NCBI GenBank assembly: GCA_943359485.1
Contig: CALRHR010000001.1
Location: 51,141 to 115,140, forward strand
Reading direction: 5' to 3'
Length of the DNA: 64,000 bases
Source of the DNA: Candidatus Nomurabacteria bacterium
Lineage (GTDB): Bacteria; Patescibacteriota; Minisyncoccia; Phycocordibacterales; UBA9973
Of this stretch, positions 1 to 64,000 are shown piece after piece. Numbering within the stretch: position 1 is the first letter of the stretch; every line of letters begins with the position of its first letter. Under the pieces are notes generated by a model. That model saw nothing but the letters and a program-made list of their open reading frames with translations, did not search any database and had not been told where the DNA came from. The translations under genes and the position numbers were made by a program.

Positions 1-1276
1 TATCAATAACAAAAGCACTGTGCACAAAGTCCCCGAGGGGAAATCTTACGGACCAGTAGAAGTGAGTTTGAGGAAAAGTAAACTTTTTGTAAACCTGTCG
101 AGTCAGATAAATGCTTGGTCAAGTCATGGAGATTCAGTAAAAAAAGCACCGACTGGTTTCAAAATTATTGCGACTTCTAAGGGTGGCAAAGTAATCGAAG
201 CGATGGAAAATACCAAAGAAAAACTTTACGCGGTGCAGTTCCATCCGGAAGTCGAGCAGACAGAAGATGAAAATATTATTTTAAATAATTTTGTAAAGAA
301 AATTTGCGCTTGTAAACAAGACTATTTTAAAAAAGATGCAATAAAAACCATTTGTAAAGAGATAGGCGAGAATACAAAAAATATTTTAGGTGATAAAGGC
401 GTAGCCATCATAGGAGTTTCCGGTGGAGTGGATTCTACGACACTTGCGGCGATACTGACGCCAGTACTAGGTAAACAATTGAAGGCATTCTTGGTAGACA
501 CTGGTGGAATGCGGAAGGGTGAAATAGAAAAAGTTAAAAGTATTGCAAAGAAAGCAAAAATAAATCTGGAAGTGATAAGTAAATACAAAAACAAATTTAT
601 CGAAAATGTGGGAAAAAGCATAAATGCGGAAGAAAAAAGAAAAAATTTTCGTGAGGTTTATGGGGAAGTTTTTAAAGAAGTGGCAAAATTTTACGGAGCG
701 ACGCACATGATCCAAGGCACTCTTGCCACTGATTTGATAGAGTCAGGATCTACGGGAAAATCTGCATTGATCAAAACTCATCACAATGTGGATTTGAAAT
801 TGGGACTCAAAGAAATAATGCCGTTCGCTGACTTTTTTAAATTTGAAGTGCGTGATATAGCGCGGTCATTTGGTTTAGGAGAATTAGTTTCAGGGCGTCA
901 GCCATTTCCTGGACCAGGATTGTATTTACGGGTAGTGGGGGTACCGGTAACCACAGAATTACTGGAGATTGTGCGTGAAGCCGATGACGAAGTAAGAAAA
1001 ATTTTAGAAAAACATAATTTATATAATAAAATTTCACAAACGATAGTAGCTCTTCTCGGCACGAAGACTGTTGGTGTTAAAGGCGACGGGCGAGTTTACG
1101 GATATTCTTTGGTGGTTCGCACAGTAGAGACGGCAGATTTTATGACAGTTAAAGGTTTTTATTTGCCACCTATTGTCTGCGAGGAAATCACCAATACTTT
1201 AGTCAAACATCCAAAAATTGTCCGTGTTCTTTACGACTGGACGACCAAACCCCCAGCCACGACAGAATTTGAATAA
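1..1276 (+). CDS. guaA: GMP synthase (glutamine-hydrolysing), 5'-truncated by window edge
   Basis: The frame is open from base 2, so the start lies off-window. The end of the GATase domain (YAVQFHPE) is followed by the ATP-PPase P-loop SGGVDSTT and a conserved C-terminal domain ending TTEFE. Confidence 0.9.
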   Translation, partial: INNKSTVHKVPEGKSYGPVEVSLRKSKLFVNLSSQINAWSSHGDSVKKAPTGFKIIATSKGGKVIEAMENTKEKLYAVQFHPEVEQTEDENIILNNFVKKICACKQDYFKKDAIKTICKEIGENTKNILGDKGVAIIGVSGGVDSTTLAAILTPVLGKQLKAFLVDTGGMRKGEIEKVKSIAKKAKINLEVISKYKNKFIENVGKSINAEEKRKNFREVYGEVFKEVAKFYGATHMIQGTLATDLIESGSTGKSALIKTHHNVDLKLGLKEIMPFADFFKFEVRDIARSFGLGELVSGRQPFPGPGLYLRVVGVPVTTELLEIVREADDEVRKILEKHNLYNKISQTIVALLGTKTVGVKGDGRVYGYSLVVRTVETADFMTVKGFYLPPIVCEEITNTLVKHPKIVRVLYDWTTKPPATTEFE

Positions 1277-1322
1277 GGTGGTATAATACATTTATGATTA
1301 AGAATATTATTTTATAAATTTT

Positions 1323-2018
1323 ATGGAGAAAAAATCTTTTCAAGAAAATCCTGACAATCACTTTGACACTGAAATGCGTTTGAGGGCATTAGAGGGTGCT
1401 GAAGCAAGCCATAGTGCAAAAATGGCTGATGAAGACCGTTTGGGCGTACCAAGCTACGATGAAAGTATGGTTTCAGATTGGATTAGAAACAGGATAGATA
1501 TACCAAAGGATATGATAGGGGGGAAAGGTGTATTTAAAGTTGAAACAAGTGCACAACCAGAAGGGGATTATGAAAGAGATTTAAAAATACTTCAAGCTCT
1601 TACAAAAGATCAGCTAGACAAACTTTTAGCCACAGTAGAAAATGAAAGCAAGAAAGACAAAGGGCTTTTTTCTAAAGGCGATTTACTAAATGGATATGCA
1701 ATTGATCCTGAAACCTTACAATCTTTACAAACTAGGGACCACCATGGGACGGCGAAAGATCTTGCGCTAAGCATATTGTATAGTATGGATGATGAAAAAA
1801 TTACTGAAAATACAGAAAATTATTTAATGAGAAGAATCATAGCGGGCATGGTTTTTTTTAAGGTGCCTGGTTTTAGAACTCCCATAATAAAATTTAACCC
1901 ATTCGTTTCAGTAAAAACAAACGATAAAGTACCTGAAGACAATGTTAAAAAAATTTCAAACCACCTAAAGCGAGAAAGAAAATTATTGCCCATTACTTCA
2001 GATTTTCAAGTACTTTAG
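1323..2018 (+). CDS. hypothetical protein
   Basis: A 231-aa ORF in an intergenic-free slot. I recognise no motif. Confidence 0.5.
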   Translation: MEKKSFQENPDNHFDTEMRLRALEGAEASHSAKMADEDRLGVPSYDESMVSDWIRNRIDIPKDMIGGKGVFKVETSAQPEGDYERDLKILQALTKDQLDKLLATVENESKKDKGLFSKGDLLNGYAIDPETLQSLQTRDHHGTAKDLALSILYSMDDEKITENTENYLMRRIIAGMVFFKVPGFRTPIIKFNPFVSVKTNDKVPEDNVKKISNHLKRERKLLPITSDFQVL

Positions 2019-2033
2019 GATGTTTTTCTTCCT

Positions 2034-2064
2034 ATCTCTAATTCGCGCGAATAGACGAATAGAT
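2034..2064. promoter_or_regulatory. putative ArsR operator, copy 1 (contains perfect palindrome ATTCGCGCGAAT)
   Basis: ATCTCTAATTCGCGCGAATAGACGAATAGAT lies upstream of the arsR-like gene. A near-identical copy sits at 2372-2402. Confidence 0.5.
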
Positions 2065-2105
2065 ATAGTGTGTTATGTTATATAAAGTTTTGGTATAATA
2101 AAAGA

Positions 2106-2372
2106 ATGAACGAGAAGGAACTCGAAAAAGTTTTAAAAGCGCTTGCTAATAAGCGCCGGGTTGCGATTTTAAAATTTCTCAAGCATACCAAGCAGGCATC
2201 GGTGGGGGAAATCGCAGACGCTATAAAATTGTCTTTCAAAGCAACATCAAAACATCTAATGATTCTTTCAAATACAGATATAGTTGAAAAAGAGCAGAGT
2301 AGTCTCACGATGCTTTATTTTGTACCCAAGACCAATCATCCAATAGTTTCTAAATTATTATCCATTATCTAA
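2106..2372 (+). CDS. ArsR/SmtB-family winged-helix transcriptional regulator
   Basis: LKALANKRRVAILKFL...ASVGEIADAIKLSFKATSKHLMIL is the typical ArsR HTH. TATAAT at 2094-2099 lies 6 nt before the ATG at 2106. Confidence 0.8.
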   Translation: MNEKELEKVLKALANKRRVAILKFLKHTKQASVGEIADAIKLSFKATSKHLMILSNTDIVEKEQSSLTMLYFVPKTNHPIVSKLLSII

Positions 2373-2402
2373 TCTCTAATTCGCACGAATAGGCGAATAG
2401 TT
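2372..2402. promoter_or_regulatory. putative ArsR operator, copy 2
   Basis: ATCTCTAATTCGCACGAATAGGCGAATAGTT is a direct repeat of 2034-2064. It lies immediately upstream of the ATG at 2408. Confidence 0.5.
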
Positions 2403-2407
2403 TAAAT

Positions 2408-3049
2408 ATGCAGGATTTTACTAAAAAAGAAAAAGCTTTATTAAAGAAATTGGATACTCCAGCGAAGGTGCAGGATTTTTTAAATGGAATTCCTTTTAAT
2501 TTTGAAAAAAGGGGAGAGACATTAAAATCCCCATTAATGGTTTTACGAACAAAAAGCGCGCATTGTTTCGAGGGGGCGCTTTTGGGCGCATATATTTTAT
2601 CTCTTCATGGTTTCACTCCATATGTTTTGCATTTAAAAAGTATCAAAGATGACTACGATCATATCATAACGCCATTTAAGATTGAGGGATTGTGGGGCGC
2701 GCTTTCTAAAACCAATCATGCGGTCTTGCGTTATCGCGAGCCAATCTATAAAAATATTCGTGAGCTCGCGATCTCGTATTTTCATGAATATTTTTTAAAT
2801 GATGGAAAGAAAACTTTGAGACAGTACTCCCAACCTTTAAATTTAAATACTTTAAATAAACCCACCCGACCGAACGGTCGTCCGGGCGGGAATTGGGTAA
2901 CTAGTGAAAAAGATTTGTGGTATATAGATAAAAAATTAGATAAAATAAAACACTATGACATCATACCTAAAGCGCACATAAAAAATCTGCGCAAAGCAGA
3001 CAAAATTGAAATCAAGGCAGGGAAGGTGGTAGAATACAAGAAGCCATAA
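2408..3049 (+). CDS. hypothetical protein (possible transglutaminase-like Cys-His-Asp fold)
   Basis: A 213-aa ORF. The segment SAHCFEGALLGAYIL...DYDHIITPF resembles a Cys/His/Asp catalytic arrangement, but the functional call is weak. Confidence 0.4.
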   Translation: MQDFTKKEKALLKKLDTPAKVQDFLNGIPFNFEKRGETLKSPLMVLRTKSAHCFEGALLGAYILSLHGFTPYVLHLKSIKDDYDHIITPFKIEGLWGALSKTNHAVLRYREPIYKNIRELAISYFHEYFLNDGKKTLRQYSQPLNLNTLNKPTRPNGRPGGNWVTSEKDLWYIDKKLDKIKHYDIIPKAHIKNLRKADKIEIKAGKVVEYKKP

Positions 3050-3081
3050 ATTCTTGAGGGCTACAAAAATGAGATGTAATC

Positions 3082-3113
3082 CTTACTTCACTAACGGCCG
3101 TCAGTGTGGTAAG
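3082..3113. promoter_or_regulatory. palindromic hairpin/operator overlapping the -10 of the PaaX-like gene
   Basis: CTTACTTCACTAACGGCCGTCAGTGTGGTAAG is centred on ACGGCCGT. It overlaps TAAGAT (3110-3115), which lies 6 nt before the ATG at 3122. Confidence 0.55.
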
Positions 3114-3121
3114 ATAATCAC

Positions 3122-3697
3122 ATGAGGGGACAAATACTTTTAAAGGCTCTGGAAGTGCTCACAGATTGCGCATTGACTCAAGTTGATTTTATTGAGGCAG
3201 TGCTTGCGAGTGGTTACGGGGCGGGTTTAGGGAAACTTGATTATGAATTTAGAAAAAGGCGAAGTGTAAGAGAGCGGGCAAATCTCAGAGAAGAGTATAA
3301 AACAGAACGCCGAAGGAGATTACAAAATTTTTTATACCAGATGAAACATGACGGATTGCTGGATGCTACTAAAGATAATAAATTGACCGTTTCTATAAAA
3401 GGAAAACAAAAAATAAAGGAACTAAAAAATAAATTACCTGGGCGTTACTACCTTAAAACAAAGACAACACAGATCACCATCATTAGTTTTGATATACCAG
3501 AGAAATTAAGGAGAAAGCGAAACTGGTTACGGGAAGTGATTAGGAATCTTGGGTTTAAAATGATACATCAGAGTGTTTGGATGGGGAAAAACAAAATCCC
3601 TGCAGAATTCATAGAGGATCTTGAGAACTTAAGAATTTTGGAATATGTTGAGATTCTGGAAGCTACTAAGAGCGGAAGTTTGAAGAAATTGGTATAA
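3122..3697 (+). CDS. PaaX-like regulator with Cas2-fold C-terminal domain (paralogue 1)
   Basis: ITIISFDIPEKLRRKRNWLREVIRNLGFKMIHQSVWMG matches the PaaX_C/Cas2-like beta-alpha motif. A paralogue lies at 32676-33221. Confidence 0.6.
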   Translation: MRGQILLKALEVLTDCALTQVDFIEAVLASGYGAGLGKLDYEFRKRRSVRERANLREEYKTERRRRLQNFLYQMKHDGLLDATKDNKLTVSIKGKQKIKELKNKLPGRYYLKTKTTQITIISFDIPEKLRRKRNWLREVIRNLGFKMIHQSVWMGKNKIPAEFIEDLENLRILEYVEILEATKSGSLKKLV

Positions 3698-3698
3698 T

Positions 3699-3730
3699 CT
3701 TACTCTACTAACGGCCGTCAGTTGGGTAAG
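3699..3730. repeat. second copy of the 3082-3113 palindrome, downstream of the gene
   Basis: CTTACTCTACTAACGGCCGTCAGTTGGGTAAG is again followed by TAAGAT. Confidence 0.6.
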
Positions 3731-3966
3731 ATTTGGATAATTGCTAGATTGCTAGATTGCTAGGAGTCTTCTTTTCTTCTTTTTCATGGCAGTATTCTTT
3801 TTGGGTTTTCTGTATTGTTCGTTTTTTTTATTTTCAGTATTTTTAATTATTACGACATTTAAAATGCATCAATATTAGACGATACAGGATGGGGCGGCGA
3901 GAATTGGGGAGATGGTTAATTTTCACAAAAATCTTGCTCTTCTCGGAGCCTTGCTGATGCTTTTGT

Positions 3967-4413
3967 CTATTCCTTTGCCTTGGGTGGTCTCTCTAGCTCT
4001 GCAATAGCTTGATCTAAAAAATCATTTGCTTTTTTTATCTCTTCTGCCGTAATTCTATTTTCCCCTGTCTTTCTATCTTCTCCTGTACGTAATCCTTCTT
4101 CAAATACTTTAAAATTTTCAAAATCAACTAGCAAACTTGCACTTAAATCTATCCTTGATTCTATCGCATGTAAAAAATATCTAACTATCTTCAGAAAAAA
4201 ACTTTTTCTGCATTTATATATAGCAAATTCTGGATTTGTTTTTGGAGTTAATAAGTATTCTGGTATTTCATCAATAAAATCATTACGAAAAATACGAAAT
4301 ATTTCTAAATATCGTTCTTTTGGACTTTCTATATTTTTTGTAGCAAGAAATTTTTGATTTAGCGCTCGTGTTTTAGACGTACCCTCATATGCAGTTGTTT
4401 GTCGAGCTTCCAT
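3967..4413 (-). CDS. hypothetical protein
   Basis: A 148-aa ORF downstream of nrdB. No motif recognised. Confidence 0.45.
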   Translation of the reverse strand: MEARQTTAYEGTSKTRALNQKFLATKNIESPKERYLEIFRIFRNDFIDEIPEYLLTPKTNPEFAIYKCRKSFFLKIVRYFLHAIESRIDLSASLLVDFENFKVFEEGLRTGEDRKTGENRITAEEIKKANDFLDQAIAELERPPKAKE

Positions 4414-4471
4414 TTTTTTATTTTAATACATCCTTAAATGAATATTTTTATAGGAATTTAATTTACTTCTA

Positions 4472-5491
4472 TTATTTTTCTTCTCTTTTTTCTTCCTTTT
4501 TCTTTTCTTCCTTTTTGTGTCCGTGAGCGTCGACTTCGTAAGAAGTGTTTTGTTGTTCGAAAAAGTTTACCAGTTCAAATACATCGGTCGCTGTAGACAT
4601 CCATTTTGCAGGATTAGTAACACCGAAATGTGGTTCAAGTCCTAGTTCTTCCAGCCGGCGGTCGGCCACATACTGTACATATTGGTTCACATAGTCGGCA
4701 TTGAGTCCTAGAATCCCTTTAGGGAACATATCTTTGTTGTAATTATTTTCAAGACTTACTCCTTCAATAATAATATCTCTTATTTCCTTCGCAAATTCTT
4801 CAGTTAGGAGTTCTGGATTTTCTTCAAGAATTGTATGGATGAGCTGAATGCCAAATTTTAAGTGTAGAGATTCATCACGCAAGACCCAATTAATCATTGA
4901 ACCTAGATTGCGAAGCTGATTTCTCTGGCGGAAAGAAAGAGCTACCATAAAACCAGAATAAAACCAGGTGCCTTCCATTACTATGTTAGTGGCGACTAAG
5001 TTCCGCAAGAAATCTTTTTTGCCTTCAGTGGTTTCAATGTTGAGCGTGTCTTCTGTCATTCGGATAAGATATTTATTTACAAAATTTTCTTTTTTTACGA
5101 TCGAATCAATCTCTAAATGCACACCATAGACTCGGTCGCGGTCAAGCGGGAATGTTTCGAGCACATATTCAAAGGCGACACAGTGGTTCGCTTCTTCAAA
5201 CATTTGCTTGGCAATGTAGAGGTGGCATTCAGGAGATTTTAGATAGGGATAAATTCCAAGTGCCAGCGATCTGTTGACGATAAGTTCTGTAGGATTAAAA
5301 AATGCCATCAAAAATTCTACAGTATGTCTTTCATCCTCAGTCATATTTTTCCAGTCGGACAAATCTTCACCTAGTGGGATTTCGTGCGGGAACCAGCTGT
5401 TTCTAACTGCCTGATTGTAAAGGTCGTAAGCCCATTTATAATTCATGGGGTGTAGATTCATGTCTGTTGGGGATGCTTTTCCTAATATCAT
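4472..5491 (-). CDS. nrdB: ribonucleotide reductase class Ia beta subunit (R2)
   Basis: Di-iron ligand motifs are present (EEANHCVAFEYV, RDESLHLKFG). It lies downstream of nrdA. Confidence 0.9.
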   Translation of the reverse strand: MILGKASPTDMNLHPMNYKWAYDLYNQAVRNSWFPHEIPLGEDLSDWKNMTEDERHTVEFLMAFFNPTELIVNRSLALGIYPYLKSPECHLYIAKQMFEEANHCVAFEYVLETFPLDRDRVYGVHLEIDSIVKKENFVNKYLIRMTEDTLNIETTEGKKDFLRNLVATNIVMEGTWFYSGFMVALSFRQRNQLRNLGSMINWVLRDESLHLKFGIQLIHTILEENPELLTEEFAKEIRDIIIEGVSLENNYNKDMFPKGILGLNADYVNQYVQYVADRRLEELGLEPHFGVTNPAKWMSTATDVFELVNFFEQQNTSYEVDAHGHKKEEKKKEEKREEK

Positions 5492-5497
5492 AAAAAT

Positions 5498-5582
5498 TAG
5501 TTTCTAGTTGCTAGGTTCTAGGTTCTAGCAGTTTATTTATTAATCTTTTCTAGTCCCTAGAAGCTAGTCCCTAACACCTAAC
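5498..5582. repeat. TAGG-heptad palindromic element (nrdA-nrdB spacer)
   Basis: The left arm is TTAGTTTCTAGTTGCTAGGTTCTAGGTTCTAGCA and the right arm is TCTAGTCCCTAGAAGCTAGTCCCTAACACCTAA. Together they form an imperfect inverted repeat. Confidence 0.55.
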
Positions 5583-8141
5583 TCATTGGCAACTCTCGCA
5601 CAATAACGCATCCTGCGGGTCTTCAGGCAAGTGTATACGCATTGGTTCTGTGTTTTCTTTTTTGATGTTCTCTGATGCTTCAGGGAGAGATGTTGGTGTT
5701 TCTATATTTTCAATTATTGGGGTTGCTTGTATTGTTTTATCGCGTAATACTGAGAAGCCTTTTTTACCCAAAGCAGTCCCTTTGTTGACTGTCGTTGTGG
5801 ATTGCTCGGCGCTGTGGCGTGGTTTCATGTGGAGATAGTAAGTGGTCTTTAGTCCTTTATCCCACGCGCTCGTATAAACATTCATGATTTCATCGATGTC
5901 GCGAATTTCTAGATACATGTTGCGAGAAATTCCCATATCTACCCATTTTTGTGCACGCGCGGCGACTTCAATGTAGGCATAAGGGGAAACAGAAAAAGAA
6001 GTTTTGTAGATTCTTTTAATATGATCTGGAATTTTCTCAATACTCTCGATGTCTCCGTGATTCTCGAGTATTTGTTCGCGTGTATTTTCCCACAAGTTTT
6101 CTTTTTGCAGAGCTTCCATCATATTTGGATTTACCTCAAGATACTTGCCGGAAATTTTATTTCGGGAAAACATCTGGGTGAACCTCGGGTCGATTCCCGG
6201 AGAAGTCCCTGCCACTAGTCCAATGTTGGCATTCGGCGCGATGGCTAGGAGTGTGGCGTTCCGCATACCTCTTTTTACTTTGGCACGCAGAGTATCCCAG
6301 TCTAAAAGCGGAAGCAATTTTGCTGATTCTTTTTTCACAGTTAATTCGCGTTCGCGATCCACTTCGAGTACTGCTAGAGTGTCTATCGGTACTTGTCCTT
6401 TTGACCAGCCCGAACCCTTAAAATTTTTATAACTTCCTCGTTCTTCTGCTAAATTTGCGGATTCATCTATGGACATGTAAGAGATAAATTCAAAAACTTG
6501 GTCCGCAAAATCTGCAGCCCCTGTGTCTTCATAAGAATAGCCAAGTTGTTCGATCGAATCAGCGAAGCCCATTAGTCCCAAGCCGACGGCGCGGTTTTCG
6601 GAATCTGCGCGAATTGCTTCCGGAATTGGAAGTTTATTAATGTCTACTAAGTTATCAAGCTGGCGAGTGGCTAGACGCACGGATTCTTCTAACCGGTGCC
6701 AGTCAATCTGTCCGTTTACAATATGCCGTGGAAGATTTATTGAAATTAAATTACAAACAGCAATGTTGTCTCCATCTGTCGGTAAAGTAACTTCGGTGCA
6801 AAGGTTGGAACAATGAATAGTGCCAGTGTTGTTATTGAGCGCGCGCATATTTATAGTATCTTTCCAAGTAAGCCACGGATGGGAAGTCGTTTCAAGCGAA
6901 ATTAGGATATTCTTGTATTGCTGGCGAGCTGGCATTACACTGAACATCTTCATTTTTCCCTGTTTTGCCAAAGCTACATATTCATTATATCTCTTAGAAA
7001 ATTCTTTACCCACAAGCTCGTTTAAGTCTTTAACTTCATTGGGGTCGAACAGATACCATTCGTCACTGTTTAAAACACGCTTCATAAACTCATCCGAAAT
7101 AAATACTGCAGTGTTGGCAGTACGAGTTCTCCTGTAGTCGTCTCCGTTGTTTTGTTTTAAATCTAAAAAATCTTGAAAATTTAAATGCCAATTTTCCATA
7201 TAAAAACACAACGCGCCCTTTTTTTTGCCACCTCGTTGGACTGCGCGCACAGCGGAATCAATGATGTGCATGAAAGGAACCGGTCCAGAAGAAATGGTAT
7301 TGTTGGATTTTAGAACTGATCCCTCGGCGCGGAGTTTGGTTACCGCAAGTCCGATACCACCGGTCGCTTTAGATAAAAGCAAAACATCTGAAACAGTTTT
7401 TCCGATATGTTCCATGTTGTCGTGAATTTCCATTAGGAAACAATTGGAAAGTTTTGGATTCGGAGTGCCGGCACCGATGTTGGAACTTCCAGCCGAGAGG
7501 TACTCCAGTTTAGACATCTTGTCGTAAAATTTCTTAGCCCACCCTGTAGCGTCTTTTTCATTCAGCGACATTCCCATAGCGACGCGCATCCAGAAATATT
7601 GTGGCGTTTCGAGTGGAGATTGTTTTTCATTCTTCATCAAGTAGCGATTCTGCATTGTGGAGAGTCCAGAATATTTATACAGTTCATCGTTTTCTATTTT
7701 CAAGTGCGAAGCGAGCACTTCTAGATCAAAAATTGTTACCATTCTTTTATCCAAAAGTCCTTTTTCAACTGCATTTAAGATGTAATTTTTAAAATGAGCA
7801 CTGTGAAGTTTGGCAAATTCTTCTTTTGATATGTTTTTTGACTCGTCGTGATCGTAATCCCCAATGACTTTCTTGTAAATGTCCTTCAAAAGTAGGCGAG
7901 TAGCTATTTTGTCGAAATCTCCGCTGTATTGAGTGTTCTGTAGGGCGGCGTTTATGGTCGCCGCGTCCATTTCTTCGGTAGTAATGCCGTCATATAAGGT
8001 GAGTTGTGTTTCTGATGCTATTTGGATAACTTTACTGATTGGGTCACTCAATCCATAACACGTCCTTTCGATTGATTTGTTGATTCGGTCGGCATTGAAG
8101 GGAACTTTTGTGCCGTCTCTTTTAGTAATTGTGAGTGTCAT
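5583..8141 (-). CDS. nrdA: ribonucleotide reductase class Ia alpha subunit with N-terminal ATP-cone
   Basis: An 852-aa ORF with an ATP-cone (KRDGTKVPFNADRINKSIE), active-site NLCTE and a C-terminal CESCQ tail. TATAAT lies 8 nt upstream of the ATG. Confidence 0.92.
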   Translation of the reverse strand: MTLTITKRDGTKVPFNADRINKSIERTCYGLSDPISKVIQIASETQLTLYDGITTEEMDAATINAALQNTQYSGDFDKIATRLLLKDIYKKVIGDYDHDESKNISKEEFAKLHSAHFKNYILNAVEKGLLDKRMVTIFDLEVLASHLKIENDELYKYSGLSTMQNRYLMKNEKQSPLETPQYFWMRVAMGMSLNEKDATGWAKKFYDKMSKLEYLSAGSSNIGAGTPNPKLSNCFLMEIHDNMEHIGKTVSDVLLLSKATGGIGLAVTKLRAEGSVLKSNNTISSGPVPFMHIIDSAVRAVQRGGKKKGALCFYMENWHLNFQDFLDLKQNNGDDYRRTRTANTAVFISDEFMKRVLNSDEWYLFDPNEVKDLNELVGKEFSKRYNEYVALAKQGKMKMFSVMPARQQYKNILISLETTSHPWLTWKDTINMRALNNNTGTIHCSNLCTEVTLPTDGDNIAVCNLISINLPRHIVNGQIDWHRLEESVRLATRQLDNLVDINKLPIPEAIRADSENRAVGLGLMGFADSIEQLGYSYEDTGAADFADQVFEFISYMSIDESANLAEERGSYKNFKGSGWSKGQVPIDTLAVLEVDRERELTVKKESAKLLPLLDWDTLRAKVKRGMRNATLLAIAPNANIGLVAGTSPGIDPRFTQMFSRNKISGKYLEVNPNMMEALQKENLWENTREQILENHGDIESIEKIPDHIKRIYKTSFSVSPYAYIEVAARAQKWVDMGISRNMYLEIRDIDEIMNVYTSAWDKGLKTTYYLHMKPRHSAEQSTTTVNKGTALGKKGFSVLRDKTIQATPIIENIETPTSLPEASENIKKENTEPMRIHLPEDPQDALLCESCQ

Positions 8142-8273
8142 AGGATAGTATTATAATCTTTCCGCAAGATACAAAGCAAGTTGATATCTTTAAAATTATC
8201 ACAACAAAAAATAATCGTCACCTCGTCAATACGAGGGCTAGAAAATCCTTTAAAATTTTGGTAAAATGACCTT

Positions 8274-8741
8274 ATGTTTAGAAAAAACAAACAAGAGAGG
8301 ATTATGGTCTTTGGAACTTTCGATGGATTACACCCAGGACACCTTAATTTTTTCAAACAAGCGAGAAAATTATCCAAAACTCCCTTTTTGATCGTTTCGG
8401 TGGCGCGTGACCGCAATGTTTTTCGGATAAAAAAACAATTTCCAATTCTTCCCGAGAAGAACAGAGTAATTTTAGTTGAAAAATTAATTAAAAAAAATTT
8501 AGTAAACAAAGTTATACTCTCCGGAATAAAAAACCATATTCCGCATATTATAAAAGAGCGCCCTGATATAATTGCGCTTGGTTATGACCAAAAAGCTTAT
8601 ACTAAAAATCTTCAAAAAGATTTGAAAAATAAAGGCATCTTGATAAAAATAGTTCGTTTGAAGTCCTACAAAGAAAAAATCTACAAAAATAGTTTGCTCC
8701 GACCACTTCGCCCGAAAATAATCACCACCCCCTTCGCCTGA
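8274..8741 (+). CDS. cytidylyltransferase-like nucleotidyltransferase (FAD synthetase / FMN adenylyltransferase-like)
   Basis: FGTFDGLHPGHLNFF is the (H/T)xGH nucleotidyltransferase motif. TGgTAAAAT (8262-8267) lies 6 nt before the ATG. Confidence 0.6.
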   Translation: MFRKNKQERIMVFGTFDGLHPGHLNFFKQARKLSKTPFLIVSVARDRNVFRIKKQFPILPEKNRVILVEKLIKKNLVNKVILSGIKNHIPHIIKERPDIIALGYDQKAYTKNLQKDLKNKGILIKIVRLKSYKEKIYKNSLLRPLRPKIITTPFA

Positions 8742-8775
8742 AGCGAAGCGCCCCTCCTTTAAAAGGAGGGGAGGG
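8720..8775. repeat. GC-rich CCCCTCC/GGAGGGG hairpin element
   Basis: AATCACCACCCC...GCCCCTCCTTTAAAAGGAGGGGAGGG overlaps the 3' end of the 8274-8741 ORF. It is homologous to 56305-56344 inside the island leader. Confidence 0.6.
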
Positions 8776-8843
8776 TTACCACCTTGCTTGAGTTTTCCAC
8801 ATTTGTACTTGTGCAGAAGGTTATCTTAAGGTAAACTTCAGGT

Positions 8844-9116
8844 ATGTCTATAAAAACAAACAATATGTCAAGCATTATTGGATTAAAAGATTTGCGTCTC
8901 AACACCGGTAAATATGTTTCTGCTATCGAAAAGGGCAGGTCTTTTACCGTTGTTCGTCGTTCTAGGCCCATATTTAAAATGATGCCAGTGGATGAATGGG
9001 GGGATGAGGGTGTCTGGAAAACCTTAGTAGACTTTAGGGATAAAAATGGTAATGGTATCAACGCAAGGGATTTGCTTAAAATGTTAAACAAAATAGATAA
9101 GAATGAAAAAGCATGA
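8844..9116 (+). CDS. Phd/YefM-type antitoxin
   Basis: A 90-aa ORF. IGLKDLRLNTGKYVSAIEKGRSFTVVRRSRP is typical of the family. It overlaps the downstream toxin gene by 14 nt. Confidence 0.65.
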   Translation: MSIKTNNMSSIIGLKDLRLNTGKYVSAIEKGRSFTVVRRSRPIFKMMPVDEWGDEGVWKTLVDFRDKNGNGINARDLLKMLNKIDKNEKA

Positions 9117-9336
9117 GAAGTTGCTAAGAAAACTTTCCTCTCAAGATAGAAAGCGTGTCACGCTAGCAGTTGGTTTGATATACGCAAATAATTATCAGAT
9201 GCTTGATGTGAAAAAATTATCTGGTTTTGAAACATATAGAATACGAGTAGGAAAGTTTCGCATTAAATTCATTAAGCATGAAACCTTTAATGAAATAATT
9301 GAAATTGTAAGACGCGACGACAATACTTATTCTTAA
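9103..9336 (+). CDS. RelE/ParE-family toxin
   Basis: A 77-aa ORF containing YRIRVGKFRIKF...IIEIVRRDDNTY, the RelE/ParE signature. Confidence 0.7.
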   Translation: MKKHEKLLRKLSSQDRKRVTLAVGLIYANNYQMLDVKKLSGFETYRIRVGKFRIKFIKHETFNEIIEIVRRDDNTYS

Positions 9337-9377
9337 ATTTCTACCATCTCAAGCATATGCGTGGGATAGTAGAAAAG

Positions 9378-11186
9378 TTAAACAAGTTTGGCAGGCGCGG
9401 CGCCCTTGGTGGATATTTCTTCCAATAATTTTTTTAATAATTCTTCTTGTGACACATTCGACTTGCTAGTCTCAGTGCCATTCTCGCCTTCGCTCGTCGG
9501 CATTTGCCCTCCATCTCTAGATTCTAAAGTTAGTTTTCCACTTTCTATTTCTTTGTCTCCAATGACTACCCAATAAGGGATTTTATTGTTTTTTGCGTCG
9601 CGGACTTTTTTACCGAGATTTTCGTCTTCATTTGCTAGTTCTACTCGAATATTGTTTTCTTTTAATAACTCAAAAATATTTTTTGCATATTCATTATGAT
9701 TTTCTCGCACGGGTATGATTTTGATTTGCACCGGAGAGAGCCAAAGGGGGAAGTTCCCAGAGTAGTGTTCAATAAGTATTCCCATAAATCTTTCTGGAGA
9801 GCCTACAATTGCTCTGTGTATCATGACTGGAGTTTTTTCCTTGCCATCAGCATCGGTATAAGTTAGTTTAAATCTTTGAGGCATTATGAAATCAAGTTGT
9901 ATTGTAGAAATTTGCCACTCTCTTCCCAGAGAGTCTTTTGTAATTATATCCATTTTAGGTCCGTAAATTGCGGCTTCTCCAACACCTATTTCATATTTGA
10001 TCTTGTTTTCTTTTAAAATATTTTCAAGAATTTCTTGAGATCTTTCCCAGACTTCAGGACTACCTAGATATTTTTCTGGTTTTTCAGGATCCCAGAGAGA
10101 GAGTCTTATTTTGTAATTCATTTTGTAAGTCGTGAGAGCTTTCTTAACTACTCCAAGAATATTCTCAAACTCACTTTTTATTTGATCTTCTCTGCAAAAT
10201 GCGTGACCATCATCTTGGCAAAAGCATCTGAGTCTGGTTAATCCACTAAGTTCTCCTGGTCGTTCATCTCTATAAAGATTTGCAAAATCTGCATACCGGA
10301 TGGGTAGGTCGCGATAACTTCTCGGACGAGAAGCATATATTTGGGTGTGTTGTGGGCAGTTCATTGGTTTCAGAAAAAAGTCTTCTTCACTGTATTGTGA
10401 ACGAACAGTAAGCATGTCTTCTTTATATTTTTCATAATGACCAGAAATTTTAAATAATTCTGCTTTATTAAAATTTGGAGTATGTACTTCACCAAAACCA
10501 AGTTCAGCATTAAGTTCTCTACAGAAGTTTATTATGGAGTTACGAATAAAAGCTCCTTTTGGTGTGAACATTGGCATACCGCTTCCGACTAAGTCAGAAA
10601 ATACAAATAAGTCTAATTCTTTCCCTAATTTCTTATGATCCCTTTTTTTAGCTTCTTCTCTTTGGTCTATATATTTTTCCAATTCTTCTTTTGTTTCAAA
10701 TGCTAAACCATAAATACGGGTAAGCATTTTGTTTTTTTCATCTCCGCGCCAGTAGGCGCCGGCGACACGGTCGAGTTTGAAAGCATCAATGGGAAGATCT
10801 TTGTTTGGATGTTCTAAATGTCCTCCTTTGCATAAATCAACTAAAGTTCCAGATGTATAAAAAGTTAATTTTTTCCCCTCGGAGGCAAATTCCTCAAGCA
10901 GTTCAGTTTTGTATTCATTCCAGGCAAATTCCGCTCTAGCTTCTTCTAGTGTTACTTCGCGGCCGGTAAATGTATCCCAAGTCTTTATAATTTCCCGCAT
11001 TTTCTTTTCTATTTTAGGAAAATCTTCGACAGAAACTGCCTTTGGTAAATCAAAGTCTTGATAAAAACCATCATCAATAGCTGGACCAATGGCATTCTTG
11101 GCTCCTGGGTAGAGTTCTTTTATGGCTGTTACCAAAAGGTGTGCCAAGGTGTGTCTTATTTTGTAGGCATTAGTTACTTTTTCCAT
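9378..11186 (-). CDS. thrS: threonine--tRNA ligase
   Basis: An editing-domain remnant (HTLAHLL) and class II motifs (RDERPGELSGLTRLRCFCQDDGHAF) are present. The start is chosen at the MEKV codon, with TATTGT 6 nt upstream. Confidence 0.9.
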   Translation of the reverse strand: MEKVTNAYKIRHTLAHLLVTAIKELYPGAKNAIGPAIDDGFYQDFDLPKAVSVEDFPKIEKKMREIIKTWDTFTGREVTLEEARAEFAWNEYKTELLEEFASEGKKLTFYTSGTLVDLCKGGHLEHPNKDLPIDAFKLDRVAGAYWRGDEKNKMLTRIYGLAFETKEELEKYIDQREEAKKRDHKKLGKELDLFVFSDLVGSGMPMFTPKGAFIRNSIINFCRELNAELGFGEVHTPNFNKAELFKISGHYEKYKEDMLTVRSQYSEEDFFLKPMNCPQHTQIYASRPRSYRDLPIRYADFANLYRDERPGELSGLTRLRCFCQDDGHAFCREDQIKSEFENILGVVKKALTTYKMNYKIRLSLWDPEKPEKYLGSPEVWERSQEILENILKENKIKYEIGVGEAAIYGPKMDIITKDSLGREWQISTIQLDFIMPQRFKLTYTDADGKEKTPVMIHRAIVGSPERFMGILIEHYSGNFPLWLSPVQIKIIPVRENHNEYAKNIFELLKENNIRVELANEDENLGKKVRDAKNNKIPYWVVIGDKEIESGKLTLESRDGGQMPTSEGENGTETSKSNVSQEELLKKLLEEISTKGAAPAKLV

Positions 11187-11278
11187 ACTTCTACAATAGC
11201 ACATTTTTAATTTTTACAAAACATTTCGTTTGCTTTTAACCTTGAATATGCTAATATGTATTCATTATGGTAGTAAGA

Positions 11279-11491
11279 ATGAGACATACAAAATCGCATA
11301 CGAAGAATCGTCGAAGTCATCATGCTTTGGAGAGTACAAGCTTTACAAAATGTGAAAACTGTAAAGTATTGAAAAGGCGTCACACTGTGTGCTCTCTCTG
11401 CGGATTTTATCGCGGTAAAAAAGTATTGGATTTAGTAAAAAAAGCTGAAAAGAAACAAAAGAAAGAAAAAGCAAAGAAGGCACAAGCATAG
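11279..11491 (+). CDS. rpmF: 50S ribosomal protein L32
   Basis: MRHTKSHTKNRRSHHAL plus CxxC...CxxC. TATGGT lies 7 nt upstream of the ATG at 11279. Confidence 0.85.
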   Translation: MRHTKSHTKNRRSHHALESTSFTKCENCKVLKRRHTVCSLCGFYRGKKVLDLVKKAEKKQKKEKAKKAQA

Positions 11492-11493
11492 CG

Positions 11494-11561
11494 ATTAGGC
11501 CTTAGGCACTAGGCACTAGCAAATTAACGCTAAAGCCTAACGCTTAGAGCCTAACGCCTAA
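11494..11561. repeat. TAGGC-heptad palindromic element
   Basis: ATTAGGCCTTAGGCACTAGGCACTAGC-AAATTAAC-GCTAAAGCCTAACGCTTAGAGCCTAACGCCTAA. The two arms are imperfect reverse complements. Confidence 0.6.
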
Positions 11562-11565
11562 ACAA

Positions 11566-12534
11566 ATGGCAAATAGGCACCTTTCAAGATCAATAGTGCT
11601 TCAGACTCTTTTTGAGTGGGATTTCTTGCTTGCCTCGCAGAAGCAGAGCGAAGGCGGGCCTGCAGAAAAAAAGGGTGCAAATTCTCGGGCTGGCCAAATT
11701 AAAGAAATATTAAATAAAAATCTAAAAGAATTTGCTTCCGGACTCGAGGATGATAATTTTGTTTTATCTCTCATTGACCAAGTATTGGAAAAACAATCCA
11801 AAGTTGATGAAATCATAGAAGCATCCGCACCAGACTGGCCAATAGACAAGATTTCTGTGGTGGACAGAAATATCCTGCGAATTGGGTTGACGGAGCTTCT
11901 TTTTGGTGACAGGTCGCAGGTGCCTCCGAAGGTGGCGATAAATGAAGCCATAGAATTGGCAAAAACTTTTGGCGGAGAAAATTCCGGTAAATTTATAAAT
12001 GGCGTGCTTGGCTCAGTTTATAAGGAGATAGGCTCTCCGGGCAAGGAACAAATTAGTAAAAATACATATGCTGATAAGCCACTCGACATCTCAGAACTTC
12101 CAGTAGAAAAAAAGGGCGGAGCGTTGGTTTATACTAAAGGAGAAGATGGTCAATTTTTATTGGCTTTAGTGCATGATGTTTTTGGTTACTGGACTATATC
12201 CAAGGGAGGTATTCTAAATGAAGAAAATGAAAGAGAGGCGACAAAGAGAGAAATAAAAAAAGAAATTGGAATCGACATAGAGATAGAAAAAAAACTTGGA
12301 GAGAATGAATATGTGGCTTCTCACCCATCCAAGGGAAAAAGTTTAAAAAAAGTAGTTTACTTTTTGGCATATAGCGAGTATAAAGAGTTGGTGCTCGAAA
12401 AGTCGAGCGGACTAGACGGGGCCAGGTGGTTTGAACTTTCTCTTATACCAGAATTGCGTATATATAACGACATCATTCCACTTATCAGTAAAGCAGTCGA
12501 AATACTGGGTAGTGAAAAGTCACAAAGTTTATAA
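11566..12534 (+). CDS. nusB: NusB antitermination factor fused to a C-terminal Nudix hydrolase domain
   Basis: The N-terminus is NusB-like ([13 protein letters not shown]...[27 protein letters not shown]). The C-terminus has a near-consensus Nudix box, [23 protein letters not shown]. Confidence 0.75.
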
Positions 12535-12550
12535 AGTAGAAAGTAATAAA

Positions 12551-13258
12551 ATGACAAATAAAACAACAGATCTCGCAGATTTTGAGAAAAAAATAAAAAT
12601 AATTTTTAAAGACAAAAATTTACTTAAGCAGGCTTTCATTCATCGTTCTTACATTAATGAAAACACCGGCACAAAACTTTCACACAATGAAAGGCTTGAG
12701 TTTTTGGGTGATGCCGTGCTAGAGCTCATTGTCACCGACTTTTTGTATAAAAAATATCCGAGCTATACCGAAGGGGAACTGACGGCTCTGCGTTCGGCCT
12801 TAGTCAATGCCGTTATTATTTCTGAAATGGCTCTTGCTGTCGGTATGAATGATTATTTGTTTTTATCAAAGGGTGAATCCAAAGATAACGGCAAAGCAAG
12901 GCAATACATTTTAGCAAATACCTATGAAGCATTTATTGGGGCTTTGTATTTAGATCAGGGTTATGATGCGGTGGATAAATTTGTTTACAAAACTTTACTT
13001 GGCAAGACAGATGAAATAGTAAGTAAAAAACTTTGGCGTGACGCCAAGTCTTTGGTACAGGAACGAGCGCAAGAATTTGTAAATGTTACGCCTGCATACA
13101 AAGTTCTATCCGAGTCTGGCCCTGATCATGACAAGCATTTTACTGTTGGTATTTATTTCGGGCTTAATTTAATTGCTCAGGGTAAAGGTAAGTCTAAACA
13201 AGAAGCCGAGCAGAAAGCAGCCGAAGCTGCCCTAAAGGTGAAGGATTGGATGGATTAA
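12551..13258 (+). CDS. rnc: ribonuclease III
   Basis: The signature ERLEFLGDAVLE is present, followed by a C-terminal dsRBD (GPDHDKHFTVGIYF...GKSKQEAEQKAA). Confidence 0.92.
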   Translation: MTNKTTDLADFEKKIKIIFKDKNLLKQAFIHRSYINENTGTKLSHNERLEFLGDAVLELIVTDFLYKKYPSYTEGELTALRSALVNAVIISEMALAVGMNDYLFLSKGESKDNGKARQYILANTYEAFIGALYLDQGYDAVDKFVYKTLLGKTDEIVSKKLWRDAKSLVQERAQEFVNVTPAYKVLSESGPDHDKHFTVGIYFGLNLIAQGKGKSKQEAEQKAAEAALKVKDWMD

Positions 13259-13277
13259 ATATGGTAAGATAAGCATC

Positions 13278-15413
13278 ATGCGGCTTAAACATCTCGAACT
13301 AAATGGTTTTAAATCTTTTGCTCAAAAAACAGTTTTGGAATTTGAGACTCCAGTTGTGTGTGTAGTTGGACCAAATGGTTCTGGAAAATCAAATGTAGTG
13401 GAGGCATTTCGTTTTGTCTTGGGTGAGCAGTCTATGAAGTCTATGCGTGGTAAATCCGGCCTAGACCTTGTTTTCAAAGGTTCAAAAAATTTACCGAAAG
13501 GTAGCCGAGCGAGTGTATCTATTTATTTCAATAACCCTGATAAAGTTTTTAAGCTTGAAAATGACGGTGGGGAAAATATAAATTTAAATTACGATACTAT
13601 CAGTATTTCCCGTGAAGTTTATATAGATGGACGGAATATTTACACTTTAAATGGTAGCGAAGTTCGTTTGAAAGATATTCATCAGCTTCTTTCTTCGGTT
13701 AACATAGGCGCAAGTGGGCACCATATCATTTCGCAAGGTGAGGCCGACAGAATCTTGAATGCAAATCCGAAAGAGAGGAAAGAAATGGTGGAAGACGCAT
13801 TGGGGCTGAAAATTTATCAATATAAGATCAAGGAGAGTGAGCGCAAGCTTGAGCGAACAAATACAAACATGAAAGAAGTGTCGATGTTGCGACGAGAAAA
13901 TGCTCCGCATCTTAATTTTTTAAAAAAACAAGTAGAAAAATTTGAAAAGGTAAAAGAAATGCAGGCTGAGCTTGCAACTCTTTACATGGAGTATCTGGGG
14001 AAAGAAAATGTTTATTTAGAAAAAGCAAAGAAAAATCTCTTACTAGAAAGAAAAAATATTACAAGTGAGCTTGAGAGTGTAACCAAAAAAATCTCTGAGA
14101 CTAAAGAAGAAAAGGAAAATAAAAAAATAGAAGAATTAAAAATAGTTGAGTCAAAATTAAACGAACTTCGCTTACAAAAAGGTGAACTAGAACGAAAACT
14201 TGGTCGCATTGAGGGAATACTGGAAGCTAAAGAGCACAAGGTTAATCTTGCTGGCAGGTGTCCTTTGTGTGGCAGTGTTATCAAGAAAATAGATCCGGAA
14301 CAGATAGAAAAAAAAGACCACGAAGAAAAAGAATTAGCTGAATTGAAAAATTCGCAAGTGGAGATTCTTGCTCTGATTGAAAAAATAAAAATCGAAGAAG
14401 ATATGCAGTTGAGTTTTGTTGAAAAGTTGAAAACAGAAATAAATCAAGAAATGGAAGCCTTGCGAGACCTGGAGCGAGAAAAGTTTACCTGGAAAGTTAG
14501 AAATCAAGAGCTTCATTCTGCCCTCGATCTTTTACTTATAAAAGAAGGGAATTTGAAAGTGCGCACGGAGTCTTTTGAAAATGAAATCAAGGAAGGTGTG
14601 GCTCTGGTGGGGCAAAACATTTTGGCTTTTCGTAACTCTGTTATTTCAGCCGACACATTGGACATAAATGAGGTTGAGCAGACAGAACTCAAGAAAAGAA
14701 TCGAACGGTTAAAAATAAAATTAGAAGACGCGGGTCTTAGTAACGGGGCTGAACTGATAAAAGAATTTGAAGATATGTCGCAGAGGGATCTATTTTTAGC
14801 GAAAGAGCTCCTCGATCTTACTAAGAGCATTGAGTTCTTAGAGAAACTAATTGCAGACTTGAAAGAAAAAATTGATAAAGAGTTTAAAGAAGGAGTAAAA
14901 AAAATAAATGTGGAATTTCAAGAATTCTTTACACTTCTCTTTGGTGGGGGACACGGCGCGTTAGCTATTGTGGTAGAAAACAAAAAGAAGAGACGGAGTG
15001 AGGATGAATCTCTCGAAATCTCTCGAGATGATTCTACTGAATCAGATATTGTTTTTGAACAGGGGATCGAGATCAATGTTTCGCTTCCGCGCAAAAAAGT
15101 TAAAGAACTACATGCATTGTCCGGAGGGGAACGGTCACTCACATCTATTGCACTCCTTTTCGCTATGTCGCAAGTCAATCCACCACCATTTTTAGTACTA
15201 GACGAAACAGATGCTGCGCTTGATGAAGCGAATTCGCGTAAATATGGCGATATGCTGGAGAAACTTTCCAAAAGTTCCCAACTTATTGTTGTGACTCACA
15301 ATCGTGAGACTATGTCTCGCGCTGGAGTGATTTATGGGGTGACCATAGGGAGGAACGAAGCCTCCAAGCTTCTCTCTGTTAAATTCGATGAAGCTGCCGC
15401 GATTGCAAAATAA
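13278..15413 (+). CDS. smc: SMC-family chromosome segregation ATPase, short (711 aa), hinge replaced by a CPLCGS motif
   Basis: SMC-type head: Walker A GPNGSGKSN, ISQGEADRIL, signature LSGGERSLTSIALLFA and Walker B FLVLDETDAALD. It has long coiled coils and sits in rnc-smc synteny. Confidence 0.8.
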   Translation: MRLKHLELNGFKSFAQKTVLEFETPVVCVVGPNGSGKSNVVEAFRFVLGEQSMKSMRGKSGLDLVFKGSKNLPKGSRASVSIYFNNPDKVFKLENDGGENINLNYDTISISREVYIDGRNIYTLNGSEVRLKDIHQLLSSVNIGASGHHIISQGEADRILNANPKERKEMVEDALGLKIYQYKIKESERKLERTNTNMKEVSMLRRENAPHLNFLKKQVEKFEKVKEMQAELATLYMEYLGKENVYLEKAKKNLLLERKNITSELESVTKKISETKEEKENKKIEELKIVESKLNELRLQKGELERKLGRIEGILEAKEHKVNLAGRCPLCGSVIKKIDPEQIEKKDHEEKELAELKNSQVEILALIEKIKIEEDMQLSFVEKLKTEINQEMEALRDLEREKFTWKVRNQELHSALDLLLIKEGNLKVRTESFENEIKEGVALVGQNILAFRNSVISADTLDINEVEQTELKKRIERLKIKLEDAGLSNGAELIKEFEDMSQRDLFLAKELLDLTKSIEFLEKLIADLKEKIDKEFKEGVKKINVEFQEFFTLLFGGGHGALAIVVENKKKRRSEDESLEISRDDSTESDIVFEQGIEINVSLPRKKVKELHALSGGERSLTSIALLFAMSQVNPPPFLVLDETDAALDEANSRKYGDMLEKLSKSSQLIVVTHNRETMSRAGVIYGVTIGRNEASKLLSVKFDEAAAIAK

Positions 15414-15517
15414 TTGTTTTGTTTTGTTATTGTAATTTACGATTTTTTAGAAAAACATGGCACTTTCCTTTAAATAGTGTTATACTATAGATATTAACAG
15501 TAATAACTTTAAAAAAT

Positions 15518-15706
15518 ATGGCAGATTTACAAGCTTTGTGTATGAAGTGCAGGACTAATAATAAGCCGACCATGCAGAAGATGACTAACCCAGTGGTTAC
15601 TAAAAACGAAAAGGGGAGGTATTCAGCTAAGGGCACTTGTGCCGTATGTGGAGGCAATATGTTCAAGTTTATGTCTGCGGTTGATGGAGAGGCGATGATG
15701 AAATAA
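15518..15706 (+). CDS. small zinc-ribbon protein (DUF5679-like)
   Basis: A 62-aa ORF with CMKC...CAVCG. A terminator follows it. Confidence 0.45.
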   Translation: MADLQALCMKCRTNNKPTMQKMTNPVVTKNEKGRYSAKGTCAVCGGNMFKFMSAVDGEAMMK

Positions 15707-15728
15707 AGGTATAAAATTCCAAAAAAAC

Positions 15729-15760
15729 AAAAAGCCTCCATAGGGGCTTTTTGTTTTTTT
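15729..15760 (+). terminator. rho-independent terminator
   Basis: The hairpin AAGCCTCCATAGGGGCTT is followed by a T-run. Confidence 0.7.
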
Positions 15761-15785
15761 GGTGTATAAGTGGTAAAATTAGCTT

Positions 15786-16760
15786 ATGATAAAAAATATT
15801 CTGTTTACCAGGGTGATTCCCAACATTACTATTTCAATGTTGAAAGAGAAAGGTTATGAGGTAGATGTAAACGAAAAAGACCAAGTCCTAACTCAACCTG
15901 AATTAATTAACTTACTAAAACAAAAACCATATGACGGAGTAGTGACACTACTGACTGATAAAATTGACAAGAAAGTCTTTGACGCAACGCCCTCAACAAA
16001 AATATTTGCTAATTATGCTTCTGGCTTTGACAATATTGATATTGTTTTAGCGAAAGAGCGTGGGGTGACGGTTACAAATGCACCCACGGATCTGACGTCT
16101 ATATCTGTGGCCGAACACGCTGTCGCATTTATGTTTGCTTTAGCCAAGAGACTCGTGGAGGCAGATAAATTTGTACGAGAAGGTAAGTACGACGGCTGGG
16201 CGCCGATGAAATTTCTGGGGAATAGTTTATCTGGTAAAACTATTGGCATAGTGGGTACTGGACGAATAGGAGAGAAGGTGGCTAGTCTTTGTAAAGGTTT
16301 GGGTTTAAAAATAATTTATACCAATAATTCTAAAAATGAAAACATTGAGAGAGAAACTGGAGCGACTTACTGCAATTCCCTAGATGAACTTTTAAGAGAA
16401 GCGGATTTTGTGAGCCTGCATGTGCCACTCTTGCCTTCAACCACACATTTGATAAATGAAACTAATTTGAATTTAATGAAGCCGACTAGTTTTCTCATAA
16501 ATACTTCTCGGGGGGCGGTGATAGATGAAGTGGCGCTGGAGAAAGCCCTCAGGGGGAAAGTTATTGCTGGTGCCGGGCTCGATGTTTTTGAATTTGAACC
16601 GAAAGTCACTCCGGGGCTAACTTCTCTTTCTAATGTTATTCTCACTCCTCATATTGCCTCTGCAAATCTAGACGCTCGTGAGGCTATGGGGAGAGTCGTC
16701 GCCGAAAATCTAATTGACTTTTTTGAAGGCAGGGTTCCAAAAGATATAGTGAGTAAATAA
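15786..16760 (+). CDS. D-isomer-specific 2-hydroxyacid dehydrogenase (glyoxylate/hydroxypyruvate reductase-like)
   Basis: NAD-binding GIVGTGRIGEKVA and the catalytic region NTSRGAVIDE...LTPHIAS are present. TAAAAT lies 6 nt upstream of the ATG. Confidence 0.8.
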   Translation: MIKNILFTRVIPNITISMLKEKGYEVDVNEKDQVLTQPELINLLKQKPYDGVVTLLTDKIDKKVFDATPSTKIFANYASGFDNIDIVLAKERGVTVTNAPTDLTSISVAEHAVAFMFALAKRLVEADKFVREGKYDGWAPMKFLGNSLSGKTIGIVGTGRIGEKVASLCKGLGLKIIYTNNSKNENIERETGATYCNSLDELLREADFVSLHVPLLPSTTHLINETNLNLMKPTSFLINTSRGAVIDEVALEKALRGKVIAGAGLDVFEFEPKVTPGLTSLSNVILTPHIASANLDAREAMGRVVAENLIDFFEGRVPKDIVSK

Positions 16761-16778
16761 AATTAATCTAGAACTTTG

Positions 16779-18086
16779 ATGCCGATAATTTCCAATACAA
16801 AAGAATTGAGTTTAAACTTATTGCGAGAAAAAGCCTTAGCTATTGCTGAGGCAGGATTATCTGCGCTTGATTCCTCTATAGTTATCAGAAATTCTCTAAA
16901 ACTTGAGAACAATAATATTTATGTCGGTGATAAAATTTTTCCTATTTTGGCATCAAGCAAATTAATAGTAATTGGTGTAGGTAAATGCGCTATCAATGCG
17001 GTTTCGGAGGTAGAAAAAATTTTAGGTGACCACATAACTTCTGGTATTGTATTGGATGTTCATGAAAACACTACCTGTAAATTTAAAAAGATTAAATGTA
17101 TTACCGGCTCTCATCCAACTCCGACCGAGAAAAATGTTGTAGCAACAAAAGAAATTGTTGCCATGCTTTCTGACCTTACTCCTTCTGACTTAGTTTTATT
17201 TATTATCTCTGGTGGAGGCTCGGCGCTCTTGTGTCTACCTGAAGAAGGTTCAGTTTACCTAGATGAATCATTGATTGTTTCTGAACTTTTTCGTGTCGGG
17301 GCCTCCATTAAAGAATTGAATACACTTCGCAAACATATCTCTCTGGCTCGCGGAGGGTATTTGGCTAAATACGCATATCCCGCTCATGTAGTATCACTTA
17401 TTTTCTCTGATGTTCCTGGGAATGATATTAATTTCATTTCTTCGGGGCCGACGGTAAAAGATATGACTACAATTGTCGATGCGGAGGCAGTTCTATCCAA
17501 GTATCAAATTCTAAAAAAATGTAATATTCTACATTGTGGATTGATTGAAACTCCCAAAGATGAAAAATATTTTTCTAATGTATATAATTATCTTGTTCTT
17601 TCAAACGAACATGCCCTTAAAGCAATGTCTCTCAAGGCGAAAAGTCTTGGTTTGCGCCCTTCGATTCAAGATACCAAAATGGTGGGTGAAGCCAAGGTCG
17701 TTGGTGAAAGAATTGCTAAAGAAATTTCCCAAGCGGACGAGGGCAGAGTACTTCTTTACGGAGGCGAAACTACTGTGGTAATCCATGGCCATGGACGAGG
17801 TGGTCGAAATCAAGAGCTAGCGCTGGGAGCGTTAAAAAATATTCAAACTGATACCTTAGTCCTTTCTCTGGCTTCTGATGGAAAAGACAATGGTCCTTAT
17901 GCTGGAGCGATAATGGATCGAGAAATTTTAGAGAATTCAAATTCCAAAGGACTTGATTCGCAGATATTTTTTGCAGAAAATAATGTAAGTGAGTTTTTTG
18001 AACAAAGTGGTGGGCTTTTGAAAACGGGTGATACAGGTTCGAATGTTTCTGACCTGATTATCGCCATAAAAGATATACAAACTTAG
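16779..18086 (+). CDS. glycerate 2-kinase, MOFRL family
   Basis: DUF4147/MOFRL architecture with the motif GGETTVVIHGHGRGGRNQELAL. Confidence 0.75.
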   Translation: MPIISNTKELSLNLLREKALAIAEAGLSALDSSIVIRNSLKLENNNIYVGDKIFPILASSKLIVIGVGKCAINAVSEVEKILGDHITSGIVLDVHENTTCKFKKIKCITGSHPTPTEKNVVATKEIVAMLSDLTPSDLVLFIISGGGSALLCLPEEGSVYLDESLIVSELFRVGASIKELNTLRKHISLARGGYLAKYAYPAHVVSLIFSDVPGNDINFISSGPTVKDMTTIVDAEAVLSKYQILKKCNILHCGLIETPKDEKYFSNVYNYLVLSNEHALKAMSLKAKSLGLRPSIQDTKMVGEAKVVGERIAKEISQADEGRVLLYGGETTVVIHGHGRGGRNQELALGALKNIQTDTLVLSLASDGKDNGPYAGAIMDREILENSNSKGLDSQIFFAENNVSEFFEQSGGLLKTGDTGSNVSDLIIAIKDIQT

Positions 18087-18114
18087 TCGATTAATTTTAA
18101 TTTTTAATAAACAT

Positions 18115-20568
18115 ATGCCAAACGAATTAATTAATTTAAAAAAAAATGTGGTCTGGATGGAAAAAGTAGGGATTAAAGATGTGCCGGAAGTCGGAGGGAA
18201 GAATGCGTCTCTAGGAGAGATGATAAGTAATCTGATACCACAGGGAGTTAATATTCCTTCTGGCTTTATTGTGACGGCGAGTGCTTATCGTTATTTTTTA
18301 AAAACAACTAAGCTTGATGAATTTATAAGAAACACCCTGGAAGGATTAAATACAAGTAACTTAAAAGATTTAAATAAAAGGGCGCTTGCGGTGCGTAAAG
18401 AAATCGTGCAAAAGCAATTTTCTAAAGATCTTGAAGATGAAATAAAACAAGCTTATGTTGAGATGGAAAAACGTTACGGAAAAAATATTGATGTGGCGGT
18501 GCGTTCTTCGGCCACGGCGGAAGATTTACCTGGAGCTAGTTTTGCCGGTGAACACGACACATACTTAGGTATCAGAGGTGCGCAAAATATCATAAAAGCG
18601 GTGAAGTCGGCTATGGCGTCACTTTTTACTGTGCGAGCGATCTCGTATAGAGTTGATAAGGGATTTAGTCATTTTGATGTTGCGCTTTCAGTTGGGATAG
18701 AGAGGATGGTTCGTTCCGACAAAGGATGCTCGGGCGTGATGTTTACTCTGGATACTGAGTCTGGTTTTCGTGACAGTATTATTATAAACGGTTCTTGGGG
18801 TCTGGGTGAAATGATTGTGCAAGGAGAAGTGACACCTGATGAATTTATTGTTGCTAAAAAAACTTTACGCACGGCCAGCAATCCGATAATTTTTAAAAAA
18901 CTAGGCACTAAGGCCAAAAAAATGATTTATGCGACAAATAAGGTTACATTTAATCAAACTAAAGTACTTAATACCACAGACAAAGAACGAAATAATTTTG
19001 TATTGACTGATAAAGAAATAATCAAGCTCTCGGAGTGGGGATTAAAAATAGAGGAACATTATACAACTTATAATAAAGGAAAGTGGACTCCGATGGATAT
19101 CGAGTGGGCCAAGGACGGTAATACCGGCGAATTGTTTATCGTACAAGCTAGACCAGAGACTATTCACGCTGGCCGAGATTTTTCTACTGTTCGCGAATAT
19201 CAAAGGAAAGAAGAAGGCAAACTTATCGTCAAAGGAGCTTCGGTGGGTAGTAAGATTTCTATTGGAAAAGCTCGAGTGATTTTAAATGTAAAAGAAATCG
19301 GTCAATTTAAAAAAGGAGAAGTTTTAGTGACGGATATGACTGATCCAGACTGGGAGCCGATTATGAAAATTGCTTCGGCTATCGTCACCGATAAAGGCGG
19401 TCGGACTTCTCACGCGGCTATCGTCTCGCGGGAGCTTGGGATTCCGGCAGTTGTCGGTTCAGAGTTTGCGACCAAGAAAATAAAAACAGGACAGATGTTG
19501 ACGGTGGATACTAGCGGTTCGGATGGTCTGGTTTTTGAAGGGGCGTTGAAATTTGAAGTGATGGAACACAACATAAAAGATATTCCTAAAACCAAAACCC
19601 ACATCATGATGAACATCGCCACCCCGGATACGGCTTTTGAAAAATCATTTTTACCCAATAAGGGAGTGGGTCTGGCACGCGAAGAATTTATCATTGCTTC
19701 GGTTATCGGTATTCATCCAATGGCTTTAATTAACTATAAGAAACTTGAACCGTTACTTAAGAAAAAAATTGATGCGCGAACTCTCGGCTGGGATAGTAAG
19801 ACAGATTTTTATATCGATAATTTGGCGTATGGTATAGCCAAAATCGGTGTCGCCTTTGCGCCCAATCCAGTTATTGTTCGTTTTTCTGATTTTAAAACAA
19901 ACGAGTATCGAACTCTTCTTGGAGGTGATCTTTATGAACCGAAAGAAGAAAATCCAATGATTGGTTGGCGTGGCGCTTCACGATATTATGATCCAAAATT
20001 TATAGAAGCCTTTCGTTTGGAATGTAAGGCAATCAAAAAGGTTCGTGATGGAATGGGAATTACAAATATTATTCCGATGGTGCCTTTTTGTCGCACACCA
20101 GAAGAAGGTCAAAAAACTTTAGAGGTTATGGCAGAAATGGGGTTGCCGACAGCCTGGAGTTCTCGTAAAAAAAACGATCAAAATATTAGCCAGATTGTTC
20201 CCGTTTATGTTATGTGTGAAATTCCTTCCAATGTTTTATTAGCTGATGAATTTCTGGAAATTTTTGATGGAATGTCTATTGGCTCGAATGATCTTACTCA
20301 GCTTGTGTTGGGACTGGACCGAGATTCAGGTATTGTGTCGCATGTAGCCAACGAAAAAAATGAAGCTGTTAAAAAAATGATTAGTACTATCATTAAAAAA
20401 TGTAAGGAAAAAGGAAAATACATCGGCATTTGCGGACAAGCTCCTTCCGACCATCCGGATTTCGCCAAGTTCTTAGTACAAGAGGGTATTGAAAGTATGT
20501 CGCTCAATCCTGATACTGTCGTAAAGACAACTCTCGCTGTTTTCGAAGAAGAAAAAAACTTGGTCTAA
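18115..20568 (+). CDS. ppsA: phosphoenolpyruvate synthase (pyruvate, water dikinase)
   Basis: An 817-aa ORF with the phosphohistidine motif GGRTSHAAIVSRELGIPAVVG and a C-terminal PEP-utilising TIM barrel. Confidence 0.9.
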   Translation: MPNELINLKKNVVWMEKVGIKDVPEVGGKNASLGEMISNLIPQGVNIPSGFIVTASAYRYFLKTTKLDEFIRNTLEGLNTSNLKDLNKRALAVRKEIVQKQFSKDLEDEIKQAYVEMEKRYGKNIDVAVRSSATAEDLPGASFAGEHDTYLGIRGAQNIIKAVKSAMASLFTVRAISYRVDKGFSHFDVALSVGIERMVRSDKGCSGVMFTLDTESGFRDSIIINGSWGLGEMIVQGEVTPDEFIVAKKTLRTASNPIIFKKLGTKAKKMIYATNKVTFNQTKVLNTTDKERNNFVLTDKEIIKLSEWGLKIEEHYTTYNKGKWTPMDIEWAKDGNTGELFIVQARPETIHAGRDFSTVREYQRKEEGKLIVKGASVGSKISIGKARVILNVKEIGQFKKGEVLVTDMTDPDWEPIMKIASAIVTDKGGRTSHAAIVSRELGIPAVVGSEFATKKIKTGQMLTVDTSGSDGLVFEGALKFEVMEHNIKDIPKTKTHIMMNIATPDTAFEKSFLPNKGVGLAREEFIIASVIGIHPMALINYKKLEPLLKKKIDARTLGWDSKTDFYIDNLAYGIAKIGVAFAPNPVIVRFSDFKTNEYRTLLGGDLYEPKEENPMIGWRGASRYYDPKFIEAFRLECKAIKKVRDGMGITNIIPMVPFCRTPEEGQKTLEVMAEMGLPTAWSSRKKNDQNISQIVPVYVMCEIPSNVLLADEFLEIFDGMSIGSNDLTQLVLGLDRDSGIVSHVANEKNEAVKKMISTIIKKCKEKGKYIGICGQAPSDHPDFAKFLVQEGIESMSLNPDTVVKTTLAVFEEEKNLV

Positions 20569-20597
20569 AATAAGTTGTAATATTTTTGCAAATTAAA

Positions 20598-21854
20598 ATG
20601 CCGATTATTAAAAATCTTAAAGCCAAAGAAATTCTGGATTCACGGGGGAATCCGACAGTCAGTGTAATTTGTGAGCTCGAAAGTGGTGCTTCGGGCGAGG
20701 CCTCAGTGCCGTCTGGGGTGAGCACTGGTGAAGGCGAAGCCTATGAACTCAGAGACAACGATGGTACAAGATATAACGGCAAGGGTGTATTGAAAGCAGT
20801 CGAAAATGTAAATACTCAAATCAGTGAATCGTTAATTGGCCAAGAATTAAATCAAAAAACTTCAGACCAAGCATTGATAGATTTAGATGGCACGAAGAAT
20901 AAAAAAAGATTAGGGGCCAATGCCATACTCGCAGTATCACTGGCTTTTGCTCGCGCTTGCGCTAGAGAGAAAAAAATCCAACTTTATGAACACATTGCTA
21001 ATTTATATTTTAAAAATGGAGAGGCACGAATGTATGACTTACCTCAACCTTCCTTCAACACTATTGAGGGTGGTCGGCATTCTGAGAGTGGGCTTTCATT
21101 TCAGGAGTTTATGCTCTTGCCGACAGAATTTAAAACTATGAAAGAAAAAGTAGTCGTAGAGCAAAAAGTCATGAAAGCATTACAGGATATTCTTTTAAAA
21201 GATGGCGAGGAAGTGACGATGGGGGACGAAGGAGGACTTGCACCCAAGCTCTCGTCAAACGAAAACGCGCTTGAATATTTAGAAAGAGCGATAGTTTCGG
21301 CTGGTTACGATACAAATCAAATAAAAATTGGGCTAGATGTGGCGGCCACTTCGTTCTTTGAAAATGGTCAGTATTTTTTTGAAAATAAAATAGTTAGCCG
21401 AGAAAAGATGATTTCAGTGTATGAAGATTTGTGTAGCCGGCACAATATAATTTCTATTGAAGATGGTCTTGAAGAAAAAGATTTTGAAGGATTTTCACAA
21501 ATAACACAAAGATTAGGTGGAAAAATAAATGTAGTGGGGGATGACCTTACTGTCACAAATGTGGGATTAATAAAAAAAGCAATTCAAGAAAAATGCATCA
21601 ATGCGGTTGTAATAAAACCAAATCAGATTGGTACGCTAAGTGAAACTTTGGAAGCTATAAAACTAGCTAAGGCCAACAATATTAAAATTTTTGTGTCACA
21701 TCGAGGCGGGGAGACAGAAGACACTTTTATTGCCGATTTAGCTGTGGCTGTGGGAGCAGATTTTATAAAAGCTGGGGGTCCGACTAAAAAAGAGCGTATA
21801 TGTAAGTATGAGAGATTAATTGAAATTGAACAGGTTTTAACTATAAAAATATAG
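20598..21854 (+). CDS. eno: enolase
   Basis: Contains AKEILDSRGNPTV, IKPNQIGTLSETLEAI and SHRGGETEDTFIADLAV. Confidence 0.93.
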   Translation: MPIIKNLKAKEILDSRGNPTVSVICELESGASGEASVPSGVSTGEGEAYELRDNDGTRYNGKGVLKAVENVNTQISESLIGQELNQKTSDQALIDLDGTKNKKRLGANAILAVSLAFARACAREKKIQLYEHIANLYFKNGEARMYDLPQPSFNTIEGGRHSESGLSFQEFMLLPTEFKTMKEKVVVEQKVMKALQDILLKDGEEVTMGDEGGLAPKLSSNENALEYLERAIVSAGYDTNQIKIGLDVAATSFFENGQYFFENKIVSREKMISVYEDLCSRHNIISIEDGLEEKDFEGFSQITQRLGGKINVVGDDLTVTNVGLIKKAIQEKCINAVVIKPNQIGTLSETLEAIKLAKANNIKIFVSHRGGETEDTFIADLAVAVGADFIKAGGPTKKERICKYERLIEIEQVLTIKI

Positions 21855-21878
21855 CTTTTTTCTACACGACAACTAGTC

Positions 21879-21907
21879 TTGACTTCCATCTATGCTTGGC
21901 ATATACT
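21879..21907 (+). promoter_or_regulatory. sigma70-type promoter of the rRNA leader (TTGACT-N17-TATACT)
   Basis: TTGACT lies at 21879-21884 and TATACT at 21902-21907, with a 17-nt spacer. Confidence 0.6.
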
Positions 21908-21971
21908 CTTCTGAGCGTCTTTCCATTGGTTGGATAGGCGTTTTGATTTACTCCACCAAGTCGGGGTAAAA

Positions 21972-21985
21972 TACTCTTTGACAAA
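21972..21985 (+). promoter_or_regulatory. boxA-like antitermination element
   Basis: TACTCTTTGACAAA resembles the rrn boxA consensus TGCTCTTTAACAA. It lies in the leader upstream of the 16S gene. Confidence 0.5.
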
Positions 21986-22037
21986 AGAATAGGTTTTTTA
22001 GAACAGGTGCAAGTCTGTTCTGTTTTTTTGAGTAAAT

Positions 22038-22103
22038 CCGCACACTTATATTTTGATCGTTTTTCAAACGCGCTTTTAGCGCAATCAAAAAATAAGTGTG
22101 CGG
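22038..22103. repeat. long hairpin with conserved 12-bp termini (CCGCACACTTAT...ATAAGTGTGCGG), copy 1
   Basis: A second copy lies at 29264-29331. The interiors differ but still pair. The tail GTAAA-T-TAA-TAATTT is conserved. Confidence 0.6.
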
Positions 22104-22267
22104 GTAAAGTATAAATAATTTTTAGAGCAAAGATTGAACTCTAACGAATCCAACAAAAATAATACGAATCGTAACATCCAAGGGTCGACGATGCAAAGCA
22201 TCGGAGATACTGAGGAGCGAAGCGACGAATGTACTGTTTTTTGTTTTGTTTCGTTCTAATTAACTTT

Positions 22268-23910
<1,643 letters not shown>

Positions 23911-24138
23911 TTGAAAACTATCCCGGTCCTCTTCGGAGGGCTGAGTGTCAGACCCGTTCTGACCGGATTTATTGAGTCGGTATTGTGTCGCTCAATTGAC
24001 GACACAATAGTTTTTGCTCAAACTTAAAATGAGCTAGACTATATGGAAAGACATATAAAATAAAAAAGTTTCAGCCTTCGGGCTGATCCGCCTCTGGCGG
24101 AAAAAAGGAACGAAACAAAACAAAGGACAGTAACAAAA

Positions 24139-24168
24139 AACACCACATGGAAACATGTGGTGTTTTTT
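24139..24168 (+). terminator. rho-independent terminator after the 16S unit
   Basis: The hairpin ACACCACATG-GAAA-CATGTGGTGT is followed by TTTTTT. Confidence 0.7.
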
Positions 24169-24185
24169 GTTATAATAAAATTATC

Positions 24186-24869
24186 ATGAAACAAGGACCA
24201 CCAGAAAGACCAAAAATAAATGAAATATTTAGTCAAATTGAATGGAATTCTGGACAATCAAAGATACCAGAAGAGGTTTCAGATTCGCTTAAAATACTTT
24301 GTGAAACTGGCATAGTTACTAGATGGTCTACTGATCATAGATTTAAAATCCCAGAAAATTTTATGGTTGATGGAGTATTTGTAAAATTCGATTCAACTTT
24401 ACCCCTTGAAATAGGTGATAAAAGTCAAAGAAAAGCCTTTTTTCAGTTAGCTCAACCGTTTTCAAAGAAAAAACTTTTAGAAGCAGTCAAAGCGTACAAG
24501 AAGTTGGAAAATTTTGCATCACCAGATAATAAGGAAGAGCCAGTGATGTCTTTTGAGTTATTTACTTATCCTACTGGCTCAGCTCGTGGTATAGGACGAA
24601 ACAATTTTTATTTTAGATTTTCAGTTTCACCAACTGACATGTATGCAAATAAAGAGTATGTTATAAGATTTAGAAAAGAACATCCAGAAAAATATAAATC
24701 TATATGCGATAAATTGTATTCAAAAAAGGAAGGTAGCCTAGAAGAATTATTTGATGAAAGTTATCTGGCCCATAAAAAACAACTGCAAGAAGAATTAGAT
24801 AGAGAAGTTTACGAGGCTTATAAAATAATGCGTGGTTATGGGTTTTCAGACCACGACCTTTGTGGTTAA
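24186..24869 (+). CDS. hypothetical protein
   Basis: The start is moved to MKQGPPE because the ORF-track start at 24147 lies inside the terminator hairpin. Confidence 0.5.
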   Translation: MKQGPPERPKINEIFSQIEWNSGQSKIPEEVSDSLKILCETGIVTRWSTDHRFKIPENFMVDGVFVKFDSTLPLEIGDKSQRKAFFQLAQPFSKKKLLEAVKAYKKLENFASPDNKEEPVMSFELFTYPTGSARGIGRNNFYFRFSVSPTDMYANKEYVIRFRKEHPEKYKSICDKLYSKKEGSLEELFDESYLAHKKQLQEELDREVYEAYKIMRGYGFSDHDLCG

Positions 24870-24889
24870 TTTTTTGATATAATTCATTT

Positions 24890-25810
24890 ATGCCAACCGA
24901 TACTAAAAAAAGAATTGGAATATTACGAGGAGGGACAGGGAGACATTATAAATCTTCTTTACAAAAAGGAGGGGATATTATTTCGCATATTTCGGAAAAA
25001 TTATCGGACAAATATAAACCAGTTGATATTTTGATCGATAAAGATTATGTCTGGCATGTAAATGGCGTACCCGTAAATCCTGGAAATTTAGTTAATAAAA
25101 TTGATGTGGCTTGGAATCTTTCTCACCCAAGCTTTTCAAATATCTTAACGAGTTTTTCTATTCCGACCATTGGAGTTGGAACTTTCCTCTCCACCCTTAT
25201 GAACAATAGAGAAATGTTTCGCAACCATGTGAAAAGTATCGGAATCTCTATGCCTCGGCATATTGTGTTGCCAGTTTACCAGAAAGATTTCGATGGTCCG
25301 CAGGAAAAATATGCCATAAAAAAAGCTAAAGAAATTTTTGATAAATTTTCTTCGCCGTGGATTGTAAAATCTCTCACTCCGGACTATGACATGGGTATTC
25401 ATGTGGCGAAAACTTTTCCAGCGCTTGTAAATGCGATAGATGACGGAGTAGCTCACAAGCAAAGTATTATCGTTGAAGAATTTATTTCAGATAAAATCGC
25501 CAGTATTCATTCTGTGCCTGCGTTTCGTGGGGAGGATATTTATGCTTTTCCAGCAGTTAGTGTTTCTGGAAGTTTTTCTAGTACAGAGAGGGAGAAGCTC
25601 GCTAGCATCGCCAGATATTTACATAGGCACATTGACGCCAAGCATTATTTAAAATCTGACTTTGCTCTGAATTCTCGAGGGAAAGTTTATCTATTAAGTG
25701 TGGAATTAACCCCAGACCTAAAAAAAGATTCTCATCTCCATTTTGCTTGCGAATCTGTCGGCTCCGATACGCGCCATGTGGTGGAACATATTCTCGAGAG
25801 AGTTTCGTAA
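24890..25810 (+). CDS. ddl: D-alanine--D-alanine ligase-like ATP-grasp protein
   Basis: The N-terminus KKRIGILRGGTGRHYKSSLQKGG resembles Ddl, followed by an ATP-grasp body. TGaTATAAT (24878-24883) lies 6 nt before the ATG. Confidence 0.6.
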   Translation: MPTDTKKRIGILRGGTGRHYKSSLQKGGDIISHISEKLSDKYKPVDILIDKDYVWHVNGVPVNPGNLVNKIDVAWNLSHPSFSNILTSFSIPTIGVGTFLSTLMNNREMFRNHVKSIGISMPRHIVLPVYQKDFDGPQEKYAIKKAKEIFDKFSSPWIVKSLTPDYDMGIHVAKTFPALVNAIDDGVAHKQSIIVEEFISDKIASIHSVPAFRGEDIYAFPAVSVSGSFSSTEREKLASIARYLHRHIDAKHYLKSDFALNSRGKVYLLSVELTPDLKKDSHLHFACESVGSDTRHVVEHILERVS

Positions 25811-25819
25811 AATTATTTA

Positions 25820-25891
25820 CGGGCCGTAGTATACTGGGTCGTACGCATCCTTCGGGAGGATGTAGCCCCTGTTCGATGCCGGGCGGCCCGA
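25820..25891 (+). tRNA. tRNA-Pro (anticodon CGG)
   Basis: Hand-folded cloverleaf. It has a 7-bp acceptor stem CGGGCCG/CGGCCCG and a D-loop with GG. The anticodon stem is CATCC/GGATG with loop TTCGGGA, and the T-loop is TTCGATG. No CCA is encoded. Confidence 0.85.
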
Positions 25892-25931
25892 CAAGTTGCT
25901 TTACTATTTTTAGTGGATTATAATAAAAAGT

Positions 25932-26273
25932 ATGAAGAAAGTCGTAAAAGATACAAACAAAGAAATGAAGCATTATCTGGGGGTACTTAACGAAATGCAT
26001 GGTGAAAACCTAAAGGGAATTAGAGAGGGTTTTATTCCCATAAATAGAAAACTAGATACTATTACAGAGACCTTAGATAAGCATACAAAAAAACTGGGCT
26101 CTCATTCTGAGATGATAGGTTCTTTGATGAAGGATGTTTCTACTTTAAAATCTGATATGACGATAGTTAAAGGAGATCTCTCTACTATAAAAGGTGATTT
26201 AAAGAAAAAAGTTGACTATGATGATTTTCTTTCTCTAGTACGAAGAGTTCAAAAAATAGAGGCGAAGATATAA
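25932..26273 (+). CDS. hypothetical coiled-coil protein (paralogue of 27589-27855)
   Basis: A 113-aa ORF ending VQKIEAKI. TTGCTT-N17-TATAAT lies 7 nt before the ATG. Confidence 0.55.
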   Translation: MKKVVKDTNKEMKHYLGVLNEMHGENLKGIREGFIPINRKLDTITETLDKHTKKLGSHSEMIGSLMKDVSTLKSDMTIVKGDLSTIKGDLKKKVDYDDFLSLVRRVQKIEAKI

Positions 26274-26288
26274 AATATAACCAAAATA

Positions 26289-27143
26289 ATGAGCAGAAAA
26301 TTTATTATAATCATTTCAATAATTCTTGTAGCCTTTTTTACGACAGAGATTTTTGTCTATAAAAGTAGTTCTTGGGTGTCCGAAAACGAAACAACTACCT
26401 CTTCTGCGCTAGATTCTACAAAACACAGCTCGCTTTTATTTTCAGGGATTTTATTATCTGGGGAAATTCAGGGTCACATATCTCATGGAGAAAAATTCCA
26501 AAAAGATATTGGCCATGGTTTGGTTTTTGAGTTGGTGCCTGATGATTACGGATGGAAAGTTGTTATATCTGCAAAAATAAAGAAAGTTAATGATTATAAT
26601 TTTACTCTGTCTACACCTTCATTCCATGGCGATAATCCAACTTATATTCAAGGGAGAGACTTTACTGATTTAGTCGGTTTTGTTCCAGATCCACTGAATA
26701 ACTTCACCAGAAACATACGAGACTTTTCTTTTGTTCTAAGTAGTGCTGACGCAGATGCTATGGCTATTGCTATCAATAATCTTACTTCGGGTAAAGTTTC
26801 AGATTTTTCACCAGATATTCCTACGGGTCAAGGTAAATTAACCTTTGCAAACACGGAACTCGGCCCTATTGTGCCTGGCCAAGACACATTCATTAAGTCA
26901 ACAGATTTTAGTGTTGATGTAACATTTCCAGAAGTAAACAAGGATTTAAATCCTTTCCCTGTAAAATCAATTAATATGAACTCTTCAGATGGAGGTTTAG
27001 TGAAGGTGACTGCTTATCAGGTTCCCACAAGAGTTCGGTATGCTGCAAATAATTATAGAATTGAGGCTACATCTGCTGGCGTGAATGATAAACTTTACTA
27101 TATAAAGAAATTCTGGTTCCTTTTGCTGGTGATCCAGACTTAA
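26289..27143 (+). CDS. hypothetical membrane-anchored protein, probably frameshifted into 27092-27496
   Basis: It has an N-terminal TM helix (FIIIISIILVAFFTTEIFVY). The frame changes near 27090-27110. Confidence 0.5.
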   Translation: MSRKFIIIISIILVAFFTTEIFVYKSSSWVSENETTTSSALDSTKHSSLLFSGILLSGEIQGHISHGEKFQKDIGHGLVFELVPDDYGWKVVISAKIKKVNDYNFTLSTPSFHGDNPTYIQGRDFTDLVGFVPDPLNNFTRNIRDFSFVLSSADADAMAIAINNLTSGKVSDFSPDIPTGQGKLTFANTELGPIVPGQDTFIKSTDFSVDVTFPEVNKDLNPFPVKSINMNSSDGGLVKVTAYQVPTRVRYAANNYRIEATSAGVNDKLYYIKKFWFLLLVIQT

Positions 27144-27280
27144 AGTTAGTTAGAAGTACTAATGGAAAGGAAGGTGTCGTTGTCATAGAGTATCCATCCG
27201 CCGCCGATGGCGGGCGGGAGGCTTGGCATATTCTTACCAGTAAGAACGGGAAAATAGTTCGACTTGATAGGTCGGAATTT

Positions 27281-27496
27281 TTGAAAAAACCTATTTTACA
27301 AGCTGATTCGGAGAATTGGAGTAGTGTTAGCGATTTTTATGTTATGGCTTATGCTGGAGTTGAAGTTCACGGGGACGAAATAATAGAAACAATTCCAACC
27401 AATCCTTTAAATGGCGCCAAGAATACTACTTTAGAATTTCATTTCAAGTTTACTGGCGATGCAATAGAACTAATGTCAGTCAAGAAAGTCCAGTAG
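27281..27496 (+). CDS. hypothetical ORF, probably the C-terminal part of the 26289 gene
   Basis: Its frame is open back to 27092 and overlaps the end of the upstream ORF. Confidence 0.35.
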   Translation: MKKPILQADSENWSSVSDFYVMAYAGVEVHGDEIIETIPTNPLNGAKNTTLEFHFKFTGDAIELMSVKKVQ

Positions 27497-27588
27497 TAAG
27501 TGCGATAGATTGTTTTTATTTAGCCTAGACAGAGGCTTAGGCTCTGTCTAGTTTGCTTTGATAGTTTGAGTGGTCTATAATACAAGAC

Positions 27589-27855
27589 ATGAAGGTTAAA
27601 AGTAATGATAAAGGATCTAAGATGACAATAGATAAATTGGCGATAATGGTTGCCAAAGGTTTTGCAAATGTGGCTACAAAAGAAGATTTCAAGAGTTTAG
27701 AAGCAAGAATGGCAACTAAAACGGATGTTGAAGGTATAAAAAACCAGCTTGCCGGCATGAATAAAAGAATAGATGATTTTGCAGAAACTAAAGTTTCTAA
27801 AATTATGTATAAAGGACTTGAAAGTCGAGTTCAAAAAATTGAAGCTAAAATATAA
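27589..27855 (+). CDS. hypothetical coiled-coil protein (paralogue of 25932-26273)
   Basis: An 88-aa ORF ending RVQKIEAKI, followed by the same TAAAATATAAxCAAAATAAT trailer. TATAAT lies 7 nt before the ATG. Confidence 0.55.
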   Translation: MKVKSNDKGSKMTIDKLAIMVAKGFANVATKEDFKSLEARMATKTDVEGIKNQLAGMNKRIDDFAETKVSKIMYKGLESRVQKIEAKI

Positions 27856-27882
27856 AATATAAACAAAATAATTCAAGTTAAT

Positions 27883-28803
27883 TTATAATTTTACTAACTC
27901 TTTTTCTAACGAAGAAATAGATCGCTCCAAGTATTTCTGTAGTAATTTATCACTTACTCTTAATAACCTTAAATTATTTAAAGGAAGTTCTATTTCTTGT
28001 TTTTGAAAAACTTTTGCTGAAACTTTACTGTCCACTTTTTCTGTATAAACGTCTTTCCCTTGATGGTATTTTATACTCAAAAAAAGTTTACGTATTGTAG
28101 TGATTATAAATTGTTCTAATTCTCCACTTATCATTTCTTTGGCCAACTCTTTTTTGTCATCAATTTCATCTTTAAGAATATCGTTTCCACTTTCTAGATA
28201 TGTATAAAGTCTTTGCGCATATTCTTTTTCTTGTAAATTGCCTCTTTTTAAATCATTAATAAAATCACCTAAAATTTTATCTAACGCGGGGGTTGGCATT
28301 AAAGCCATTTTGATTTGTTCTGGTGGAATTACATCTTTTTGAGCAGAAATCCTTGTTGCACCATCCCTTAGTCTTTCATTCAACAGAACTTTATTTTGTG
28401 GTTTATGTAATGCTTGATGATGTCTTTCCCAATGATTTCTAAAAAATACTTGTTCTGCTGTTTCCCTAGGAAAACTTGAAATATGTGATACAGAATATTC
28501 TTTGGGCTCCATGATTAAAATCATTCCTCGGTTTTCTCCCGTATCTAAATTATCATATACTTTACCACGGCCAGATTTTCTTCTTTGGTCTATAATTTGT
28601 TCTGCTTTAGTCCAATGTTTTATGCAAAAACTAGGAGCTACTGACAAAGTAGCTAAACCTTCTCTAAAGCGAAAACCTTCAGTATTAATGGCCTCAAAAT
28701 CTTTAGCAAGAGTATCGTGATAGTAATACTTCCGGGGGTTTGCCCGCTCTTTTGATTCTTTTTTTTCTAAGCTAGGATTTGTGAAATTATCTTCAATTCT
28801 CAT
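27883..28803 (-). CDS. hypothetical protein
   Basis: A 306-aa ORF. No motif recognised. Confidence 0.5.
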   Translation of the reverse strand: MRIEDNFTNPSLEKKESKERANPRKYYYHDTLAKDFEAINTEGFRFREGLATLSVAPSFCIKHWTKAEQIIDQRRKSGRGKVYDNLDTGENRGMILIMEPKEYSVSHISSFPRETAEQVFFRNHWERHHQALHKPQNKVLLNERLRDGATRISAQKDVIPPEQIKMALMPTPALDKILGDFINDLKRGNLQEKEYAQRLYTYLESGNDILKDEIDDKKELAKEMISGELEQFIITTIRKLFLSIKYHQGKDVYTEKVDSKVSAKVFQKQEIELPLNNLRLLRVSDKLLQKYLERSISSLEKELVKL

Positions 28804-28960
28804 ATATGAATTATAACACTAATTTATGTATTCCCATTGGCTCGAATTTTTGATACAATATAGTAAAGAATTGTTTTTATCTGTAGCGGGTGGTCGCACT
28901 CACATAGGCACATATGTTGGAGTTTCGCCATCACCCGCTTCAAATGAAAATAATAAAATA

Positions 28961-28992
28961 AAAAATCACAAAATATTTTTTGTGATTTTTTA
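28961..28992. terminator. bidirectional hairpin terminator
   Basis: AAAAAATCACAAAATATTTTTTGTGATTTTTT. Confidence 0.6.
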
Positions 28993-28993
28993 T

Positions 28994-29092
28994 TTTGTAC
29001 ACTTCACTTCGTTCAGTGTCCTCAATTTTGTAATTTGCTACGCAAAAATAAAATTGGTTTGTACATTCACTTCGTTCAGTGTCCTCAATTTT
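28994..29092. repeat. tandem ~64-bp repeat (2 copies)
   Basis: TTTGTACA(C)TTCACTTCGTTCAGTGTCCTCAATTTT occurs at 28994 and 29058. The partial motif CACTTCGTTCA recurs at 29425. Confidence 0.7.
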
Positions 29093-29263
29093 TTAAATTT
29101 TCTTCGAAAATAAAAAATTGGGAGTTATCCACAGTTTTGTGAAAAAAGTATTGTATTTAATTTCTATATGCGGGATAATTAAAGAGTTCCCGCAATAATT
29201 ATTGAAAATATTTTTTCTTTAATTTTAAAAAAATGTTTTCAGGTCGTTTTATTGCAAACTAGA

Positions 29264-29331
29264 CCCGCACACTTATTTGCTTGAAGCGCCATAGACGCAA
29301 GTTGCAAATATCAAGCACATAAGTGTGCGGG
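29264..29331. repeat. long hairpin with conserved termini, copy 2
   Basis: CCCGCACACTTAT...ATAAGTGTGCGGG followed by TAAAATTTAATAATTT. Confidence 0.6.
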
Positions 29332-29465
29332 TAAAATTTAATAATTTAATTAAAAATCATATGGCAGCAAAAAAAAAGAAAGTAGCAAAGAAGGCAGCAA
29401 AGAAGGGAAAGAAACGAGCGTAGTTTTTCACTTCGTTCAAGATCACGACAAATGTCGAGATCTTT

Positions 29466-29498
29466 AAAAAACTTCCGTCGAACGACGGAAGTTTTTTT
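29466..29498 (+). terminator. rho-independent terminator
   Basis: The hairpin ACTTCCGTCG-AA-CGACGGAAGT is followed by TTTTTT. Confidence 0.7.
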
Positions 29499-29592
29499 AT
29501 TTTGCCTGTTCCGTACCAAAATCAACGATATCCAGAAATAGGTAAAAATAAAAAGCTTTTATATTTTGGTGTAGGATGCTAGTATTATACTT

Positions 29593-32121
29593 ATGGGTCT
29601 ATTCAGTAAAATATTTGGCGACGAAAGCTCGAAATTCATCGGTCAAGCTGAGAAAATAGTAGTCAAAATCAATGCTCTCGAGGCGGGTATTTCAAAGTTG
29701 GCTGATTCTGATTTTCCCCAAAAAACGCAGGAATTCAAGGATAGACTGGGTAAGGGTGAGACCTTGGATGATATCTTGCCGGAAGCCTTTGCTCTAGTAA
29801 GAGAAGCCCAAAGAAGAACTTTGGGAATTCGGCTTTATGATGTTCAACTTATTGGAGGATTAGCTCTCCATCAAGGTAAAATTGCCGAAATGAAAACAGG
29901 TGAAGGAAAGACAAATGTTGCTACGCTCCCGCTTTATTTAAATGCTTTGACGGGAGAGGGCACACACCTTGTTACTGTGAATGATTATCTGGCGCGTCGT
30001 GATGCGGTTTTGATGGGTCAAGTTTATAATTTCCTTGGTCTCTCCATTGGTGTTATAAATTCAAATAATATTTCTTATCTTTATGATCCCTCGCACAAAG
30101 AAGAAGATAAAGAACGAGATCAAGTTGGTGAGTTTAAAATTATTTATGATTTTTTAAAACCATCTACTCGCAGAGGTGCATATGCCGCTGATATCACATA
30201 TGGCACGAATCATGAATATGGGTTTGATTATCTACGAGATAATTTAGCAGTATCAATCGAAGGTCTGGTTCAGCGTGGACATCATTTTGCTATTGTCGAC
30301 GAAGTGGATTCTATTTTAATAGACGAAGCGCGTACTCCGCTTATTATCTCAAGTGTGGCTGGAGACTCGGAAGATTTTTATGTAAAATTTTACCAAATCG
30401 CCAAACAGTTGAAGCGAGATACAGATTATGAAGTGGATGAAAAATTGCGCACGATAACTTTAACCGATACGGGTATAACTAAAGCTGAACAACTCCTCGG
30501 AGTGGGAAATATTTACACGGAAAAAGGCATAAAATATGTGCATCATTTAGAAACCGCAGTCAAAGCGCAAGCTATTTTTGAAAAAGATAAAGACTATGTG
30601 GTCAAAGAAGGGGAGGTGGTCATTGTTGACCCCTTTACTGGACGCTTGCAACCGGGACGGCGTTGGAGTGAGGGAATACATCAGGCGATTGAAGCCAAAG
30701 AGGGCGTAAAGATCGAAAAAGAAACTCGCTCGTCCGGCTCGATTACTTTTCAGAACTATTTTAGATTCTATAAAAAGCTCTCAGGTATGACAGGCACGGC
30801 AGCAACTTCTGCCGAAGAATTTTTGAAAGTTTATGGGCTTGATGTTGTTGTGATTCCGACCAATCGTCTGGTGGTGCGTAAAGATTTAAATGATTTAATT
30901 TTTCAAACTGAGAAGGGCAAGTTCCAAGCAATAGCCAAAAAAGTGAAAGAATTAAATATCCAAGGTCAGCCGGTTTTGATTGGTACTATATCTATTGAGA
31001 AGAATGAACTTTTGTCCGTATACCTAAAACAAGAAGGCGTACAGCATACGATTTTAAATGCCAAGAACCATGAGAAGGAAGGTGAAATCATCGCTCAAGC
31101 TGGGAAGCGTGGTGCGGTCACTATCGCTACGAATATGGCTGGGCGTGGTATAGATATAAAACTTGGTGGCAATCCAATTGTCAAAGAAGAATATGAATTT
31201 GTAAAAAGTGTTGGTGGACTGTTTGTGTTAGGAACAGAAAGGCATGAAGCTAGGAGAATTGACAATCAGCTTCGAGGTCGTTCCGGCCGGCAGGGTGACC
31301 CGGGCGAGACGCAGTTTTTTGTTTCGCTAGAAGATGATTTGATGCGTGTTTTCGGATCGGAGAAAATTAAAACTATGATGGGTAGATTTGGTATACCAGA
31401 AGATATGCCGATTGAAAATCGCTTTATCGGCAAAACTCTTGAAGGAGCACAGTCAAAGATAGAGGGTTTTCATTTTGATGCTCGTAAGCATACTCTGGAA
31501 TACGATGATGTGATGAATCATCAAAGAAAAATAATTTATGAGAGACGGCAGAAGATGCTTTTTGCTGACAAGGAGGGTATCGAAAAAGTTTTAGAGGATA
31601 CCTCAGCCGGACGCGAAAATGCGGAAAATATTATAAAAGAAAAAAGAGAAAAGCTGGGCGAGGCCGGATTTCTAGAAACTGTCAGGCGAATTGCTTTATA
31701 CACAACTGATACATTATGGATGGAACATCTGGAAGCGATGGATTATTTGCGTAGTTCGGTTAACTTGCGCGCGTATGGTCAACGGGAACCGATAGTGGAA
31801 TATAAGAAAGATGGCTTGGCGATGTTTAAAGAAATGGAAGAAGTTTTCAAAGAACAAGTTTTTTCATTAATTACTACAATTCAAGAAGCTCCAAAGGGAG
31901 ACGATGTAGGAATGAAGCAAACTCTGGTGACCAGTCACGCTGAACCTAGTGAAATGGGAGGTGCGAAAGATTTATCGGATGTAGCTGGGGTAAAAAATGA
32001 AGTCGGCCGCAATGATCCTTGCCCATGTGGAGCTATCAATCCCGCTACCGGTGAAGTCTACAAATACAAAAAATGCGGCCTCATAAACGCTTCGCAACAC
32101 AGAAAATCATTAATTAATTGA
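29593..32121 (+). CDS. secA: preprotein translocase ATPase SecA
   Basis: An 842-aa ORF containing MKTGEGKT, DEVDSILIDEARTPLIIS and a C-terminal zinc motif CPCG...KKCG. Confidence 0.93.
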   Translation: MGLFSKIFGDESSKFIGQAEKIVVKINALEAGISKLADSDFPQKTQEFKDRLGKGETLDDILPEAFALVREAQRRTLGIRLYDVQLIGGLALHQGKIAEMKTGEGKTNVATLPLYLNALTGEGTHLVTVNDYLARRDAVLMGQVYNFLGLSIGVINSNNISYLYDPSHKEEDKERDQVGEFKIIYDFLKPSTRRGAYAADITYGTNHEYGFDYLRDNLAVSIEGLVQRGHHFAIVDEVDSILIDEARTPLIISSVAGDSEDFYVKFYQIAKQLKRDTDYEVDEKLRTITLTDTGITKAEQLLGVGNIYTEKGIKYVHHLETAVKAQAIFEKDKDYVVKEGEVVIVDPFTGRLQPGRRWSEGIHQAIEAKEGVKIEKETRSSGSITFQNYFRFYKKLSGMTGTAATSAEEFLKVYGLDVVVIPTNRLVVRKDLNDLIFQTEKGKFQAIAKKVKELNIQGQPVLIGTISIEKNELLSVYLKQEGVQHTILNAKNHEKEGEIIAQAGKRGAVTIATNMAGRGIDIKLGGNPIVKEEYEFVKSVGGLFVLGTERHEARRIDNQLRGRSGRQGDPGETQFFVSLEDDLMRVFGSEKIKTMMGRFGIPEDMPIENRFIGKTLEGAQSKIEGFHFDARKHTLEYDDVMNHQRKIIYERRQKMLFADKEGIEKVLEDTSAGRENAENIIKEKREKLGEAGFLETVRRIALYTTDTLWMEHLEAMDYLRSSVNLRAYGQREPIVEYKKDGLAMFKEMEEVFKEQVFSLITTIQEAPKGDDVGMKQTLVTSHAEPSEMGGAKDLSDVAGVKNEVGRNDPCPCGAINPATGEVYKYKKCGLINASQHRKSLIN

Positions 32122-32124
32122 TCT

Positions 32125-32592
32125 ATGCAAAAAATCATTACCAATCTTTGTATTATTCACCAGCATCCAAAGATTTTACTTGGTATGAAGAAAAGGGGAT
32201 TTGGATCGGGGCGTTGGAATGGTTTTGGTGGGAAGGTAGCAGACCATGAGAGTGTGATTGGTTCATTACACAGAGAATTAAAAGAAGAGGCAAATATTGA
32301 AGTTGAAAATCCAGTAAAGTTGGGTATCTTGGAATTTGAATTTATTAAGAATGGCGAAGTGATAGAAGTACATATATTTAAAGCCAGTAAATTTAAAGGA
32401 GAACCAACTGAAACCGAAGAAATGTCTCCGAAATGGTTTTATGTGGACGAGATTCCTTTTGCTGACATGTGGCCGGATGATATTTATTGGATGCCACTTT
32501 TTTTAAAAAATAAAAAATTTAAAGGCAAATTCACATTTGGAGAGAATGATTCTGTTTTAGAATCTAATTTAGAAGAGGTGGAAGATTTATGA
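32125..32592 (+). CDS. Nudix hydrolase (MutT/MTH1-like)
   Basis: Nudix box GGKVADHESVIGSLHRELKEEANI. Confidence 0.7.
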   Translation: MQKIITNLCIIHQHPKILLGMKKRGFGSGRWNGFGGKVADHESVIGSLHRELKEEANIEVENPVKLGILEFEFIKNGEVIEVHIFKASKFKGEPTETEEMSPKWFYVDEIPFADMWPDDIYWMPLFLKNKKFKGKFTFGENDSVLESNLEEVEDL

Positions 32593-32630
32593 AAATACCA
32601 GAAAAAGATTTTATTATCATAAAAAAATCT

Positions 32631-32664
32631 ACTACAAAAATACACGGCCGTGTTGTTTTATAGT
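32631..32664. promoter_or_regulatory. palindromic hairpin/operator abutting the -10 of PaaX-like paralogue 2
   Basis: ACTACAAAAATACACGGCCGTGTTGTTTTATAGT is centred on CACGGCCGTG. TATAAT (32664-32669) lies 6 nt before the ATG. Confidence 0.55.
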
Positions 32665-32675
32665 ATAATAGGAAT

Positions 32676-33221
32676 ATGCGTAATAGGATTGATTATAAAA
32701 GAATTATTTTAACGACGGTTGCAACTGCAGGAATTTTAGCGGTGGCGGTTCTTGCACCGAATGTCCTGCAAGTTCTAAAGCCTTTTTTAAAGCAAAAGAA
32801 AAGATATAACCTTAAATACTATTTAAATCAAAAAGCAAAGAAACTTATAAAAAATGGTTTTCTTAAAATAGGCACTGAAGACGGGAAACAATTTTTATCG
32901 CTCACAGAAAAAGGAGAGTCTAAATTGAAATTTTATAAGGTTATAGAAAAAAAGAAAAATATTAAATGGGATGGCAAATGGAGGGTAGTTATTTTTGATG
33001 TATGGGAAAAAGCCAGATCAAAAAGAGATCTTTTACGCATGGAAATTAAAAATTTTGGATTTATCCAGCTCCAGCAAAGTGTATGGATTTATCCTTATCC
33101 GTGCGCAGAATTCATTGAGCTTTTAAAGGCAGATTTATCTTTTGGTAAAAATATTAGATATATGGTTGTGGAAAAATTAGATCACGATGAGAATTTGAAG
33201 AAAAAGTTTGGTTTTGGGTAA
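32676..33221 (+). CDS. PaaX-like regulator with Cas2-fold C-terminal domain (paralogue 2, N-terminal TM helix)
   Basis: WDGKWRVVIFDVWEKARSKRDLLRMEIKNFGFIQLQQSVWIYPYP. Confidence 0.6.
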   Translation: MRNRIDYKRIILTTVATAGILAVAVLAPNVLQVLKPFLKQKKRYNLKYYLNQKAKKLIKNGFLKIGTEDGKQFLSLTEKGESKLKFYKVIEKKKNIKWDGKWRVVIFDVWEKARSKRDLLRMEIKNFGFIQLQQSVWIYPYPCAEFIELLKADLSFGKNIRYMVVEKLDHDENLKKKFGFG

Positions 33222-33233
33222 ATTATAGATATG

Positions 33234-33264
33234 CTACAAAATTACACGACCGTGTAGTTTTGTA
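33234..33264. repeat. second copy of the paralogue-2 palindrome, downstream of the gene
   Basis: CTACAAAATTACACGACCGTGTAGTTTTGTA. Confidence 0.55.
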
Positions 33265-33312
33265 TTGCGGATGGTTTTGTGATATTGTTTATGTATAGTT
33301 TTTAAATAGAAA

Positions 33313-33978
33313 ATGAATAATCAGGAGCCACAACCAGGATTTTATTATCATTATAAGCATGACCCGAAAGAGGATGTCAGGAATTATGCCTACGAAGTCC
33401 TGAATATTGCGCATCATACAGAAATCGAGGACTTGGATGAAAATGCAATGGTGGTGTATAGACCGCTATATGAATCAGGTGTTTATAAATTGGGCAAGCA
33501 TTGGGATGCCAGACCGATGAAGATGTTTCTGGAGAATATACTGAAAGATGATAAAGAAATAAAGCGTTTTACGAAAATTACTGACCCCAAAATAATTTCT
33601 GAATTAGAAAAAATTAAAAATCAAATGTATGGAAATAACACTACGACTATTACCTATCAGGATTTTGAAAAAGTTGATATACGGGCGGGGGAGATTTTAA
33701 AGGCGGAAGATTTTCCAGAAGCCAGAAAGCCGATGTATAAAATAACAGTGGATTTTGGCGCAGAGATCGGAATAAAGATGTCTTCCGGGCAATTTACGCA
33801 TCACTATACCAAAGAAGAATTAGTGGGGAAAATGATTATTGGCGTGCTGAACTTTCCACCCAAAAAGATCGGTCCATTTTTCTCGGAATTTTTAACCTTA
33901 GGACTTGCCGATGAAGAAGATAAAGTAGTACTTCTCATGCCTACCCAAAAAGTTCCAAAGGGTGCAAAAATGATGTAA
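33313..33978 (+). CDS. DUF1653-like domain fused to a CsaA/EMAP-type tRNA-binding domain
   Basis: The N-terminus FYYHYKHDP...VVYRPLY is DUF1653-like. The C-terminus VDIRAGEILKAEDFPEARKPMYKITVDFG...GVLNFPPKKIG is a tRNA-binding OB fold. Confidence 0.65.
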   Translation: MNNQEPQPGFYYHYKHDPKEDVRNYAYEVLNIAHHTEIEDLDENAMVVYRPLYESGVYKLGKHWDARPMKMFLENILKDDKEIKRFTKITDPKIISELEKIKNQMYGNNTTTITYQDFEKVDIRAGEILKAEDFPEARKPMYKITVDFGAEIGIKMSSGQFTHHYTKEELVGKMIIGVLNFPPKKIGPFFSEFLTLGLADEEDKVVLLMPTQKVPKGAKMM

Positions 33979-34086
33979 GAATTAAAACAAGAAATAGATA
34001 AATTTAATACAGAAATTTGGTGGGAGGTTGTTGTTGAAAAATAAGAATTATTCTAGACATAAATAGAATTATGTTATAATCATTTT

Positions 34087-34827
34087 ATGATGAGTAAATC
34101 ATATTATACTTCAAAAAATAACAATAAAATTTTAGACAATCAAGACAAGCCATACCATTTAAAAATAAGAGATTTACCGCAAGATGAAAAGCCTCGTGAG
34201 AAACTTCTTAAACATGGTCTTTCTTCTGTTTCTGTCTCTGAGTTATTGGCTTTAGTCTTGAACACTGGAACAAAAAAAGAAGGTGTTTTGGAAATGTCTT
34301 CTAGGGTTATCAAGGATTATGGTGAGGGAAGTATTATGAATGAAAAGAATCCAGTAAATTTGGCTAAAAATTTTAATGTTCCCATCATTAAAGCAATTGC
34401 CATCGTTGCCTGCGCTGAATTAGGTAGAAGATTTTTTCAAAAAAATAATTCTTCTTTTCCTGTTATCAGGACTGCTCGCGAAGTTTATGAATATGTTGCC
34501 GATATGCATAATCTTTCCAAGGAACACATAAGAGGTATTTATTTAAATGCGCATTTCAAAGTGATTCATGATGAAATTATTTCCATTGGCACGGTCGATG
34601 CCAACATCATTCATCCGCGTGAAGTTTTTAAGCCCGCGCTCGAACATTGCGCCGTCGCTTTGATTTTAGTTCACAATCATCCCTCTGGTGTTACTACGCC
34701 TTCTTTGGCTGATTTATCTATTACTAAACAGCTTATTGAAGCGGGTAAATTTTTGGGAGTTGATTTGATAGATCACATTATTGTTACGCATGATGCCTTC
34801 GCTAGTATTCCCGGGAATTATCGTTAA
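34087..34827 (+). CDS. radC: RadC-like JAB-domain protein
   Basis: It has an HhH N-terminus (EKPREKLLKHG) and a JAMM motif HNHPSG. TATAAT (34075-34080) lies 6 nt before the ATG. Confidence 0.85.
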   Translation: MMSKSYYTSKNNNKILDNQDKPYHLKIRDLPQDEKPREKLLKHGLSSVSVSELLALVLNTGTKKEGVLEMSSRVIKDYGEGSIMNEKNPVNLAKNFNVPIIKAIAIVACAELGRRFFQKNNSSFPVIRTAREVYEYVADMHNLSKEHIRGIYLNAHFKVIHDEIISIGTVDANIIHPREVFKPALEHCAVALILVHNHPSGVTTPSLADLSITKQLIEAGKFLGVDLIDHIIVTHDAFASIPGNYR

Positions 34828-34865
34828 TTTTTAGTCGAAATATTATTTAATAATTTTTTTATTTT

Positions 34866-35198
34866 ATGTCTACATCTGCAATTTTGTCTAGCTATTATCA
34901 AGTGTATCAAATTCGTTTGCCGAAATACTGGCTGGTGCGGGATGAGCCAGTTGATTTGAATGATTTTAATCACAAGAAATTGTTGTTTCATGTTAGTCAA
35001 AATGATTATTTTTCCACCCTAGCTACCATCTTAAGATTTTATGAAGAATCAGTAAATGACAAAAATATAACAGAGGAAGAGATGCGTCTGCTCCAGAGTA
35101 AAATAATTAAAAATATTATTCAAGACCTTCTATATCTTGAGAAAAATTATGTTATAGTACCGAAAGATAGAAATAGATTAGATGAAAAACTTAATTAA
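34866..35198 (+). CDS. hypothetical protein
   Basis: A 110-aa ORF that overlaps the murE start. Confidence 0.45.
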   Translation: MSTSAILSSYYQVYQIRLPKYWLVRDEPVDLNDFNHKKLLFHVSQNDYFSTLATILRFYEESVNDKNITEEEMRLLQSKIIKNIIQDLLYLEKNYVIVPKDRNRLDEKLN

Positions 35199-36423
35199 AA
35201 TATTTAAAATTATATATTGGAGAATCAAATCTTTTATTATTAGATATTATTTTGGCAACCCAGCAAGAAAATTAAAAATCGTGGGAGTTACAGGCACCAG
35301 TGGCAAGACGACGACAGCGACGCTTTTGTATAAAATCGCTCTTCAACTCGGATACAAAGCTGGACTAATAAGTACAGTGGAAATTTTAGCTAATGGAATA
35401 GATTTACAAATTGAACACAAAACACCAACAACCCCAGACTCTGTAACTCTAACTAAAATTTTTAAAAAAATGGTAGATGAAAAATGTGAATATGTTTTTA
35501 TGGAAGTCTCCAGTCATGCTGTCGTCCAAGGGCGCGTCGCTAATGTTGATTTTATTGGCGGGATCTTTACGAATTTTTCACAAGACCACTTAGATTACCA
35601 TAAAAACATGGAAGAATATTTTGAGGCCAAAAAGAAATTTTTTAAAATGCTTTCTCCGGGTGCTTTTGCTCTTGCGAACGCTGACGATAAATATGGCGAC
35701 AGGATGCTAGAGGGGATAGTGGCCAAGCCATCTCTGTATGGCATAGAAAATAAAGATGTAAAATTTTACGGACAAATTTCTAAACTTGATTTTTCTGGTC
35801 TTGAGTTGATTTTTAACGGACAAAAAATTAACTCCAAAATGCTCGGTAAATTCAATGCTTACAATCTACTTGCAGTCTGGAGCACATGTTCACTCTTGGG
35901 TTTTGATATGGATAAGGTGAATAAAATTTTAGAAAATGTAGAACCACCTCGCGGACGGTTCGAACATTTTACTTCAAAGGGAGGAGTTCTTATTATTGTC
36001 GATTATGCTCACAAACCGGATGCTCTTGAAAAAGTACTTTCTGCAGTAAAAGAAATTAAGTCTGGTTCCGGTAAAATAATTTCTGTTTTCGGCTGTGGAG
36101 GAGACCGCGATCCATTTAAGCGTCCAGTAATGGGAAAAATCGGGGTTAGCATGTCCGATATTGCTATATTTACTTCTGACAATCCACGCAGTGAAGATCC
36201 AGATGTAATTATTGCTCAAATGAAAACAAATTTATCTGTTGAAGATTTGCAAAAAGTGAAAACAATTCCAAACCGACACGAAGCAATTCGGGAGTCTGTA
36301 AAAATTGCTCAAAATGGAGACATTATCCTAGTTGCCGGCAAGGGTCACGAAGACTATCAAATAATTAAGGGCGTCAAGAGCCACTTTGACGATATGGAGG
36401 AGTTGAAGGAGGCATTTCAATAG
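35182..36423 (+). CDS. murE: UDP-N-acetylmuramoyl-L-alanyl-D-glutamate--2,6-diaminopimelate ligase
   Basis: Contains GVTGTSGKTTT and the DNPR motif (FTSDNPRSEDP). Confidence 0.85.
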   Translation: MKNLIKIFKIIYWRIKSFIIRYYFGNPARKLKIVGVTGTSGKTTTATLLYKIALQLGYKAGLISTVEILANGIDLQIEHKTPTTPDSVTLTKIFKKMVDEKCEYVFMEVSSHAVVQGRVANVDFIGGIFTNFSQDHLDYHKNMEEYFEAKKKFFKMLSPGAFALANADDKYGDRMLEGIVAKPSLYGIENKDVKFYGQISKLDFSGLELIFNGQKINSKMLGKFNAYNLLAVWSTCSLLGFDMDKVNKILENVEPPRGRFEHFTSKGGVLIIVDYAHKPDALEKVLSAVKEIKSGSGKIISVFGCGGDRDPFKRPVMGKIGVSMSDIAIFTSDNPRSEDPDVIIAQMKTNLSVEDLQKVKTIPNRHEAIRESVKIAQNGDIILVAGKGHEDYQIIKGVKSHFDDMEELKEAFQ

Positions 36424-36575
36424 AAATAAATTTTATAAAGCAATCTATCTAGGCAAGCTTGCCTAGCGAACTGCTCGTCGCTCAAGAAAATAATAAATAG
36501 AATACTATTTTTATTTTCTAAGCTCCTGTGCAAGGCTTTCTAAAACTTATTTCTATTTTATGCTAGTATATTTTT

Positions 36576-37904
36576 ATGGTTGATTACAAGCAATATTTCA
36601 AAGGTAAAAAGATCACAGTCATGGGTCTAGGGCTTTTGGGGCGTGGTGTGGGAGACACGGCCTTTCTTGCTGAATGTGGAGCACAACTCACAGTTACTGA
36701 TTTAAAAACAAAAGAACAATTAAAAGAATCACTAAAAAAGCTCAAGAAATATAAAAATATCAAATATGTTCTGGGTGAACACCGCCTAGAAGATTTCAAG
36801 AATAAATACATGATTTTAAAAAATCCAGACATACCACTTGATTCTGTCTATATAAAAGAGGCTAGAAAAAATAAAATTCCAATAGAGATGAGTGCTTCAC
36901 TTTTTGTTAAACTTTCTGGTCTCAAAACAATTGCTGTGACTGGTACTCGCGGTAAATCCACAGTAACACACCTAATTGCCCACATTCTTGAATCTGCGGG
37001 TAAAAAAATAATTCTAGGAGGAAATGTGCGCGGTGTTTCAAATTTGCAGTTATTGAAAAATGTAAAAGGTGGTGAAATGACAGTTCTAGAATTAGACTCC
37101 TGGCAGTTGCAAGGATTCGGTGACGCTAAAATGTCCCCAAATATTTCTGTCTTCACCACTTTTTTTTCAGATCATATGAAATATTACAGGGGTAGTATGC
37201 AGAAATATTTCAAAGATAAAGCAAATATTTTTAAATTCCAGCAAAAAAATGATGTTTTGGTTGTTGGAAAACAAGCCCTACCTTTTATTAAAAAATGGCA
37301 AAAAGAAAACAAAGAAAGAATTAAAAGCAAAATAATCACAGCAGGAGAAAAGCTGCCAAAAAATTGGAAATTAAATTTACCCGGTGTTCATAATGAATAT
37401 AATGCCATGCTGTCAGTCGATGTTGCTAGGCTGGTTAATATTCCAGACGATAAAATAAAAAAATACCTTACTACTTTTATAGCCCTACCTGGTAGATTGG
37501 AATTTTTACGTTCTGTCAGTGGTATAGAAATATACAATGATAATAGTTCAACTACTGCAGAAGCTACCTTGGTTGCCTTGCGTGCTTTGGGTAAGCAAAA
37601 AAATATTATTCTTATAGCTGGTGGTTTCAATAAAGGGCTAAACATGAATGATTTAATTAAAGAAATTCCAAAATATTGCAAAGAGGTGATATTGCTCTCT
37701 GGTACTGGAACAGAATTAATAAAAAATAAAATAAAAAATTCACTAGAAGTGGACAGTATGAAAAAAGCAGTGACGGAAGCACGAGCTCTGGCCAAGGTGG
37801 GGGATATCATACTTCTTTCTCCAGCTTTTGCTTCCTTTGGAATGTTTAAAAACGAATATGATCGTGGAGATCAGTTTGTAAATTTAGTTAAAAAACTTAA
37901 ATAA
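36576..37904 (+). CDS. murD: UDP-N-acetylmuramoylalanine--D-glutamate ligase
   Basis: It has a Rossmann N-terminus GLGLLGRGVG and the P-loop VTGTRGKSTV. TAGTAT lies 6 nt before the ATG. Confidence 0.85.
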   Translation: MVDYKQYFKGKKITVMGLGLLGRGVGDTAFLAECGAQLTVTDLKTKEQLKESLKKLKKYKNIKYVLGEHRLEDFKNKYMILKNPDIPLDSVYIKEARKNKIPIEMSASLFVKLSGLKTIAVTGTRGKSTVTHLIAHILESAGKKIILGGNVRGVSNLQLLKNVKGGEMTVLELDSWQLQGFGDAKMSPNISVFTTFFSDHMKYYRGSMQKYFKDKANIFKFQQKNDVLVVGKQALPFIKKWQKENKERIKSKIITAGEKLPKNWKLNLPGVHNEYNAMLSVDVARLVNIPDDKIKKYLTTFIALPGRLEFLRSVSGIEIYNDNSSTTAEATLVALRALGKQKNIILIAGGFNKGLNMNDLIKEIPKYCKEVILLSGTGTELIKNKIKNSLEVDSMKKAVTEARALAKVGDIILLSPAFASFGMFKNEYDRGDQFVNLVKKLK

Positions 37905-38682
37905 GGTTTATTTTAACTTTTCCAAACCATTTTTTCACTAAAAATTCTAGGTTTTGCGTTTTGTCGGTGACTAGTATTTTTATACTTTTATTTTTGGAAA
38001 GCTTTTTGGTTATCTCTGGGTGTTTCGCAAAATATTCGTTTAGTTTCTTAGGGATTATTTCATCTTGAGAAATCAAGGTTACATTTTTTGGTATTATTTT
38101 TTTTATTTCTTTTTTAAAAATAGGGTAGTGAGTACAACCTAATATAAGAGCATCTATATTTTTATTCATTAGTGGCCTTAGATATTTTAAAAGGAAAAAT
38201 GTGGCTAATTTATGTTCTCCTTCTTCTATTAGTGGCACTAGAATTGGTGCAGGATTTTGAAATATTTTTATGTTTTTATTTAATTTATTTATTTCTAATG
38301 GAAAAGTATTAGAAGCTACTGTGCCCAGAGTGGCGAGTATCCCAACTTTCTTATATTTAGAAGCCTCTTCGGCAGCGGGAATTAAAACACCAAGGACTTT
38401 TCTGTCTTTGAAGTTTTTTGGTAGATAGTCTTGTTGTATTTGTCGCAGGGCTCTGGCTGAAGCAGTATTGCAAGCGATGATGATGACAGCGCAGTTTTCT
38501 TTACGGAAAAGATAGTCCACAGCTTCCTTGGTAAATTCATAGACGGCTTCGTGAGATTTGTTGCCGTAAGGAACCCTTTTAGTGTCTCCAAAGTAGACAT
38601 AGTCATATTCCGGCATCATTTTTCGTATTGCTTGTGCGATAATTAGGCCCCCCAAGCCCGAATCAAATATTCCAATTTTCAT
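37897..38682 (-). CDS. murI: glutamate racemase
   Basis: Contains IGIFDSGLGGL, IACNTAS and LGCTHYP. Confidence 0.92.
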   Translation of the reverse strand: MKIGIFDSGLGGLIIAQAIRKMMPEYDYVYFGDTKRVPYGNKSHEAVYEFTKEAVDYLFRKENCAVIIIACNTASARALRQIQQDYLPKNFKDRKVLGVLIPAAEEASKYKKVGILATLGTVASNTFPLEINKLNKNIKIFQNPAPILVPLIEEGEHKLATFFLLKYLRPLMNKNIDALILGCTHYPIFKKEIKKIIPKNVTLISQDEIIPKKLNEYFAKHPEITKKLSKNKSIKILVTDKTQNLEFLVKKWFGKVKINLI

Positions 38683-38731
38683 ACCTGTATTTTAACATAT
38701 TACTCATTTGTGGTATATTGACTATGAATTT

Positions 38732-40000
38732 ATGAATCTAGACCTATCAAAAATTAACACTTCTAAAATACTCAGTGCAAGAAAAGTATTCTTCATAGGT
38801 ATCGGAGGGATTGGTATTTCGGCTATTGCGCGGATGATGCATTTGGAGGGCAAAGATATTTCTGGTTCGGATATGTCAGAAGGAGAACTTACACGTGAAT
38901 TGCAAGAACTTGGGATAAAGATAACTATCGGGCAGGGATTTGAACTCATACCTAAAGATACAGACCTCATCGTATATACCATCGCCATTCCGCATTATGA
39001 CCCAAAGCTCTTCGAGCAGATCAAGAACTCTGGAATAGAGATGCGGAGCTATCCACAGACCCTCGGCATTGTTACTGCTAATAAATTTACTATTGCTGTC
39101 GCCGGTACTCACGGCAAGACCACAACAACTGCGATGATTGCAAAGATTCTTGTAGACGCAGGACTAGATCCATCTGTTGTTGTCGGCTCCTTACTCAAAG
39201 ATTACAAATCTAATCTTATCGTAGGTCACAGCGAATACTTTGTCGTCGAGGCCTGCGAGTACGAACGTTCATTTTTAAATATTCATCCCAAGCTCTTGGT
39301 GATCACCAACATTGAGGCAGACCATCTCGACTATTACAAAGATTTGGAAGATATCCAGGGTGCATTTAAAGAGCTCGAGGGTCAGAGTGAGAATGTTATT
39401 AAAGACTACTCTAGGTATCTCGACAAGGTTCCGAAGCTTCTGGTTCCTGGGGTTCACAACCGCTTGGATGCGGCTGCATCTTTAGCTGTGGCGGATTTTC
39501 TCAAGATTGATCTCAAGGTTGCCCAAAATTCCCTCGAAACTTTCCAGGGCACTTGGCGCAGGCTCGAGAAAAAGGGTACAACATCCGAGGGAACTATTGT
39601 CTACGATGACTATGCCCACCACCCGACAGAAATCAAAGCAAGCTTGCAAGGGCTTCGAGAGCTTTACCCCAACAAAAATATTACAGTCTTGTTCCAACCC
39701 CACCTTTACAGCCGAACCAAGGCACTTTTTGATGATTTTGCTAAAAGTTTTAAAGGAGCGGATAGGATATTACTCCTTCCCATTTACTTTGCTCGTGAAG
39801 CTAAGGATGAAAGTATTTCAAGCGAGAAATTAGGGGAGGCTATCTCTAAAAATGGTGAAAATGCGCAGGCTTTTCCTGACTTTGAATCTGCTGAGAGGGT
39901 AGTTTCTTCCTTGAATCTAGGTAAAGATGACATATTTGTGACGATGGGAGCGGGGGAGGCGTACAAAGTTGCCGAGAAAGTTTTCAACACCCAAAATTAA
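38732..40000 (+). CDS. murC: UDP-N-acetylmuramate--L-alanine ligase
   Basis: Contains GIGGIGISAIARMM and AGTHGKTTTTAM. Confidence 0.88.
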   Translation: MNLDLSKINTSKILSARKVFFIGIGGIGISAIARMMHLEGKDISGSDMSEGELTRELQELGIKITIGQGFELIPKDTDLIVYTIAIPHYDPKLFEQIKNSGIEMRSYPQTLGIVTANKFTIAVAGTHGKTTTTAMIAKILVDAGLDPSVVVGSLLKDYKSNLIVGHSEYFVVEACEYERSFLNIHPKLLVITNIEADHLDYYKDLEDIQGAFKELEGQSENVIKDYSRYLDKVPKLLVPGVHNRLDAAASLAVADFLKIDLKVAQNSLETFQGTWRRLEKKGTTSEGTIVYDDYAHHPTEIKASLQGLRELYPNKNITVLFQPHLYSRTKALFDDFAKSFKGADRILLLPIYFAREAKDESISSEKLGEAISKNGENAQAFPDFESAERVVSSLNLGKDDIFVTMGAGEAYKVAEKVFNTQN

Positions 40001-40241
40001 CCCATTTCTAGTAAGTTCTGTCAAGTAGATAATTCTAAAAAATCCTTATTTTATAAGGCTTTTTTGACTTGACAGAGCCATAAATCATGGTATAACTATT
40101 GACTTTTAAATCAAAGTATGCTACTATATCTGTATAACCTTATTTTATAGGTGCAAGCCTATTAAATAACGGTTTTTTTAGTTTTAGGGCAACTTAATAC
40201 TAAATATCAGTACTGGGTTTGGCGGAGCATAACCGCTATAT

Positions 40242-40910
40242 ATGAAAAATAAAAAATTAATACATTTCGTGGAATCGTTGATTCTCTTACCAATGATTAC
40301 CGTGTCGCAAGCACCTATGGGCCCTACCCAAACTGCTTTAAACACTGTATCTTTTCCCCAAATTGTATTATCACAAAAACTAAATAAGACTGCGGATTCT
40401 ATGAATTCCATCTTTGCTGTTGATAGCACAGAAAAAGATGCTAAAAATCTTAAGGCTTTGGAATTAGAGAATCTAAAAATCAAAGAAACTAAAGCAGGCC
40501 TGATCGATGCTTATTTCCAGAGACGCGATATGCCACTTTATGGCTATGGTATGAAGATGGTAGAAGAAGCCGACAAGAATGAAATCGATTGGCGTCTTTT
40601 ACCAGCGATTGCTGTTCGAGAATCCACAGGCGGGAAATTTGCTTGCAAGAAAGCTACTTGTAACTCTTTTGGGTGGGGTTCATGTAAAATTGGGTTTAAG
40701 TCGAATGACTTAGCCATCGAAACGGTAGCCAGGAATCTCGGGGGGAACAATCCAAAAACAGCGAACCATTACGATAAAAAGACTACTCTGCAGATTTTGC
40801 GTGCTTACAATCCGCCGTCCATCGTGCCTCTTTATGCTGAGCAAGTGATCTCCATCATGAATATAATCGGCCTTGAAGAGCCAACAGAAACCCCTGTTGT
40901 AGCTATATAA
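40242..40910 (+). CDS. secreted hypothetical protein, possible peptidoglycan hydrolase/lytic transglycosylase-like
   Basis: It has an N-terminal hydrophobic segment. The stretch LLPAIAVRESTGGKF resembles an SLT-type E-S motif, but the functional call is weak. Confidence 0.35.
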   Translation: MKNKKLIHFVESLILLPMITVSQAPMGPTQTALNTVSFPQIVLSQKLNKTADSMNSIFAVDSTEKDAKNLKALELENLKIKETKAGLIDAYFQRRDMPLYGYGMKMVEEADKNEIDWRLLPAIAVRESTGGKFACKKATCNSFGWGSCKIGFKSNDLAIETVARNLGGNNPKTANHYDKKTTLQILRAYNPPSIVPLYAEQVISIMNIIGLEEPTETPVVAI

Positions 40911-40981
40911 TAAAAAACCTAAAATAAAAAATCTCTGTGAAAGGCTCCAGCTAGGCTGGAGGAATGTAGAGATTTTTTATT

Positions 40982-42172
40982 TTAGGTTTTTATGTTCCAC
41001 AAATCCCAAACATTTTTTGCTAAATTTATTTTCGGTCCTTCCATAGCAAAATAATGCAGGTCAATGAAGGGCAGGGAGTTACATTCAATAATTCCCCATC
41101 TTTGCGTATCTGGATCCTTGGTTGGATCTTCCATAATTAAATCAAAACCCGCCACTGGTGCTTCTACTATTTTACCAGCTTTTTGGAAAATTTTGTGAAT
41201 CCTTGGGTGTATTTCTGGGAGCATTTCTTTAGTATAGCTACCGTACATTCGGCCTGTCTTGGCTGAGAGGTTAATGGTTGTGCCAAGAGGTGGCACGGTT
41301 TCAATGGTCTGACCCTGCCTTTTTATAAAATTTAGTAAATCTTCGTTGATCAAAATCTCGGATAGTTTTTCGTGACGGTTGGCATTTTTATTTTCTATAT
41401 GTTCTCGGATAGTTTTTTTACCGTCCCCAGTGATTTGTGGCGGGTCTCCACGGAAAAATCCTACTAGCTCGCCATTAATGACGGTAGCTCTATAAATACT
41501 ACCATGGAGATGTTCCTGTATTACTACAGATGGAGTAATCTCCTTAGCTAAATTAAATGCATTTTTTAATTCTTCCTCGGTATTTATGTTAGTTGTAGTG
41601 TGTCGTCCTCGTGAGCCATGTCTTGGTTTGATGATTACCGGTTTGCATAGTTCATGGAAGGATCCTTTGGCAAACTTCCATAGGTAAGTTTTTTTTGTTT
41701 TTGGGACGGAAATGCTATTTTCATTTAGCATATTGAAAAGAATAAATTTGTCATCTAGCCATCTGTAGCCACCTTGATTCATCCATGGTGGGATTGGCAG
41801 ACTTTCGAAATAGAAAACTTTATTATTTATTTTTGCCTTATATAGCTCAATAGGCTTACCAAATATAACGACTTGGGACATGTGAATATCCCGCCTTATT
41901 GCTTCTTCCCAAATTAATTTCGAACGGCCAGTTAAGGCCTTTTCGACATCAAAGTTAAATCTGACTATTCCGATATAAGACATTCCCGTAAATAATATTT
42001 TCTCAACCAAAGACGCAAAATTTCGTCTTCTATTGGTCGAAGATAAATTAAAAATTTTAGTGTCAAACTGGTCAGTAACTTCATTCAAGAAGTTTCCAAT
42101 CAACAAGAGTTTGTGATTAATCGGGCTAGTTCCGCAAGCGCTACATTTATGGCGGGTATTGTCTTCTCTCAT
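40982..42172 (-). CDS. ATP-grasp ligase resembling the cyanophycin synthetase N-terminal module
   Basis: VIIKPRHGSRGRHTTTNINTEEELKNAF...GSIYRATVINGELVGFFRGDPPQITGDGKKTIREHIE. Confidence 0.55.
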   Translation of the reverse strand: MREDNTRHKCSACGTSPINHKLLLIGNFLNEVTDQFDTKIFNLSSTNRRRNFASLVEKILFTGMSYIGIVRFNFDVEKALTGRSKLIWEEAIRRDIHMSQVVIFGKPIELYKAKINNKVFYFESLPIPPWMNQGGYRWLDDKFILFNMLNENSISVPKTKKTYLWKFAKGSFHELCKPVIIKPRHGSRGRHTTTNINTEEELKNAFNLAKEITPSVVIQEHLHGSIYRATVINGELVGFFRGDPPQITGDGKKTIREHIENKNANRHEKLSEILINEDLLNFIKRQGQTIETVPPLGTTINLSAKTGRMYGSYTKEMLPEIHPRIHKIFQKAGKIVEAPVAGFDLIMEDPTKDPDTQRWGIIECNSLPFIDLHYFAMEGPKINLAKNVWDLWNIKT

Positions 42173-42339
42173 AATATCTTTTTAGTTTAAATTTAAAAAA
42201 GACAAACAAAAAACCAAGGAGAGAGTTTAAGTTTCCCTAAACTAACCACTTGGTTTTTGTAAAATCTTAGTGTCCTCCCAACATAGTATTTTTGTAATTA
42301 CAAAACACTACTAAATCGACCAGTACATTATACCACCTC

Positions 42340-43461
42340 CTATTCCAAATGCACAAGTGTCATCTTTTGATCCTTTGGTTCAAACAGGGTGATCTGGAAA
42401 TTATAGTTCTTCCCGAGCTCCAATTTCTCACGGAGCTTTGCCTCAGTTGGAAAGGTAGAGTTGTGTACTAGTCCAGCTACGCCTTCTTTTATAGACACCA
42501 GAGCACCATGCTTATTATATTTTATAACAACACCTTTTATAATATCACCCTTTTTTAGTTTACCCTCGAACTCTTTCCATGGGTTTTCTTTCAAAGCTTT
42601 TACTGAAAGAGAAACTTTTCCGTCTTTTATTTCGATGACTTTGGCGCGGGTTTTGTCGCCGACTTTAAATATATTGCGAGGGTCTTCCACTAACCCCCAA
42701 TCAAGCTCCGAGATGTGAACCAATCCTTCCAGACCATCTTCGAGCTTTAGGAATATTCCGAAGTCAACTATTCCTGCTACAGTACAGTCGAGTTCATCGC
42801 CAATACTATACTTGCTTAAAATTTCCTTCTTTTCTTCTGGGTTGTTGTTTTTCTCTGAGAAAATTAATTTACCTTCTTTTGGAAGTGTGGAAATGATCAT
42901 TACCTCTATGTAAGTGTTGACGAGCTTTTTCAATTCTTTTAATATTTTATCTTTATCCGAATCAAGCACGCGAGGGTAGTGTTCGGCCTTGAGCTGGGAA
43001 GCGGGTAGGAATCCCTGGATGCCTTGCCATTCTAAAATGAGTCCACCCTTGTTGGCATCTTTGACTTCCAGATTTAGTATCGTTTTTTCTTTGATTGCCT
43101 TTTCAGCTTCGTTCCAGGTCAATGCTTGTTTGGCTTCTTTCAGAGACAGTTCTACATACCCATCTTCGTTTTCTGTATCGACAATCTTTGCTTTAATTAT
43201 GTCGCCGATGCTGATTTTTTTGATTATGTCCCTAGCATTGATAAATTCTCGGCCGTAAATAATTCCCGTGCCGAAAGGTGAGAGGTCAACGAAAACAGAT
43301 GATTTTTCGACACTAATTACTGGACCTTCAACAAGGGCATCTACTTCTGGTTTACTTCCACTTCGGTCTAGAATGGATTTCAAAACTAAATTTTCCTCAC
43401 CTGCATCAGCTATACCTGAAGCATTGCGGGCAGGTTCTACTATTTCTTTGTCTTTTGTCAT
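42340..43461 (-). CDS. rpsA: 30S ribosomal protein S1 (multiple S1 domains)
   Basis: It carries repeated S1 OB-fold motifs (GDIIKAKIV, GIVDFGIFLKLEDGLEGLVHISEL, GVVIKYNKHGALVSI). The ATG at 43461 is preferred over the TTG at 43482. Confidence 0.8.
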   Translation of the reverse strand: MTKDKEIVEPARNASGIADAGEENLVLKSILDRSGSKPEVDALVEGPVISVEKSSVFVDLSPFGTGIIYGREFINARDIIKKISIGDIIKAKIVDTENEDGYVELSLKEAKQALTWNEAEKAIKEKTILNLEVKDANKGGLILEWQGIQGFLPASQLKAEHYPRVLDSDKDKILKELKKLVNTYIEVMIISTLPKEGKLIFSEKNNNPEEKKEILSKYSIGDELDCTVAGIVDFGIFLKLEDGLEGLVHISELDWGLVEDPRNIFKVGDKTRAKVIEIKDGKVSLSVKALKENPWKEFEGKLKKGDIIKGVVIKYNKHGALVSIKEGVAGLVHNSTFPTEAKLREKLELGKNYNFQITLFEPKDQKMTLVHLE

Positions 43462-43602
43462 ATAAATTAAAAAATCCGCCAAACAAAAATTTTGAAGCGG
43501 ATATAAGGTCTAGGTTCTTAAGACAAAAGGTCAAAAGGGTTACCCTAAATCCTGCTATTAATTACTTTGAGTCTATCAAAAAACCTGCTATAATGCAAAT
43601 CG

Positions 43603-44229
43603 ATGATAATAACATATTTCGGTAAACAGTTTTTTAAGATCCAGAAAGGAGAGATGGCTCTGGCCTTTAATCCTGTCAGCAAAAATTCCAAATCAGGCAT
43701 TTCGGCGCATTTTGGAGCAGACATTGCTCTTGTGACCACGAACCATCCGGATTATAACGGTATAGATCAATTAAGCCATGGTGAGAGAGTGCCCTTTGCA
43801 GTGACTGGTCCGGGTGATTACGAAGTTGAAGAAATTTTTATAAAAGGGGTGATGTCGGAGGCCACCCTGGCAGGCAAAAAATATATTAATACAATTTATT
43901 CTCTCTCTGTAGACAATATCAAGATTGTATTTTTGGGGGCTCTTTCGAATGCCGAACTTGGGAAGGAGGCGCATGAAGTTATCGGTAATCCTGACATTCT
44001 TTTTATTCCGGTTGGAGGCAGTGACTTGCTTGATGCAAAAACTGGAGCTAAACTGGCACTATCATTCGAGCCGAAACTCATTATTCCTATGGACTACGAT
44101 AGTGTTTCCCTTAAAGCATTTTTAAAGGAAATAGGAGAAGAGGCATCCGAAGTATCCGAGAAATTGACTCTTAAGTTAAAAGATTTAGAAGGTAAAGAAG
44201 GTGAGGTAGTCGTTTTATCAGCAATATAA
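43603..44229 (+). CDS. MBL-fold metal-dependent hydrolase (UPF0173-like)
   Basis: The N-terminus MIITYFGKQFFKIQ and the overall pattern fit. TATAAT lies 8 nt before the ATG. Confidence 0.5.
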   Translation: MIITYFGKQFFKIQKGEMALAFNPVSKNSKSGISAHFGADIALVTTNHPDYNGIDQLSHGERVPFAVTGPGDYEVEEIFIKGVMSEATLAGKKYINTIYSLSVDNIKIVFLGALSNAELGKEAHEVIGNPDILFIPVGGSDLLDAKTGAKLALSFEPKLIIPMDYDSVSLKAFLKEIGEEASEVSEKLTLKLKDLEGKEGEVVVLSAI

Positions 44230-44262
44230 TCAGATAGCGCTCCAAGTGCTACTTGTAAAAAT

Positions 44263-44517
44263 ATGCGAAAAATTATTCACAATTTAAGACAACAGCCAGA
44301 AGAAGTAAGGAGGAATATTTTACATATCCTGACCATTGTCTGTGGAGTCATTCTTTTATCTTTTTGGGTTTATTCCTTGGGGACAAATTTAGGAAGTGAA
44401 GATACGCAAGCAAAAATAGAGAATGGTTTAAAGCCACTGTCTGCGCTTAGGGGTAACATTATTGGTGGGTACAACAGTATTTCAAATCCAGATCCAGATT
44501 TAACTTTACCGGAATAG
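44263..44517 (+). CDS. small membrane protein, unknown function
   Basis: An 84-aa ORF with one TM helix (ILHILTIVCGVILLSFWVY). Confidence 0.45.
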   Translation: MRKIIHNLRQQPEEVRRNILHILTIVCGVILLSFWVYSLGTNLGSEDTQAKIENGLKPLSALRGNIIGGYNSISNPDPDLTLPE

Positions 44518-44551
44518 TAAAATATGTCAGAGTAATTTATTTTAATTTAAA

Positions 44552-47011
44552 ATGGCGAAAAAAATTTTAGAATCAAACCAAGAAAAAGCACGAGACACAG
44601 TTTTACCTGTTGATGTTGTGACTGAAATGAAAGAGTCCTATTTGGCTTATGCCATGTCGGTCATTACTTCGCGTGCCCTACCGGATGTACGAGATGGGTT
44701 AAAACCTGTGCATCGTCGCATACTTTTTGCTATGCATGAAATGGGGCTGACCGCTTCCGCTAGGTTTAGGAAATCTGCGGCAGTAGTCGGAGATGTGCTC
44801 GGAAAATATCACCCACACGGGGATGTGGCAGTTTATGATTCGATGGTGGGCATGGCCCAAGAATTTTCTTATCGTTACCCATTTATTTTAGGACAGGGAA
44901 ACTTTGGATCCATAGATGGGGACAACGCTGCGGCAATGCGTTATACCGAAGCCAAGATGTCCAAAATTTCGAGTGAACTTCTGCGAGATTTAGAAAAAGA
45001 AACAGTAGACTTTCGTCCGAACTATGACCAGACCCGCAAAGAGCCGATAGTTTTTCCTTCGAGTGTGCCAGCGTTATTATTAAATGGTACTCTTGGTATC
45101 GCTGTTGGTATGGCGACTAATATTCCACCTCATAATTTAGGAGAAGTACTAGACGGAGCGTTGGCCTTGATCGAAAACGAAGATGCCACAACCGAAGACT
45201 TGATGCAGTTCATCAAGGGCCCTGATTTTCCAACCGGTGGAATTGCTTATGGGTCTAAAGACATGCTACACGCATATTCATCTGGTCGCGGAGGGGTGGT
45301 TTGTCGAGGTGAGGCAGAAATTACAGAAGATAAAAATGGCAATCCGCAAATCGTTATTACTTCGATTCCTTTCCGGGTAAACAAATCTAACTTGATCATG
45401 GCGATAGCGGAGTTAGTGCAAGAAAAAAAATTGGAAGGTATCAAAGGTCTGCGAGATGAATCCACCAAAGATATCAGAGTCGTTATTGATTTAAAGAACA
45501 ATGCTCATCCGGAAAAAGTTTTAAATTATATTTATAAAAATACTCAACTTGAATCCAACTTCAATTTTAATATTGTTGCCTTGGTGGATGGTGTTCCACA
45601 GACCCTTTCACTCAAGTCAATTTTGACCGAATTTATTTCTCATCGAAAGGAAGTGGTAAAGAGGCGGAGTATTTATGATCTACGCCGTGCCGAGGAGCGT
45701 GAGCATATTCTGCTTGGTTTAAAAAAGGCGTTGGATAAAATAGATCGAGTCATCACAATCATTCGTGGTTCAAAAGATTCACACATTGCTAAAGTTAATT
45801 TAATAAAAGAATTCAAATTTTCCGACTTGCAGGCGATCGCGATTTTGGAAATGAAACTTTCCAAGCTCGCCGGACTGGAGAGAAAAGCCGTGGAAGACGA
45901 ACTAAAAGAAAAACAGAAATTTATTGCCGAGATGAAAGAAATTTTGGCCAGTACAAAAAGAGTTTTGAAAATAATTTCCGATGAATTAAAAGAAATTCGT
46001 GAGAAGTATGCTGATGAACGCCGCACCAAGATAGTCAAAGGTGGGGTTAAAGAAATTTCTGATGAAGACCTAGTTCCAGAAAAAGAAACCATGCTTGTAC
46101 TCACCGCTGGTGGATATGTAAAGTGTACAGATCCTTCTGAATATCATGCCCAAAAGCGTGGTGGGGTTGGCGTAATTGATTTAGAAACCAAAGAAGAGGA
46201 TTTTGTTACTAAACTTGTCTCAGGTTCGACGCACGATGATATGCTTTTTTTCACAAATCTGGGTAAAGTTTATCAAATTAAAATGTATGATATCCCAGAG
46301 GGTAGGAGAGCTACAAAAGGTAAGTCCATTATGAATTTCTTAGCTCTTTCTGCCGAAGAAAAAGTGAGCTCAATATTGGCAATGCCGAAAGATAAAGGTC
46401 TAACCACCACCTCTCTAATGCTTGTAACAAAAAATGGTATAGCTAAAAAAATGTCTTCAGGTGGTTTCAAAGATGTGCGTCGTAGTGGTATTATAGCCAT
46501 TCGTTTAGATAAAGGAGATGAATTAATTTCTGCGCTTTTAACAGAAAAAGGTGATGAAGTGATTTTAGCAACTACAGAAGGACAATCTATTAGATTTAAA
46601 GAGTCCGATGTGCGTGAGATGGGTCGCACTGCAGGTGGCGTCACAGGTATAAAAATGAAAAAAGATGATGAAGTTATCAGTGTTGATGTTATTAAAAAAG
46701 ATCAAAAAGACGGAACCTTCCTAGTAATGAGCGCCAACGGTTTTGGTAAAAAAACTAATTTAAAAGAATATAAAGTTCAGCGTCGTAGTGGTTCAGGCAT
46801 AAAAACAGCCAAAGTTACAGCTAAAACCGGTAAACTCATCGTCGCTAAGGTTTTAACCGGCAATGAATTAGAATTGATAGCCATGTCAAAAAAGGGGCAG
46901 GTTATTCGCACACCCCTAAAAGACATTTCATCTTCAGGCCGTCAAACTCAAGGAGTAACCATCATGCGTCTCCGTCCTGGAGATGGCATAGCGTCACTTA
47001 CCTGTATTTAA
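44552..47011 (+). CDS. gyrA: DNA gyrase subunit A
   Basis: [24 protein letters not shown], the active-site region AAMRYTEAK and C-terminal beta-pinwheel repeats are present. Confidence 0.95.
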
Positions 47012-47013
47012 CC

Positions 47014-47034
47014 TGTCAAAGGCGGGCTTTGACA
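47014..47034. repeat. REP hairpin TGTCAAAGGCGGGCTTTGACA
   Basis: A perfect palindrome that overlaps both the gyrA stop and the last codons of the RAYT ORF. Confidence 0.8.
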
Positions 47035-47642
47035 TCAAAATTCAGTGTTTGCTCTATAAAGTTTTTAGTGTCTCCAAAAGTTTCCAGTAAGAATTCTTTA
47101 CTAACTATTGGCAAGTTTCGGTCTGATGCATAATCATTATAACTACCCCACTGATATTCTTTTGGATGTTTCACTAATCCATCTTTTACTGGATTCATGT
47201 GAATATAAGATGATGTCCACATCAGCTGAGGATCGCCTTTAATAAGTACTGCCTTAAATTTGTCTTGAAAAACATGCCCAACTTTTTTATATTTTTTATT
47301 AATGTATCTAGAATAACTAGTACAAAGTTTTAACATTAATTTTGAAATTGGCATGTCTACAATTTGTTCAATTAGAAAATGGAAGTGGTTTGGCATCAGA
47401 CAAAAAGCATACAAATTAAAAGCCCCTTTTTCCATTTTAGTTATCCTGATTCTAGAGTAGGGTAGGGCAGTTAATTTTTCTTTGTTTAATTCTTCTTCAG
47501 TAAATCCCAAAGACAGTCCCAGTCTAAAGAGGAAAGCTCTATAATCCTGCTCATCGAAAAATATCTTCTCCTTATTATTGCCACGATTATAGATGTGATA
47601 AATACCACCAGGAGCAAATTCTTTAAAGTCTCTATTATTCAT
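47016..47642 (-). mobile_element. REP-associated tyrosine transposase (RAYT, IS200/Y1 transposase family)
   Basis: IYHIYNRGNNKEKIF...FCLMPNHFHFLIE...YIHMNPVKDGLV matches the HUH plus Tyr pattern. REP hairpins flank it. Confidence 0.8.
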
Positions 47643-47655
47643 ACTTGTAAGTATA

Positions 47656-47676
47656 TGTCAAAGGCGGGCTTTGACA
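47656..47676. repeat. REP hairpin copy 2
   Basis: TGTCAAAGGCGGGCTTTGACA. Confidence 0.8.
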
Positions 47677-47731
47677 AGGGGAAGTTATCAACAGGGCATA
47701 TAAAATGTGTCAAAGTGTGCCAAGGGCGATG

Positions 47732-47752
47732 TGTCAAAGGCGGGCTTTGACA
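47732..47752. repeat. REP hairpin copy 3 (degenerate half-copy at 47707-47720)
   Basis: TGTCAAAGGCGGGCTTTGACA. Confidence 0.8.
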
Positions 47753-47800
47753 CACAGTTTTGAGCTTGTTTGCTTTTTTATAAAAGGTTATAATTAAACA

Positions 47801-48319
47801 ATGTTCTCCGATCCGGTAAAAAATTTAAAAGCTTTGGGGTTGCGGGAGACTGACATTGTGGCGGATTTGGGTGCCGGGACAGGATACTATGCTATTGCCG
47901 CAGGTCACATTGTGACCAAGGGGAAAGTTTATGCAGTTGAAATAGCGGAAGACTTCCTTCATACAATAAAAAATAAAACTAAAGAAGCACATCTCTCTAA
48001 TGTCGAAATTCTCTGGGGAGATGTTGAAAAGATAGGTGGCACAAAAATCGGTGACGGCATTGCTGATGCAGTTATTGCCTCAAATGTGCTTTTCCAAGTT
48101 GAGGATAAAGATGGATTTATTAATGAAACAAAACGAATTTTAAAGCCGAAAAGCAAAGTCTTGCTAGTAGACTGGTCTTCAGATTCTCCACTTATGGGGT
48201 TAAAACATTCCGTACATAAAGACAAAGCACGGGAGATGTTTGAAAAAAAGGGTTTTGTTTGGCAACGGGACATTGACGCTGGAGCGCATCACTATGGTAT
48301 GATATTAATCAAGAATTAA
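47801..48319 (+). CDS. class I SAM-dependent methyltransferase
   Basis: Motif I is VADLGAGTGYYA. TATAAT (47789-47794) lies 6 nt before the ATG. Confidence 0.75.
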   Translation: MFSDPVKNLKALGLRETDIVADLGAGTGYYAIAAGHIVTKGKVYAVEIAEDFLHTIKNKTKEAHLSNVEILWGDVEKIGGTKIGDGIADAVIASNVLFQVEDKDGFINETKRILKPKSKVLLVDWSSDSPLMGLKHSVHKDKAREMFEKKGFVWQRDIDAGAHHYGMILIKN

Positions 48320-48325
48320 TTTGCA

Positions 48326-49624
48326 ATGAAAAGCAATTTTCAAATTATAGTTTTAGTTGTCTTTATTGTATTTGCCATTTTCGGCGTTTTGGTTTTTTCT
48401 GGCACTATACCGATAGGTGACAATGGTGAGCCGGGGTCTTTGGGCACAGTTACTTTATGGGGGACAGTCAAAAGCGAGGCGATGATTCCTATTCTCGAAG
48501 AATTCAATCTTGCCAACCCGACTTTTATCTTAAAGTATGTTCAGAAATCTACAGATTCGTTCGACCAAGACCTACTTGAAGCTTTAGCTGAAGGTAGGGG
48601 TCCCGACATTGTTTTCATGACAGATGAATTAGCATTTCACTATAATAATAAAATTTTTACCATTCCATTTGCCAGTTATCCGCTCGCTTCATTCAAAAAT
48701 AATTTCGCTAGTGCTGGAGAAGTTTTTCTGACTTCAAAGGGTATTATGGCTTTTCCTATTTCTATTGATCCGCTTGTGTTGTATTACAATCGTAGTATTT
48801 TAGATGCAAATGGTGTGGTGTATCCCCCAGTCTATTGGGACGAAGTCTCTCTACTTATTCCCACTTTAACCAAAAAAGACGATAGCAACAGAATATCAAA
48901 AAGCACCATAGCGTTGGGGCATTTTTCAAATATAGCTCATGCCAAGGACATTATTTCCACTTTATTTATGCAGGCGGGTAGCTCCATTGTAGCCGAGAAA
49001 AGTGGCATTTTTAGCTCTAGCTTGGATGTACCAGGTAGGCAAGATAACCCTAGTGCAAGTTTGAAATTTTACACTGACTTTGCCGACCCAAACAGCGAGT
49101 CGTATTCCTGGAATAAATCTTTTTCAAACTCCAGAGACAGCTTTTCCAAAGGGGACTTGGCATTTTATATTGGTTACGCGAGCGAGCTTTCATCGCTCAT
49201 AAATAAAAATCCGAATCAAAATTTCGGAGTGGCACCACTTCCACAAAAACGAAATGCTAATTTTAAATTAACCGGAGCTCACATTACTGGTGTTTCTCTT
49301 TTGTCATCTTCCAAGAACTTTTCTACCGCCCTTACTGCGGCGAGTCTCATAGCTACGAGCAACTTCGCTTCCAAATTTGCCACGATTTTTGGGGTAGCCC
49401 CAGCCCGCCGGGATCTGCTTGCCGTCAAAAAGGCGGATGATAGCTTTATGCCGACGGTGTACAATTCCGCGCTCTTCGGAAAGAGCTGGCTCGATCCTTC
49501 CCCCAAAGATACAGATGTTATCTTCCGCCTTATGGTCGATGGAGTTCTTTCCAACAGTATAACTCCGGACAATGCCGTATCCGATGCAGATAGCAGACTT
49601 AACATTTTATTGCTTCAGCCATAG
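48326..49624 (+). CDS. extracellular solute-binding protein (ABC-type, family 1-like), membrane-anchored
   Basis: It has an N-terminal TM helix, then TLWGTVKSE...FDQDLLEALAEGRGPDIVFM typical of sugar-type SBPs. Confidence 0.6.
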   Translation: MKSNFQIIVLVVFIVFAIFGVLVFSGTIPIGDNGEPGSLGTVTLWGTVKSEAMIPILEEFNLANPTFILKYVQKSTDSFDQDLLEALAEGRGPDIVFMTDELAFHYNNKIFTIPFASYPLASFKNNFASAGEVFLTSKGIMAFPISIDPLVLYYNRSILDANGVVYPPVYWDEVSLLIPTLTKKDDSNRISKSTIALGHFSNIAHAKDIISTLFMQAGSSIVAEKSGIFSSSLDVPGRQDNPSASLKFYTDFADPNSESYSWNKSFSNSRDSFSKGDLAFYIGYASELSSLINKNPNQNFGVAPLPQKRNANFKLTGAHITGVSLLSSSKNFSTALTAASLIATSNFASKFATIFGVAPARRDLLAVKKADDSFMPTVYNSALFGKSWLDPSPKDTDVIFRLMVDGVLSNSITPDNAVSDADSRLNILLLQP

Positions 49625-49654
49625 GCTGATCCGCCTTGGGCGGAAAAATCAATC

Positions 49655-50050
49655 ATGAAAAATATAAAAAAAATTCTCATAAATATCACGGCATTCCTGA
49701 TTGTATTTATGTTGCTTGTTACACCAGTATTGTCTTTTGCGTATAATATCAGGGATCCGATAGTGCCACCTTGTCCGGCGACTGGGTGTGGGTGGAATGA
49801 ATTTTTAATGCTTATAAACAATGTAATTTATTTTATTCTGTATGGTTTGGCTATGCCTATTGCTGCCATTATGTTTGCGTATGCCGGAGTTCTTCTCGTC
49901 CAAGCGCAAGGTGGGGAAGCCAAAACTAAAGCCAAAGAAATTTTCCTGAACGCTGTGTACGGCCTGGCCATAGCCGCCGCTGCCTGGCTGATAGTCAAAA
50001 CCTTACTCGCTGTGTTGGGTTACAAAGATGCCGCTTGGATTGGATTTTAG
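49655..50050 (+). CDS. T4SS-pilin-like (TrbC/VirB2-like) small membrane protein 1
   Basis: It has a signal peptide plus two TM helices. These flank the loop LLVQAQGGEAKTKAKEIFLNAVYGLAIAAAAW. Confidence 0.6.
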   Translation: MKNIKKILINITAFLIVFMLLVTPVLSFAYNIRDPIVPPCPATGCGWNEFLMLINNVIYFILYGLAMPIAAIMFAYAGVLLVQAQGGEAKTKAKEIFLNAVYGLAIAAAAWLIVKTLLAVLGYKDAAWIGF

Positions 50051-50074
50051 TGTGTGTATGTTATAATAAAAGCA

Positions 50075-50482
50075 ATGAAATTTATTAAGAAAAATTTTTA
50101 TATCATAGTACTGCTGACTTTTTTGGTTGTTATGCCTATCCTTTCTTTTGCGCAAGCTACGCCTGGCGGGAACCCTATAAGTACACCTGGTGGAAATGCC
50201 GGATGTGACCCCTCGAAGAAAATCTGCAATCCGATAAAAACCGACACCTTAAATGGCTTTATCAGGGCTATCCTTGAAGGCGTCTTCAAGATCGGCTTGC
50301 CTATTTTAGCGTTGGCATTTGTTTTTGTTGGTTTTCTGTTTGTGCAGGCCAGGGGTAATTCGGAAGAATTGACCAAGGCCAAAGATGCTCTGTTGTATAC
50401 TTTAATCGGTGCAGCGGTGATCCTCGGGTCGTGGGCTATCGCACAGCTTATCACTGAAACAGTGACCGCATTAAAACCGTAA
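50075..50482 (+). CDS. T4SS-pilin-like small membrane protein 2
   Basis: It has a signal peptide ending SFAQA and the loop FVQARGNSEELTKAKDALLYTLIGAAVILG. TATAAT lies 7 nt before the ATG at 50075. Confidence 0.6.
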   Translation: MKFIKKNFYIIVLLTFLVVMPILSFAQATPGGNPISTPGGNAGCDPSKKICNPIKTDTLNGFIRAILEGVFKIGLPILALAFVFVGFLFVQARGNSEELTKAKDALLYTLIGAAVILGSWAIAQLITETVTALKP

Positions 50483-50517
50483 GGTATGGTTGATTATTAA
50501 TAAAAATAAAAATAAAT

Positions 50518-50820
50518 ATGATGTGTAATCAAGAAGGTTTAATTGAAATGGTGTGTAGGTTGGGTGATCTTTTCAGTATTGTTGTTCCGGTATTAGTGGG
50601 CTTGGGAGTTGTTTACTTTGTCTGGGGTGTCGTTCAATATGTTATTGCTGATGATGTAGAGGCAAAGTCGAAGGGCAAAGACAGGATAATCTTTGGCATT
50701 ATCGGTTTGGCTGTGATTGTTAGTTTGTGGGGGTTAGTGTTCATTCTTACGGATACTTTTTTTGGTGTAGATGCAGGCATGGAAGGTGCCCCTGATTTTC
50801 AAGGTCTACTTCCTGAATAA
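50518..50820 (+). CDS. T4SS-pilin-like paralogue 3 (no obvious signal peptide)
   Basis: YFVWGVVQYVIADDVEAKSKGKDRIIFGIIGLAVIVSLWGLV. Confidence 0.5.
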   Translation: MMCNQEGLIEMVCRLGDLFSIVVPVLVGLGVVYFVWGVVQYVIADDVEAKSKGKDRIIFGIIGLAVIVSLWGLVFILTDTFFGVDAGMEGAPDFQGLLPE

Positions 50821-50825
50821 AAAAT

Positions 50826-51563
50826 ATGAAAAAATACGCACAAAAAATAGTAAAATTTATTCCAATACTTTTTATTTTAACCTTTGTTCCATTTTTAGTT
50901 TTTGCCCAACCCATACCCCCTTCTGCGCCTTCCGGTTTGGCTGCTGTAATAAATAAAATCAGTGCTTTGCTTAGCTCACTTCTCCCCGTACTTATTTCCC
51001 TAGGAGTACTCTATTTTATTTGGGGAGTTATTATTTATTTTATTGCTGACGATGCAGAGGCAAAGTCGAAGGGCAAAGACAGGATAATCTACGGCATTAT
51101 CGGCCTTGCTGTCATTGTCAGTGTTTGGGGACTGGTTGCCATCTTAAATCAAACTCTTGGTTTGAGTGGGAACTCTGGTTTATCTGGCGTGAGTGCTCCT
51201 TCTAGTATTTCAAATTTGGCACCCTCTTCCAATGTATTACCTTCATGTTCATATATGATAAGTAATAAACCAAAGCTGGCGAATTATCTGGAGTACTTTA
51301 CTTGTATAATTGCTCAATCAGTCATCCCACTTATCTTTGCCATAGCTGTCGTGACCTTTATCTGGGGTGCGGTAAAGTTCTTTATCATCAATGCGGAAGA
51401 GGAAGCCAAAAGAGATCAGGGCAAGCAGTTCATGCTCTGGGGTATTATTGCCCTCGCGGTGATGATCAGTGTTTGGGGTTTGGTCAAAATTCTGGGAGAG
51501 ACCGTGAATATAGATACAAACTATCTGCCTTCAGTTCAGCCGTACAGTTCATCCCGGCCGTAG
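50826..51563 (+). CDS. T4SS-pilin-like paralogue 4, tandem double-domain
   Basis: It has a signal peptide and two copies of the two-helix module (…ADDAEAKSKGKDRIIYGIIGLAV… and …NAEEEAKRDQGKQFMLWGIIALAV…). Confidence 0.55.
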   Translation: MKKYAQKIVKFIPILFILTFVPFLVFAQPIPPSAPSGLAAVINKISALLSSLLPVLISLGVLYFIWGVIIYFIADDAEAKSKGKDRIIYGIIGLAVIVSVWGLVAILNQTLGLSGNSGLSGVSAPSSISNLAPSSNVLPSCSYMISNKPKLANYLEYFTCIIAQSVIPLIFAIAVVTFIWGAVKFFIINAEEEAKRDQGKQFMLWGIIALAVMISVWGLVKILGETVNIDTNYLPSVQPYSSSRP

Positions 51564-51628
51564 CCCTTGCTTTTATTATTAGTATGTTTGTGTTAGAATT
51601 AACAGGTCGTTTATTAATTAAGTCAGGT

Positions 51629-51699
51629 ACTAGGTGTTAGGCGCTAGGCATTAGCATAAAATCAAGCTAAAGCTTAAAGTCTAAATTCCTAAAGCCTAA
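51629..51699. repeat. TAGGC-heptad palindromic element
   Basis: ACTAGGTGTTAGGCGCTAGGCATTAGC-ATAAAATCAA-GCTAAAGCTTAAAGTCTAAATTCCTAAAGCCTAA. Confidence 0.55.
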
Positions 51700-51703
51700 A
51701 AAA

Positions 51704-52090
51704 ATGAAAAATAAATTAATGGTTTTGTCGGGTTTTGTTATGGGTTTGGTTCCGGTCGTGGCGTTAGCGCAGAATACTGGTGGTACTCCTACTGTGTGTA
51801 CTGCGGGTCCTGTGACAACCTTTCAGGGTGCCTTGTGTAAAATTGGGGAGATTATGAATGCAATCATTCCGATTTTGATAACACTGGGTGTACTGTACTT
51901 TGTCTGGGGAGTTATTTCGTATGTTATTGCTGATGATGAAGAGGCAAAGTCAAAGGGACGAGACAGGATAATCTACGGTATTATCGGCTTGGCTGTTATC
52001 ATTTCTGTTTGGGGATTGGTGAAGATTTTGTCAAATACTTTTGGGCTTACAAATGTACAGCAAATTACTTTTCCGACTGTTTCTTACTAA
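51704..52090 (+). CDS. T4SS-pilin-like paralogue 5
   Basis: It has a signal peptide ending VALAQN and YFVWGVISYVIADDEEAKSKGRDRIIYGIIGLAVIISVWGLV. Confidence 0.55.
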   Translation: MKNKLMVLSGFVMGLVPVVALAQNTGGTPTVCTAGPVTTFQGALCKIGEIMNAIIPILITLGVLYFVWGVISYVIADDEEAKSKGRDRIIYGIIGLAVIISVWGLVKILSNTFGLTNVQQITFPTVSY

Positions 52091-52140
52091 TCTATAAAGT
52101 GTCGCACCAAGAATCGTGCGACATGATTTCGTAAAATCAC

Positions 52141-52488
52141 ATGAATTTATTTCTCGGTCTTTTCTCTGCCAGGGTGGCTTATGCGAGCGTTGATACCTTT
52201 ATGAATAGCGTAGGCGAGCTTATCATAAATCCGCTCATCAATTTTCTTTTTGCTCTAGCGGTGGTGTATTTTCTGTATGGCGTGTTTGAATTTCTGTCCA
52301 ATCAGGAAAATGAAGACAAGAGAACAGCCGGCAAGAGCCACATGCTTTGGGGAATTGTCGGCATCACCATCATGATGGGTGTGTGGATCATCTTTGGTCT
52401 TATTCTGGACACTTTTAACTTAAGAGGTGACATAGATGTCAGTTCAGGAGGGGTTATAAATGTGAAGTTGCCACCATACAATCCTTAA
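52141..52488 (+). CDS. T4SS-pilin-like paralogue 6 (divergent)
   Basis: VVYFLYGVFEFLSNQENEDKRTAGKSHMLWGIVGITIMMGVW. Confidence 0.5.
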   Translation: MNLFLGLFSARVAYASVDTFMNSVGELIINPLINFLFALAVVYFLYGVFEFLSNQENEDKRTAGKSHMLWGIVGITIMMGVWIIFGLILDTFNLRGDIDVSSGGVINVKLPPYNP

Positions 52489-52624
52489 TAGAGAATTCAT
52501 CTCAAGAGAATAAATTCAAATTAGAGACATAAAAAGGGCGACTTCGCAAAAGCGAAGTCGCCCTTTTAGGTTCTGGAGTCAGTTTACTTTGCACAGCATA
52601 GATCTTTTGTGGTATACTGCAACT

Positions 52625-52855
52625 ATGAAAAATATCATTCAATTTTCAATCGAAAAAGGGCAGGATGGGTATTACATTGCTACAGCAAATGATTTTGCTA
52701 TTATTACCCAAGCGAAAAATTTAGAAGATTTGTTTGTAAATATTAAAGAAGCCACCGAGCTTCACTTTGAAGAAATTTTAGAAGAAGAAACATCTCTGAG
52801 CCGCAATCCTTCAATTTTTATAAACTACGAAATGCCTATCGCGCTCTATGCCTAA
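52625..52855 (+). CDS. hicB: HicB-like antitoxin
   Basis: MKNIIQFSIEKGQDGYYIATANDF...DLFVNIKEATELHFE is UPF0150/HicB-like. TATACT (52613-52618) lies 6 nt before the ATG. Confidence 0.65.
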   Translation: MKNIIQFSIEKGQDGYYIATANDFAIITQAKNLEDLFVNIKEATELHFEEILEEETSLSRNPSIFINYEMPIALYA

Positions 52856-53090
52856 ATTAAAGCGACTTTCTGGCAAAGAAGTCATAACTTTTTGTGAACA
52901 ACACAATTTTAGTATCAGTAGACAGAAAGGAAGCCATATTAATTTGGTACGAATTGTTTCAGAGAAAAAACAAGTGGTGACCGTGCCAAATCATAAAGAA
53001 ATAGACAGAGGAACATTGCATAATATTTTCAAGAAACTGTCTTCATTCATTCCTGAAGAAGATTTAAGAAAATTTTTCTTTACTGACTAG
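52848..53090 (+). CDS. hicA: HicA mRNA-interferase toxin
   Basis: KLKRLSGKEVITFCEQHNFSISRQKGSHINL is the YcfA/HicA signature. It overlaps hicB by 8 nt. Confidence 0.75.
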   Translation: MPKLKRLSGKEVITFCEQHNFSISRQKGSHINLVRIVSEKKQVVTVPNHKEIDRGTLHNIFKKLSSFIPEEDLRKFFFTD

Positions 53091-53098
53091 GTAAAATC

Positions 53099-53140
53099 AA
53101 AAAGGCGGTCGTTCATCGCTGAACGGGTCCGCCTTTTGTT
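53099..53140. terminator. bidirectional terminator at the left edge of the GC-rich island
   Basis: AAAAGGCGG-(CGTTCA-GCGA-TGAACG)-CCGCCTTTT has T-runs on both strands. Confidence 0.65.
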
Positions 53141-53248
53141 TTGCGCGTGGGGCTCGCACGCGCGATGTTTTCATGAGCCCTCCTTTCTCCGAAGTTGATC
53201 TGCTTCGGGCAGAGACCTTCTTTGCGCTGGTCAGGCGCTCCGAGAGAA

Positions 53249-54253
53249 TTACTCCCGGATGTATACACCTGTGGCTGGGGTTGCCCCCTCGCCACAGAAC
53301 TTCCAGATCCCCGCCATCCCGATGGACGGCGGGGGGGTGGTGCCGAAGGTCTCTGTATGAGATCCTCCGTCCGGGTCAAACACCTTCATGGAGCCCCGAT
53401 CGGGACCCCACTGGCTGTTGATCCGTAGGTTCCGTTCGTAACAGCCATCTGTTCCGAACGGGTAGAGGGTGGGTGTCGGCCCTACCTTCGCGGGCGCCGG
53501 GGCTGTCGAGGCCACCGGCGTGGATGTCCGGCTACCTGCCGGTGAGGGGGGTGCGGGAGGTAACAATCCCCCAAAAAATCCACCCACTGTCTCCCGGATC
53601 TCGGTCCCGACCCGTTGGGCTACTTTGTCGCCGACTACAGCCTTTTTTGCTGTGTCGATAGCCACTGGGCCGATGCCGCGCCCCTCGGATGCCGCCTGAT
53701 CTGCTTCCTCCCACTTCGTCGTGGGGGCGGGAATCGCGGGGACCGTCATTGGCGTCGCCGACTTCGGCCGAGCCATCTCGGCCGATCGTGGCATTTCCCT
53801 TGCCACGAAAAGGGAAATCAACACTATTCCGAAGATGGTGAGCGCTGGCTTCACTCGGCCGTGTGCCGTCATTGCGGCGATCACGACCGAACAAAAAAAC
53901 AGCGCTACCCAAATTAAGATATCCGTACTGGCTGTTGGGTATAGCCATGGGCGTGGTCCCGTGGTGAGAAAGTAGCTGAAGGCGAAGTTATTGCTAACTC
54001 CGACAACAGTAGTTCCCACCATCATGACGAATGTAAGCGTAGAGAACCCGACGATGAATTTCTTCATTCCATCGGAAATTCCGCCGCCGTGTGCCGCCGC
54101 GGGTCGCGAGAGGCCGCCCCAGCCTTGGTGCTGGGCCAGCTTGTAAAGGCCGTACAGCACTCCGCCGACGATAGCGACGGTCCAGGGGTTCCAGCCGAAT
54201 GAGCTCGACACCCAATACACTCCCAGGGCCGCGATTGCAAATTTCCAAAACAT
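53249..54253 (-). CDS. GC-rich polytopic membrane protein A1 (unknown function; Pro-rich linker plus small Cys-containing C-terminal domain)
   Basis: A 334-aa ORF with an ATG preceded by AAGGAAG. Third codon positions are G/C-rich. There are about 5 hydrophobic helices, then PAIPAPTT...PPAPPSPAGSRTSTPVASTAPAPAKVGPTP. Confidence 0.65.
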   Translation of the reverse strand: MFWKFAIAALGVYWVSSSFGWNPWTVAIVGGVLYGLYKLAQHQGWGGLSRPAAAHGGGISDGMKKFIVGFSTLTFVMMVGTTVVGVSNNFAFSYFLTTGPRPWLYPTASTDILIWVALFFCSVVIAAMTAHGRVKPALTIFGIVLISLFVAREMPRSAEMARPKSATPMTVPAIPAPTTKWEEADQAASEGRGIGPVAIDTAKKAVVGDKVAQRVGTEIRETVGGFFGGLLPPAPPSPAGSRTSTPVASTAPAPAKVGPTPTLYPFGTDGCYERNLRINSQWGPDRGSMKVFDPDGGSHTETFGTTPPPSIGMAGIWKFCGEGATPATGVYIRE

Positions 54254-54545
54254 TTCATTTCTTCCTTAACTCCGTCCCCTTGACTGGGCAACATGGAGTT
54301 GGAGCAGACTGATCAGAGTACTACAACCGCTTGCGCGTTTGTCTTACTTTGAATAGTCTGCCCGCTAGGAAGCCGGATTTTTTCTCTCCTCTCCTTACCC
54401 CCTCCGCTTTCAGCACCTCCCCCTAAATAGGGGGAGGCCGGGTAGGGGTACAAAGGGGTGAGGGTTCAGCTACATGGCGGGCAAACCATTCATTTTGCTC
54501 GAAATTCTACTTACTTCTTATTTAATTTTCGAAGGTCAGCTTTAC
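54254..54545 (-). promoter_or_regulatory. ~290-nt structured 5' leader of cassette 1
   Basis: A 13-bp long-range stem (54351-54363 with 54479-54491) encloses a GC-rich variable domain. A GCAA-tetraloop hairpin lies at 54328-54337. Confidence 0.55.
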
Positions 54546-54551
54546 CTATGT

Positions 54552-54580
54552 ATTGTATCACACTTATGACAAAAAGTCAA
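54552..54580 (-). promoter_or_regulatory. promoter of cassette 1 (TTGACT-N17-TACAAT on minus strand)
   Basis: The -35 lies at 54575-54580 and the -10 at 54552-54557. The sequence is identical to cassette 2. Confidence 0.7.
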
Positions 54581-54626
54581 GCCCTTTGGGCTGAATTTGT
54601 CCTTATTTTGTAAGGTTAAAATGATA

Positions 54627-54658
54627 AAAGGGCCGCCTCAGTGAAGAGACAGCCCTTT
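54627..54658 (-). terminator. terminator of cassette 2
   Basis: On the minus strand, AAAGGGCTG...CGGCCCTTT is followed by TATCATTTT. Confidence 0.55.
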
Positions 54659-54783
54659 GTTTTGCGCTGGGCCTGTGCGCGATTTGGGCCCTGGGTTGAC
54701 GAGTCCCCGTTGCGTCACTCTGGTTTGTTCCCTCCAGACGGGAGACCTCTATTTTGTAAGCGCTGGTCAGGTGCTTTGTCTTT

Positions 54784-55281
54784 TTAGGGGCAGTACCGGC
54801 TTGCCCCCTCTTCGAGGGGGTTGAACGGCCGTTTCTTCCCGTCCTCCCCGACGATCTCGTCGGGGCAGCCGAATTTCTTGTGTTTGGGGGTCCCTACCCC
54901 CAGAATTTTGTCGACGGCCTGGTCGAGCGCTTGCCCGACAGAGACCGCCGACTTGCCGTCGCCGAGTCCAAGACTCCCGAGGACCTTGTTGATCCCCTCG
55001 AGGGCCGCGTTCCCGGCGGTCTTTCCGATCTCAAGCGCGCGCCGATTGCGCAGCGCGCGGGCCTTGGCTAGAATCGTCGGAGTGCTGTCCTCCGGATGCG
55101 CCTCGAGCCAGGCCAGCGTCTTGCTGGCCCCGTCATAGAGCGCCTTCGCTCCCTCGATTGTTGTAGCGGCTGGAGCCTTCTCCAGAGCCGCCACTTTCTG
55201 CGCCATTTTTTCTTGTCGGCTGGCGCCACAACCGACCGCCGTGAGTGCCACGGCGAGCACGAACGTCAAGAGGAAATTCAT
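54784..55281 (-). CDS. GC-rich putative lipoprotein B2 (helical, unknown function)
   Basis: The signal peptide MNFLLTFVLAVALTAVGC is lipobox-like. GGAGGGGGAGGGAAGAA lies immediately upstream. The start overlaps the upstream stop as ATGA. Confidence 0.65.
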   Translation of the reverse strand: MNFLLTFVLAVALTAVGCGASRQEKMAQKVAALEKAPAATTIEGAKALYDGASKTLAWLEAHPEDSTPTILAKARALRNRRALEIGKTAGNAALEGINKVLGSLGLGDGKSAVSVGQALDQAVDKILGVGTPKHKKFGCPDEIVGEDGKKRPFNPLEEGASRYCP

Positions 55282-56153
55282 TTCTTCCCTCCCCCTCCAA
55301 ACATTCCCTTGACTATCCACTCCAGGGGCTGGGTGACTACCTCACCCAGGGAGTGTTTGGCGGCCAACTCCCCAATGCCGCCAATCTTCCATTTCCTAAT
55401 ACCCCCGAGGACCTCGTCCCAACGGGAGCAGACGATGGCTCCGACGAGCGCTATCATCTGCCACCCGAGAACTCCCCACCCCATAGCCTTCTCCCCGAAG
55501 AGAAACGAGTTAATGGTTGCCCAAAAACCGAATTCCCCCAGGGGATCCTCGAGCGGAGTCGTTGCCACAGCCCAGAACTGGGCTTTGGCGATTTCGATGG
55601 GGTTTAGGGTTGCTGGCGCCGCGGTAGGGTCCACCCACCACAAAAACACCACCCCTAACACCATCCACACCGTCGTGCGAAGTACCCAGTTGTTGTCGCC
55701 GAGCCGGATCAGGACACTCCGCCCGATCTCCGCAGCCCCACGGCCGTGAGTCTCGATTCCCGCGAAGATGGCGAAGACCGCGAGCGTGGTCACGAGGGCA
55801 ACTAGCGTAAAGGCTGGGTAGCCGAACCAAAAACCGAAGACGATCCAGTAGAGTACTATGAACAGCGCCCCCCAGAATCCCACGGTCTTCGGCTTGATCA
55901 CTACCTCGCCTTCGTCGCAAGCGCCATCGCCTACGACTTCGGCCCTAATGATGTGTCGTCCCGGTTTGAGGTCTTTGAGCTCGAAGCTCGCGACCCCGCC
56001 TTCCGTCTTTACGGCGCGCTTGCGCTTGCCGTCGACCGAGAAACGAACCTGGACTTCTTTCTCGCCACCTTTTTTCCCGGCGGTGGCCGGCCGGTCTGAC
56101 ACGACGGCTTCCGCCACCGTGTCTTTCTCTACTAAACTCAAAGTCAAAATCAT
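55278..56153 (-). CDS. GC-rich membrane protein A2 (N-terminal beta-rich soluble domain plus multiple TM helices)
   Basis: The start is chosen at MILTLS, with TAGGAG 7 nt upstream. The hydrophobic core is FWGALFIVLYWIVFGFWFGYPAFTLVALVTTLAVFAIFAGI. Confidence 0.6.
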   Translation of the reverse strand: MILTLSLVEKDTVAEAVVSDRPATAGKKGGEKEVQVRFSVDGKRKRAVKTEGGVASFELKDLKPGRHIIRAEVVGDGACDEGEVVIKPKTVGFWGALFIVLYWIVFGFWFGYPAFTLVALVTTLAVFAIFAGIETHGRGAAEIGRSVLIRLGDNNWVLRTTVWMVLGVVFLWWVDPTAAPATLNPIEIAKAQFWAVATTPLEDPLGEFGFWATINSFLFGEKAMGWGVLGWQMIALVGAIVCSRWDEVLGGIRKWKIGGIGELAAKHSLGEVVTQPLEWIVKGMFGGGGKK

Positions 56154-56462
56154 TATCTTTCTCCTAATCAAATTTTTTCTCGAGCACACGATTCAGAATA
56201 CTACAACCACTTGCGTGTTTGTCGTTTCCTGAATAGTCTGCCCATCAATGAGCCGATGCATTTCCTCTCCCTGCGAAGGGGGAGATTTGAGAGGGGGTCT
56301 CAAGAATTACCACCCCTAGCCCCTCCTTAATCAAGGAGGGGAGGAAACATAAAATACTCAGCTTCTTAACGGGCAAACCATTCATTTCCCCGCCAGTCTG
56401 GCCGGGGTAAATTGCTCGAAATTCTACTTACTTCTTATTTAATTTTCGAGTAACAGCTTTAC
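56154..56462 (-). promoter_or_regulatory. ~310-nt structured 5' leader of cassette 2
   Basis: It has the same architecture as 54254-54545. The stem joins 56231-56243 with 56371-56383, and the GCAA hairpin lies at 56208-56217. There is an extra 24-nt hairpin insert. Confidence 0.55.
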
Positions 56463-56468
56463 CTATGT

Positions 56469-56497
56469 ATTGTATCACACTTATGACAAAAAGTCAA
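56469..56497 (-). promoter_or_regulatory. promoter of cassette 2 (TTGACT-N17-TACAAT on minus strand)
   Basis: The -35 lies at 56492-56497 and the -10 at 56469-56474. Confidence 0.7.
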
Positions 56498-56626
56498 GCC
56501 TAAATGCTCCAAAACAGCCTTATTTTACAGGCTATTTTGGGGCATTATTGACATTAGTCTTGTATTGTGTTTTTAAAAAAGTCTATAGTTCTTGTCTTAA
56601 TCTAATTCAAATGATATTATATAAAT

Positions 56627-56857
56627 ATGAACACCGTAACCTTACCCAAAAATCAATACATGCAAATTTTAAGCACTCAAGACAAATTTCAAGTGGATTT
56701 GTCTCGCTTGGAGAGAATGGTTTCTTATATGGTTCAAGATGAAGTTAGTCCGGTGTATATGACCAGACTTTCTAAGATAGAGAAAGGTCTTTCCGCTGGC
56801 AAAGGTGTTAAGTTTAAAAATAAAAGTGAACTCAAAAAATTCTTTCGTTCTTTATAG
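56627..56857 (+). CDS. putative antitoxin (partner of the RelE/ParE-like toxin)
   Basis: A 76-aa ORF lying 2 nt upstream of the toxin gene. TATTAT (56615-56620) lies 6 nt before the ATG. Confidence 0.5.
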   Translation: MNTVTLPKNQYMQILSTQDKFQVDLSRLERMVSYMVQDEVSPVYMTRLSKIEKGLSAGKGVKFKNKSELKKFFRSL

Positions 56858-56859
56858 TT

Positions 56860-57144
56860 ATGAATAATTTAGAGAAGATGAATTTTATTTTTTCTCTGGA
56901 ATTTAAAAAAATTCTAGAGAAAATGGCAAAGAAAGATAAATTAGGATTAAAAAAAATAGAAGACCAAGTATATAAAATAATCTCTAATCCACTCATAGGT
57001 AAACCTCTTCGTAATGTTATGAAAAGTTATCGACGAGTTCATATAGGGCATTTTGTTTTGATTTATAAAATAGAGAACGGAGAGATAACATTTGCAGATT
57101 ATGACCATCATGATCGCATTTATAAAAAATATTCTCTAACCTAA
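56860..57144 (+). CDS. RelE/ParE-family toxin
   Basis: YRRVHIGHFVLIYKIENGEITFADYDHHDRIY. Confidence 0.65.
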   Translation: MNNLEKMNFIFSLEFKKILEKMAKKDKLGLKKIEDQVYKIISNPLIGKPLRNVMKSYRRVHIGHFVLIYKIENGEITFADYDHHDRIYKKYSLT

Positions 57145-57145
57145 T

Positions 57146-58057
57146 ATGCTACTTTCTGCCATCATCACAATAATCGGCCTCTCGCTCTTTGAAGCAGTTT
57201 CTTCGGTTGACAATGCCATCATCAATGCGGAAGTTCTCTCGACCATGGGGGCCAAGGCACGGCGCTGGTTTTTGACTTGGGGGATGTTCATTGCGGTCTT
57301 TCTAGTTCGCGGGCTTTTACCTTTTGCAATAATCTGGGCTTTTAATACATCTCTCTCACCACTCCAAGTTTTATCTGCGGCCTGGTCTTCAGATCCGCTC
57401 GTTTTGGCGTCCATAGAAAAGTCCGCGCCGATACTCCTCGTCGCCGGGGGAGTTTTCTTGTTATTTTTATTTTTGCATTGGCTTTTCTTGGAAGAAAAAC
57501 ATTTGGGTTTGCCTATGGCAGAGAAATTCTTTATGAAGAATGGGGTTTGGTTTTATGCCACTGTATCAGTCCTTCTTTCAATTATCGCTTGGTTTGCATT
57601 AAAGGAGAGCAACCTGATGGGCTTTGGTGCTGTTGTTGGTTCCAGTTTATTTTTTATTACGCATGGTTTCAAGCAAAATGCCGAGGAGCAAGAAAAAAAA
57701 CTGCTCGGGTCGGCACACTCTGATCTCTCCAAGCTTTTTTTCTTGGAAATAATTGATACTACATTTTCTATCGATGGTGTGCTCGGCGCTTTTGCTTTTA
57801 CTCTTTCGGTGCCACTCATTCTGCTTGGCAATGGTTTCGGAGCGCTCTTGGTGCGGGAGCTGACGATTCGCAATATCGAACGAATAAAAAAATATGTTTA
57901 TTTAAAAAATGGGGCGATGTATTCCATTCTGGTTTTGGGGATGATTATGATACTGCACAGCTTTGGGTTTCACATACCGGAATACGCTTCGCCACTTTCT
58001 ACTTTTATCATTATTGGATTCTTTTTTTGGAAGTCGCGAAAATCGTTGCAGGTGTAG
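57146..58057 (+). CDS. DUF475 / TerC-like integral membrane protein
   Basis: LFEAVSSVDNAIINAEVL is followed by multiple TM helices. Confidence 0.6.
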   Translation: MLLSAIITIIGLSLFEAVSSVDNAIINAEVLSTMGAKARRWFLTWGMFIAVFLVRGLLPFAIIWAFNTSLSPLQVLSAAWSSDPLVLASIEKSAPILLVAGGVFLLFLFLHWLFLEEKHLGLPMAEKFFMKNGVWFYATVSVLLSIIAWFALKESNLMGFGAVVGSSLFFITHGFKQNAEEQEKKLLGSAHSDLSKLFFLEIIDTTFSIDGVLGAFAFTLSVPLILLGNGFGALLVRELTIRNIERIKKYVYLKNGAMYSILVLGMIMILHSFGFHIPEYASPLSTFIIIGFFFWKSRKSLQV

Positions 58058-58200
58058 TTTTTGAGAGGCCTTTCGCAGGTCGTTCGACTCTGAGAGTCTC
58101 AGACTCGATGAGCCGACGGGCCGAGAAGTTCGCTCCGCAAGCTTGCGGAGACAGATTGCCTATCAAAAACTATACCAAGAAAGATTTTCACAACTAAAAC

Positions 58201-58228
58201 AAAAAAATCCCCGAGCGGGGATTTTTTT
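58201..58228. terminator. bidirectional terminator
   Basis: AAAAAAATCCCCGAGCGGGGATTTTTTT. Confidence 0.75.
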
Positions 58229-58235
58229 GTTTCGG

Positions 58236-58745
58236 TTATGCATGCTTTAGGGGTGTGTCGTGATAGTTTTGCTCTCCGCGGAATACCCTCCTAACTAAGA
58301 TGACTATCAAGAGAATTAATATCGCAAGAAGAATCCATTGAACAAGCCCAGAAGGCATGAAACTATTTGAACCATAGATGACATTGGCAGCAAGTTCTTT
58401 GACATCTTCCGCAGTCTTGACTGGTTCGTCGGCAGTAGAAGTTGTGGCAACTTTGTTCGTAGCAGGCGCTGCTTTTCTCACGGTAGTCGTAGTGGTAGTT
58501 GCCTGTGGAGCATAAGCGTTAGTATTTCCTGAGTAAATAGTAGGCGCGTCGGAATACTCAGTATTAGTATTTACTCCCGCAGAATTGTCTCGTACAGTAG
58601 CCCACTTAGTGCTGTTGTAAGGGGTAACATACCCGGCTCTGTCGGCACTTGCTTCTGTGGGTACAAACATGACCCCTAGAGCCAAAATAGTGAATGCTTG
58701 TAAGCCATAAAATGCTATATTTAATTTTTGATTATATTTATTCAT
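58236..58745 (-). CDS. hypothetical secreted protein with C-terminal TM anchor
   Basis: It has a signal-like N-terminus, a poly-Thr tract and the C-terminal helix WILLAILILLIVILV. Confidence 0.5.
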   Translation of the reverse strand: MNKYNQKLNIAFYGLQAFTILALGVMFVPTEASADRAGYVTPYNSTKWATVRDNSAGVNTNTEYSDAPTIYSGNTNAYAPQATTTTTTVRKAAPATNKVATTSTADEPVKTAEDVKELAANVIYGSNSFMPSGLVQWILLAILILLIVILVRRVFRGEQNYHDTPLKHA

Positions 58746-58783
58746 ACTTATAGTATAGCATATATAAAAACAAATGTCAAGTT

Positions 58784-59653
58784 TTAACGGCTCCTGCTGC
58801 CACCTTGAGGATTTCGACGTCCTGAAGAACTGTCAGCACTGCGAGTTTGCGGAGAAGTAGTAGTTCTTTCTGCTCCTCCCGTTCCTCCTGTTGTTCCCAT
58901 TGTGCCCGTTCTTGCCTTTGTTCCTGTGCGTGCGGGGCTCCCAGTGTGTCCAATGCTTCCAGTGTGTCCGGTGTCCACTCGATTTCGAATCACTCCAGGT
59001 CTATATACAACTCCTCGGCTTCCATAACCACTCCTATGAATGATCACTGGACGAGAAGCGTCTGCTTGTTTCTTTGCAACACCAGCTGCAATTTTAGCTA
59101 ATTTCTCGTCATGTTTTAATTGCGCCTTTGTTTTTTCGCTAGTTGTTAATTCAGATATCAAGTTGCCATCAGCATCGTACTTTCTTTTTAAAGCACCTCT
59201 TCCGGCAGCTACTTTTTCAGTATTAGCTGTGGTAAAAAGTTTTTCATCGTCTTCTTGAGTTCTAGATAATTTTTCTTCATCTTCATCTTCAGCTTTAGCT
59301 ATTTCTACATCCGCTTTCGCCAAAGCAAGTGCCTTTTCAGCTGCTTGAATATCAGCTTTATTTTCTGGATCTTCCTTAGCAACACTAAGGTCATAGGTAG
59401 CTTCCACAACAGCTTTTTCAGCTTTAGCAATAGCTGCCTTACTTGCTTGCATTTCTGGAGACAAAAAAGTTCCTGCTGCTATGGCGGCAGTAGCGAATTT
59501 TCTTCCAATTCCGCTATGATTATTTTTAGTTCTTGCTATTTCTCTAGCCCTCAGCTCTGAAGCTGTTAACTCCGTAGTTCCTTCTTCTGGAATAAATTCA
59601 CGTCTAGAACCTCCTATATTTTCCATTCCCATAGTATTTTTAGTTTCAGCCAT
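58784..59653 (-). CDS. hypothetical protein (Ala/Lys/Glu-rich helical region, Gly/Thr/Arg-rich tail)
   Basis: A 289-aa ORF. No motif recognised. Confidence 0.45.
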   Translation of the reverse strand: MAETKNTMGMENIGGSRREFIPEEGTTELTASELRAREIARTKNNHSGIGRKFATAAIAAGTFLSPEMQASKAAIAKAEKAVVEATYDLSVAKEDPENKADIQAAEKALALAKADVEIAKAEDEDEEKLSRTQEDDEKLFTTANTEKVAAGRGALKRKYDADGNLISELTTSEKTKAQLKHDEKLAKIAAGVAKKQADASRPVIIHRSGYGSRGVVYRPGVIRNRVDTGHTGSIGHTGSPARTGTKARTGTMGTTGGTGGAERTTTSPQTRSADSSSGRRNPQGGSRSR

Positions 59654-59810
59654 AGGTCATCGACTCTGAGAGTCTTAGACTGATGAGCTGATCCGCCTTT
59701 GGCGGAAATTATTAATAAATTAAACTTTCCTAAATTATACTTTATATTGCAAGATTTTACAACCTTATACTAAGATAAGTGTATTATGGTATATAAAACC
59801 TTTTTGTCAA

Positions 59811-59895
59811 TGGTGCTGGAGGGGGGACTCGAACCCCCAAGCCTTGCGGCACTAGTTCCTAAGACTAGCGCGTATACCAATTCCGCCACTCCAGC
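59811..59895 (-). tRNA. tRNA-Leu (anticodon UAG), CCA encoded
   Basis: The reverse complement reads GCTGGAGTGGCGGAATTGGTA...CTAGT-CTTAGGA-ACTAG, then a long variable arm, GGGGGTTCGAGTCCCCC and CTCCAGCACCA. Confidence 0.9.
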
Positions 59896-60036
59896 GTCTT
59901 TTCAAATATACTTCGTATTTGAAATTTCGATTCACGAAACCGACGCTGGAGTGTCGGCCTCCTCACTTTGTTCGGATGAAAAATAAAGCAGTTTATTTTT
60001 CATCCACTCCAGCTTCTAAAGTGCTCATGCACTTTG

Positions 60037-60109
60037 TGCGTCCAGAAGGGATCGAACCTTCGACCTTATCCTTAAGAGGGATCTGCTCTACCAGCTGAGC
60101 TATGGACGC
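60037..60109 (-). tRNA. tRNA-Lys (anticodon CUU)
   Basis: The reverse complement reads GCGTCCATAGCTCAGCTGGTAGAGC...CTCTTAA...GAAGGTTCGATCCCTTCTGGACGCA. Confidence 0.9.
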
Positions 60110-60251
60110 AAATATATTCAATTTTAAAACAAGACTTTACCATTAATAATCTTTCGACCTACCAAAACAGCTATGGACGCAAATATATTTAATTTTTAAA
60201 CAAGACTTTACCACCAACAATCTAACGATTTACCAAAACAGCTAAGGGCGC
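60098..60251. repeat. 71-bp tandem repeat duplicating the tRNA-Lys upstream region plus the first 12 nt of a tRNA
   Basis: AGCTATGGACGC occurs at 60098 and 60169, and AGCTAAGGGCGC at 60240. The intervening ~59 nt are about 85% identical by eye. Confidence 0.75.
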
Positions 60252-60292
60252 ATGTTTAATTTTCTAAAATAATTACAAATTTATAATTATTC

Positions 60293-60377
60293 TGGTGCTC
60301 GGGATGGGAGTCGAACCCATACCCCTTACGAGATTCGATTTTAAGTCGAACGCGTATACCAATTCCGCCACCCGAGC
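60293..60377 (-). tRNA. tRNA-Leu (anticodon UAA), CCA encoded
   Basis: The reverse complement reads GCTCGGGTGGCGGAATTGGTA...TTCGA-CTTAAAA-TCGAA, then a long variable arm, ATGGGTTCGACTCCCAT and CCCGAGCACCA. Confidence 0.9.
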
Positions 60378-60570
60378 AGTTGTCTAAGTCTAACTGAAAA
60401 AAGTATTTTTTTCAATCCCTATTTACAGATTACATATCAGGTTATATAATATTCAGATGAGTATGGAAACTTCCGATCCCCAACTATCATTAGGAAATTC
60501 TGAGCTCTTGGAAGACCTAAAGTCACTCGTTGCTAAAAGATTATAAAAAATGAGATAGTATATTATTTAT

Positions 60571-61089
60571 ATGTCGGAAAAACTATTCAAAAGTGTCCCT
60601 AGTGCAGTTATTGAGAGAACTGAAATGGGTATGGTGGGACAAGTAAGAGAACTCGTAAGATTGATTCTTTGGGATAAAGTTCTGCGCGATAAACTTGTAG
60701 ACAATCCAATTGGAAAAGAAGGTCTGGATGCACTCAAGAGGCTCGGCAAAAATTTTTCTATTGTTCTTGCGGATAGTGTCCCCGTCTTAGGATCCGTTGT
60801 TCATTGGAGTGCAGATGTCTTAAAATTATCAAAACATGATGCAACTCCGGATGTTTCCAAATTAACAGCATGGGGAGCAAATATAATTGATGTATTAACT
60901 CTTGATACTATTCCCTCATATTGGATTCAAGCAGCTCTTCAATTGAGAAAAGATCTACCTAAGCTTCAGGCATTATTGAAACTTATTCAGAAGATACGCA
61001 CAGAAGAGATGGAAGATTATGAGGAAAATCAATCTCAAGTTGATGGTGCAATAAGAGTTTTTGGCACCGAAGAAAGAGATGAAAAATAA
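60571..61089 (+). CDS. hypothetical protein
   Basis: A 172-aa ORF. TATATT (60559-60564) lies 6 nt before the ATG. Confidence 0.5.
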   Translation: MSEKLFKSVPSAVIERTEMGMVGQVRELVRLILWDKVLRDKLVDNPIGKEGLDALKRLGKNFSIVLADSVPVLGSVVHWSADVLKLSKHDATPDVSKLTAWGANIIDVLTLDTIPSYWIQAALQLRKDLPKLQALLKLIQKIRTEEMEDYEENQSQVDGAIRVFGTEERDEK

Positions 61090-61092
61090 AAT

Positions 61093-61323
61093 ATGGATAA
61101 AAAAGAAGCTTTAAAAATACTTATAGAACACAGTTTTGTCTTCACTAAAGATGTGCAAGAAAAATTGATTGCGGGTATTCCCGCTATGACTTTGCGAGAT
61201 GTTGATGCTCTGGGCAAGCTTTTAGCGTCACTAAAACAAAAGAGTATTATTTCTTATGATGCTGACATGAAGAAAATAAATCAAATGATTTTGGTGGTTG
61301 AAAAAGAAAAGGGAAGTGTCTGA
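61093..61323 (+). CDS. hypothetical protein
   Basis: A 76-aa ORF lying 3 nt after the upstream stop. Confidence 0.45.
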   Translation: MDKKEALKILIEHSFVFTKDVQEKLIAGIPAMTLRDVDALGKLLASLKQKSIISYDADMKKINQMILVVEKEKGSV

Positions 61324-61341
61324 TGTTTTTCTGTTTCTTTG

Positions 61342-61413
61342 AGGCGTGGGTGGGAATCGAACCCACGCATGTCGGTTTTGCAGACCGAAGCGTTACCATT
61401 TCGCCACCACGCC
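61342..61413 (-). tRNA. tRNA-Cys (anticodon GCA)
   Basis: The reverse complement reads GGCGTGGTGGCGAAATGGTAACGC-T-TCGGT-CTGCAAA-ACCGA...GTGGGTTCGATTCCCACCCACGCCT. Confidence 0.88.
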
Positions 61414-62133
61414 TTTTAAATGAAAATCGATTATTTTTCTAATTTTCCTATCAACAACCTTTGGTCGTAATTCAAAGTAGTTATTGAATATTTTAAATTT
61501 TCGCATAAAAAATGAATTAATGCTAGTGCCTTTGTATATTAGTTTGAATATTTGTAGAGAATCTTTTGTGTTGTATATTGCTTGGAAAGATCTCTTACTT
61601 GAATAAATTTTACCTTCTTTAATCCCAATTTTTCTAAAAACATGATTCATTTTTTCAAGAAATATTTTACTACCACTAGTAAATATCACACGAACCCTTT
61701 TTATTATTAATTTTTGGGTTTTACCTTTGGTTTGTGCAAAGTGAACACATCCATCTCCATCAAAATATCCCCTCATAAAATGACCTAAGTATTTTTGTGG
61801 AACTTTTGGGAACTTTATAGTTAGAGATTTGTTTGGATATAGACCTAATCTAAAAAGGTCATTGTATATTTTATGACTACCTATTCTTAACGCAAAGCAA
61901 ACTTTTCCTCTGATAAAATTCGACCTTTTCTGGTTTGTTTTGTGTTCTGAACCCAACCATGTTTTTATTCTTTCTATGGAATCTTTATCTGTGCTAGCTA
62001 TTTGGATATATTTACCACGCATATAAGGTGAATCATCCAAACTTCCATCAGCATAAATATATCCCAAAACATAGGCCATATTCGGGGACCATTTTTCGAA
62101 GAATTTTTCATTAACTTTATATTTTATTCCCAC
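61393..62133 (-). CDS. LAGLIDADG-family homing endonuclease-like protein (double motif)
   Basis: Two motifs are present: LGYIYADGS and MRGYFDGDGC. The start is GTG with TATAAT 6 nt upstream. The last 21 nt overlap tRNA-Cys. Confidence 0.75.
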   Translation of the reverse strand: MGIKYKVNEKFFEKWSPNMAYVLGYIYADGSLDDSPYMRGKYIQIASTDKDSIERIKTWLGSEHKTNQKRSNFIRGKVCFALRIGSHKIYNDLFRLGLYPNKSLTIKFPKVPQKYLGHFMRGYFDGDGCVHFAQTKGKTQKLIIKRVRVIFTSGSKIFLEKMNHVFRKIGIKEGKIYSSKRSFQAIYNTKDSLQIFKLIYKGTSINSFFMRKFKIFNNYFELRPKVVDRKIRKIIDFHLKGVVAKW

Positions 62134-62173
62134 TTTTATATTATAAGTGGTAATTAATTATACTGCAACTTGA

Positions 62174-62494
62174 TTACTTTTCTCGTAGCAATTCGTCAAT
62201 TTTTTGGCGGTTTTTTTCACCCAGATCAATGGCAATGTCGACAAAGGGGATGGTCTTGACGGGCATGTTTTTTTTCAAGTATTCCCGCAGTTCTGGTCTT
62301 TTGCGTTTGGCAAATTCTAGCGCGGTTTTTTCTTTTGAATCTGGAAGTACTGTAATAAATATCGTTGCCCGTTTTAAGTCGGGGGAACAGGTGGCGGCTA
62401 TCACGGTAATAAGTGAAGTTTTATTGTTTTCTCTTCCCAAAAAAATTGCCGCTAATTCTTTTATTTGATTTGCAACTTTATTATTTCTCTCCAT
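62174..62494 (-). CDS. rbfA: ribosome-binding factor A
   Basis: RNNKVANQIKELAAIFL...ATIFITVLPD is an RbfA-like pattern. It lies downstream of infB, in conserved synteny. Confidence 0.8.
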   Translation of the reverse strand: MERNNKVANQIKELAAIFLGRENNKTSLITVIAATCSPDLKRATIFITVLPDSKEKTALEFAKRKRPELREYLKKNMPVKTIPFVDIAIDLGEKNRQKIDELLREK

Positions 62495-62521
62495 AATTTT
62501 AGATTAAGAATGTTTAAAAAA

Positions 62522-64000
62522 TTATTTCTGCGCCACACTAAATAATTCCACGACATCACCCGCTACGATTTCTATTTTAGATTCTACCATCATGCCAAAT
62601 TCCTTTCCCTCGGATACTTCGCTGGTTTTCATTTTACCTTGTTCCAAGTTTACGATTTTTCCACGACCGATTTCGAAATCTCGACGCATGATTTTAACCG
62701 TTCCATTTAGAACCATGGTTCCCTCGATTACTTTTCCGCCAACGATTTGGCGCTCGCGGGTTCGACTGAAAGCTCGGATGATCTTTGCTTTGCCAGTTGT
62801 TAACATGGTTTCGATCCTCGGCCGGCGGTTTTCCATTTCGACTTCCAGCCACTCGGTCAGTTTATAGATAATATTAAATAAGTTAATCCGGAGGCCTCTT
62901 TTTTGGGCAAGTTCTGTAGCATTTTTATCTATTTTGACATTGAAGCCAATAACGATGATGTTTCCACTGTCGGAAATATTTTTTATGTCTGATTCGCCGA
63001 TAGTTCCTACGCTCTTACTAATGATTTTAAATTCTGCTCCCTCGGTTTTTATCTTTGCTATTTCTTTTTCGATGGCTTCGAGAGTCCCGGAGACATCGGC
63101 TTTTAATATTATTGGAATTATTTTTTTTGTTGATTCTGTTTCGCGAGTAGAAAGGTCAGACCTTTTTGAATTCTCAAGGTCAGACCTTGGGGAATTATTT
63201 TTTATATATTCTTCGGCATCTTTTTTATTTTGAAAAGATTTAAAGATTGCTCCAACTCTCGGCATTTTGTCGAAGCCGACAATCCGTACCGGGGAAGACA
63301 TGGAGACAGAATCCATCATACTCCCTTTGAAATTTTCTATGATGCGCGTGGAGCAGATACAATCTTCTACCACAACCGTCATTCCTTTTTTCAAGGTTCC
63401 ATTTTTAACAATTAGCGTCGCCACGATTCCACGCTTAGAATCCAAATTTGCTTCAATGACGACTCCGGAGGCAGCTTCATCGATATTTCCAGTAAAGTTT
63501 TCCATCTCGGCCATAATTAAGATAAGTGACAGGAGGTTATCCACTCCTGTGCCTGTCTTTGCAGAAATTTCTACGCACGGGATCTTGCCACCATAATTTT
63601 CCAGATAAATTTCTTTTTCTACTAATTCTGTTTTTGTTTTTTCTACATTTGCGCCTGGCTTGTCTATCTTGTTGATTGCTACGATGCACACAGTGTTGCT
63701 TTCATTTATAGTTTTCCAGGCTTCCAATGTCTGTGGCTTGACGCCATCTTCTGCAGAAACTACCAATATTGCGATGTCGGCCACGGCTGCTCCGCGCTCG
63801 CGCATTTTCGAAAAAGCTTCATGGCCAGGTGTATCTAGAAAGGTGATTTTGCGACTAGCAAAATCATCCCGAGATTTTCGAGGGATAGCTCGATTCACTT
63901 CGTTCTCTCGGGATTTCGGTTCCTCTTGAGGAACCTCAACTTCATAGGCAGAAATATTTTGAGTTATGCCACCGATTTCACCTTCTGTCACATTTGTTTT
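62522..64000 (-). CDS. infB: translation initiation factor IF-2, N-terminus beyond window edge
   Basis: G-domain motifs are present ([24 protein letters not shown]), followed by C-terminal beta-barrel domains. Confidence 0.92.

What the first reader, a model, noticed from the sequence alone, without database searches (positions are those of the whole stretch)
1..64000. Pervasive TATAAT-N6-ATG arrangement implies leaderless mRNAs for most transcription-unit-leading genes
A -10 hexamer sits exactly 6 nt upstream of the start codon at many genes. In each case below the hexamer coordinates are followed by the start-codon position:
- TATAAT 2094-2099, ATG 2106
- TAAGAT 3110-3115, ATG 3122
- TAAAAT 8262-8267, ATG 8274
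- TATTGT 11193-11198, minus-strand ATG 11186
- TAAAAT 15774-15779, ATG 15786
- TATAAT 24878-24883, ATG 24890
- TATAAT 32664-32669, ATG 32676
- TATAAT 34075-34080, ATG 34087
- TAGTAT 36564-36569, ATG 36576
- TATAAT 47789-47794, ATG 47801
- TATACT 52613-52618, ATG 52625
- TATTAT 56615-56620, ATG 56627
- TATATT 60559-60564, ATG 60571
- TATAAT-N6-GTG at the LAGLIDADG gene

Spacings of 7-8 nt occur at 11279, 25932, 27589, 50075, 43603 and nrdA. With transcription starting about 7 nt after the -10, the A of ATG is the +1 nucleotide.

Several of these -10 boxes have an extended TG. The same rule helped choose starts that differ from the ORF track (2106, 11186, 11279, 50075, 52625).
Basis: partly seen in the sequence, partly recalled or inferred. 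Interest (0 to 1): 0.6.

Follow-up and report, generated by a model that had tools for sequence, protein, structure and literature searches.

The report
Leaderless genes in an anti-Shine-Dalgarno-less CPR bacterium
In this candidate-phyla-radiation (Paceibacteria-type) genome, about two thirds of transcription units have a promoter -10 box 6-8 bases before the start codon, so their mRNAs probably begin at the AUG; the 16S rRNA also lacks the sequence needed for ordinary ribosome-binding sites, so this is a known mechanism in a lineage where the papers I could search do not describe it.

Summary
All listed coordinates check out. TATAAT-N6-ATG occurs 8 times against 0.93 expected. TGnTAnnnT-N6-ATG occurs 14 times against 2.2 expected (0 of 100 shuffles reach that), and 12 of those 14 open ORFs of at least 60 codons.

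I curated 26 starts with a -10 box at N6-N8 (18 at N6, 6 at N7, 2 at N8). That is 63% of about 41 transcription units, plus 3 near-leaderless starts at N9-N12.

The motif is a sigma-70 extended -10 promoter, not a ribosome-binding site:
- TG is enriched at -15/-14 and T at -35.
- It sits mainly at unit-leading genes, rarely at operon-internal genes.
- It is not complementary to the 16S tail.

The window comes from a Patescibacteria (Paceibacteria/Zambryskibacteria-like) MAG. Its 16S ends GGAAUAAUUCAAUU instead of GGAUCACCUCCUUA, so it has no anti-SD, and Shine-Dalgarno motifs are absent.

The arrangement holds in position for thrS and rpmF across relatives. It is strongly enriched in 829 kb of CPR relatives and in 667 kb from 120 metagenome contigs whose 16S genes all lack CCUCC. 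It is absent from the non-CPR controls.

Leaderless initiation is a known mechanism (Deinococcus, Actinobacteria, GeneMarkS-2 group C). Transcription start sites remain unmapped here.

The parts
2091..2108 (+). TGgTATAAT-N6-ATG; ArsR-type HTH gene 2106-2372
   Evidence: An upstream in-frame GTG at 2070 exists, so this start was chosen by the rule.
3107..3124 (+). TGgTAAGAT-N6-ATG; PaaX_M/Cas2-like gene 3122-3697
   Evidence: No alternative upstream start.
4411..4428 (-). TAAAAT-N6-ATG, no TG; gene 3967-4413
8139..8158 (-). TATAAT-N8-ATG; nrdA 5583-8141
   Evidence: The ATP-cone domain starts at residue 4.
8259..8276 (+). TGgTAAAAT-N6-ATG; cytidylyltransferase-like gene 8274-8741
11184..11201 (-). 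TGcTATTGT-N6-ATG; thrS 9378-11186
   Evidence: The N-terminus, and a -10 box at N6-N8, recur in many relatives.
11249..11269 (+). TGcTAATAT-N9-ATG; rpmF (bL32) 11267-11491. Near-leaderless. The true start is 11267, not 11279.
13262..13280 (+). TGgTAAGAT-N7-ATG; smc 13278-15413. Sits 19 bases after the rnc stop, so it is an internal promoter or chance.
15771..15788 (+). TGgTAAAAT-N6-ATG; first gene (2-hydroxyacid dehydrogenase, 15786-16760) of a four-gene operon running to enolase
21879..21907 (+). TTGACT-17-TATACT, candidate promoter upstream of the 16S rRNA gene
   Evidence: Consensus match only.
22266..23911 (+). 16S rRNA gene. The 3' end 23898-23911 reads GGAAUAAUUCAAUU in place of GGAUCACCUCCUUu, so there is no anti-SD.
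24168..24188 (+). TGtTATAAT-N9-ATG; gene 24186-24869. Near-leaderless. The -10 box overlaps the 3' arm of the post-16S hairpin.
24875..24892 (+). TGaTATAAT-N6-ATG; D-Ala-D-Ala ligase-like gene 24890-25810
25916..25934 (+). TATAAT-N7-ATG with TTGCTT at the -35 position; gene 25932-26273
27573..27591 (+). TATAAT-N7-ATG with TTGCTT at the -35 position; gene 27589-27855
28801..28818 (-). TGtTATAAT-N6-ATG; gene 27883-28803
29577..29595 (+). TGcTAGTAT-N7-ATG; secA 29593-32121
   Evidence: The SecA_DEAD domain starts at residue 5.
32661..32678 (+). TATAAT-N6-ATG; PaaX_M-like gene 32676-33221
34072..34089 (+). TGtTATAAT-N6-ATG; radC-like gene 34087-34827
36561..36578 (+). TGcTAGTAT-N6-ATG; murD-like gene 36576-37904
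38680..38697 (-). TGtTAAAAT-N6-ATG; Asp/Glu racemase gene 37897-38682
38711..38734 (+). TGgTATATT-N12-ATG; murC-like gene 38732-40000. Leader of about 5 bases.
43586..43605 (+). TGcTATAAT-N8-ATG; metallo-beta-lactamase-fold gene 43603-44229
47640..47658 (-). TTGTCA-16-TATACT-N7-ATG; IS200-like Y1 transposase gene 47016-47642
47786..47803 (+). TATAAT-N6-ATG; methyltransferase gene 47801-48319
50059..50077 (+). TGtTATAAT-N7-ATG; type IV secretion pilin gene 50075-50482
   Evidence: An upstream in-frame GTG at 50054 exists, so this start was chosen by the rule.
52610..52627 (+). TGgTATACT-N6-ATG; small gene 52625-52855 followed by hicA at 52848
   Evidence: Upstream in-frame TTGs exist, so this start was chosen by the rule.
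56612..56629 (+). TGaTATTAT-N6-ATG; 76-aa gene 56627-56857, followed by the ParE toxin gene at 56860
58743..58760 (-). TTGACA-17-TGcTATACT-N6-ATG, a full consensus promoter; gene 58236-58745
60556..60573 (+). TATATT-N6-ATG; gene 60571-61089
62131..62148 (-). TATAAT-N6-GTG; LAGLIDADG endonuclease gene 61393-62133

Best explanation
The window belongs to a Patescibacteria (Paceibacteria/Zambryskibacteria-like) genome whose 16S rRNA has lost the anti-Shine-Dalgarno sequence. Most transcription units are expressed as leaderless or nearly leaderless mRNAs.

Proposed mechanism, step by step:
1. Shown from sequence: a housekeeping sigma-70-type promoter, with an extended -10 (TGnTAnnnT) and a weak -35 (TTGnnn) 17 +/- 1 bases upstream, sits with its -10 hexamer at -12 to -7 relative to the A of the start codon.
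2. Inferred from canonical promoter geometry: RNA polymerase starts 7 bases after the hexamer. For N6 sites this is the A of ATG. For N7-N9 sites it is at the A or one to three bases before it.
3. Inferred from known leaderless-mRNA biology: the 5'-terminal AUG is bound directly by the ribosome with initiator tRNA, without mRNA-rRNA pairing.
5. Inferred: downstream cistrons have no promoter box and no SD. They follow the previous gene by -17 to +38 bases in A/T-rich, weakly structured sequence, and are presumably translated by SD-independent coupling or re-initiation.
For: - Source and taxon: the window is from MAG GCA_965045245.1. The closest ThrRS relatives are Paceibacterota and Zambryskibacteria MAGs.
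- Enrichment and sharp N6 spacing.
- Independent promoter features that were not used to select the sites: T at -15 in 19 of 25 and G at -14 in 17 of 25; TG in 16 of 25 (p = 3e-14); T at -35 in 18 of 25.
- Leading against internal genes: 22 of 37 against 4 of 25, p = 7e-4.
- Starts were not chosen by the rule in 22 of 26 cases.
- Pfam domains begin at residues 3-5 of SecA, NrdA, SMC, 2-hydroxyacid dehydrogenase and the beta-lactamase-fold protein.
- 16S 3' end without CCUCC.
- SD-like 4-mers: 0.07 per gene against 0.03 in the control region. In SD-using control genomes the figures are 0.37 against 0.09.
- No complementarity between upstream regions and the altered 16S tail.
- thrS and rpmF keep a TGn -10 box at N6-N10 in many relatives, while the spacer sequence differs.
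- Pooled CPR relatives (829 kb): N6 = 71 and N7 = 63 against 26 background; the TG-extended form is 23 and 19 against about 2; nothing in non-CPR loci.
- 120 metagenome contigs carrying the same 16S helix-45 type all lack CCUCC. They show N6 = 79 and N7 = 57 against 19 background (P = 6e-25 and 1e-12), with TG-extended 33 and 20 against about 1.7.
- The same signature defines leaderless genes in the literature: PMC3160421, PMC6028130 and PMC4007540.
Against: - There is no experimental transcription-start, ribosome-profiling or N-terminal proteomic data for this organism or any Paceibacteria, so the +1 position is inferred.
- N7-N12 sites may carry 1-6 base leaders.
- Four starts (2106, 11186, 50075, 52625) were chosen with the rule. 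Only 11186 is independently supported.
- smc orthologues in the closest relatives are operon-internal and have no promoter, so the box at 13278 may be coincidental.
- Hexamers that begin with TAA or TAG at N6 are in-frame stop codons. This slightly inflates in-frame background counts for 'first ATG' sets. It does not affect TATAAT or the TG-extended counts.
- About 12 units have no such box (for example 33313, 40242, 42172, 59653), so leadered, SD-less initiation must also exist.
- The generic -35/-10 consensus scan is barely above shuffled expectation in this A/T-rich DNA.
Confidence: 0.85

Rival explanations
1. The boxes are real promoters, but the transcripts are not strictly leaderless. 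Either transcription starts a few bases upstream, or translation starts at a downstream codon, so short 5' UTRs exist.
For: N7-N12 spacings exist: 6 at N7, 2 at N8 and 3 at N9-N12. rpmF shows N6-N10 across relatives. No transcription-start data exist.
Against: The sharp mode at N6 (18 of 26) matches the canonical distance from the -10 box to +1. Domain boundaries and conserved N-termini fix the start codon for thrS, rpmF, secA, nrdA and smc. A UTR of 1-3 bases has no SD and counts as leaderless by the usual cut-off of 5 bases or fewer.
Confidence: 0.08
2. The TAnnnT motif acts in the mRNA as a non-SD ribosome-binding element, for example by pairing with the altered 16S 3' tail, at an SD-like distance of 6 bases.
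For: The spacing of 6-8 bases equals typical SD spacing. The 16S tail is altered and A/U-rich.
Against: There is no complementarity to the tail: duplex energies are no better than with shuffled tails. The motif is rare before operon-internal genes, 4 of 25. The TG at -15/-14 and the -35 T are promoter features. The invariant positions match sigma-70 recognition of A-11 and T-7. In the literature, organisms with variant tails show no matching variant SD (PMC6107228).
Confidence: 0.03
3. This is a composition or ascertainment artefact. A/T-rich intergenic DNA, plus stop-codon-containing hexamers (TAA/TAG) just before the first ATG of an ORF, mimic the pattern.
For: The genome is 39% GC. Hexamers such as TAAAAT, TAAGAT and TAGTAT at N6 are in-frame stops. 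The spacing histograms show a period-3 background.
Against: Dinucleotide shuffles give 0.93 and 2.2 against 8 and 14 observed. TATAAT contains no in-frame stop. Other in-frame spacings (N3, N12, N15 and so on) are not enriched. The TG extension is about 10-fold enriched only at N6-N7. A/T-rich Bacteroidota loci show no peak.
Confidence: 0.02

Closest known systems
Leaderless ('TA-led') genes of Deinococcus-Thermus, e.g. Deinococcus deserti and D. radiodurans (PMC4007540, PMC3160421)
   Same: A TANNNT -10 box about 6-7 bases before AUG/GUG. Transcription starts at the start codon. A very high share is leaderless: 47-60% of mRNAs in D. deserti and 46% of genes predicted in D. radiodurans. Here the figures are about 63% of units and about 40% of genes.
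   Different: From my own knowledge, Deinococcus keeps a normal anti-SD and uses SD for other genes. Here the anti-SD is gone and no SD is used. The genome here is low-GC, and its box is a full TATAAT with an extended TG. In the high-GC groups, Zheng et al. found the three middle positions of TAnnnT to be uninformative (PMC3160421). The Deinococcus cases are experimentally mapped; this one is not.
GeneMarkS-2 'group C' genomes: Actinobacteria, Mycobacterium, Streptomyces (PMC6028130, PMC4633059)
   Same: A Pribnow box localised 6-8 bases from the start of first-in-operon genes, and absent from internal genes.
   Different: In group C, internal and leadered genes are modelled with an SD-type RBS. 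In this genome they have none. CPR is not mentioned in the main text of that paper, and its supplement is not held.
Anti-SD-less Parcubacteria subgroup (Tsurumaki et al. 2022, PMC9297842)
   Same: The same lineage and the same loss of the CCUCCU motif at the 16S 3' end. All 120 metagenome 16S genes sharing this helix 45 also lack it.
   Different: That paper reports the loss and leaves the initiation mechanism open. It does not mention leaderless mRNAs or promoter-to-start-codon spacing.
Anti-SD-less or SD-poor Bacteroidota/Flavobacteriia and Mycoplasma (PMC6107228)
   Same: No usable SD-anti-SD pairing, and A/U-rich start regions.
   Different: The non-CPR control loci fetched here, which are mostly Bacteroidota, show no -10 box at N6/N7. 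From my own knowledge, they use leadered, SD-independent initiation.
Archaeal and mammalian mitochondrial leaderless translation (own knowledge; group D in PMC6028130)
   Same: Leaderless is the default mode for first cistrons, with little or no SD use.
   Different: The promoter type differs (a TATA box at about -26 in archaea), and so does the transcription and translation machinery.

Membership tests
Leaderless (TA-led / GeneMarkS-2 group C type) gene organisation | A TANNNT -10 motif sharply localised 6-8 bases upstream of start codons | tested here: met
   peak at N6; 8 against 0.93 and 14 against 2.2 expected
Leaderless (TA-led / GeneMarkS-2 group C type) gene organisation | The motif is at first genes of transcription units, not at internal operon genes | tested here: met
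   22 of 37 leading against 4 of 25 internal genes, Fisher p = 7e-4
Leaderless (TA-led / GeneMarkS-2 group C type) gene organisation | The mapped transcription start coincides with the start codon (5' UTR of 0-5 bases) | not testable with these tools
   No transcription-start data are available for this organism. The position is inferred from promoter geometry only.
Leaderless (TA-led / GeneMarkS-2 group C type) gene organisation | The remaining genes use an SD-type RBS, as modelled for group C | tested here: not met
   no anti-SD in the 16S; SD-like 4-mers at 0.07 per gene against 0.03 in the control region
Sigma-70-type extended -10 promoter | A -10 hexamer with invariant A at position 2 and T at position 6, plus TG one base upstream | tested here: met
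   T at -15 in 19 of 25 and G at -14 in 17 of 25. TG in 16 of 25, binomial p = 3e-14. A at position 2 and T at position 6 were selection criteria, so they are not independent evidence.
Sigma-70-type extended -10 promoter | A -35 element (TTGACA-like) 16-18 bases upstream | tested here: inconclusive
   T at -35 in 18 of 25, with weak TTG. Clear TTGACA or TTGCTT appears at some sites (58745, 25932, 27589, nrdA). The rpmF -35 TTGCwT is conserved in relatives. The generic scan is barely above shuffles.
Alternative (non-SD) ribosome-binding motif | The motif is complementary to the 16S 3' tail and present before all cistrons | tested here: not met
   duplex energy is no better than with shuffled tails; the motif is rare at internal genes.
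Anti-SD-less 16S rRNA clade of Parcubacteria | CCUCC is absent from the tail after helix 45, and this is conserved across the clade | tested here: met
   for the window; 0 of 120 metagenome 16S genes with the same helix 45 contain CCTCC.

The most novel reading that the evidence does not exclude
A large clade of Paceibacteria (Parcubacteria) may have abandoned Shine-Dalgarno initiation altogether. In this reading the anti-SD tail is replaced by a short A/U-rich sequence that can form a conserved mini-hairpin. Leaderless mRNA made from extended -10 promoters is the default way to express first cistrons. Internal cistrons rely on SD-free re-initiation. In some operons this may be assisted by heptad-repeat hairpins that span the gap from stop codon to start codon, or that are cleaved to give near-leaderless 5' ends. 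That would be a bacterial lineage with an archaeal or mitochondrial-like initiation regime.
Probability: 0.45. Interest if true: 0.7.

Novelty: new member of a known kind. Interest (0 to 1): 0.55.

Why it matters
- It offers a concrete, testable answer to a question left open when anti-SD loss was reported in Parcubacteria: how do these ribosomes find start codons? The answer proposed here is that first cistrons are read from the 5'-terminal AUG.
- It matters for annotation. Gene callers that favour SD sites or the longest ORF will misplace starts in these MAGs. Examples here are 2070 against 2106, 11204 against 11186, and 50054 against 50075.
- It gives usable promoter models (TGnTAnnnT-N6-ATG) for genetic tools in CPR bacteria.
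- It adds a deep-branching, low-GC, reduced-genome lineage to the debate over whether leaderless initiation is ancestral or repeatedly re-evolved.

Tried and rejected
- The generic sigma-70 -35/-10 consensus scan found only 64, 64 and 61 sites against 52, 58 and 39 expected. It is not informative in A/T-rich DNA, so I used the spacing to start codons instead.
- Searching the GTDB-derived thrS loci for 16S genes found none. I used the one metagenome scan with a helix-45 pattern instead.
- I looked for a per-locus anticorrelation between SD use and the leaderless signature among CPR loci. The data are noisy and show no negative correlation (Spearman +0.36), so I make no claim.
- A new SD-anti-SD pair with the altered tail is rejected.
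- T at -1 before the ATG is frequent at both leaderless-type and other genes (read by eye from the sequence listings), so it does not discriminate.
- Weak 5' structure is found at both classes: -1.45 against -1.37 kcal/mol for the first 36 bases, and -3.2 for internal windows. It does not discriminate either.
- The GeneMarkS-2 supplement, which would list CPR genomes by group, is not held.
- Literature searches combining 'leaderless' with CPR, Patescibacteria, Parcubacteria or Saccharibacteria found no paper describing this.
- Orthologues of most other leaderless-type genes are not in the fetched loci.
- I ran no further search on the starts at 2106, 50075 and 52625.

Full report
**1. The observation**

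The window is 39% GC. Every hexamer and start-codon pair in the finding reads as stated. The pattern is far above chance:
- TATAAT-N6-ATG occurs 8 times against 0.93 expected from dinucleotide-preserving shuffles. No shuffle of 100 reaches 8.
- TGNTANNNT-N6-ATG occurs 14 times against 2.2 expected. No shuffle of 100 reaches 14. Twelve of the 14 open ORFs of at least 60 codons.
- The same pattern at N7 gives 4 against 2.2, which is not significant alone.
- An unbiased histogram of the distance from each 5-of-6 -10-like hexamer to the next ATG has one peak, at N6: 28 against about 10.
- Restricted to ATGs that open at least 60 codons, the peak is 15 against about 3.

**2. Gene-level picture**

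I curated 62 genes in about 41 transcription units.
- 26 starts carry a TAnnnT box at N6 (18), N7 (6) or N8 (2). That is 63% of units.
- Three more have the box at N9-N12: rpmF at 11267, the gene at 24186, and murC at 38732.
- In 22 of the 26, no other in-frame start codon lies upstream before the next stop, so the start was not chosen using the rule.
- Pfam domains begin at residues 3-5 in SecA, NrdA, SMC, the 2-hydroxyacid dehydrogenase and the beta-lactamase-fold protein. This excludes downstream starts for those genes.
- The ATG at 56627 opens a 76-codon gene followed by a ParE toxin gene, so it is a genuine case.

**3. A promoter, not a ribosome-binding site**

I aligned 25 sites on the hexamer. 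Positions that were not used to select them are informative: T at -15 in 19 of 25, G at -14 in 17 of 25, and T at -35 in 18 of 25. TG occurs in 16 of 25, with binomial p = 3e-14. This is the extended -10 architecture with a weak -35. Some sites have clear -35 boxes, such as TTGACA-17-TGcTATACT at 58745 and TTGCTT at 25932, 27589 and nrdA.

The box is found at 22 of 37 unit-leading genes but only 4 of 25 operon-internal genes (p = 7e-4). Upstream regions do not pair with the 16S tail any better than with shuffled tails.

With the hexamer at -12 to -7, an N6 spacer puts the A of ATG at +1. That last step is inference from canonical promoter geometry.

**4. Organism and ribosome**

The window is part of MAG GCA_965045245.1. 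The closest ThrRS relatives are Candidatus Paceibacterota (74% identity) and Zambryskibacteria (68%) MAGs.

The 16S rRNA gene (22266-23911) ends GGAAUAAUUCAAUU where the bacterial consensus has GGAUcACCUCCUUu. The anti-SD is absent.

SD-like 4-mers near starts run at 0.07 per gene against 0.03 in a control region. SD-using genomes analysed the same way give 0.37 against 0.09. The few GGAGG motifs I saw in the window, read by eye from the listing, lie in the GC-rich island described in section 9.

Internal genes follow the previous gene by -17 to +38 bases, in A/T-rich sequence.

**5. Comparative evidence**

- The thrS N-terminus (M-x8-RH(T/S)LAHLL) is conserved in about 40 CPR relatives. This supports the 11186 start. 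Many relatives have TGnTAnnnT at N6-N8 with unrelated spacer sequences.
- rpmF aligns from residue 1 of the 11267 start (MVVRMRHT) in 17 relatives. Its promoter (TTGCwT, then TGn and a -10 box) is conserved, with N6-N10 spacing.
- smc is operon-internal and has no promoter in the closest relatives, but has a -10 box at N6-N7 in L003 and L005.
- Pooled over 829 kb from 46 CPR loci, the box peaks at N6 = 71 and N7 = 63 against 26 background. The TG-extended subset gives 23 and 19 against about 2. In 468 kb of non-CPR loci, mostly Bacteroidota, there is no peak.
- A metagenome scan with this organism's helix-45 sequence returned 120 contigs. None has CCTCC after helix 45. Their 667 kb show N6 = 79 and N7 = 57 against 19 background (P = 6e-25 and 1e-12). 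The TG-extended subset gives 33 and 20 against about 1.7.

Loss of the anti-SD and the leaderless arrangement therefore co-occur across a clade.

**6. Controls and caveats**

- Hexamers beginning with TAA or TAG at N6 are in-frame stops. This raises the in-frame background for 'first ATG' sets. Other in-frame spacings are not enriched, TATAAT has no in-frame stop, and the TG-extended signal is specific to N6-N7.
- About 12 units lack the box, so leadered SD-free initiation also exists.
- There are no transcription-start data.

**7. Comparison with what is known**

- A TANNNT box about 10-12 bases before the start codon is the accepted computational signature of bacterial leaderless genes (Zheng 2011, PMC3160421; GeneMarkS-2 group C, PMC6028130). 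It is experimentally confirmed in Deinococcus deserti (PMC4007540) and in mycobacteria (PMC4633059).
- Loss of the anti-SD is rare: 128 of about 20,600 taxa (PMC6107228). It was reported for about half of Parcubacteria, with the consequence left open (PMC9297842).
- I found no paper linking leaderless mRNAs to CPR, Patescibacteria or Parcubacteria.

The mechanism is known. Its dominance in an anti-SD-less CPR clade appears undescribed in the searchable literature.

**8. Verdict**

I rate it a new member of a known kind. It differs from the usual group C picture in one respect: the remaining genes have no SD system at all. Interest is 0.55.

**9. Side observations**

- Many of the clade's 16S tails can form a 4-5 bp mini-hairpin, with apparently compensatory changes between sequences: 61 of 84 unique tails against 31 +/- 4 in shuffles.
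- Heptad-repeat hairpins fill three intercistronic gaps and also sit within a 121-base insertion in the 16S gene.
- A 57%-GC island holds duplicated long upstream regions and SD-like motifs.

Noticed in passing
window 23898-23930; loci L082-L201: The sequence that replaces the anti-SD (GGAWUAAUUCMAAUUKGAA) can form a 4-5 bp mini-hairpin. The stems differ between sequences in an apparently compensatory way (UUCA/UGAA, UCCA/UGGA, UUCC/GGAA, CUCA/UGAG). 61 of 84 unique tails can form it, against 31 +/- 4 in shuffles. It is unknown whether the hairpin belongs to the mature 16S rRNA or to the trailer.
   Followed up: partly
window 5492-5585 (-), 11492-11565 (+), 51625-51700 (+), 23460-23530 (+): A family of segmented hairpins built from heptad repeats: (YTAGGNN)3-4, a loop, then (NNCCTAR)3-4. 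Fold z-scores are -3.6, -5.0 and -4.0. Two of them span the gap from the upstream stop codon to within a few bases of the next ATG (nrdA to nrdB, and rpmF to the next gene). The third starts about 60 bases after the upstream stop and ends about 4 bases before the ATG at 51704. A fourth copy lies in the 16S gene. They may be RNase III-type processing sites or re-initiation aids. An rnc gene is at 12431-13258.
   Followed up: partly
window about 23437-23557 and about 22340-22405: The 16S rRNA gene carries a 121-base insertion in a hairpin loop near model position 1158, and about 65 bases where the model has 14 near the 5' end. The larger insertion contains the heptad hairpin.
   Followed up: partly
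window 53249-56500: A GC-rich island (up to 57.6% against about 38% elsewhere) holds three minus-strand genes without Pfam hits. They are preceded by GGAGG-like motifs that this ribosome could not use. The roughly 300-base upstream regions are a direct repeat (54302-54583 and 56182-56500), each with a TTGACT-17-TACAAT promoter about 300 bases before the ATG. There are no convincing Rfam hits. This may be recently acquired or chimeric DNA.
   Followed up: partly
window 1279-1322 and 60445-60546: Two perfect TATAAT-N6-ATG sites open only tiny ORFs. One is MIKNIIL*, ending 5 bases before the ATG at 1323. The other is a 29-codon ORF ending 24 bases before the leaderless-type gene at 60571. They may be leaderless mini-ORFs feeding re-initiation, or simply promoters with short leaders.
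   Followed up: partly
window 2035-2066 and 2373-2401: The element TCTCTAATTCGCRCGAATAGRCGAATAG lies before both the ArsR-type regulator gene (2106) and the next gene (2408). It may be an operator or terminator-like repeat.
   Followed up: no
Its promoter is conserved in 17 relatives with the -10 box at N6-N10.
   Followed up: yes
window 52625-53090 and 56627-57144: Two toxin-antitoxin-like pairs are each led by a leaderless-type small gene: an antitoxin-like gene followed by HicA, and a 76-aa gene followed by ParE. M. tuberculosis toxin-antitoxin transcripts are reported as predominantly leaderless (abstract of PMC8485053, seen).
   Followed up: partly
window 47016-47642 (-) and 61393-62133 (-): An IS200-like Y1 transposase gene and a free-standing LAGLIDADG endonuclease gene (GTG start, next to tRNA-Cys) both sit behind leaderless-type promoters.
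   Followed up: no
window 28994-29121 and 60098-60252: There are two large tandem repeats. One is 64 bases x 2.0 in the gene-poor stretch 28.8-29.6 kb. The other is 71 bases x 2.2, beginning inside the 3' part of the tRNA-Lys gene.
   Followed up: no
loci L011, L040, L054, L064, L074, L080 (and several 'Saccharibacteria' TPA MAGs): Some MAG records titled Gammaproteobacteria or Saccharibacteria carry ThrRS closest to this Paceibacteria-type protein. L064 and the short L011 also show the leaderless signature. The titles are probably taxonomic mislabels.
   Followed up: no

Follow-up and report, generated by a model that had tools for sequence, protein, structure and literature searches.

The window analysed here, a stretch of 64 kb from a Candidatus Nomurabacteria genome, harbors a 191-aa gene of the PaaX lineage (hereafter mini-PaaX) that stands between two copies of one palindrome. 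The best explanation, to which we give about an even chance, is that palindrome, gene and palindrome form a self-repressing, low-copy and mostly vertical duplicative module, with a REP/RAYT-like architecture built around a Cas2-fold protein. It is based on the family-wide bracketing, the co-divergence of protein and site, the promoter adaptation of upstream copies only, the existence of solitary copies and the presence or absence of the unit as a block; DNA binding, dimer geometry and autorepression are what we infer from the sequences. The features of this module and of a paralogous one in the same window are collected in Table 1.

Table 1. Positions of the two mini-PaaX modules and their elements in the 64-kb window.
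Feature	Position	Strand	Sequence or remark
Module 1, upstream 34-nt imperfect palindrome, putative operator	3082..3115	.	CTTACTTCACTAACGGCCGTCAGTGTGGTAAGAT
Module 1, core of upstream palindrome	3094-3101		ACGGCCGT; outer half-sites CTTAC / GTAAG
Module 1, extended -10-like element	3107..3115	+	TGGTAAGAT; right arm of upstream palindrome
Module 1, 191-aa mini-PaaX gene	3122..3697	+	Pfam PaaX_M match
Module 1, downstream 34-nt imperfect palindrome	3699..3732	.	CTTACTCTACTAACGGCCGTCAGTTGGGTAAGAT
Module 2, upstream palindrome	32630..32665	.	TACTACAAAAATACACGGCCGTGTTGTTTTATAGTA
Module 2, paralogous 181-aa mini-PaaX gene	32676..33221	+
Module 2, downstream palindrome	33235..33264	.	TACAAAATTACACGACCGTGTAGTTTTGTA; 13 nt past stop codon

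A first-pass annotation of this DNA had described the gene as bracketed by the same palindrome on both sides, and this is confirmed: the two copies are identical at 30 of 34 positions, and the 16-mer at their center, ACTAACGGCCGTCAGT, has exactly two occurrences in the 64 kb. With up to 3 mismatches allowed, 0.16 matches to the 16-mer are expected by chance, and the observed count was reached in 0 of 100 shuffles. Pairing is imperfect in both copies, with 13-14 of 16 Watson-Crick pairs each, and RNA folding gives -12.0 and -13.8 kcal/mol (z = -2.9 and -3.0). The downstream palindrome begins 1 nt past the stop codon, and in its extended form (3696-3733) it overlaps the stop. The module lies at the junction of a 213-aa gene and nrdB, which face each other, and the window contains no solitary copy of its palindrome.

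In the encoded protein a helical, winged-helix-like N-terminal part is followed by a Cas2-fold (PaaX_M) domain at the C terminus. The Cas2-like character of the C terminus, also claimed earlier, is borne out by Pfam, with PaaX_M matching at E = 4.1e-12 (46.5 bits, cut-off 24) and CRISPR_Cas2 reaching 21.3 bits, slightly under its cut-off of 23.8; among the features of this fold the family shows a conserved Asp closing beta-1 and a QSVW strand. The chain runs for about 70 residues from where the Cas2-like domain begins, and Pfam detects no PaaX_C domain in it. Residues 1-40 are modeled with low confidence (pLDDT 46-70), no Pfam wHTH family matches the protein, and the family profile finds only weak matches among PDB sequences (E >= 0.4). 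The window shows no evenly spaced CRISPR-like repeat family, in agreement with the absence of an array noted before.

Module 2 repeats the palindrome-gene-palindrome layout with different arms. Its protein is 33% identical to that of module 1 over 128 aligned columns and matches PaaX_M at E = 1.8e-20 (73.2 bits), and the right end of its upstream palindrome overlaps a -10 TATAAT (32664-32669) located 6 nt ahead of the ATG. As to a possible replication landmark, neither GC skew nor composition stands out at module 1 or module 2. The same window also hosts a true RAYT-type gene (47014-47752, with a Y1_Tnp match), bracketed by its own palindrome.

The family is large: clustering at 50% yields 3,942 representatives at E <= 1e-3 and 637 at E <= 1e-30, all of about 185-210 aa, and PF20803 (PaaX_M) is precomputed for nearly all of 112 homologs. 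A survey of 59 homologous genes from diverse Patescibacteria, ascertained through their proteins, found palindromes on both sides of 42 and on one side of 13, and at several of the remaining loci they are visible by eye; the upstream-type position with the core, as in module 1, is seen at 42-55 of the 59. All family palindromes share a CGRYCG core, with arms that are specific to the locus, and 82 of the 88 long CGNNCG palindromes present in 520 kb adjoin a mini-PaaX gene. The centers of upstream and downstream copies are 600-811 bp apart. Concerning genomic context, the genes that recur beside 65 loci are all housekeeping genes. Neighbors are often guaA, nrdAB, thyA-folA, dcd, pyrG, pyrF and NUDIX genes. 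Near none of more than 100 loci was cas1 found, nor any other partner gene that is conserved. No relatives turned up in IMG/VR, INPHARED phages or PLSDB plasmids, and PADLOC reported nothing beyond weak Cas2 matches, on which grounds a phage, plasmid or defence origin of the family was rejected. Literature searches on PaaX-type proteins with Cas2-like domains or from Patescibacteria, and on transcription factors with palindromes, brought up no account of the family. The NCBI label 'CRISPR-associated endonuclease Cas2' on homolog P0007 is probably a misannotation, and such labels on mini-PaaX genes mislead in practice.

The anatomy of the sites suggests how they would be recognized. Between the copies of one locus the core (d1-4) and the outer arm (d12-16) are kept and d5-11 vary, and across the family a motif in the putative recognition helix co-diverges with the outer half-site: NFLYQMKHDG pairs with CTTAC, [VIL]FISKMKHDG with TTTAC, KFI[SY]KMK[QR]DG with GTCTAC and IYISKMKQDG with GTATAC. 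We propose that the protein is a putative site-specific DNA-binding member of the PaaX lineage, with a winged-helix-like N terminus and a Cas2-fold dimerisation domain, whose dimer most likely binds the bipartite palindrome of 34-36 bp. The variable helix would read the outer half-sites (CTTAC...GTAAG in module 1), and a conserved part of the protein would read the family-invariant core.

The upstream copy also appears to act as a promoter. As the first-pass annotation had it, this copy overlaps a -10: TAAGAT lies inside it at 3110-3115, with TGG in front (an extended -10) and the ATG 6 nt further on. The second TAAGAT, reported in the downstream copy without an ORF behind it, is likewise there (3727-3732), with the TG out of register and no ATG following. 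TGnTAnnnT-N6-9-ATG without a Shine-Dalgarno sequence is the layout of most genes in the window; leaderless mRNA with an extended -10 promoter is the norm in this genome, and judging from its spacing the module 1 mRNA is probably leaderless too. In the family, 30 of 35 upstream copies have -10-like ends, finishing in TAAACT or TAAGAT, versus only 4 of 36 downstream copies, and the center of the upstream palindrome is 24-27 nt from the ATG in most close orthologs. PaaX of E. coli, the closest characterized homolog, represses its own gene via a 39-bp palindrome, and a -10-containing palindrome of 34-36 bp resembles in geometry the TGATTC-N27-GAATCA of PaaX. Given that the -10 of the gene is within the upstream copy, and that -10-likeness is specific to upstream copies, negative autoregulation via this palindrome is likely by analogy with E. 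coli PaaX: the protein bound there would shut off transcription of its own, probably leaderless mRNA. The downstream copy would be a second putative site, more perfect than the first, and would delimit the module on its far side; family-wide, downstream copies are indeed the better palindromes (Wilcoxon p = 0.004).

The suggestion that operator and terminator of an autoregulated unit are one and the same site thus survives in its first half, through the -10 in the upstream copy and the PaaX precedent, but the downstream copy is no canonical terminator. A promoter/terminator scan found no terminator at either module 1 palindrome, and the positions flanking 62 palindrome sites show neither A/T asymmetry nor T-tract enrichment; canonical A-tract/stem/T-tract terminators are present elsewhere in the window. 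With an empty scan and no T-tract enrichment, the palindrome was discarded as a canonical Rho-independent terminator.

Palindromes also occur away from the gene. For the Nomurabacteria-type palindrome, the one type for which solitary copies were ascertained, a metagenome scan of related genomes found about 25 of them, nearly all 2-14 nt after stop codons. Of these, 12 lie between convergent genes and one of 25 in a divergent region, and in several convergent pairs the palindrome occupies the entire 44-52-nt gap that separates the two stop codons. They are scarce, about one per mini-PaaX gene, and neither solitary nor bracketing copies show obvious target-site duplications on inspection. Palindromes occurring widely without the gene had been regarded beforehand as a mark of generic terminators; solitary ones do exist in related genomes, and no T-tract is enriched beside them.

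Orthologous loci reveal how the unit comes and goes. The tkt/pfkB junction reads tktC>PAL-X-PAL<pfkB in one relative (L017, where X is the mini-PaaX gene), tktC>PAL<pfkB in another (L107) and has neither gene nor palindrome in 8 more. A weak two-protein NJ tree does not group L017 with L107, which disfavors one shared insertion followed by loss of the gene. Between an occupied and a solo locus, the indel amounts to the gene and exactly one copy of the palindrome, 623 bp in all. The junction of module 1 itself, between the 213-aa gene and nrdB, lacks both gene and palindrome in relatives L142 and L143, and a further site, after 'gene A', has a solo palindrome in L102 and is occupied in L008 and L131. 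Since orthologous loci are empty, solo or occupied, the unit was gained as a block. Insertion polymorphism is present, and Pfam recognizes no transposase domain in the protein. The three states support the earlier notion of a tiny mobile or duplicative module, though not of a self-contained one, because solitary palindromes occur at the 3' ends of other genes. The unit is mostly inherited vertically, as the gyrB-X-thrS synteny conserved in about 15 genomes attests, and no near-identical units in different contexts, which would indicate recent transposition, were seen.

Over evolutionary time, we propose, the unit and solitary palindromes would have been inserted behind genes, at their 3' ends and for the most part where two genes converge, and insertion would be catalyzed either by the protein or by host recombination acting on the palindromes; the inserted units would then be inherited vertically for long, new copies diverging to private specificities. 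Some observations count against reading the unit as a module. No transposase or recombinase chemistry is established for the Cas2 fold, and block presence or absence could also come from transformation and homologous recombination in the flanking genes. That no recent transposition was seen and no phage, plasmid or IMG/VR relatives turned up, the long-conserved synteny, the very few solitary sites and the low-confidence model of the N terminus, which matches no Pfam wHTH family, point the same way.

A purely regulatory account is a possible, though rather unlikely, alternative. In this view the protein would be a plain autorepressor that binds one operator at the promoter and, at the 3' end, an auxiliary operator of high affinity, which would work by DNA looping or as a roadblock that insulates the unit. 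Solitary palindromes would make up a small regulon or, behind other genes (many of them of nucleotide metabolism), would be bidirectional terminators reinforced by protein, and presence or absence would be ordinary gene gain and loss. The homology to an autorepressor with a 39-bp palindromic operator, the promoter within the upstream copy, the better downstream palindromes, the nucleotide-metabolism genes often found as neighbors and the conserved synteny all agree with this, as does the fact that in 44-52-nt convergent gaps the solitary palindrome is the only possible 3' element. However, 8 of 10 relatives are empty at the site, where a near-perfect cognate palindrome of 36 bp cannot have formed de novo and must have been copied in. 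Solitary sites, moreover, sit at 3' ends and not at promoters, with a single divergent case in 25, and have no T-tract enrichment beside them. Upstream-to-downstream distances show no 10-11-bp periodicity (Rayleigh p about 0.8), which gives looping no support but is not decisive.

A bolder proposal, which we regard as improbable, is that mini-PaaX modules are an unrecognized minimal class of mobile elements in Patescibacteria, the Cas2-fold protein itself recognizing and mobilizing both the palindromes around its gene and the solitary ones derived from them. Its candidate catalytic residues may then be the invariant D124, E127 and D166, and the N-terminal winged helix may target the protein, HUH, DDE and tyrosine or serine recombinases being uninvolved. 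Were this so, a free-living relative of the Cas2 lineage would be tied to repeat duplication, with a bearing on the origin of CRISPR repeats and the adaptation module.

There is only a slim chance that the palindromes are mainly hairpins, either RNA 3' stem-loops that terminate or stabilize transcripts or DNA cruciforms, with a protein that binds or cleaves the RNA hairpin or is an incidental neighbor. The four palindromes of modules 1 and 2 all fold more stably than shuffled sequences (z -2.6 to -4.7), 20 compensatory double changes within loci preserve the palindrome versus 0-6 in slid controls, distant family members have perfect palindromes over 40-48 bp, the sites abut stop codons, and some Cas2/VapD proteins are RNases. 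Against it, the free inner positions in the Nomurabacteria group are paired at only 39-48% of sites, G-T mismatches (56) do not exceed A-C ones (66), so that no RNA-strand bias appears, U-tracts are missing, and an Rfam search of positions 2500-4600 at E <= 1 gave no match. The upstream copy precedes the inferred transcription start and so is absent from the mRNA of its own gene, and the arms co-diverge with the protein helix.

Two further proposals are very remote. Cas1-Cas2 duplicates the repeat on spacer integration, and a CRISPR- or casposon-like staggered attack at both borders of a single palindromic repeat, duplicating it around a gene-sized insert, would fit the 623-bp difference, the Cas2 fold and the CRISPR-like length (34-48 bp) and partial palindromy of the repeats, but neither cas1 nor a conserved partner was found near the loci, the window has no array, CRISPR_Cas2 scores under its cut-off, and the indel is explained as well if direct repeats recombine. 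A fused toxin-antitoxin or defence gene, joining a VapD/Cas2-like nuclease toxin to an autoregulating wHTH, would suit the Cas2/VapD homology, the apparently tight autoregulation and the exclusively Cas2 models matched in PADLOC, but those matches are weak, the gene is single, vertically inherited beside gyrB or nrdB and absent from phages and plasmids, and downstream and solitary palindromes are left unexplained.

Returning to the duplicative module, its parts can be compared with known systems. In E. coli and Pseudomonas, PaaX (PDB 8a39, 3l09), a repressor that responds to phenylacetyl-CoA, shares PaaX_M with mini-PaaX but measures about 305-316 aa against about 190 aa; mini-PaaX has no PaaX_C, hence no evident acyl-CoA sensor, no linkage to paa genes (its neighbors are guaA, nrdAB, gyrB and thrS), and differs by the CGRYCG core, the second copy downstream, solitary 3'-end copies and gain or loss as a block. 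REP/REPIN-RAYT systems likewise consist of a single-copy, mostly vertical gene bracketed by its cognate palindromes, with extra extragenic palindromes at 3' ends and between convergent genes and one palindrome type per paralog. RAYTs are, however, HUH/Y1 transposases and mini-PaaX, with its Cas2/PaaX fold, has no Y1_Tnp match; solitary palindromes number about one per gene instead of tens to hundreds, and the upstream palindrome serves also as promoter and putative operator. IS200/IS605 elements resemble the unit in its size (~0.62-0.70 kb), its one small gene for a dimeric ferredoxin-like fold product, the hairpin-capable palindromes at either end and the lack of an obvious target duplication, but mini-PaaX lacks an HUH motif, a catalytic-Tyr helix and multicopy identical elements, and its ends are full, nearly identical CGRYCG-centered dyads in long-conserved synteny. 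Tus-TerB and RTP-TerI also place the gene of a DNA-binding protein beside its own, promoter-overlapping (autoregulatory) site, with few sites elsewhere; Ter sites are polar and terminus-clustered, whereas mini-PaaX sites are symmetric, lie on both sides and at stop codons, and exist with several paralogous specificities in one genome. The Cas2 of CRISPR adaptation modules has the same fold, and a partially palindromic repeat of ~30-40 bp on both sides of the insert, but mini-PaaX falls under the Cas2 family cut-offs, carries a fused N-terminal domain of DNA-binding type and is without cas1, array or leader.

Hardly any work has been done on the regulators or the mobile DNA of candidate-phyla-radiation bacteria. 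Each member of the mini-PaaX family carries its probable binding site beside the gene, in natural specificity variants, so that the family offers a ready-made recognition code for a PaaX-type winged helix. That downstream and solitary copies adjoin stop codons suggests a function at gene 3' ends, e.g. as roadblock or insulation; to our knowledge, a dedicated protein for such a function has no established precedent in bacteria. Finally, the block gain of gene and palindromes suggests a REP/RAYT-like relationship on a Cas2 fold, and, if the protein catalyzes the movement of the unit, the latter would represent a mobile element of a new kind, with a bearing on the origin of Cas2.

The palindrome that the first-pass annotation placed on both sides of the 191-aa gene (module 1) was confirmed, with two copies that are identical at 30/34 positions. 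The central 16-mer occurs in the 64 kb at two places only, both flanking the ORF, where 0.16 matches with up to three mismatches are expected by chance, and each copy is an imperfect dyad that folds better than its shuffles (z about -3). The PaaX/Cas2-fold assignment likewise holds, since the protein matches Pfam PaaX_M (E 4e-12) and scores slightly under the Cas2 cut-offs. The closest homolog of this small protein, called here mini-PaaX, is PaaX. Among database names, the homologous protein P0007 appears at NCBI as 'CRISPR-associated endonuclease Cas2', probably a misannotation, and another homolog at JGI as 'PadR family transcriptional regulator'.

Features of the two mini-PaaX modules and other repeats in the window
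Feature	Coordinates	Strand	Sequence or size	Remark
Module 1, upstream palindrome	3082-3115		CTTACTTCACTAACGGCCGTCAGTGTGGTAAGAT	sequence read directly
Module 1, -10 element	3107-3115		TGGTAAGAT	6 nt before ATG, inside right arm of upstream palindrome
Module 1, mini-PaaX ORF	3122-3697	+	191 aa	bracketed by both palindromes
Module 1, downstream palindrome	3699-3732		CTTACTCTACTAACGGCCGTCAGTTGGGTAAGAT	sequence read directly
8-nt tandem repeat, three units	3740-3763		ATTGCTAG	begins 8 nt past module 1 downstream palindrome, within 234 nt that hold no convincing ORF
Module 2, upstream palindrome	32630-32665		TACTACAAAAATACACGGCCGTGTTGTTTTATAGTA	runs into TATAAT 6 nt before ATG
Module 2, mini-PaaX gene	32676-33221	+		PaaX_M E 2e-20
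Module 2, downstream palindrome	33235-33264		TACAAAATTACACGACCGTGTAGTTTTGTA	
IS200-like Y1 transposase gene, RAYT type	47015-47642	-	208 aa	Pfam Y1_Tnp 4.7e-12
21-nt palindrome, three exact copies	47014-47034, 47656-47676, 47732-47752		TGTCAAAGGCGGGCTTTGACA	bracket Y1_Tnp gene; first copy overlaps its stop
Small hairpin, three copies	24081-24105, 49624-49648, 59686-59710		GGCTGATCCGCCTNNGGCGGAAAAA	from repeat search
A/T palindrome	28955-28996		42 nt	beside the 34-nt repeats
Direct repeats	29003-29036, 29066-29099		34 nt each	94% identical, 63 nt apart, just 5' of secA
G+C-rich island	about 52000-58000			G+C 0.49-0.52 vs about 0.37
Direct repeats in the island	54302-54583, 56182-56500			

By tblastn the gene has one paralog in the window (module 2, 33% identity), with the same layout and a common core ACGRCCGT but different arms. 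Homologs come from Nomurabacteria, Paceibacterota and other Patescibacteria; clustered at 50% identity, they give 3,942 representatives at E <= 1e-3 (637 at E <= 1e-30), all about 185-210 aa long. In several genomes 2-3 paralogs occur together, and every paralog then has a palindrome type of its own. Bracketing is a trait of this family: in nearly all of 65 loci, fetched via protein similarity from one-genome-per-species contigs, a palindrome lies shortly 5' of the start and shortly 3' of the stop. An automated criterion (CG[AG][CT]CG centre and at least 11/18 pairs) found both palindromes at 42/59 genes, one at 13/59 and none at 4/59, and several that it missed, with degenerate or CGTACG cores, were seen by eye. 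Within the family the core is always CG-RY-CG (CGGCCG, CGATCG, CGACCG), while the arms match within a locus and differ among loci. Throughout the 520 kb of fetched loci plus the window, 82/88 long CGNNCG-centred palindromes adjoin a mini-PaaX gene; of the remaining six, two are additional cognate sites and four are palindromes of other kinds, which include no fewer than three ordinary A-tract/stem/T-tract terminators.

One of these loci, L021, has a third cognate copy (4462-4503) that encloses, with the gene's downstream copy, a convergent 150-aa ORF, giving the order palindrome-gene-palindrome-gene-palindrome (3799-4503); by eye, the N-terminal HTH of this ORF looks LexA-like and another segment GIY-YIG-like. 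The bracket of L054 (3800-4873) holds the mini-PaaX gene together with tRNA-Leu and tRNA-Lys, and in the related L050 the downstream palindrome lies directly 3' of the gene; several family loci are flanked by tRNA genes. In L012, a Nomurabacteria-type locus, the mini-PaaX gene is separated from thrS by a RAYT-like ORF (YHIYNRGN...MPNHFH; 5424-6101).

Several observations point to a putative protein-binding site rather than a plain hairpin. When both copies of one locus are compared, dyad positions 1-4 (the core) and 12-16 (the outer arm) are nearly always identical and positions 5-11 often unlike. Among 62 distinct Nomurabacteria-type sites, pattern-free positions pair in only 39-48% of sites and no adjacent T-tract was found; mismatches show no RNA-strand bias, G-T being as frequent as A-C. 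Moreover, the helix motif just before the wing co-diverges with the outer half-site: NFLYQMKHDG goes with CTTAC...GTAAG (including the window's type), [VIL]FISKMKHDG with TTTAC...GTAAA, KFI[SY]KMK[QR]DG with GTCTAC and IYISKMKQDG with GTATAC. We infer that a conserved Cas2-like dimer would face the invariant core and the variable helix would read the arms; the N-terminal domain is weakly modelled. A dyad of 34-36 bp with half-sites about 29 bp apart fits the PaaX lineage, since the PaaX of E. coli recognises TGATTC-N27-GAATCA and shuts off its own promoter by occlusion (PMC9493321). There is some selection on dyad symmetry as such, judging from 20 compensatory double changes within loci (0-6 in slid controls) and from palindromes in distant family members that are perfect over 40-48 bp, and a hairpin or cruciform component may also be involved.

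The upstream copy doubles as a promoter. Shine-Dalgarno sequences precede 5/46 window genes (long ORFs) and most have a TGnTAnnnT-type -10-like element 6-9 nt 5' of the ATG, so this organism seems as a rule to make leaderless mRNAs from extended -10 promoters. The reported overlap between the upstream palindrome and the -10 was recovered, and the same TGGTAAGAT is used by one other window gene. The dyad centre and the ATG are 24-27 nt apart in most of the close orthologs. The ending TAAACT or TAAGAT was seen in 30/35 upstream copies and in 4/36 downstream ones; downstream copies otherwise end in TAAACA or TAAGAA, the symmetric form, and show significantly better palindromy (p = 0.004). The downstream copy of module 1 is an exception, carrying TAAGAT, as the first reading had noticed, with no ATG after it. 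Because the -10 lies inside the palindrome, a bound dimer would occlude it and thereby repress the gene's own transcription.

Scanning a metagenome collection with the palindrome consensus alone, TTACYNNACTNACGRYCGTNANTNNRGTAA, yielded 66 stretches: 40 sites stand beside a homologous gene, about 25 are solitary, lacking one in the vicinity, and the rest lie at contig ends, the solitary sites being ascertained for one palindrome type and per-genome copy numbers being estimates. Solitary copies are near-perfect dyads, found between convergent genes (12), between tandem genes (6, mostly near the stop of the upstream gene), in a divergent region (1) and inside an ORF (1). Nearly all have a stop codon 2-14 nt away, and several occupy the entire 44-52-nt gap separating two stop codons; neighbours include rplU/recR, thyA-folA, pyrG, pyrF, tkt/pfkB and trmD. 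On one contig (L093/L102) the gene with its pair of sites co-occurs with a solitary site that belongs to the matching half-site type. Palindromes away from the gene, whose wide occurrence would by the first-pass annotation have refuted its reading and made them generic terminators, thus exist to some extent, but they are sequence-specific putative cognate sites rather than generic terminators. Both mini-PaaX genes and solitary palindromes often adjoin nucleotide-metabolism genes (guaA, nrdAB, thyA-folA, dCMP/dCTP deaminase, pyrG, pyrF, NUDIX; window 1-8141, L055, L061, L083, L087, L096, L071), which may reflect a functional link or merely small-genome content.

The order pheST-gyrB-[gene]-thrS(-)-rpmF-nusB-rnc is common to about 15 Nomurabacteria loci, hence the gene is stably inherited there, and no relatives were found in IMG/VR, phage or plasmid collections. 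Other orthologous junctions differ in state (occupied, solo palindrome or empty). Between convergent tktC and pfkB, L017 carries palindrome-gene-palindrome and L107 one palindrome, with flanking proteins 69-82% identical; the two loci differ by precisely one palindrome and the gene. At this junction both are lacking in eight further relatives, whose tktC is 81-86% identical to the L017 version, and in three of them tktC and pfkB overlap. L017 and L107 do not group as sisters in a thin two-protein NJ tree, which points to separate insertions or, at the least, to an ancestral site that was empty before the insertion. The junction in the window has a counterpart in L143, with guaA and the 213-aa homolog facing nrdB-nrdA (identity 71% for guaA, 63% for the 213-aa protein, 85% for NrdB), where the 194-nt spacer has neither mini-PaaX gene nor such a palindrome; L142 is similar. 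The L142 spacer (4140-4265) contains a different palindrome, CCCCCACTTGGACAC(CGAG/TCGG)TGTCCAAGT, in two copies about 70 nt apart. At a site that follows another gene, L102 has the palindrome alone, and in L008 and L131 that site is occupied. Since a cognate dyad of 36 bp could not arise where it stands, copying into gene 3' ends must account for the palindromes, both alone and together with the gene.

The closest architecture is that of REP/RAYT, with a genuine example in the same window: the Y1_Tnp gene and its TGTCAAAGGCGGGCTTTGACA copies, with no further copies in the 64 kb, are a textbook arrangement with very low REP number. Elsewhere, GGCTGATCCGCCTNNGGCGGAAAAA may represent a further small hairpin element that is conserved, and the G+C-rich island, where genes do have Shine-Dalgarno sequences in contrast to the remainder of the window, was probably acquired by horizontal transfer.

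The main rival is purely regulatory, an autorepressor with an auxiliary operator or roadblock and a small 3'-end regulon; it accounts for the module anatomy but fails on palindromes copied into otherwise empty sites. The first-pass annotation had offered an autoregulated unit or a mobile or duplicative module as alternatives, and the best-supported reading combines the two, given the promoter in the upstream copy and the block-wise gain at orthologous junctions. Candidate catalysts of insertion are host recombination at the palindromes and the mini-PaaX protein itself, whose invariant D124, E127 and D166 lie on a fold shared with Cas2 proteins, some of which are reported to be nucleases. The module would be self-repressing, with putative binding sites of its own protein at both ends, and may act as a duplicative element of low frequency that, once gained, is kept for long periods.

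What the first reader, a model, noticed from the sequence alone, without database searches (positions are those of the whole stretch)
13278..15413. SMC orthologue with the hinge replaced by a Rad50/SbcC-type CxxC hook motif
The head is unmistakably SMC-type: MRLKHLELNGFKSF, GPNGSGKSN, VLGEQS, QGEADRIL, LSGGERSLTSIALLFA and LVLDETDAALD. The gene sits in the classic rnc-smc position.

However, it is only 711 aa and has no globular hinge. Near the middle of the coiled coil, at Cys328 (nt 14259-14276), the helix-breaking sequence AGR-CPLCGS appears.

C-P-x-C-G is the pattern of the zinc hook that dimerises Rad50/SbcC arms. An SMC head with hook-type apex dimerisation would be an unusual hybrid architecture for the chromosomal condensin.
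Basis: partly seen in the sequence, partly recalled or inferred. Interest (0 to 1): 0.6.

Follow-up and report, generated by a model that had tools for sequence, protein, structure and literature searches.

The report
Hinge-less bacterial Smc with zinc-hook apex
This is the chromosome-organising Smc protein of a tiny candidate-phyla-radiation (CPR) bacterium; it has arms about half the usual length, lacks the normal hinge domain, and carries at its tip a conserved Cys-Pro-x-Cys-Gly motif like the zinc hook of the DNA-repair protein Rad50, a combination so far reported only in engineered Smc proteins in the literature I could search.

Summary
ORF 13278-15413 (+) encodes a 711-aa protein with a true Smc-type ATPase head, directly downstream of rnc. 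It has no hinge domain, and CPLCG (aa 328-332) sits at the turn between two long helices.

It belongs to a large Paceibacteria family of natural "mini-Smc" proteins (about 690-780 aa, arms of roughly 160-180 aa). All sampled members lack the hinge, and in 72 of 80 species genomes the gene sits in the same rnc-smc position.

The family has two discrete apex types:
- Most members have a Cys-less module of about 55-68 aa with two short helices.
- The query's clade (127 proteins plus 21 species loci) has G[RK]CPxCG instead, with both Cys, the Pro and the Gly invariant.
- A second, separate clade (Vogelbacteria-like) has K.CxYCGQ.

The apex profile weakly matches the P. furiosus Rad50 zinc hook (E 0.004; Pfam PF04423 just below threshold).

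The most likely mechanism is that two protomers share a metal ion through four Cys to join the arm tips, doing the hinge's dimerisation job. Engineered B. subtilis Smc(zinc-hook) chimeras show this can work.

Metal binding, ScpAB partners and the absence of a second canonical Smc were not testable here.

The parts
12551..13258 (+). rnc (RNase III), immediately upstream of smc. The mechanical ORF starts at 12431 (TTG); the probable start is Met at 12551.
   Evidence: Pfam Ribonucleas_3_3, Ribonuclease_3 and dsrm hits. There is a 19-nt gap to smc. rnc is directly upstream of the Smc gene in 72 of 80 related species loci and in L001 and L003.
13278..15413 (+). smc: a 711-aa hinge-less mini-Smc with a CxxC apex.
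   Evidence: SMC_N scores 206 bits spanning aa 3-696. TIGR02168 SMC_prok_B scores 484 bits (cutoff 567). The best PDB match is the B. subtilis Smc head 5xg3, E 3e-72.
13278..13808 (+). N-terminal head lobe (aa 1-177), with Walker A GPNGSGKSN (nt 13368-13394) and Q-loop QGEADRIL (nt 13734-13757).
   Evidence: Aligns to B. subtilis Smc residues 1-206.
13809..14249 (+). Ascending arm: helices aa 178-274 and 282-324. It includes the family-wide KLGRIEG motif (nt 14196-14216).
   Evidence: AF2 secondary structure, pLDDT about 76-92 over most of the arm. G309, R310, E312 and G313 are invariant.
14250..14294 (+). Apex turn (aa 325-339) carrying the putative metal hook CPLCG (aa 328-332, nt 14259-14273).
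   Evidence: This is the only non-helical break at the fold-back point in the AF2 model. C328, P329, C331 and G332 are invariant. The profile hits Rad50 hook structures 1L8D (E 0.0042) and 6ZFF (E 0.0083). PF04423 hits on family members are below threshold.
14295..14837 (+). Descending arm: helices aa 340-444, 446-453, 465-485 and 490 onward. The breaks around aa 445-489 are consistent with an Smc joint. The boundary with the head (about aa 520) is approximate.
   Evidence: AF2. aa 475-565 align to the head-proximal coiled coil of B. subtilis Smc. The top fold hit is 5XEI, an Smc head with coiled coil and joint.
14838..15410 (+). C-terminal head lobe (about aa 521-711). Features: signature LSGGE (nt 15117-15131), Walker B FLVLDE (nt 15189-15206), D-loop TDAALD (nt 15207-15224), H-loop VVTHN (nt 15288-15302), and a family-specific charged insert at aa 569-593 (nt 14982-15056).
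   Evidence: The insert has pLDDT below 50.

Best explanation
The gene is the chromosomal Smc (condensin) orthologue of a Paceibacteria (Nomurabacteria-like) CPR bacterium.

Shown:
- It has a complete Smc-type ABC ATPase head and head-proximal coiled coil.
- It lacks the region corresponding to the distal half of each arm and the whole hinge of canonical Smc. What remains is arms of roughly 160-180 residues, about half those of B. subtilis Smc, folding back at a 15-residue turn.
- In this clade the turn carries an invariant G[RK]-C-P-x-C-G motif.

Inferred:
- Each protomer offers only two Cys at the tip, and many family members have no other Cys at all. A tetrahedral metal site would therefore need two protomers.
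- The two arm tips of an Smc homodimer would be joined by a shared Zn2+ (or another thiophilic metal), as in the Rad50/SbcC zinc hook. This would supply the constitutive dimerisation that the hinge normally provides.
- The ATP-driven head engagement cycle, presumably with a kleisin, would work as in Smc-ScpAB.
- Sister lineages probably solve the same problem with a Cys-less two-helix apex module, which is the likely ancestral state in this family.
- The hook is a later replacement, and it appears in at least two separate clades with different sequence flavours.
For: Smc identity:
- TIGR02168 scores 484 bits, against 58 and 54 bits for Rad50 models, 40 for RecN and 33 for SbcC.
- The best PDB sequence hits are bacterial Smc heads.
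- The best Foldseek hit is 5XEI, an Smc head with joint, at E 4e-18.
- All ATPase motifs are intact.

Positional orthology:
- The arrangement ThrRS(-)-L32/NusB-rnc-smc is the same in the window, in hook-type L001 and in Cys-less L003.
- rnc is directly upstream in 72 of 80 species loci.
- B. subtilis smc also lies next to rncS (strain and plasmid list in PMC5344682).

Architecture:
- There is no hinge hit.
- AF2 shows helices 178-324 and 340-555 flanking the turn at 325-339.

Hook conservation:
- Exactly one CxxC at the apex in 120 of 120 nearest homologues.
- The same in 21 of 21 hook-type species loci.
- Exactly 2 Cys in the apex segment of 156 of 156 hook-type proteins. In 84 of them these are the only Cys in the protein.

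Second hook clade:
- A separate clade with CxYCGQ accounts for 41 of the 120 proteins listed for P0183 (the query itself included). Its members are 689-726 aa, with one at 771 aa.

Similarity to Rad50 beyond CxxC:
- GRCPLCGS aligns with GKCPVCGR of 1L8D, which is the top PDB hit for the apex fragment.
- The apex profile gives E 0.0042 (1L8D) and 0.0083 (6ZFF) over about 48 positions.
- PF04423 scores 22.7 bits (cutoff 24.3) on a clade member.

Functional plausibility:
- B. subtilis Smc with its hinge replaced by the P. furiosus Rad50 zinc hook supports normal growth.
- Shortened Smc arms work in discrete length classes, and natural arm lengths have a minor mode at 163 aa (PMC5344682 sections 8 and 12).
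Against: - No experiment or multimer model shows metal binding or dimerisation. The AF2 monomer is of moderate quality (mean pLDDT 67, heads poor).
- Similarity to the Rad50 hook is statistically marginal. The query's own apex fragment does not hit PF04423. The better-scoring C2H2 zinc-finger matches show that CPxCG alone is a common zinc-knuckle pattern.
- Close positional orthologues do without any Cys, so the hook is not essential to the family's function.
- ScpA and ScpB were not found in the window or in 878 kb of smc neighbourhoods. A second, canonical Smc elsewhere in the genome could not be excluded.
- The score is below the TIGR02168 equivalog cutoff, and NCBI annotates these proteins only as 'AAA family ATPase'.
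Confidence: 0.62

Rival explanations
1. It is the Smc orthologue, but the CxxC is not the dimerisation element. It would be a rigid zinc-knuckle-like or beta-turn cap, or a docking site for DNA or a partner protein that supplies the other metal ligands. The arms would be held together along their length (rod) or by other contacts.
For: - Cys-less orthologues exist with nearly identical heads and arms (head identity 0.843 against 0.844 within the hook group). Tip chemistry therefore varies freely in this family.
- CPxCG is a generic zinc-knuckle motif, as the C2H2 and zinc-ribbon hits show.
- In the Lamassu protein LmuB, CxxC copy number varies between 0, 1 and 2 (PMC12663957).
Against: - With only two Cys, and no conserved His or additional Cys nearby, no intramolecular tetrahedral site is possible.
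- An Smc homodimer brings two identical tips together.
- The Rad50 hook is the only PDB match in which the coiled-coil flanks align as well as the motif.
Confidence: 0.17
2. The CxxC is a redox element. It would form an intramolecular or intermolecular disulfide that links or regulates the arm tips, rather than a metal site.
For: - CPxC resembles thiol-disulfide oxidoreductase active-site patterns (my own knowledge, not tested here).
- No metal evidence is available.
Against: - The protein is cytoplasmic and comes from organisms of largely anoxic habitats.
- The motif context, G[RK]CPxCG[KR]EL, matches the Rad50 hook (GKCPVCGREL in 1L8D), not a thioredoxin fold.
- The flanks are coiled coil.
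Confidence: 0.06
3. It is not the condensin but a repair or defence SMC-like ATPase of the RecN, SbcC/Rad50, Lamassu LmuB or MADS type, and merely resembles Smc.
For: - The short length and the CxxC are typical of 'CxxC SMCs' (PMC12663957).
- PADLOC gives mad3 at 205 bits and LmuB at 101 bits.
- The score is below the TIGR02168 cutoff.
Against: - The Smc equivalog model scores 484 bits, against 33-58 bits for Rad50, RecN and SbcC.
- The PADLOC scores are no better than the generic SMC_N score of 206 bits.
- The neighbours are housekeeping genes with conserved rnc-smc synteny. No nuclease (SbcD/Mre11), LmuA/LmuC or methylase gene is adjacent.
- There was one locus per genome among the 80 species genomes returned.
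Confidence: 0.05
4. It is an assembly or gene-calling artefact, or a decaying pseudogene of a full-length smc.
For: None beyond the unusual length.
Against: More than 500 independent full-length homologues of 690-780 aa come from NCBI, JGI, ENA and Logan assemblies. Their heads are about 84% identical and their ATPase motifs are invariant.
Confidence: 0.01

Closest known systems
Bacterial Smc of the Smc-ScpAB condensin (e.g. B. subtilis Smc; TIGR02168)
   Same: - Head sequence and fold.
- All ATPase motifs.
- Head-proximal coiled coil and joint.
- rnc-smc gene order.

   Different: - No hinge domain.
- Arms of about 160-180 aa instead of about 344 aa.
- A CxxC turn at the apex.
- Total length 711 aa against 1186 aa.
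- The score falls below the equivalog cutoff (484 against 567 bits).
- ScpAB partnership was not shown.
Engineered B. subtilis Smc(Zh) chimeras and Mini-Smc (Buermann et al. 2017, PMC5344682); cohesin/Rad50 hook-hinge swaps (PMC6969161)
   Same: - An Smc head and arm joined at the tip by a Rad50-type zinc hook.
- Shortened arms in a discrete length class.
- The chimera supports normal growth on rich medium.
   Different: - Those proteins are laboratory constructs using the P. furiosus hook.
- Here the architecture is natural and conserved across a clade, and the hook shows only marginal sequence similarity to Rad50.
Rad50/SbcC zinc hook (PF04423; PDB 1L8D, 6ZFF)
   Same: - A C-P-x-C-G motif at the apex of an antiparallel coiled coil.
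- Flanking residues are similar (G[RK]CPxCG[KR]EL).
- The profile gives E 0.004-0.008.
   Different: - The head is Smc-type, not Rad50-type.
- There is no adjacent Mre11/SbcD.
- The Pfam hit is below threshold, and absent for the query itself.
- The hook probably arose inside the Smc lineage rather than being inherited from Rad50.
Archaeal ASRP family (ClsN/coalescin, Sph1/2; PMC9389158)
   Same: SMC-related chromosome-organising ATPases with short arms and a zinc-hook motif instead of a hinge.
   Different: - ASRPs are archaeal and a separate family.
- The NF045487 model scores only 45 bits (cutoff 300), against 484 bits for bacterial Smc.
Marine 'hinge-less SMC' clade (Sussfeld et al. 2025, PMC12153180)
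   Same: A true-Smc-like head with a coiled coil and no hinge, found in uncultured bacteria.
   Different: - That clade is reported as actinobacterial.
- It is explicitly reported to lack the CXXC motif.
- The CPR family and its hook variant are not described there.
Lamassu LmuB (PMC12663957)
   Same: A short SMC-like ATPase whose CxxC hook is gained or lost across its phylogeny, with 0, 1 or 2 copies.
   Different: - LmuB is a defence protein of SbcC descent and comes with LmuA/LmuC partners.
- Here the PADLOC LmuB score is only 101 bits and the gene context is housekeeping.

Membership tests
Bacterial Smc (Smc-ScpAB condensin) | SMC-type ABC ATPase head with Walker A, Q-loop, signature, Walker B, D-loop and H-loop, scoring best against Smc among SMC-superfamily models | tested here: met
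   Motifs confirmed. TIGR02168 scores 484 bits against 58 bits or less for Rad50, RecN, SbcC and RecF. The PDB best hit is the B. subtilis Smc head at 3e-72. The Foldseek top hit is 5XEI.
Bacterial Smc (Smc-ScpAB condensin) | Globular hinge dimerisation domain (PF06470) in the middle of the protein | tested here: not met
   No PF06470 hit at E<=1. No precomputed hinge domain in about 480 listed relatives. AF2 shows only a 15-residue turn.
Bacterial Smc (Smc-ScpAB condensin) | Long antiparallel coiled-coil arm (about 340 aa per strand in B. subtilis; natural modes at 238, 341 and 515 aa, minor modes at 163 and 423 aa) | tested here: inconclusive
   A coiled-coil arm is present but measures about 147-182 aa per strand, with approximate boundaries. 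That is far from the canonical length and near the minor natural mode of 163 aa reported in PMC5344682.
Bacterial Smc (Smc-ScpAB condensin) | Score at or above the NCBIfam equivalog cutoff | tested here: not met
   484 bits against a cutoff of 567. The match is in two stretches, and no hinge is detected anywhere in the protein. I infer that the missing hinge and distal arms explain the shortfall.
Bacterial Smc (Smc-ScpAB condensin) | Kleisin ScpA and ScpB partners encoded in the genome | not testable with these tools
   None found in the 64-kb window by Pfam or NCBIfam. None found with an ScpA N-domain profile in 878 kb of smc neighbourhoods. Whole genomes could not be read.
Bacterial Smc (Smc-ScpAB condensin) | Single chromosomal copy in conserved housekeeping context (rnc-smc) | tested here: met
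   rnc is directly upstream in the window and in 72 of 80 species loci. All 80 loci come from different assemblies. A distant paralogue elsewhere is not excluded.
Rad50/SbcC | CxxC zinc hook at the coiled-coil apex (PF04423) | tested here: inconclusive
   The motif and its position are met. The profile hits 1L8D and 6ZFF at E 0.004-0.008. PF04423 scores 22.7, 17.1 and 14.7 bits on three relatives, below the 24.3 cutoff, and gives no hit on the query fragment. Zn binding was not testable.
Rad50/SbcC | Rad50/SbcC-type head and an adjacent Mre11/SbcD nuclease | tested here: not met
   Rad50 models score 40-58 bits against cutoffs of 700-1087, and SbcC scores 33 bits. No metallophosphatase or SbcD gene was found among the window ORFs or in L001 and L003.
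Archaea-specific SMC-related proteins (ASRP/ClsN) | Match to the NF045487 equivalog; archaeal distribution | tested here: not met
   45 bits against a cutoff of 300. All relatives are Patescibacteria.
Lamassu LmuB / other defence SMC-like ATPases | Best match to a defence model, plus an operon with LmuA/LmuC or other effectors | tested here: not met
   LmuB scores 101 bits and mad3 205 bits, about the same as generic SMC_N. The neighbours are rnc, NusB, L32, ThrRS and glycolytic genes.
RecN | Match to TIGR00634 / PRK10869 | tested here: not met
   40 bits against cutoffs of 408-418.

The most novel reading that the evidence does not exclude
Paceibacteria carry a natural 'mini-Smc' as their only condensin ATPase. 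Three things would follow:
- The hinge and the distal half of the arms are dispensable in nature.
- The arm length falls in one of the discrete length classes predicted from engineered B. subtilis Smc.
- The tip-dimerisation module is an interchangeable cassette. A small helical module was replaced at least twice, independently, by a Rad50-like metal hook.

This would break the accepted split between 'hinge SMCs' (chromosome organisers) and 'CxxC SMCs' (repair and defence). It would also show that loop-extruding Smc needs only a constitutive tip link, not hinge-specific DNA or gate functions.
Probability: 0.45. Interest if true: 0.78.

Novelty: new variant of a known kind. Interest (0 to 1): 0.62.

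Why it matters
What the hinge contributes to SMC motor function is a long-standing question. Proposed roles include a DNA entry gate, DNA binding, and plain dimerisation. So far the evidence that a zinc hook can stand in for the hinge comes from engineered chimeras.

A large natural clade of true Smc orthologues would be an evolutionary experiment pointing the same way. These proteins have no hinge, half-length arms, and either a CxxC hook or a tiny helical tip. Evolution would have kept only a constitutive tip link and a particular arm-length class.

The family also gives compact, cysteine-poor natural Smc proteins that could suit structural and single-molecule work. In addition, it blurs the textbook division between hinge-type and CxxC-type SMC proteins.

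One practical consequence is that annotation pipelines currently label these proteins only as 'AAA family ATPase'. Surveys that locate SMCs by their hinge, such as the arm-length survey in PMC5344682, would miss them.

Tried and rejected
1. Search for ScpA/ScpB, SbcCD, RecN or a second Smc.
   - Pfam on 48 window ORFs and NCBIfam on 10 unannotated ORFs found none.
   - An ScpA N-domain HMM, built from PDB sequences returned, found nothing in the window or in 84 loci totalling 878 kb.
   - This says nothing about the rest of the genomes.

2. Whole-genome paralogue check.
   - It was not possible, because the tools return at most 10 kb of flank.
   - The genome scan used family-specific peptide patterns, so it would not have picked up a distant canonical Smc.

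3. Hook monophyly inside the near clade.
   - NJ with bootstraps intersperses seven Cys-less sequences among the hook-type ones.
   - Raw identities show a star-like radiation (H-H 0.844, H-N7 0.843).
   - I therefore rejected any claim of repeated switching inside that clade. I keep only the claim that the Nomurabacteria-like and Vogelbacteria-like hook clades are separate (0 of 100 bootstraps for joint monophyly, 85 of 100 for the query clade plus Cys-less sisters).

4. C2H2 zinc-finger hits.
   - They have better E-values than Rad50.
   - I rejected them as summed short CPxCG repeats with no coiled-coil flank.

5. PADLOC mad3 at 205 bits.
   - I rejected it as a generic SMC_N-type match, equal to the Pfam SMC_N score.

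6. Fold search of the full model.
   - It cannot isolate the apex and informs only on the head and joint.

7. Krishnan et al. 2020, the ABC ATPase classification.
   - It could not be read, so a prior mention there cannot be excluded.

8. Regex anchor measurement of apex size.
   - It is noisy, with some anchors mis-picked. I used it only for the bimodal trend.
Full report
**Observation.** The ORF at 13278-15413 (+) encodes 711 aa. The protein has three cysteines only: C28 in the head, C328 and C331. RNase III lies directly upstream (ORF 12431-13258, probable start 12551), separated from smc by 19 nt.

**What the head is.**
- Pfam SMC_N matches aa 3-696 at 206 bits, and there is no SMC_hinge hit even at E<=1.
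- In NCBIfam the bacterial Smc equivalog TIGR02168 scores 484 bits in two stretches. The cutoff is 567. I infer the shortfall reflects the missing middle of the protein, because no hinge is detected.
- Rad50 models score 40-58 bits, the archaeal ASRP model 45, RecN 40 and SbcC 33.
- The best solved-structure sequence matches are bacterial Smc heads (5xg3, 3zgx; E about 1e-72). The alignments cover the N-lobe, the head-proximal C-terminal coiled coil and the C-lobe.
- A Foldseek search with the AF2 model ranks 5XEI first (Pyrococcus Smc head with coiled coil and joint; E 4e-18). Condensin and cohesin heads follow, and Rad50 ranks lower.
- PADLOC defence models score no better than the generic SMC_N level (mad3 205 bits, LmuB 101 bits).
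- I conclude the head is Smc, not Rad50, SbcC, RecN or LmuB.

**Architecture.**
- AF2 on a 50-sequence alignment gave mean pLDDT 67. The heads are poorly modelled and the arms are good.
- It predicts helices 178-274 and 282-324, a non-helical turn at 325-339 containing CPLCG (328-332), then helices 340-444, 446-453, 465-485 and 490-555.
- Using the B. subtilis alignment to place the head boundaries, each arm strand is roughly 160-180 residues. This is my estimate. B. subtilis arms are 344 aa.
- Buermann et al. report natural Smc arm-length modes at 238, 341 and 515 aa, with minor modes at 163 and 423 aa.
- Their pipeline located arms between the head and an aligned hinge, so hinge-less proteins would have been dropped (PMC5344682).

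**The family.**
- The 120 nearest homologues are 70% or more identical and 706-740 aa long. They come from Nomurabacteria, Paceibacterota and Parcubacteria MAGs. All have exactly one CxxC, as G[RK]CP[LTM]CG, at the same position.
- C328, P329, C331 and G332 are invariant in an alignment whose mean column identity is 72%.
- An exhaustive search of 1.84 billion cluster representatives changed the picture.
  - The best 150 hits (42-69% identity) are all short: 147 are 643-782 aa and three are truncated (428-584 aa).
  - Only 7, plus one fragment, have an apex CxxC.
  - The other 143 have none, many have no cysteine at all, and their median length is 747 aa.
- In these Cys-less proteins the apex holds a conserved insert of about 55 aa.
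- AF2 of the nearest Cys-less cluster (P0121, 64% identical to the query) predicts this insert as two short helices (337-356 and 363-375) between loops, at modest confidence.
- The P0121 family is also Nomurabacteria, Paceibacterota and Minisyncoccia, and 119 of 119 members lack CxxC.
- A scan of GTDB species-representative genomes found 329 relatives, and the best 80 were kept.
  - All 80 come from different assemblies.
  - 21 are hook-type (701-724 aa, one cut at a contig end).
  - 59 are Cys-less (741-772 aa, apart from two truncated gene calls).
  - rnc is directly upstream in 72 of the 80.
- Measured between conserved anchors on both sides, the apex segment is bimodal: median 90 residues for hook-type and 126 for Cys-less. 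Hook-type proteins have exactly two Cys in that segment (156 of 156). Cys-less proteins have none in 149 of 151.

**Orthology.** The order ThrRS(-)-L32/NusB-rnc-smc is shared by three sources: the window, a hook-type relative on an 813-kb contig (L001), and the Cys-less P0121 locus (L003). The two apex types are therefore positional orthologues, not paralogues. The rnc-smc adjacency also matches the B. subtilis rncS-smc-ftsY locus (construct list in PMC5344682).

**Evolution.**
- I built head-only NJ trees rooted on the B. subtilis Smc head sequence printed.
- The query's hook clade is recovered in 84 of 100 bootstraps. It groups with Cys-less sisters (P0121, P0273, P0281, P0359) in 85 of 100.
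- All hook-bearing sequences together are never monophyletic (0 of 100). Fitch parsimony puts the Cys-less state at the root.
- The more distant species loci (about 50% identity) are all Cys-less. Their helical modules follow one recognisable pattern. So the helical module is best read as ancestral in this family and the hook as derived.
- Inside the near clade the radiation is star-like.
  - Head identity is 0.844 hook-hook, 0.843 hook-Cys-less and 0.838 Cys-less-Cys-less.
  - NJ cannot resolve the hook group.
  - I make no claim about repeated switching there.
- The last homology search showed that a distant hook cluster (P0183, Vogelbacteria) heads a second clade.
  - Its 36 closest relatives (rows 2-37 of the hit list) all carry a hook.
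  - In all, 41 of the 120 listed proteins do, at 48-64% identity among the relatives.
  - The flavour is distinct, K.C[P/x]YC[G/A]Q[IV][IV]P. Their lengths are 689-726 aa, with one at 771 aa.
  - All Cys-less hits in the list are 732 aa or longer.
- Two origins, or a transfer of the apex between lineages, is therefore moderately supported.

**Is the hook Rad50-like?**
- The 76-aa apex fragment has P. furiosus Rad50 hook 1L8D as its best PDB match, aligning GRCPLCGS with GKCPVCGR. At E=0.15 this is not significant.
- A profile of 11 apex fragments hits 1L8D at E 0.0042 and 6ZFF at E 0.0083, over about 48 positions including the coiled-coil flanks.
- C2H2 fingers score better in that search, but only by summing repeated short CPxCG matches.
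- Pfam Rad50_zn_hook gives sub-threshold hits on three family fragments (22.7, 17.1 and 14.7 bits; cutoff 24.3) and none on the query's own fragment.
- In clade members the resemblance extends to G[RK]CPxCG[KR]EL, against GKCPVCGREL in Rad50.
- This fits either convergence on the same structural solution or an old transplant. It does not establish homology.

**Mechanism.**
- Shown: an intact Smc ATPase head, a half-length antiparallel arm, no hinge, and an invariant two-Cys turn at the tip.
- Inferred: the two Cys of each of two protomers coordinate one metal ion and tie the arm tips together, replacing hinge dimerisation.
- Three points support the inference.
  - There are only two candidate ligands per chain.
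  - The motif context is Rad50-like.
  - B. subtilis Smc with the P. furiosus zinc hook in place of its hinge supports normal growth, and its arm truncations follow the same length pattern as those of hinge-bearing Smc (PMC5344682 section 12).
- The Cys-less sisters imply that the tip link can be made in another way, probably by a helical bundle. That part is speculative.

**Comparison with the literature.**
- The accessible literature describes the following:
  - engineered hook-hinge swaps (PMC5344682, PMC6969161);
  - archaeal ASRP/ClsN proteins with hooks (PMC9389158);
  - a marine hinge-less SMC clade that explicitly lacks CXXC (PMC12153180);
  - variable CxxC copy number in Lamassu LmuB, together with the stated dichotomy between 'Hinge SMC' and 'CxxC SMC' (PMC12663957).
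- Eight full-text searches found no description of a natural bacterial Smc with a hook, or of CPR condensin architecture.
- Krishnan et al. 2020 could not be read.

**Limits.**
- Metal binding and dimerisation are untested.
- ScpAB was not found, but only the smc neighbourhoods could be searched.
- A second, canonical Smc elsewhere in these genomes cannot be excluded with these tools.
- The trees are NJ on 383-645 columns.
- The AF2 models are of moderate quality.

**Verdict.** This is a real and conserved feature. It is a new natural variant of Smc, part of a wider hinge-less mini-Smc family in Paceibacteria.

Noticed in passing
L003:10001-12253 (P0121) and 59 of the loci L005-L084; no counterpart in the window: Most Paceibacteria Smc orthologues are hinge-less and hook-less. 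Their apex is a conserved, Cys-less module of about 55-68 aa, predicted as two short helices (AF2 of P0121: 337-356 and 363-375, pLDDT 50-65). How these proteins dimerise at the tip is unknown.
   Followed up: partly
P0183 and P0396-P0430 etc.: A second hook clade (Vogelbacteria-like) has a different motif flavour, K.C[P/x]YC[G/A]Q[IV][IV]P. It accounts for 41 of the 120 proteins listed for P0183 (689-726 aa, one at 771 aa). This suggests an independent origin or a transfer of the hook.
   Followed up: partly
window 22266-23911 (+): A 16S rRNA gene spans 1646 nt against a 1533-position model, implying about 110 nt of insertion. No 23S rRNA was detected anywhere in the 64-kb window, so the 23S gene is not adjacent to the 16S gene.
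   Followed up: no
window 11566-12534 (+): A single ORF fuses NusB and NUDIX domains. The same fusion sits upstream of rnc in L001.
   Followed up: no
window 3122-3697 (+) and 32676-33221 (+): Two ORFs carry a PaaX_M / Cas2-like domain. Two more occur near smc in L001. This small protein family recurs in these genomes.
   Followed up: no
window 47016-47642 (-); L003:7807-8484: An IS200-like Y1 transposase gene lies next to gyrA. A related Y1_Tnp gene sits between ThrRS and L32 in the Cys-less relative's locus.
   Followed up: no
window 61393-62133 (-) and 61341-61413 (-): A LAGLIDADG-domain ORF has its 3' end overlapping tRNA-Cys. It lies in a cluster of four tRNA genes at 59811-61413.
   Followed up: no
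window 14982-15056 (aa 569-593 of Smc): A family-specific, highly charged insert (KKKRRSEDESLEISRDDSTESDIVF) lies in the C-terminal head lobe. It is variable in sequence among relatives and has pLDDT below 50.
   Followed up: no
L006, L008, L011 and many other loci: Many MAG records titled 'uncultured Candidatus Saccharibacteria bacterium' encode Smc proteins 50-74% identical to Nomurabacteria ones. They share the same rnc-smc context, so the record titles are probably not reliable taxonomy.
   Followed up: no
window 13278-15413 and its relatives: NCBI annotation calls nearly all of these proteins 'AAA family ATPase', because they fall below the Smc equivalog cutoff. JGI calls them 'chromosome segregation protein'. 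The family is in effect missing from Smc surveys based on hinge or equivalog hits.
   Followed up: partly
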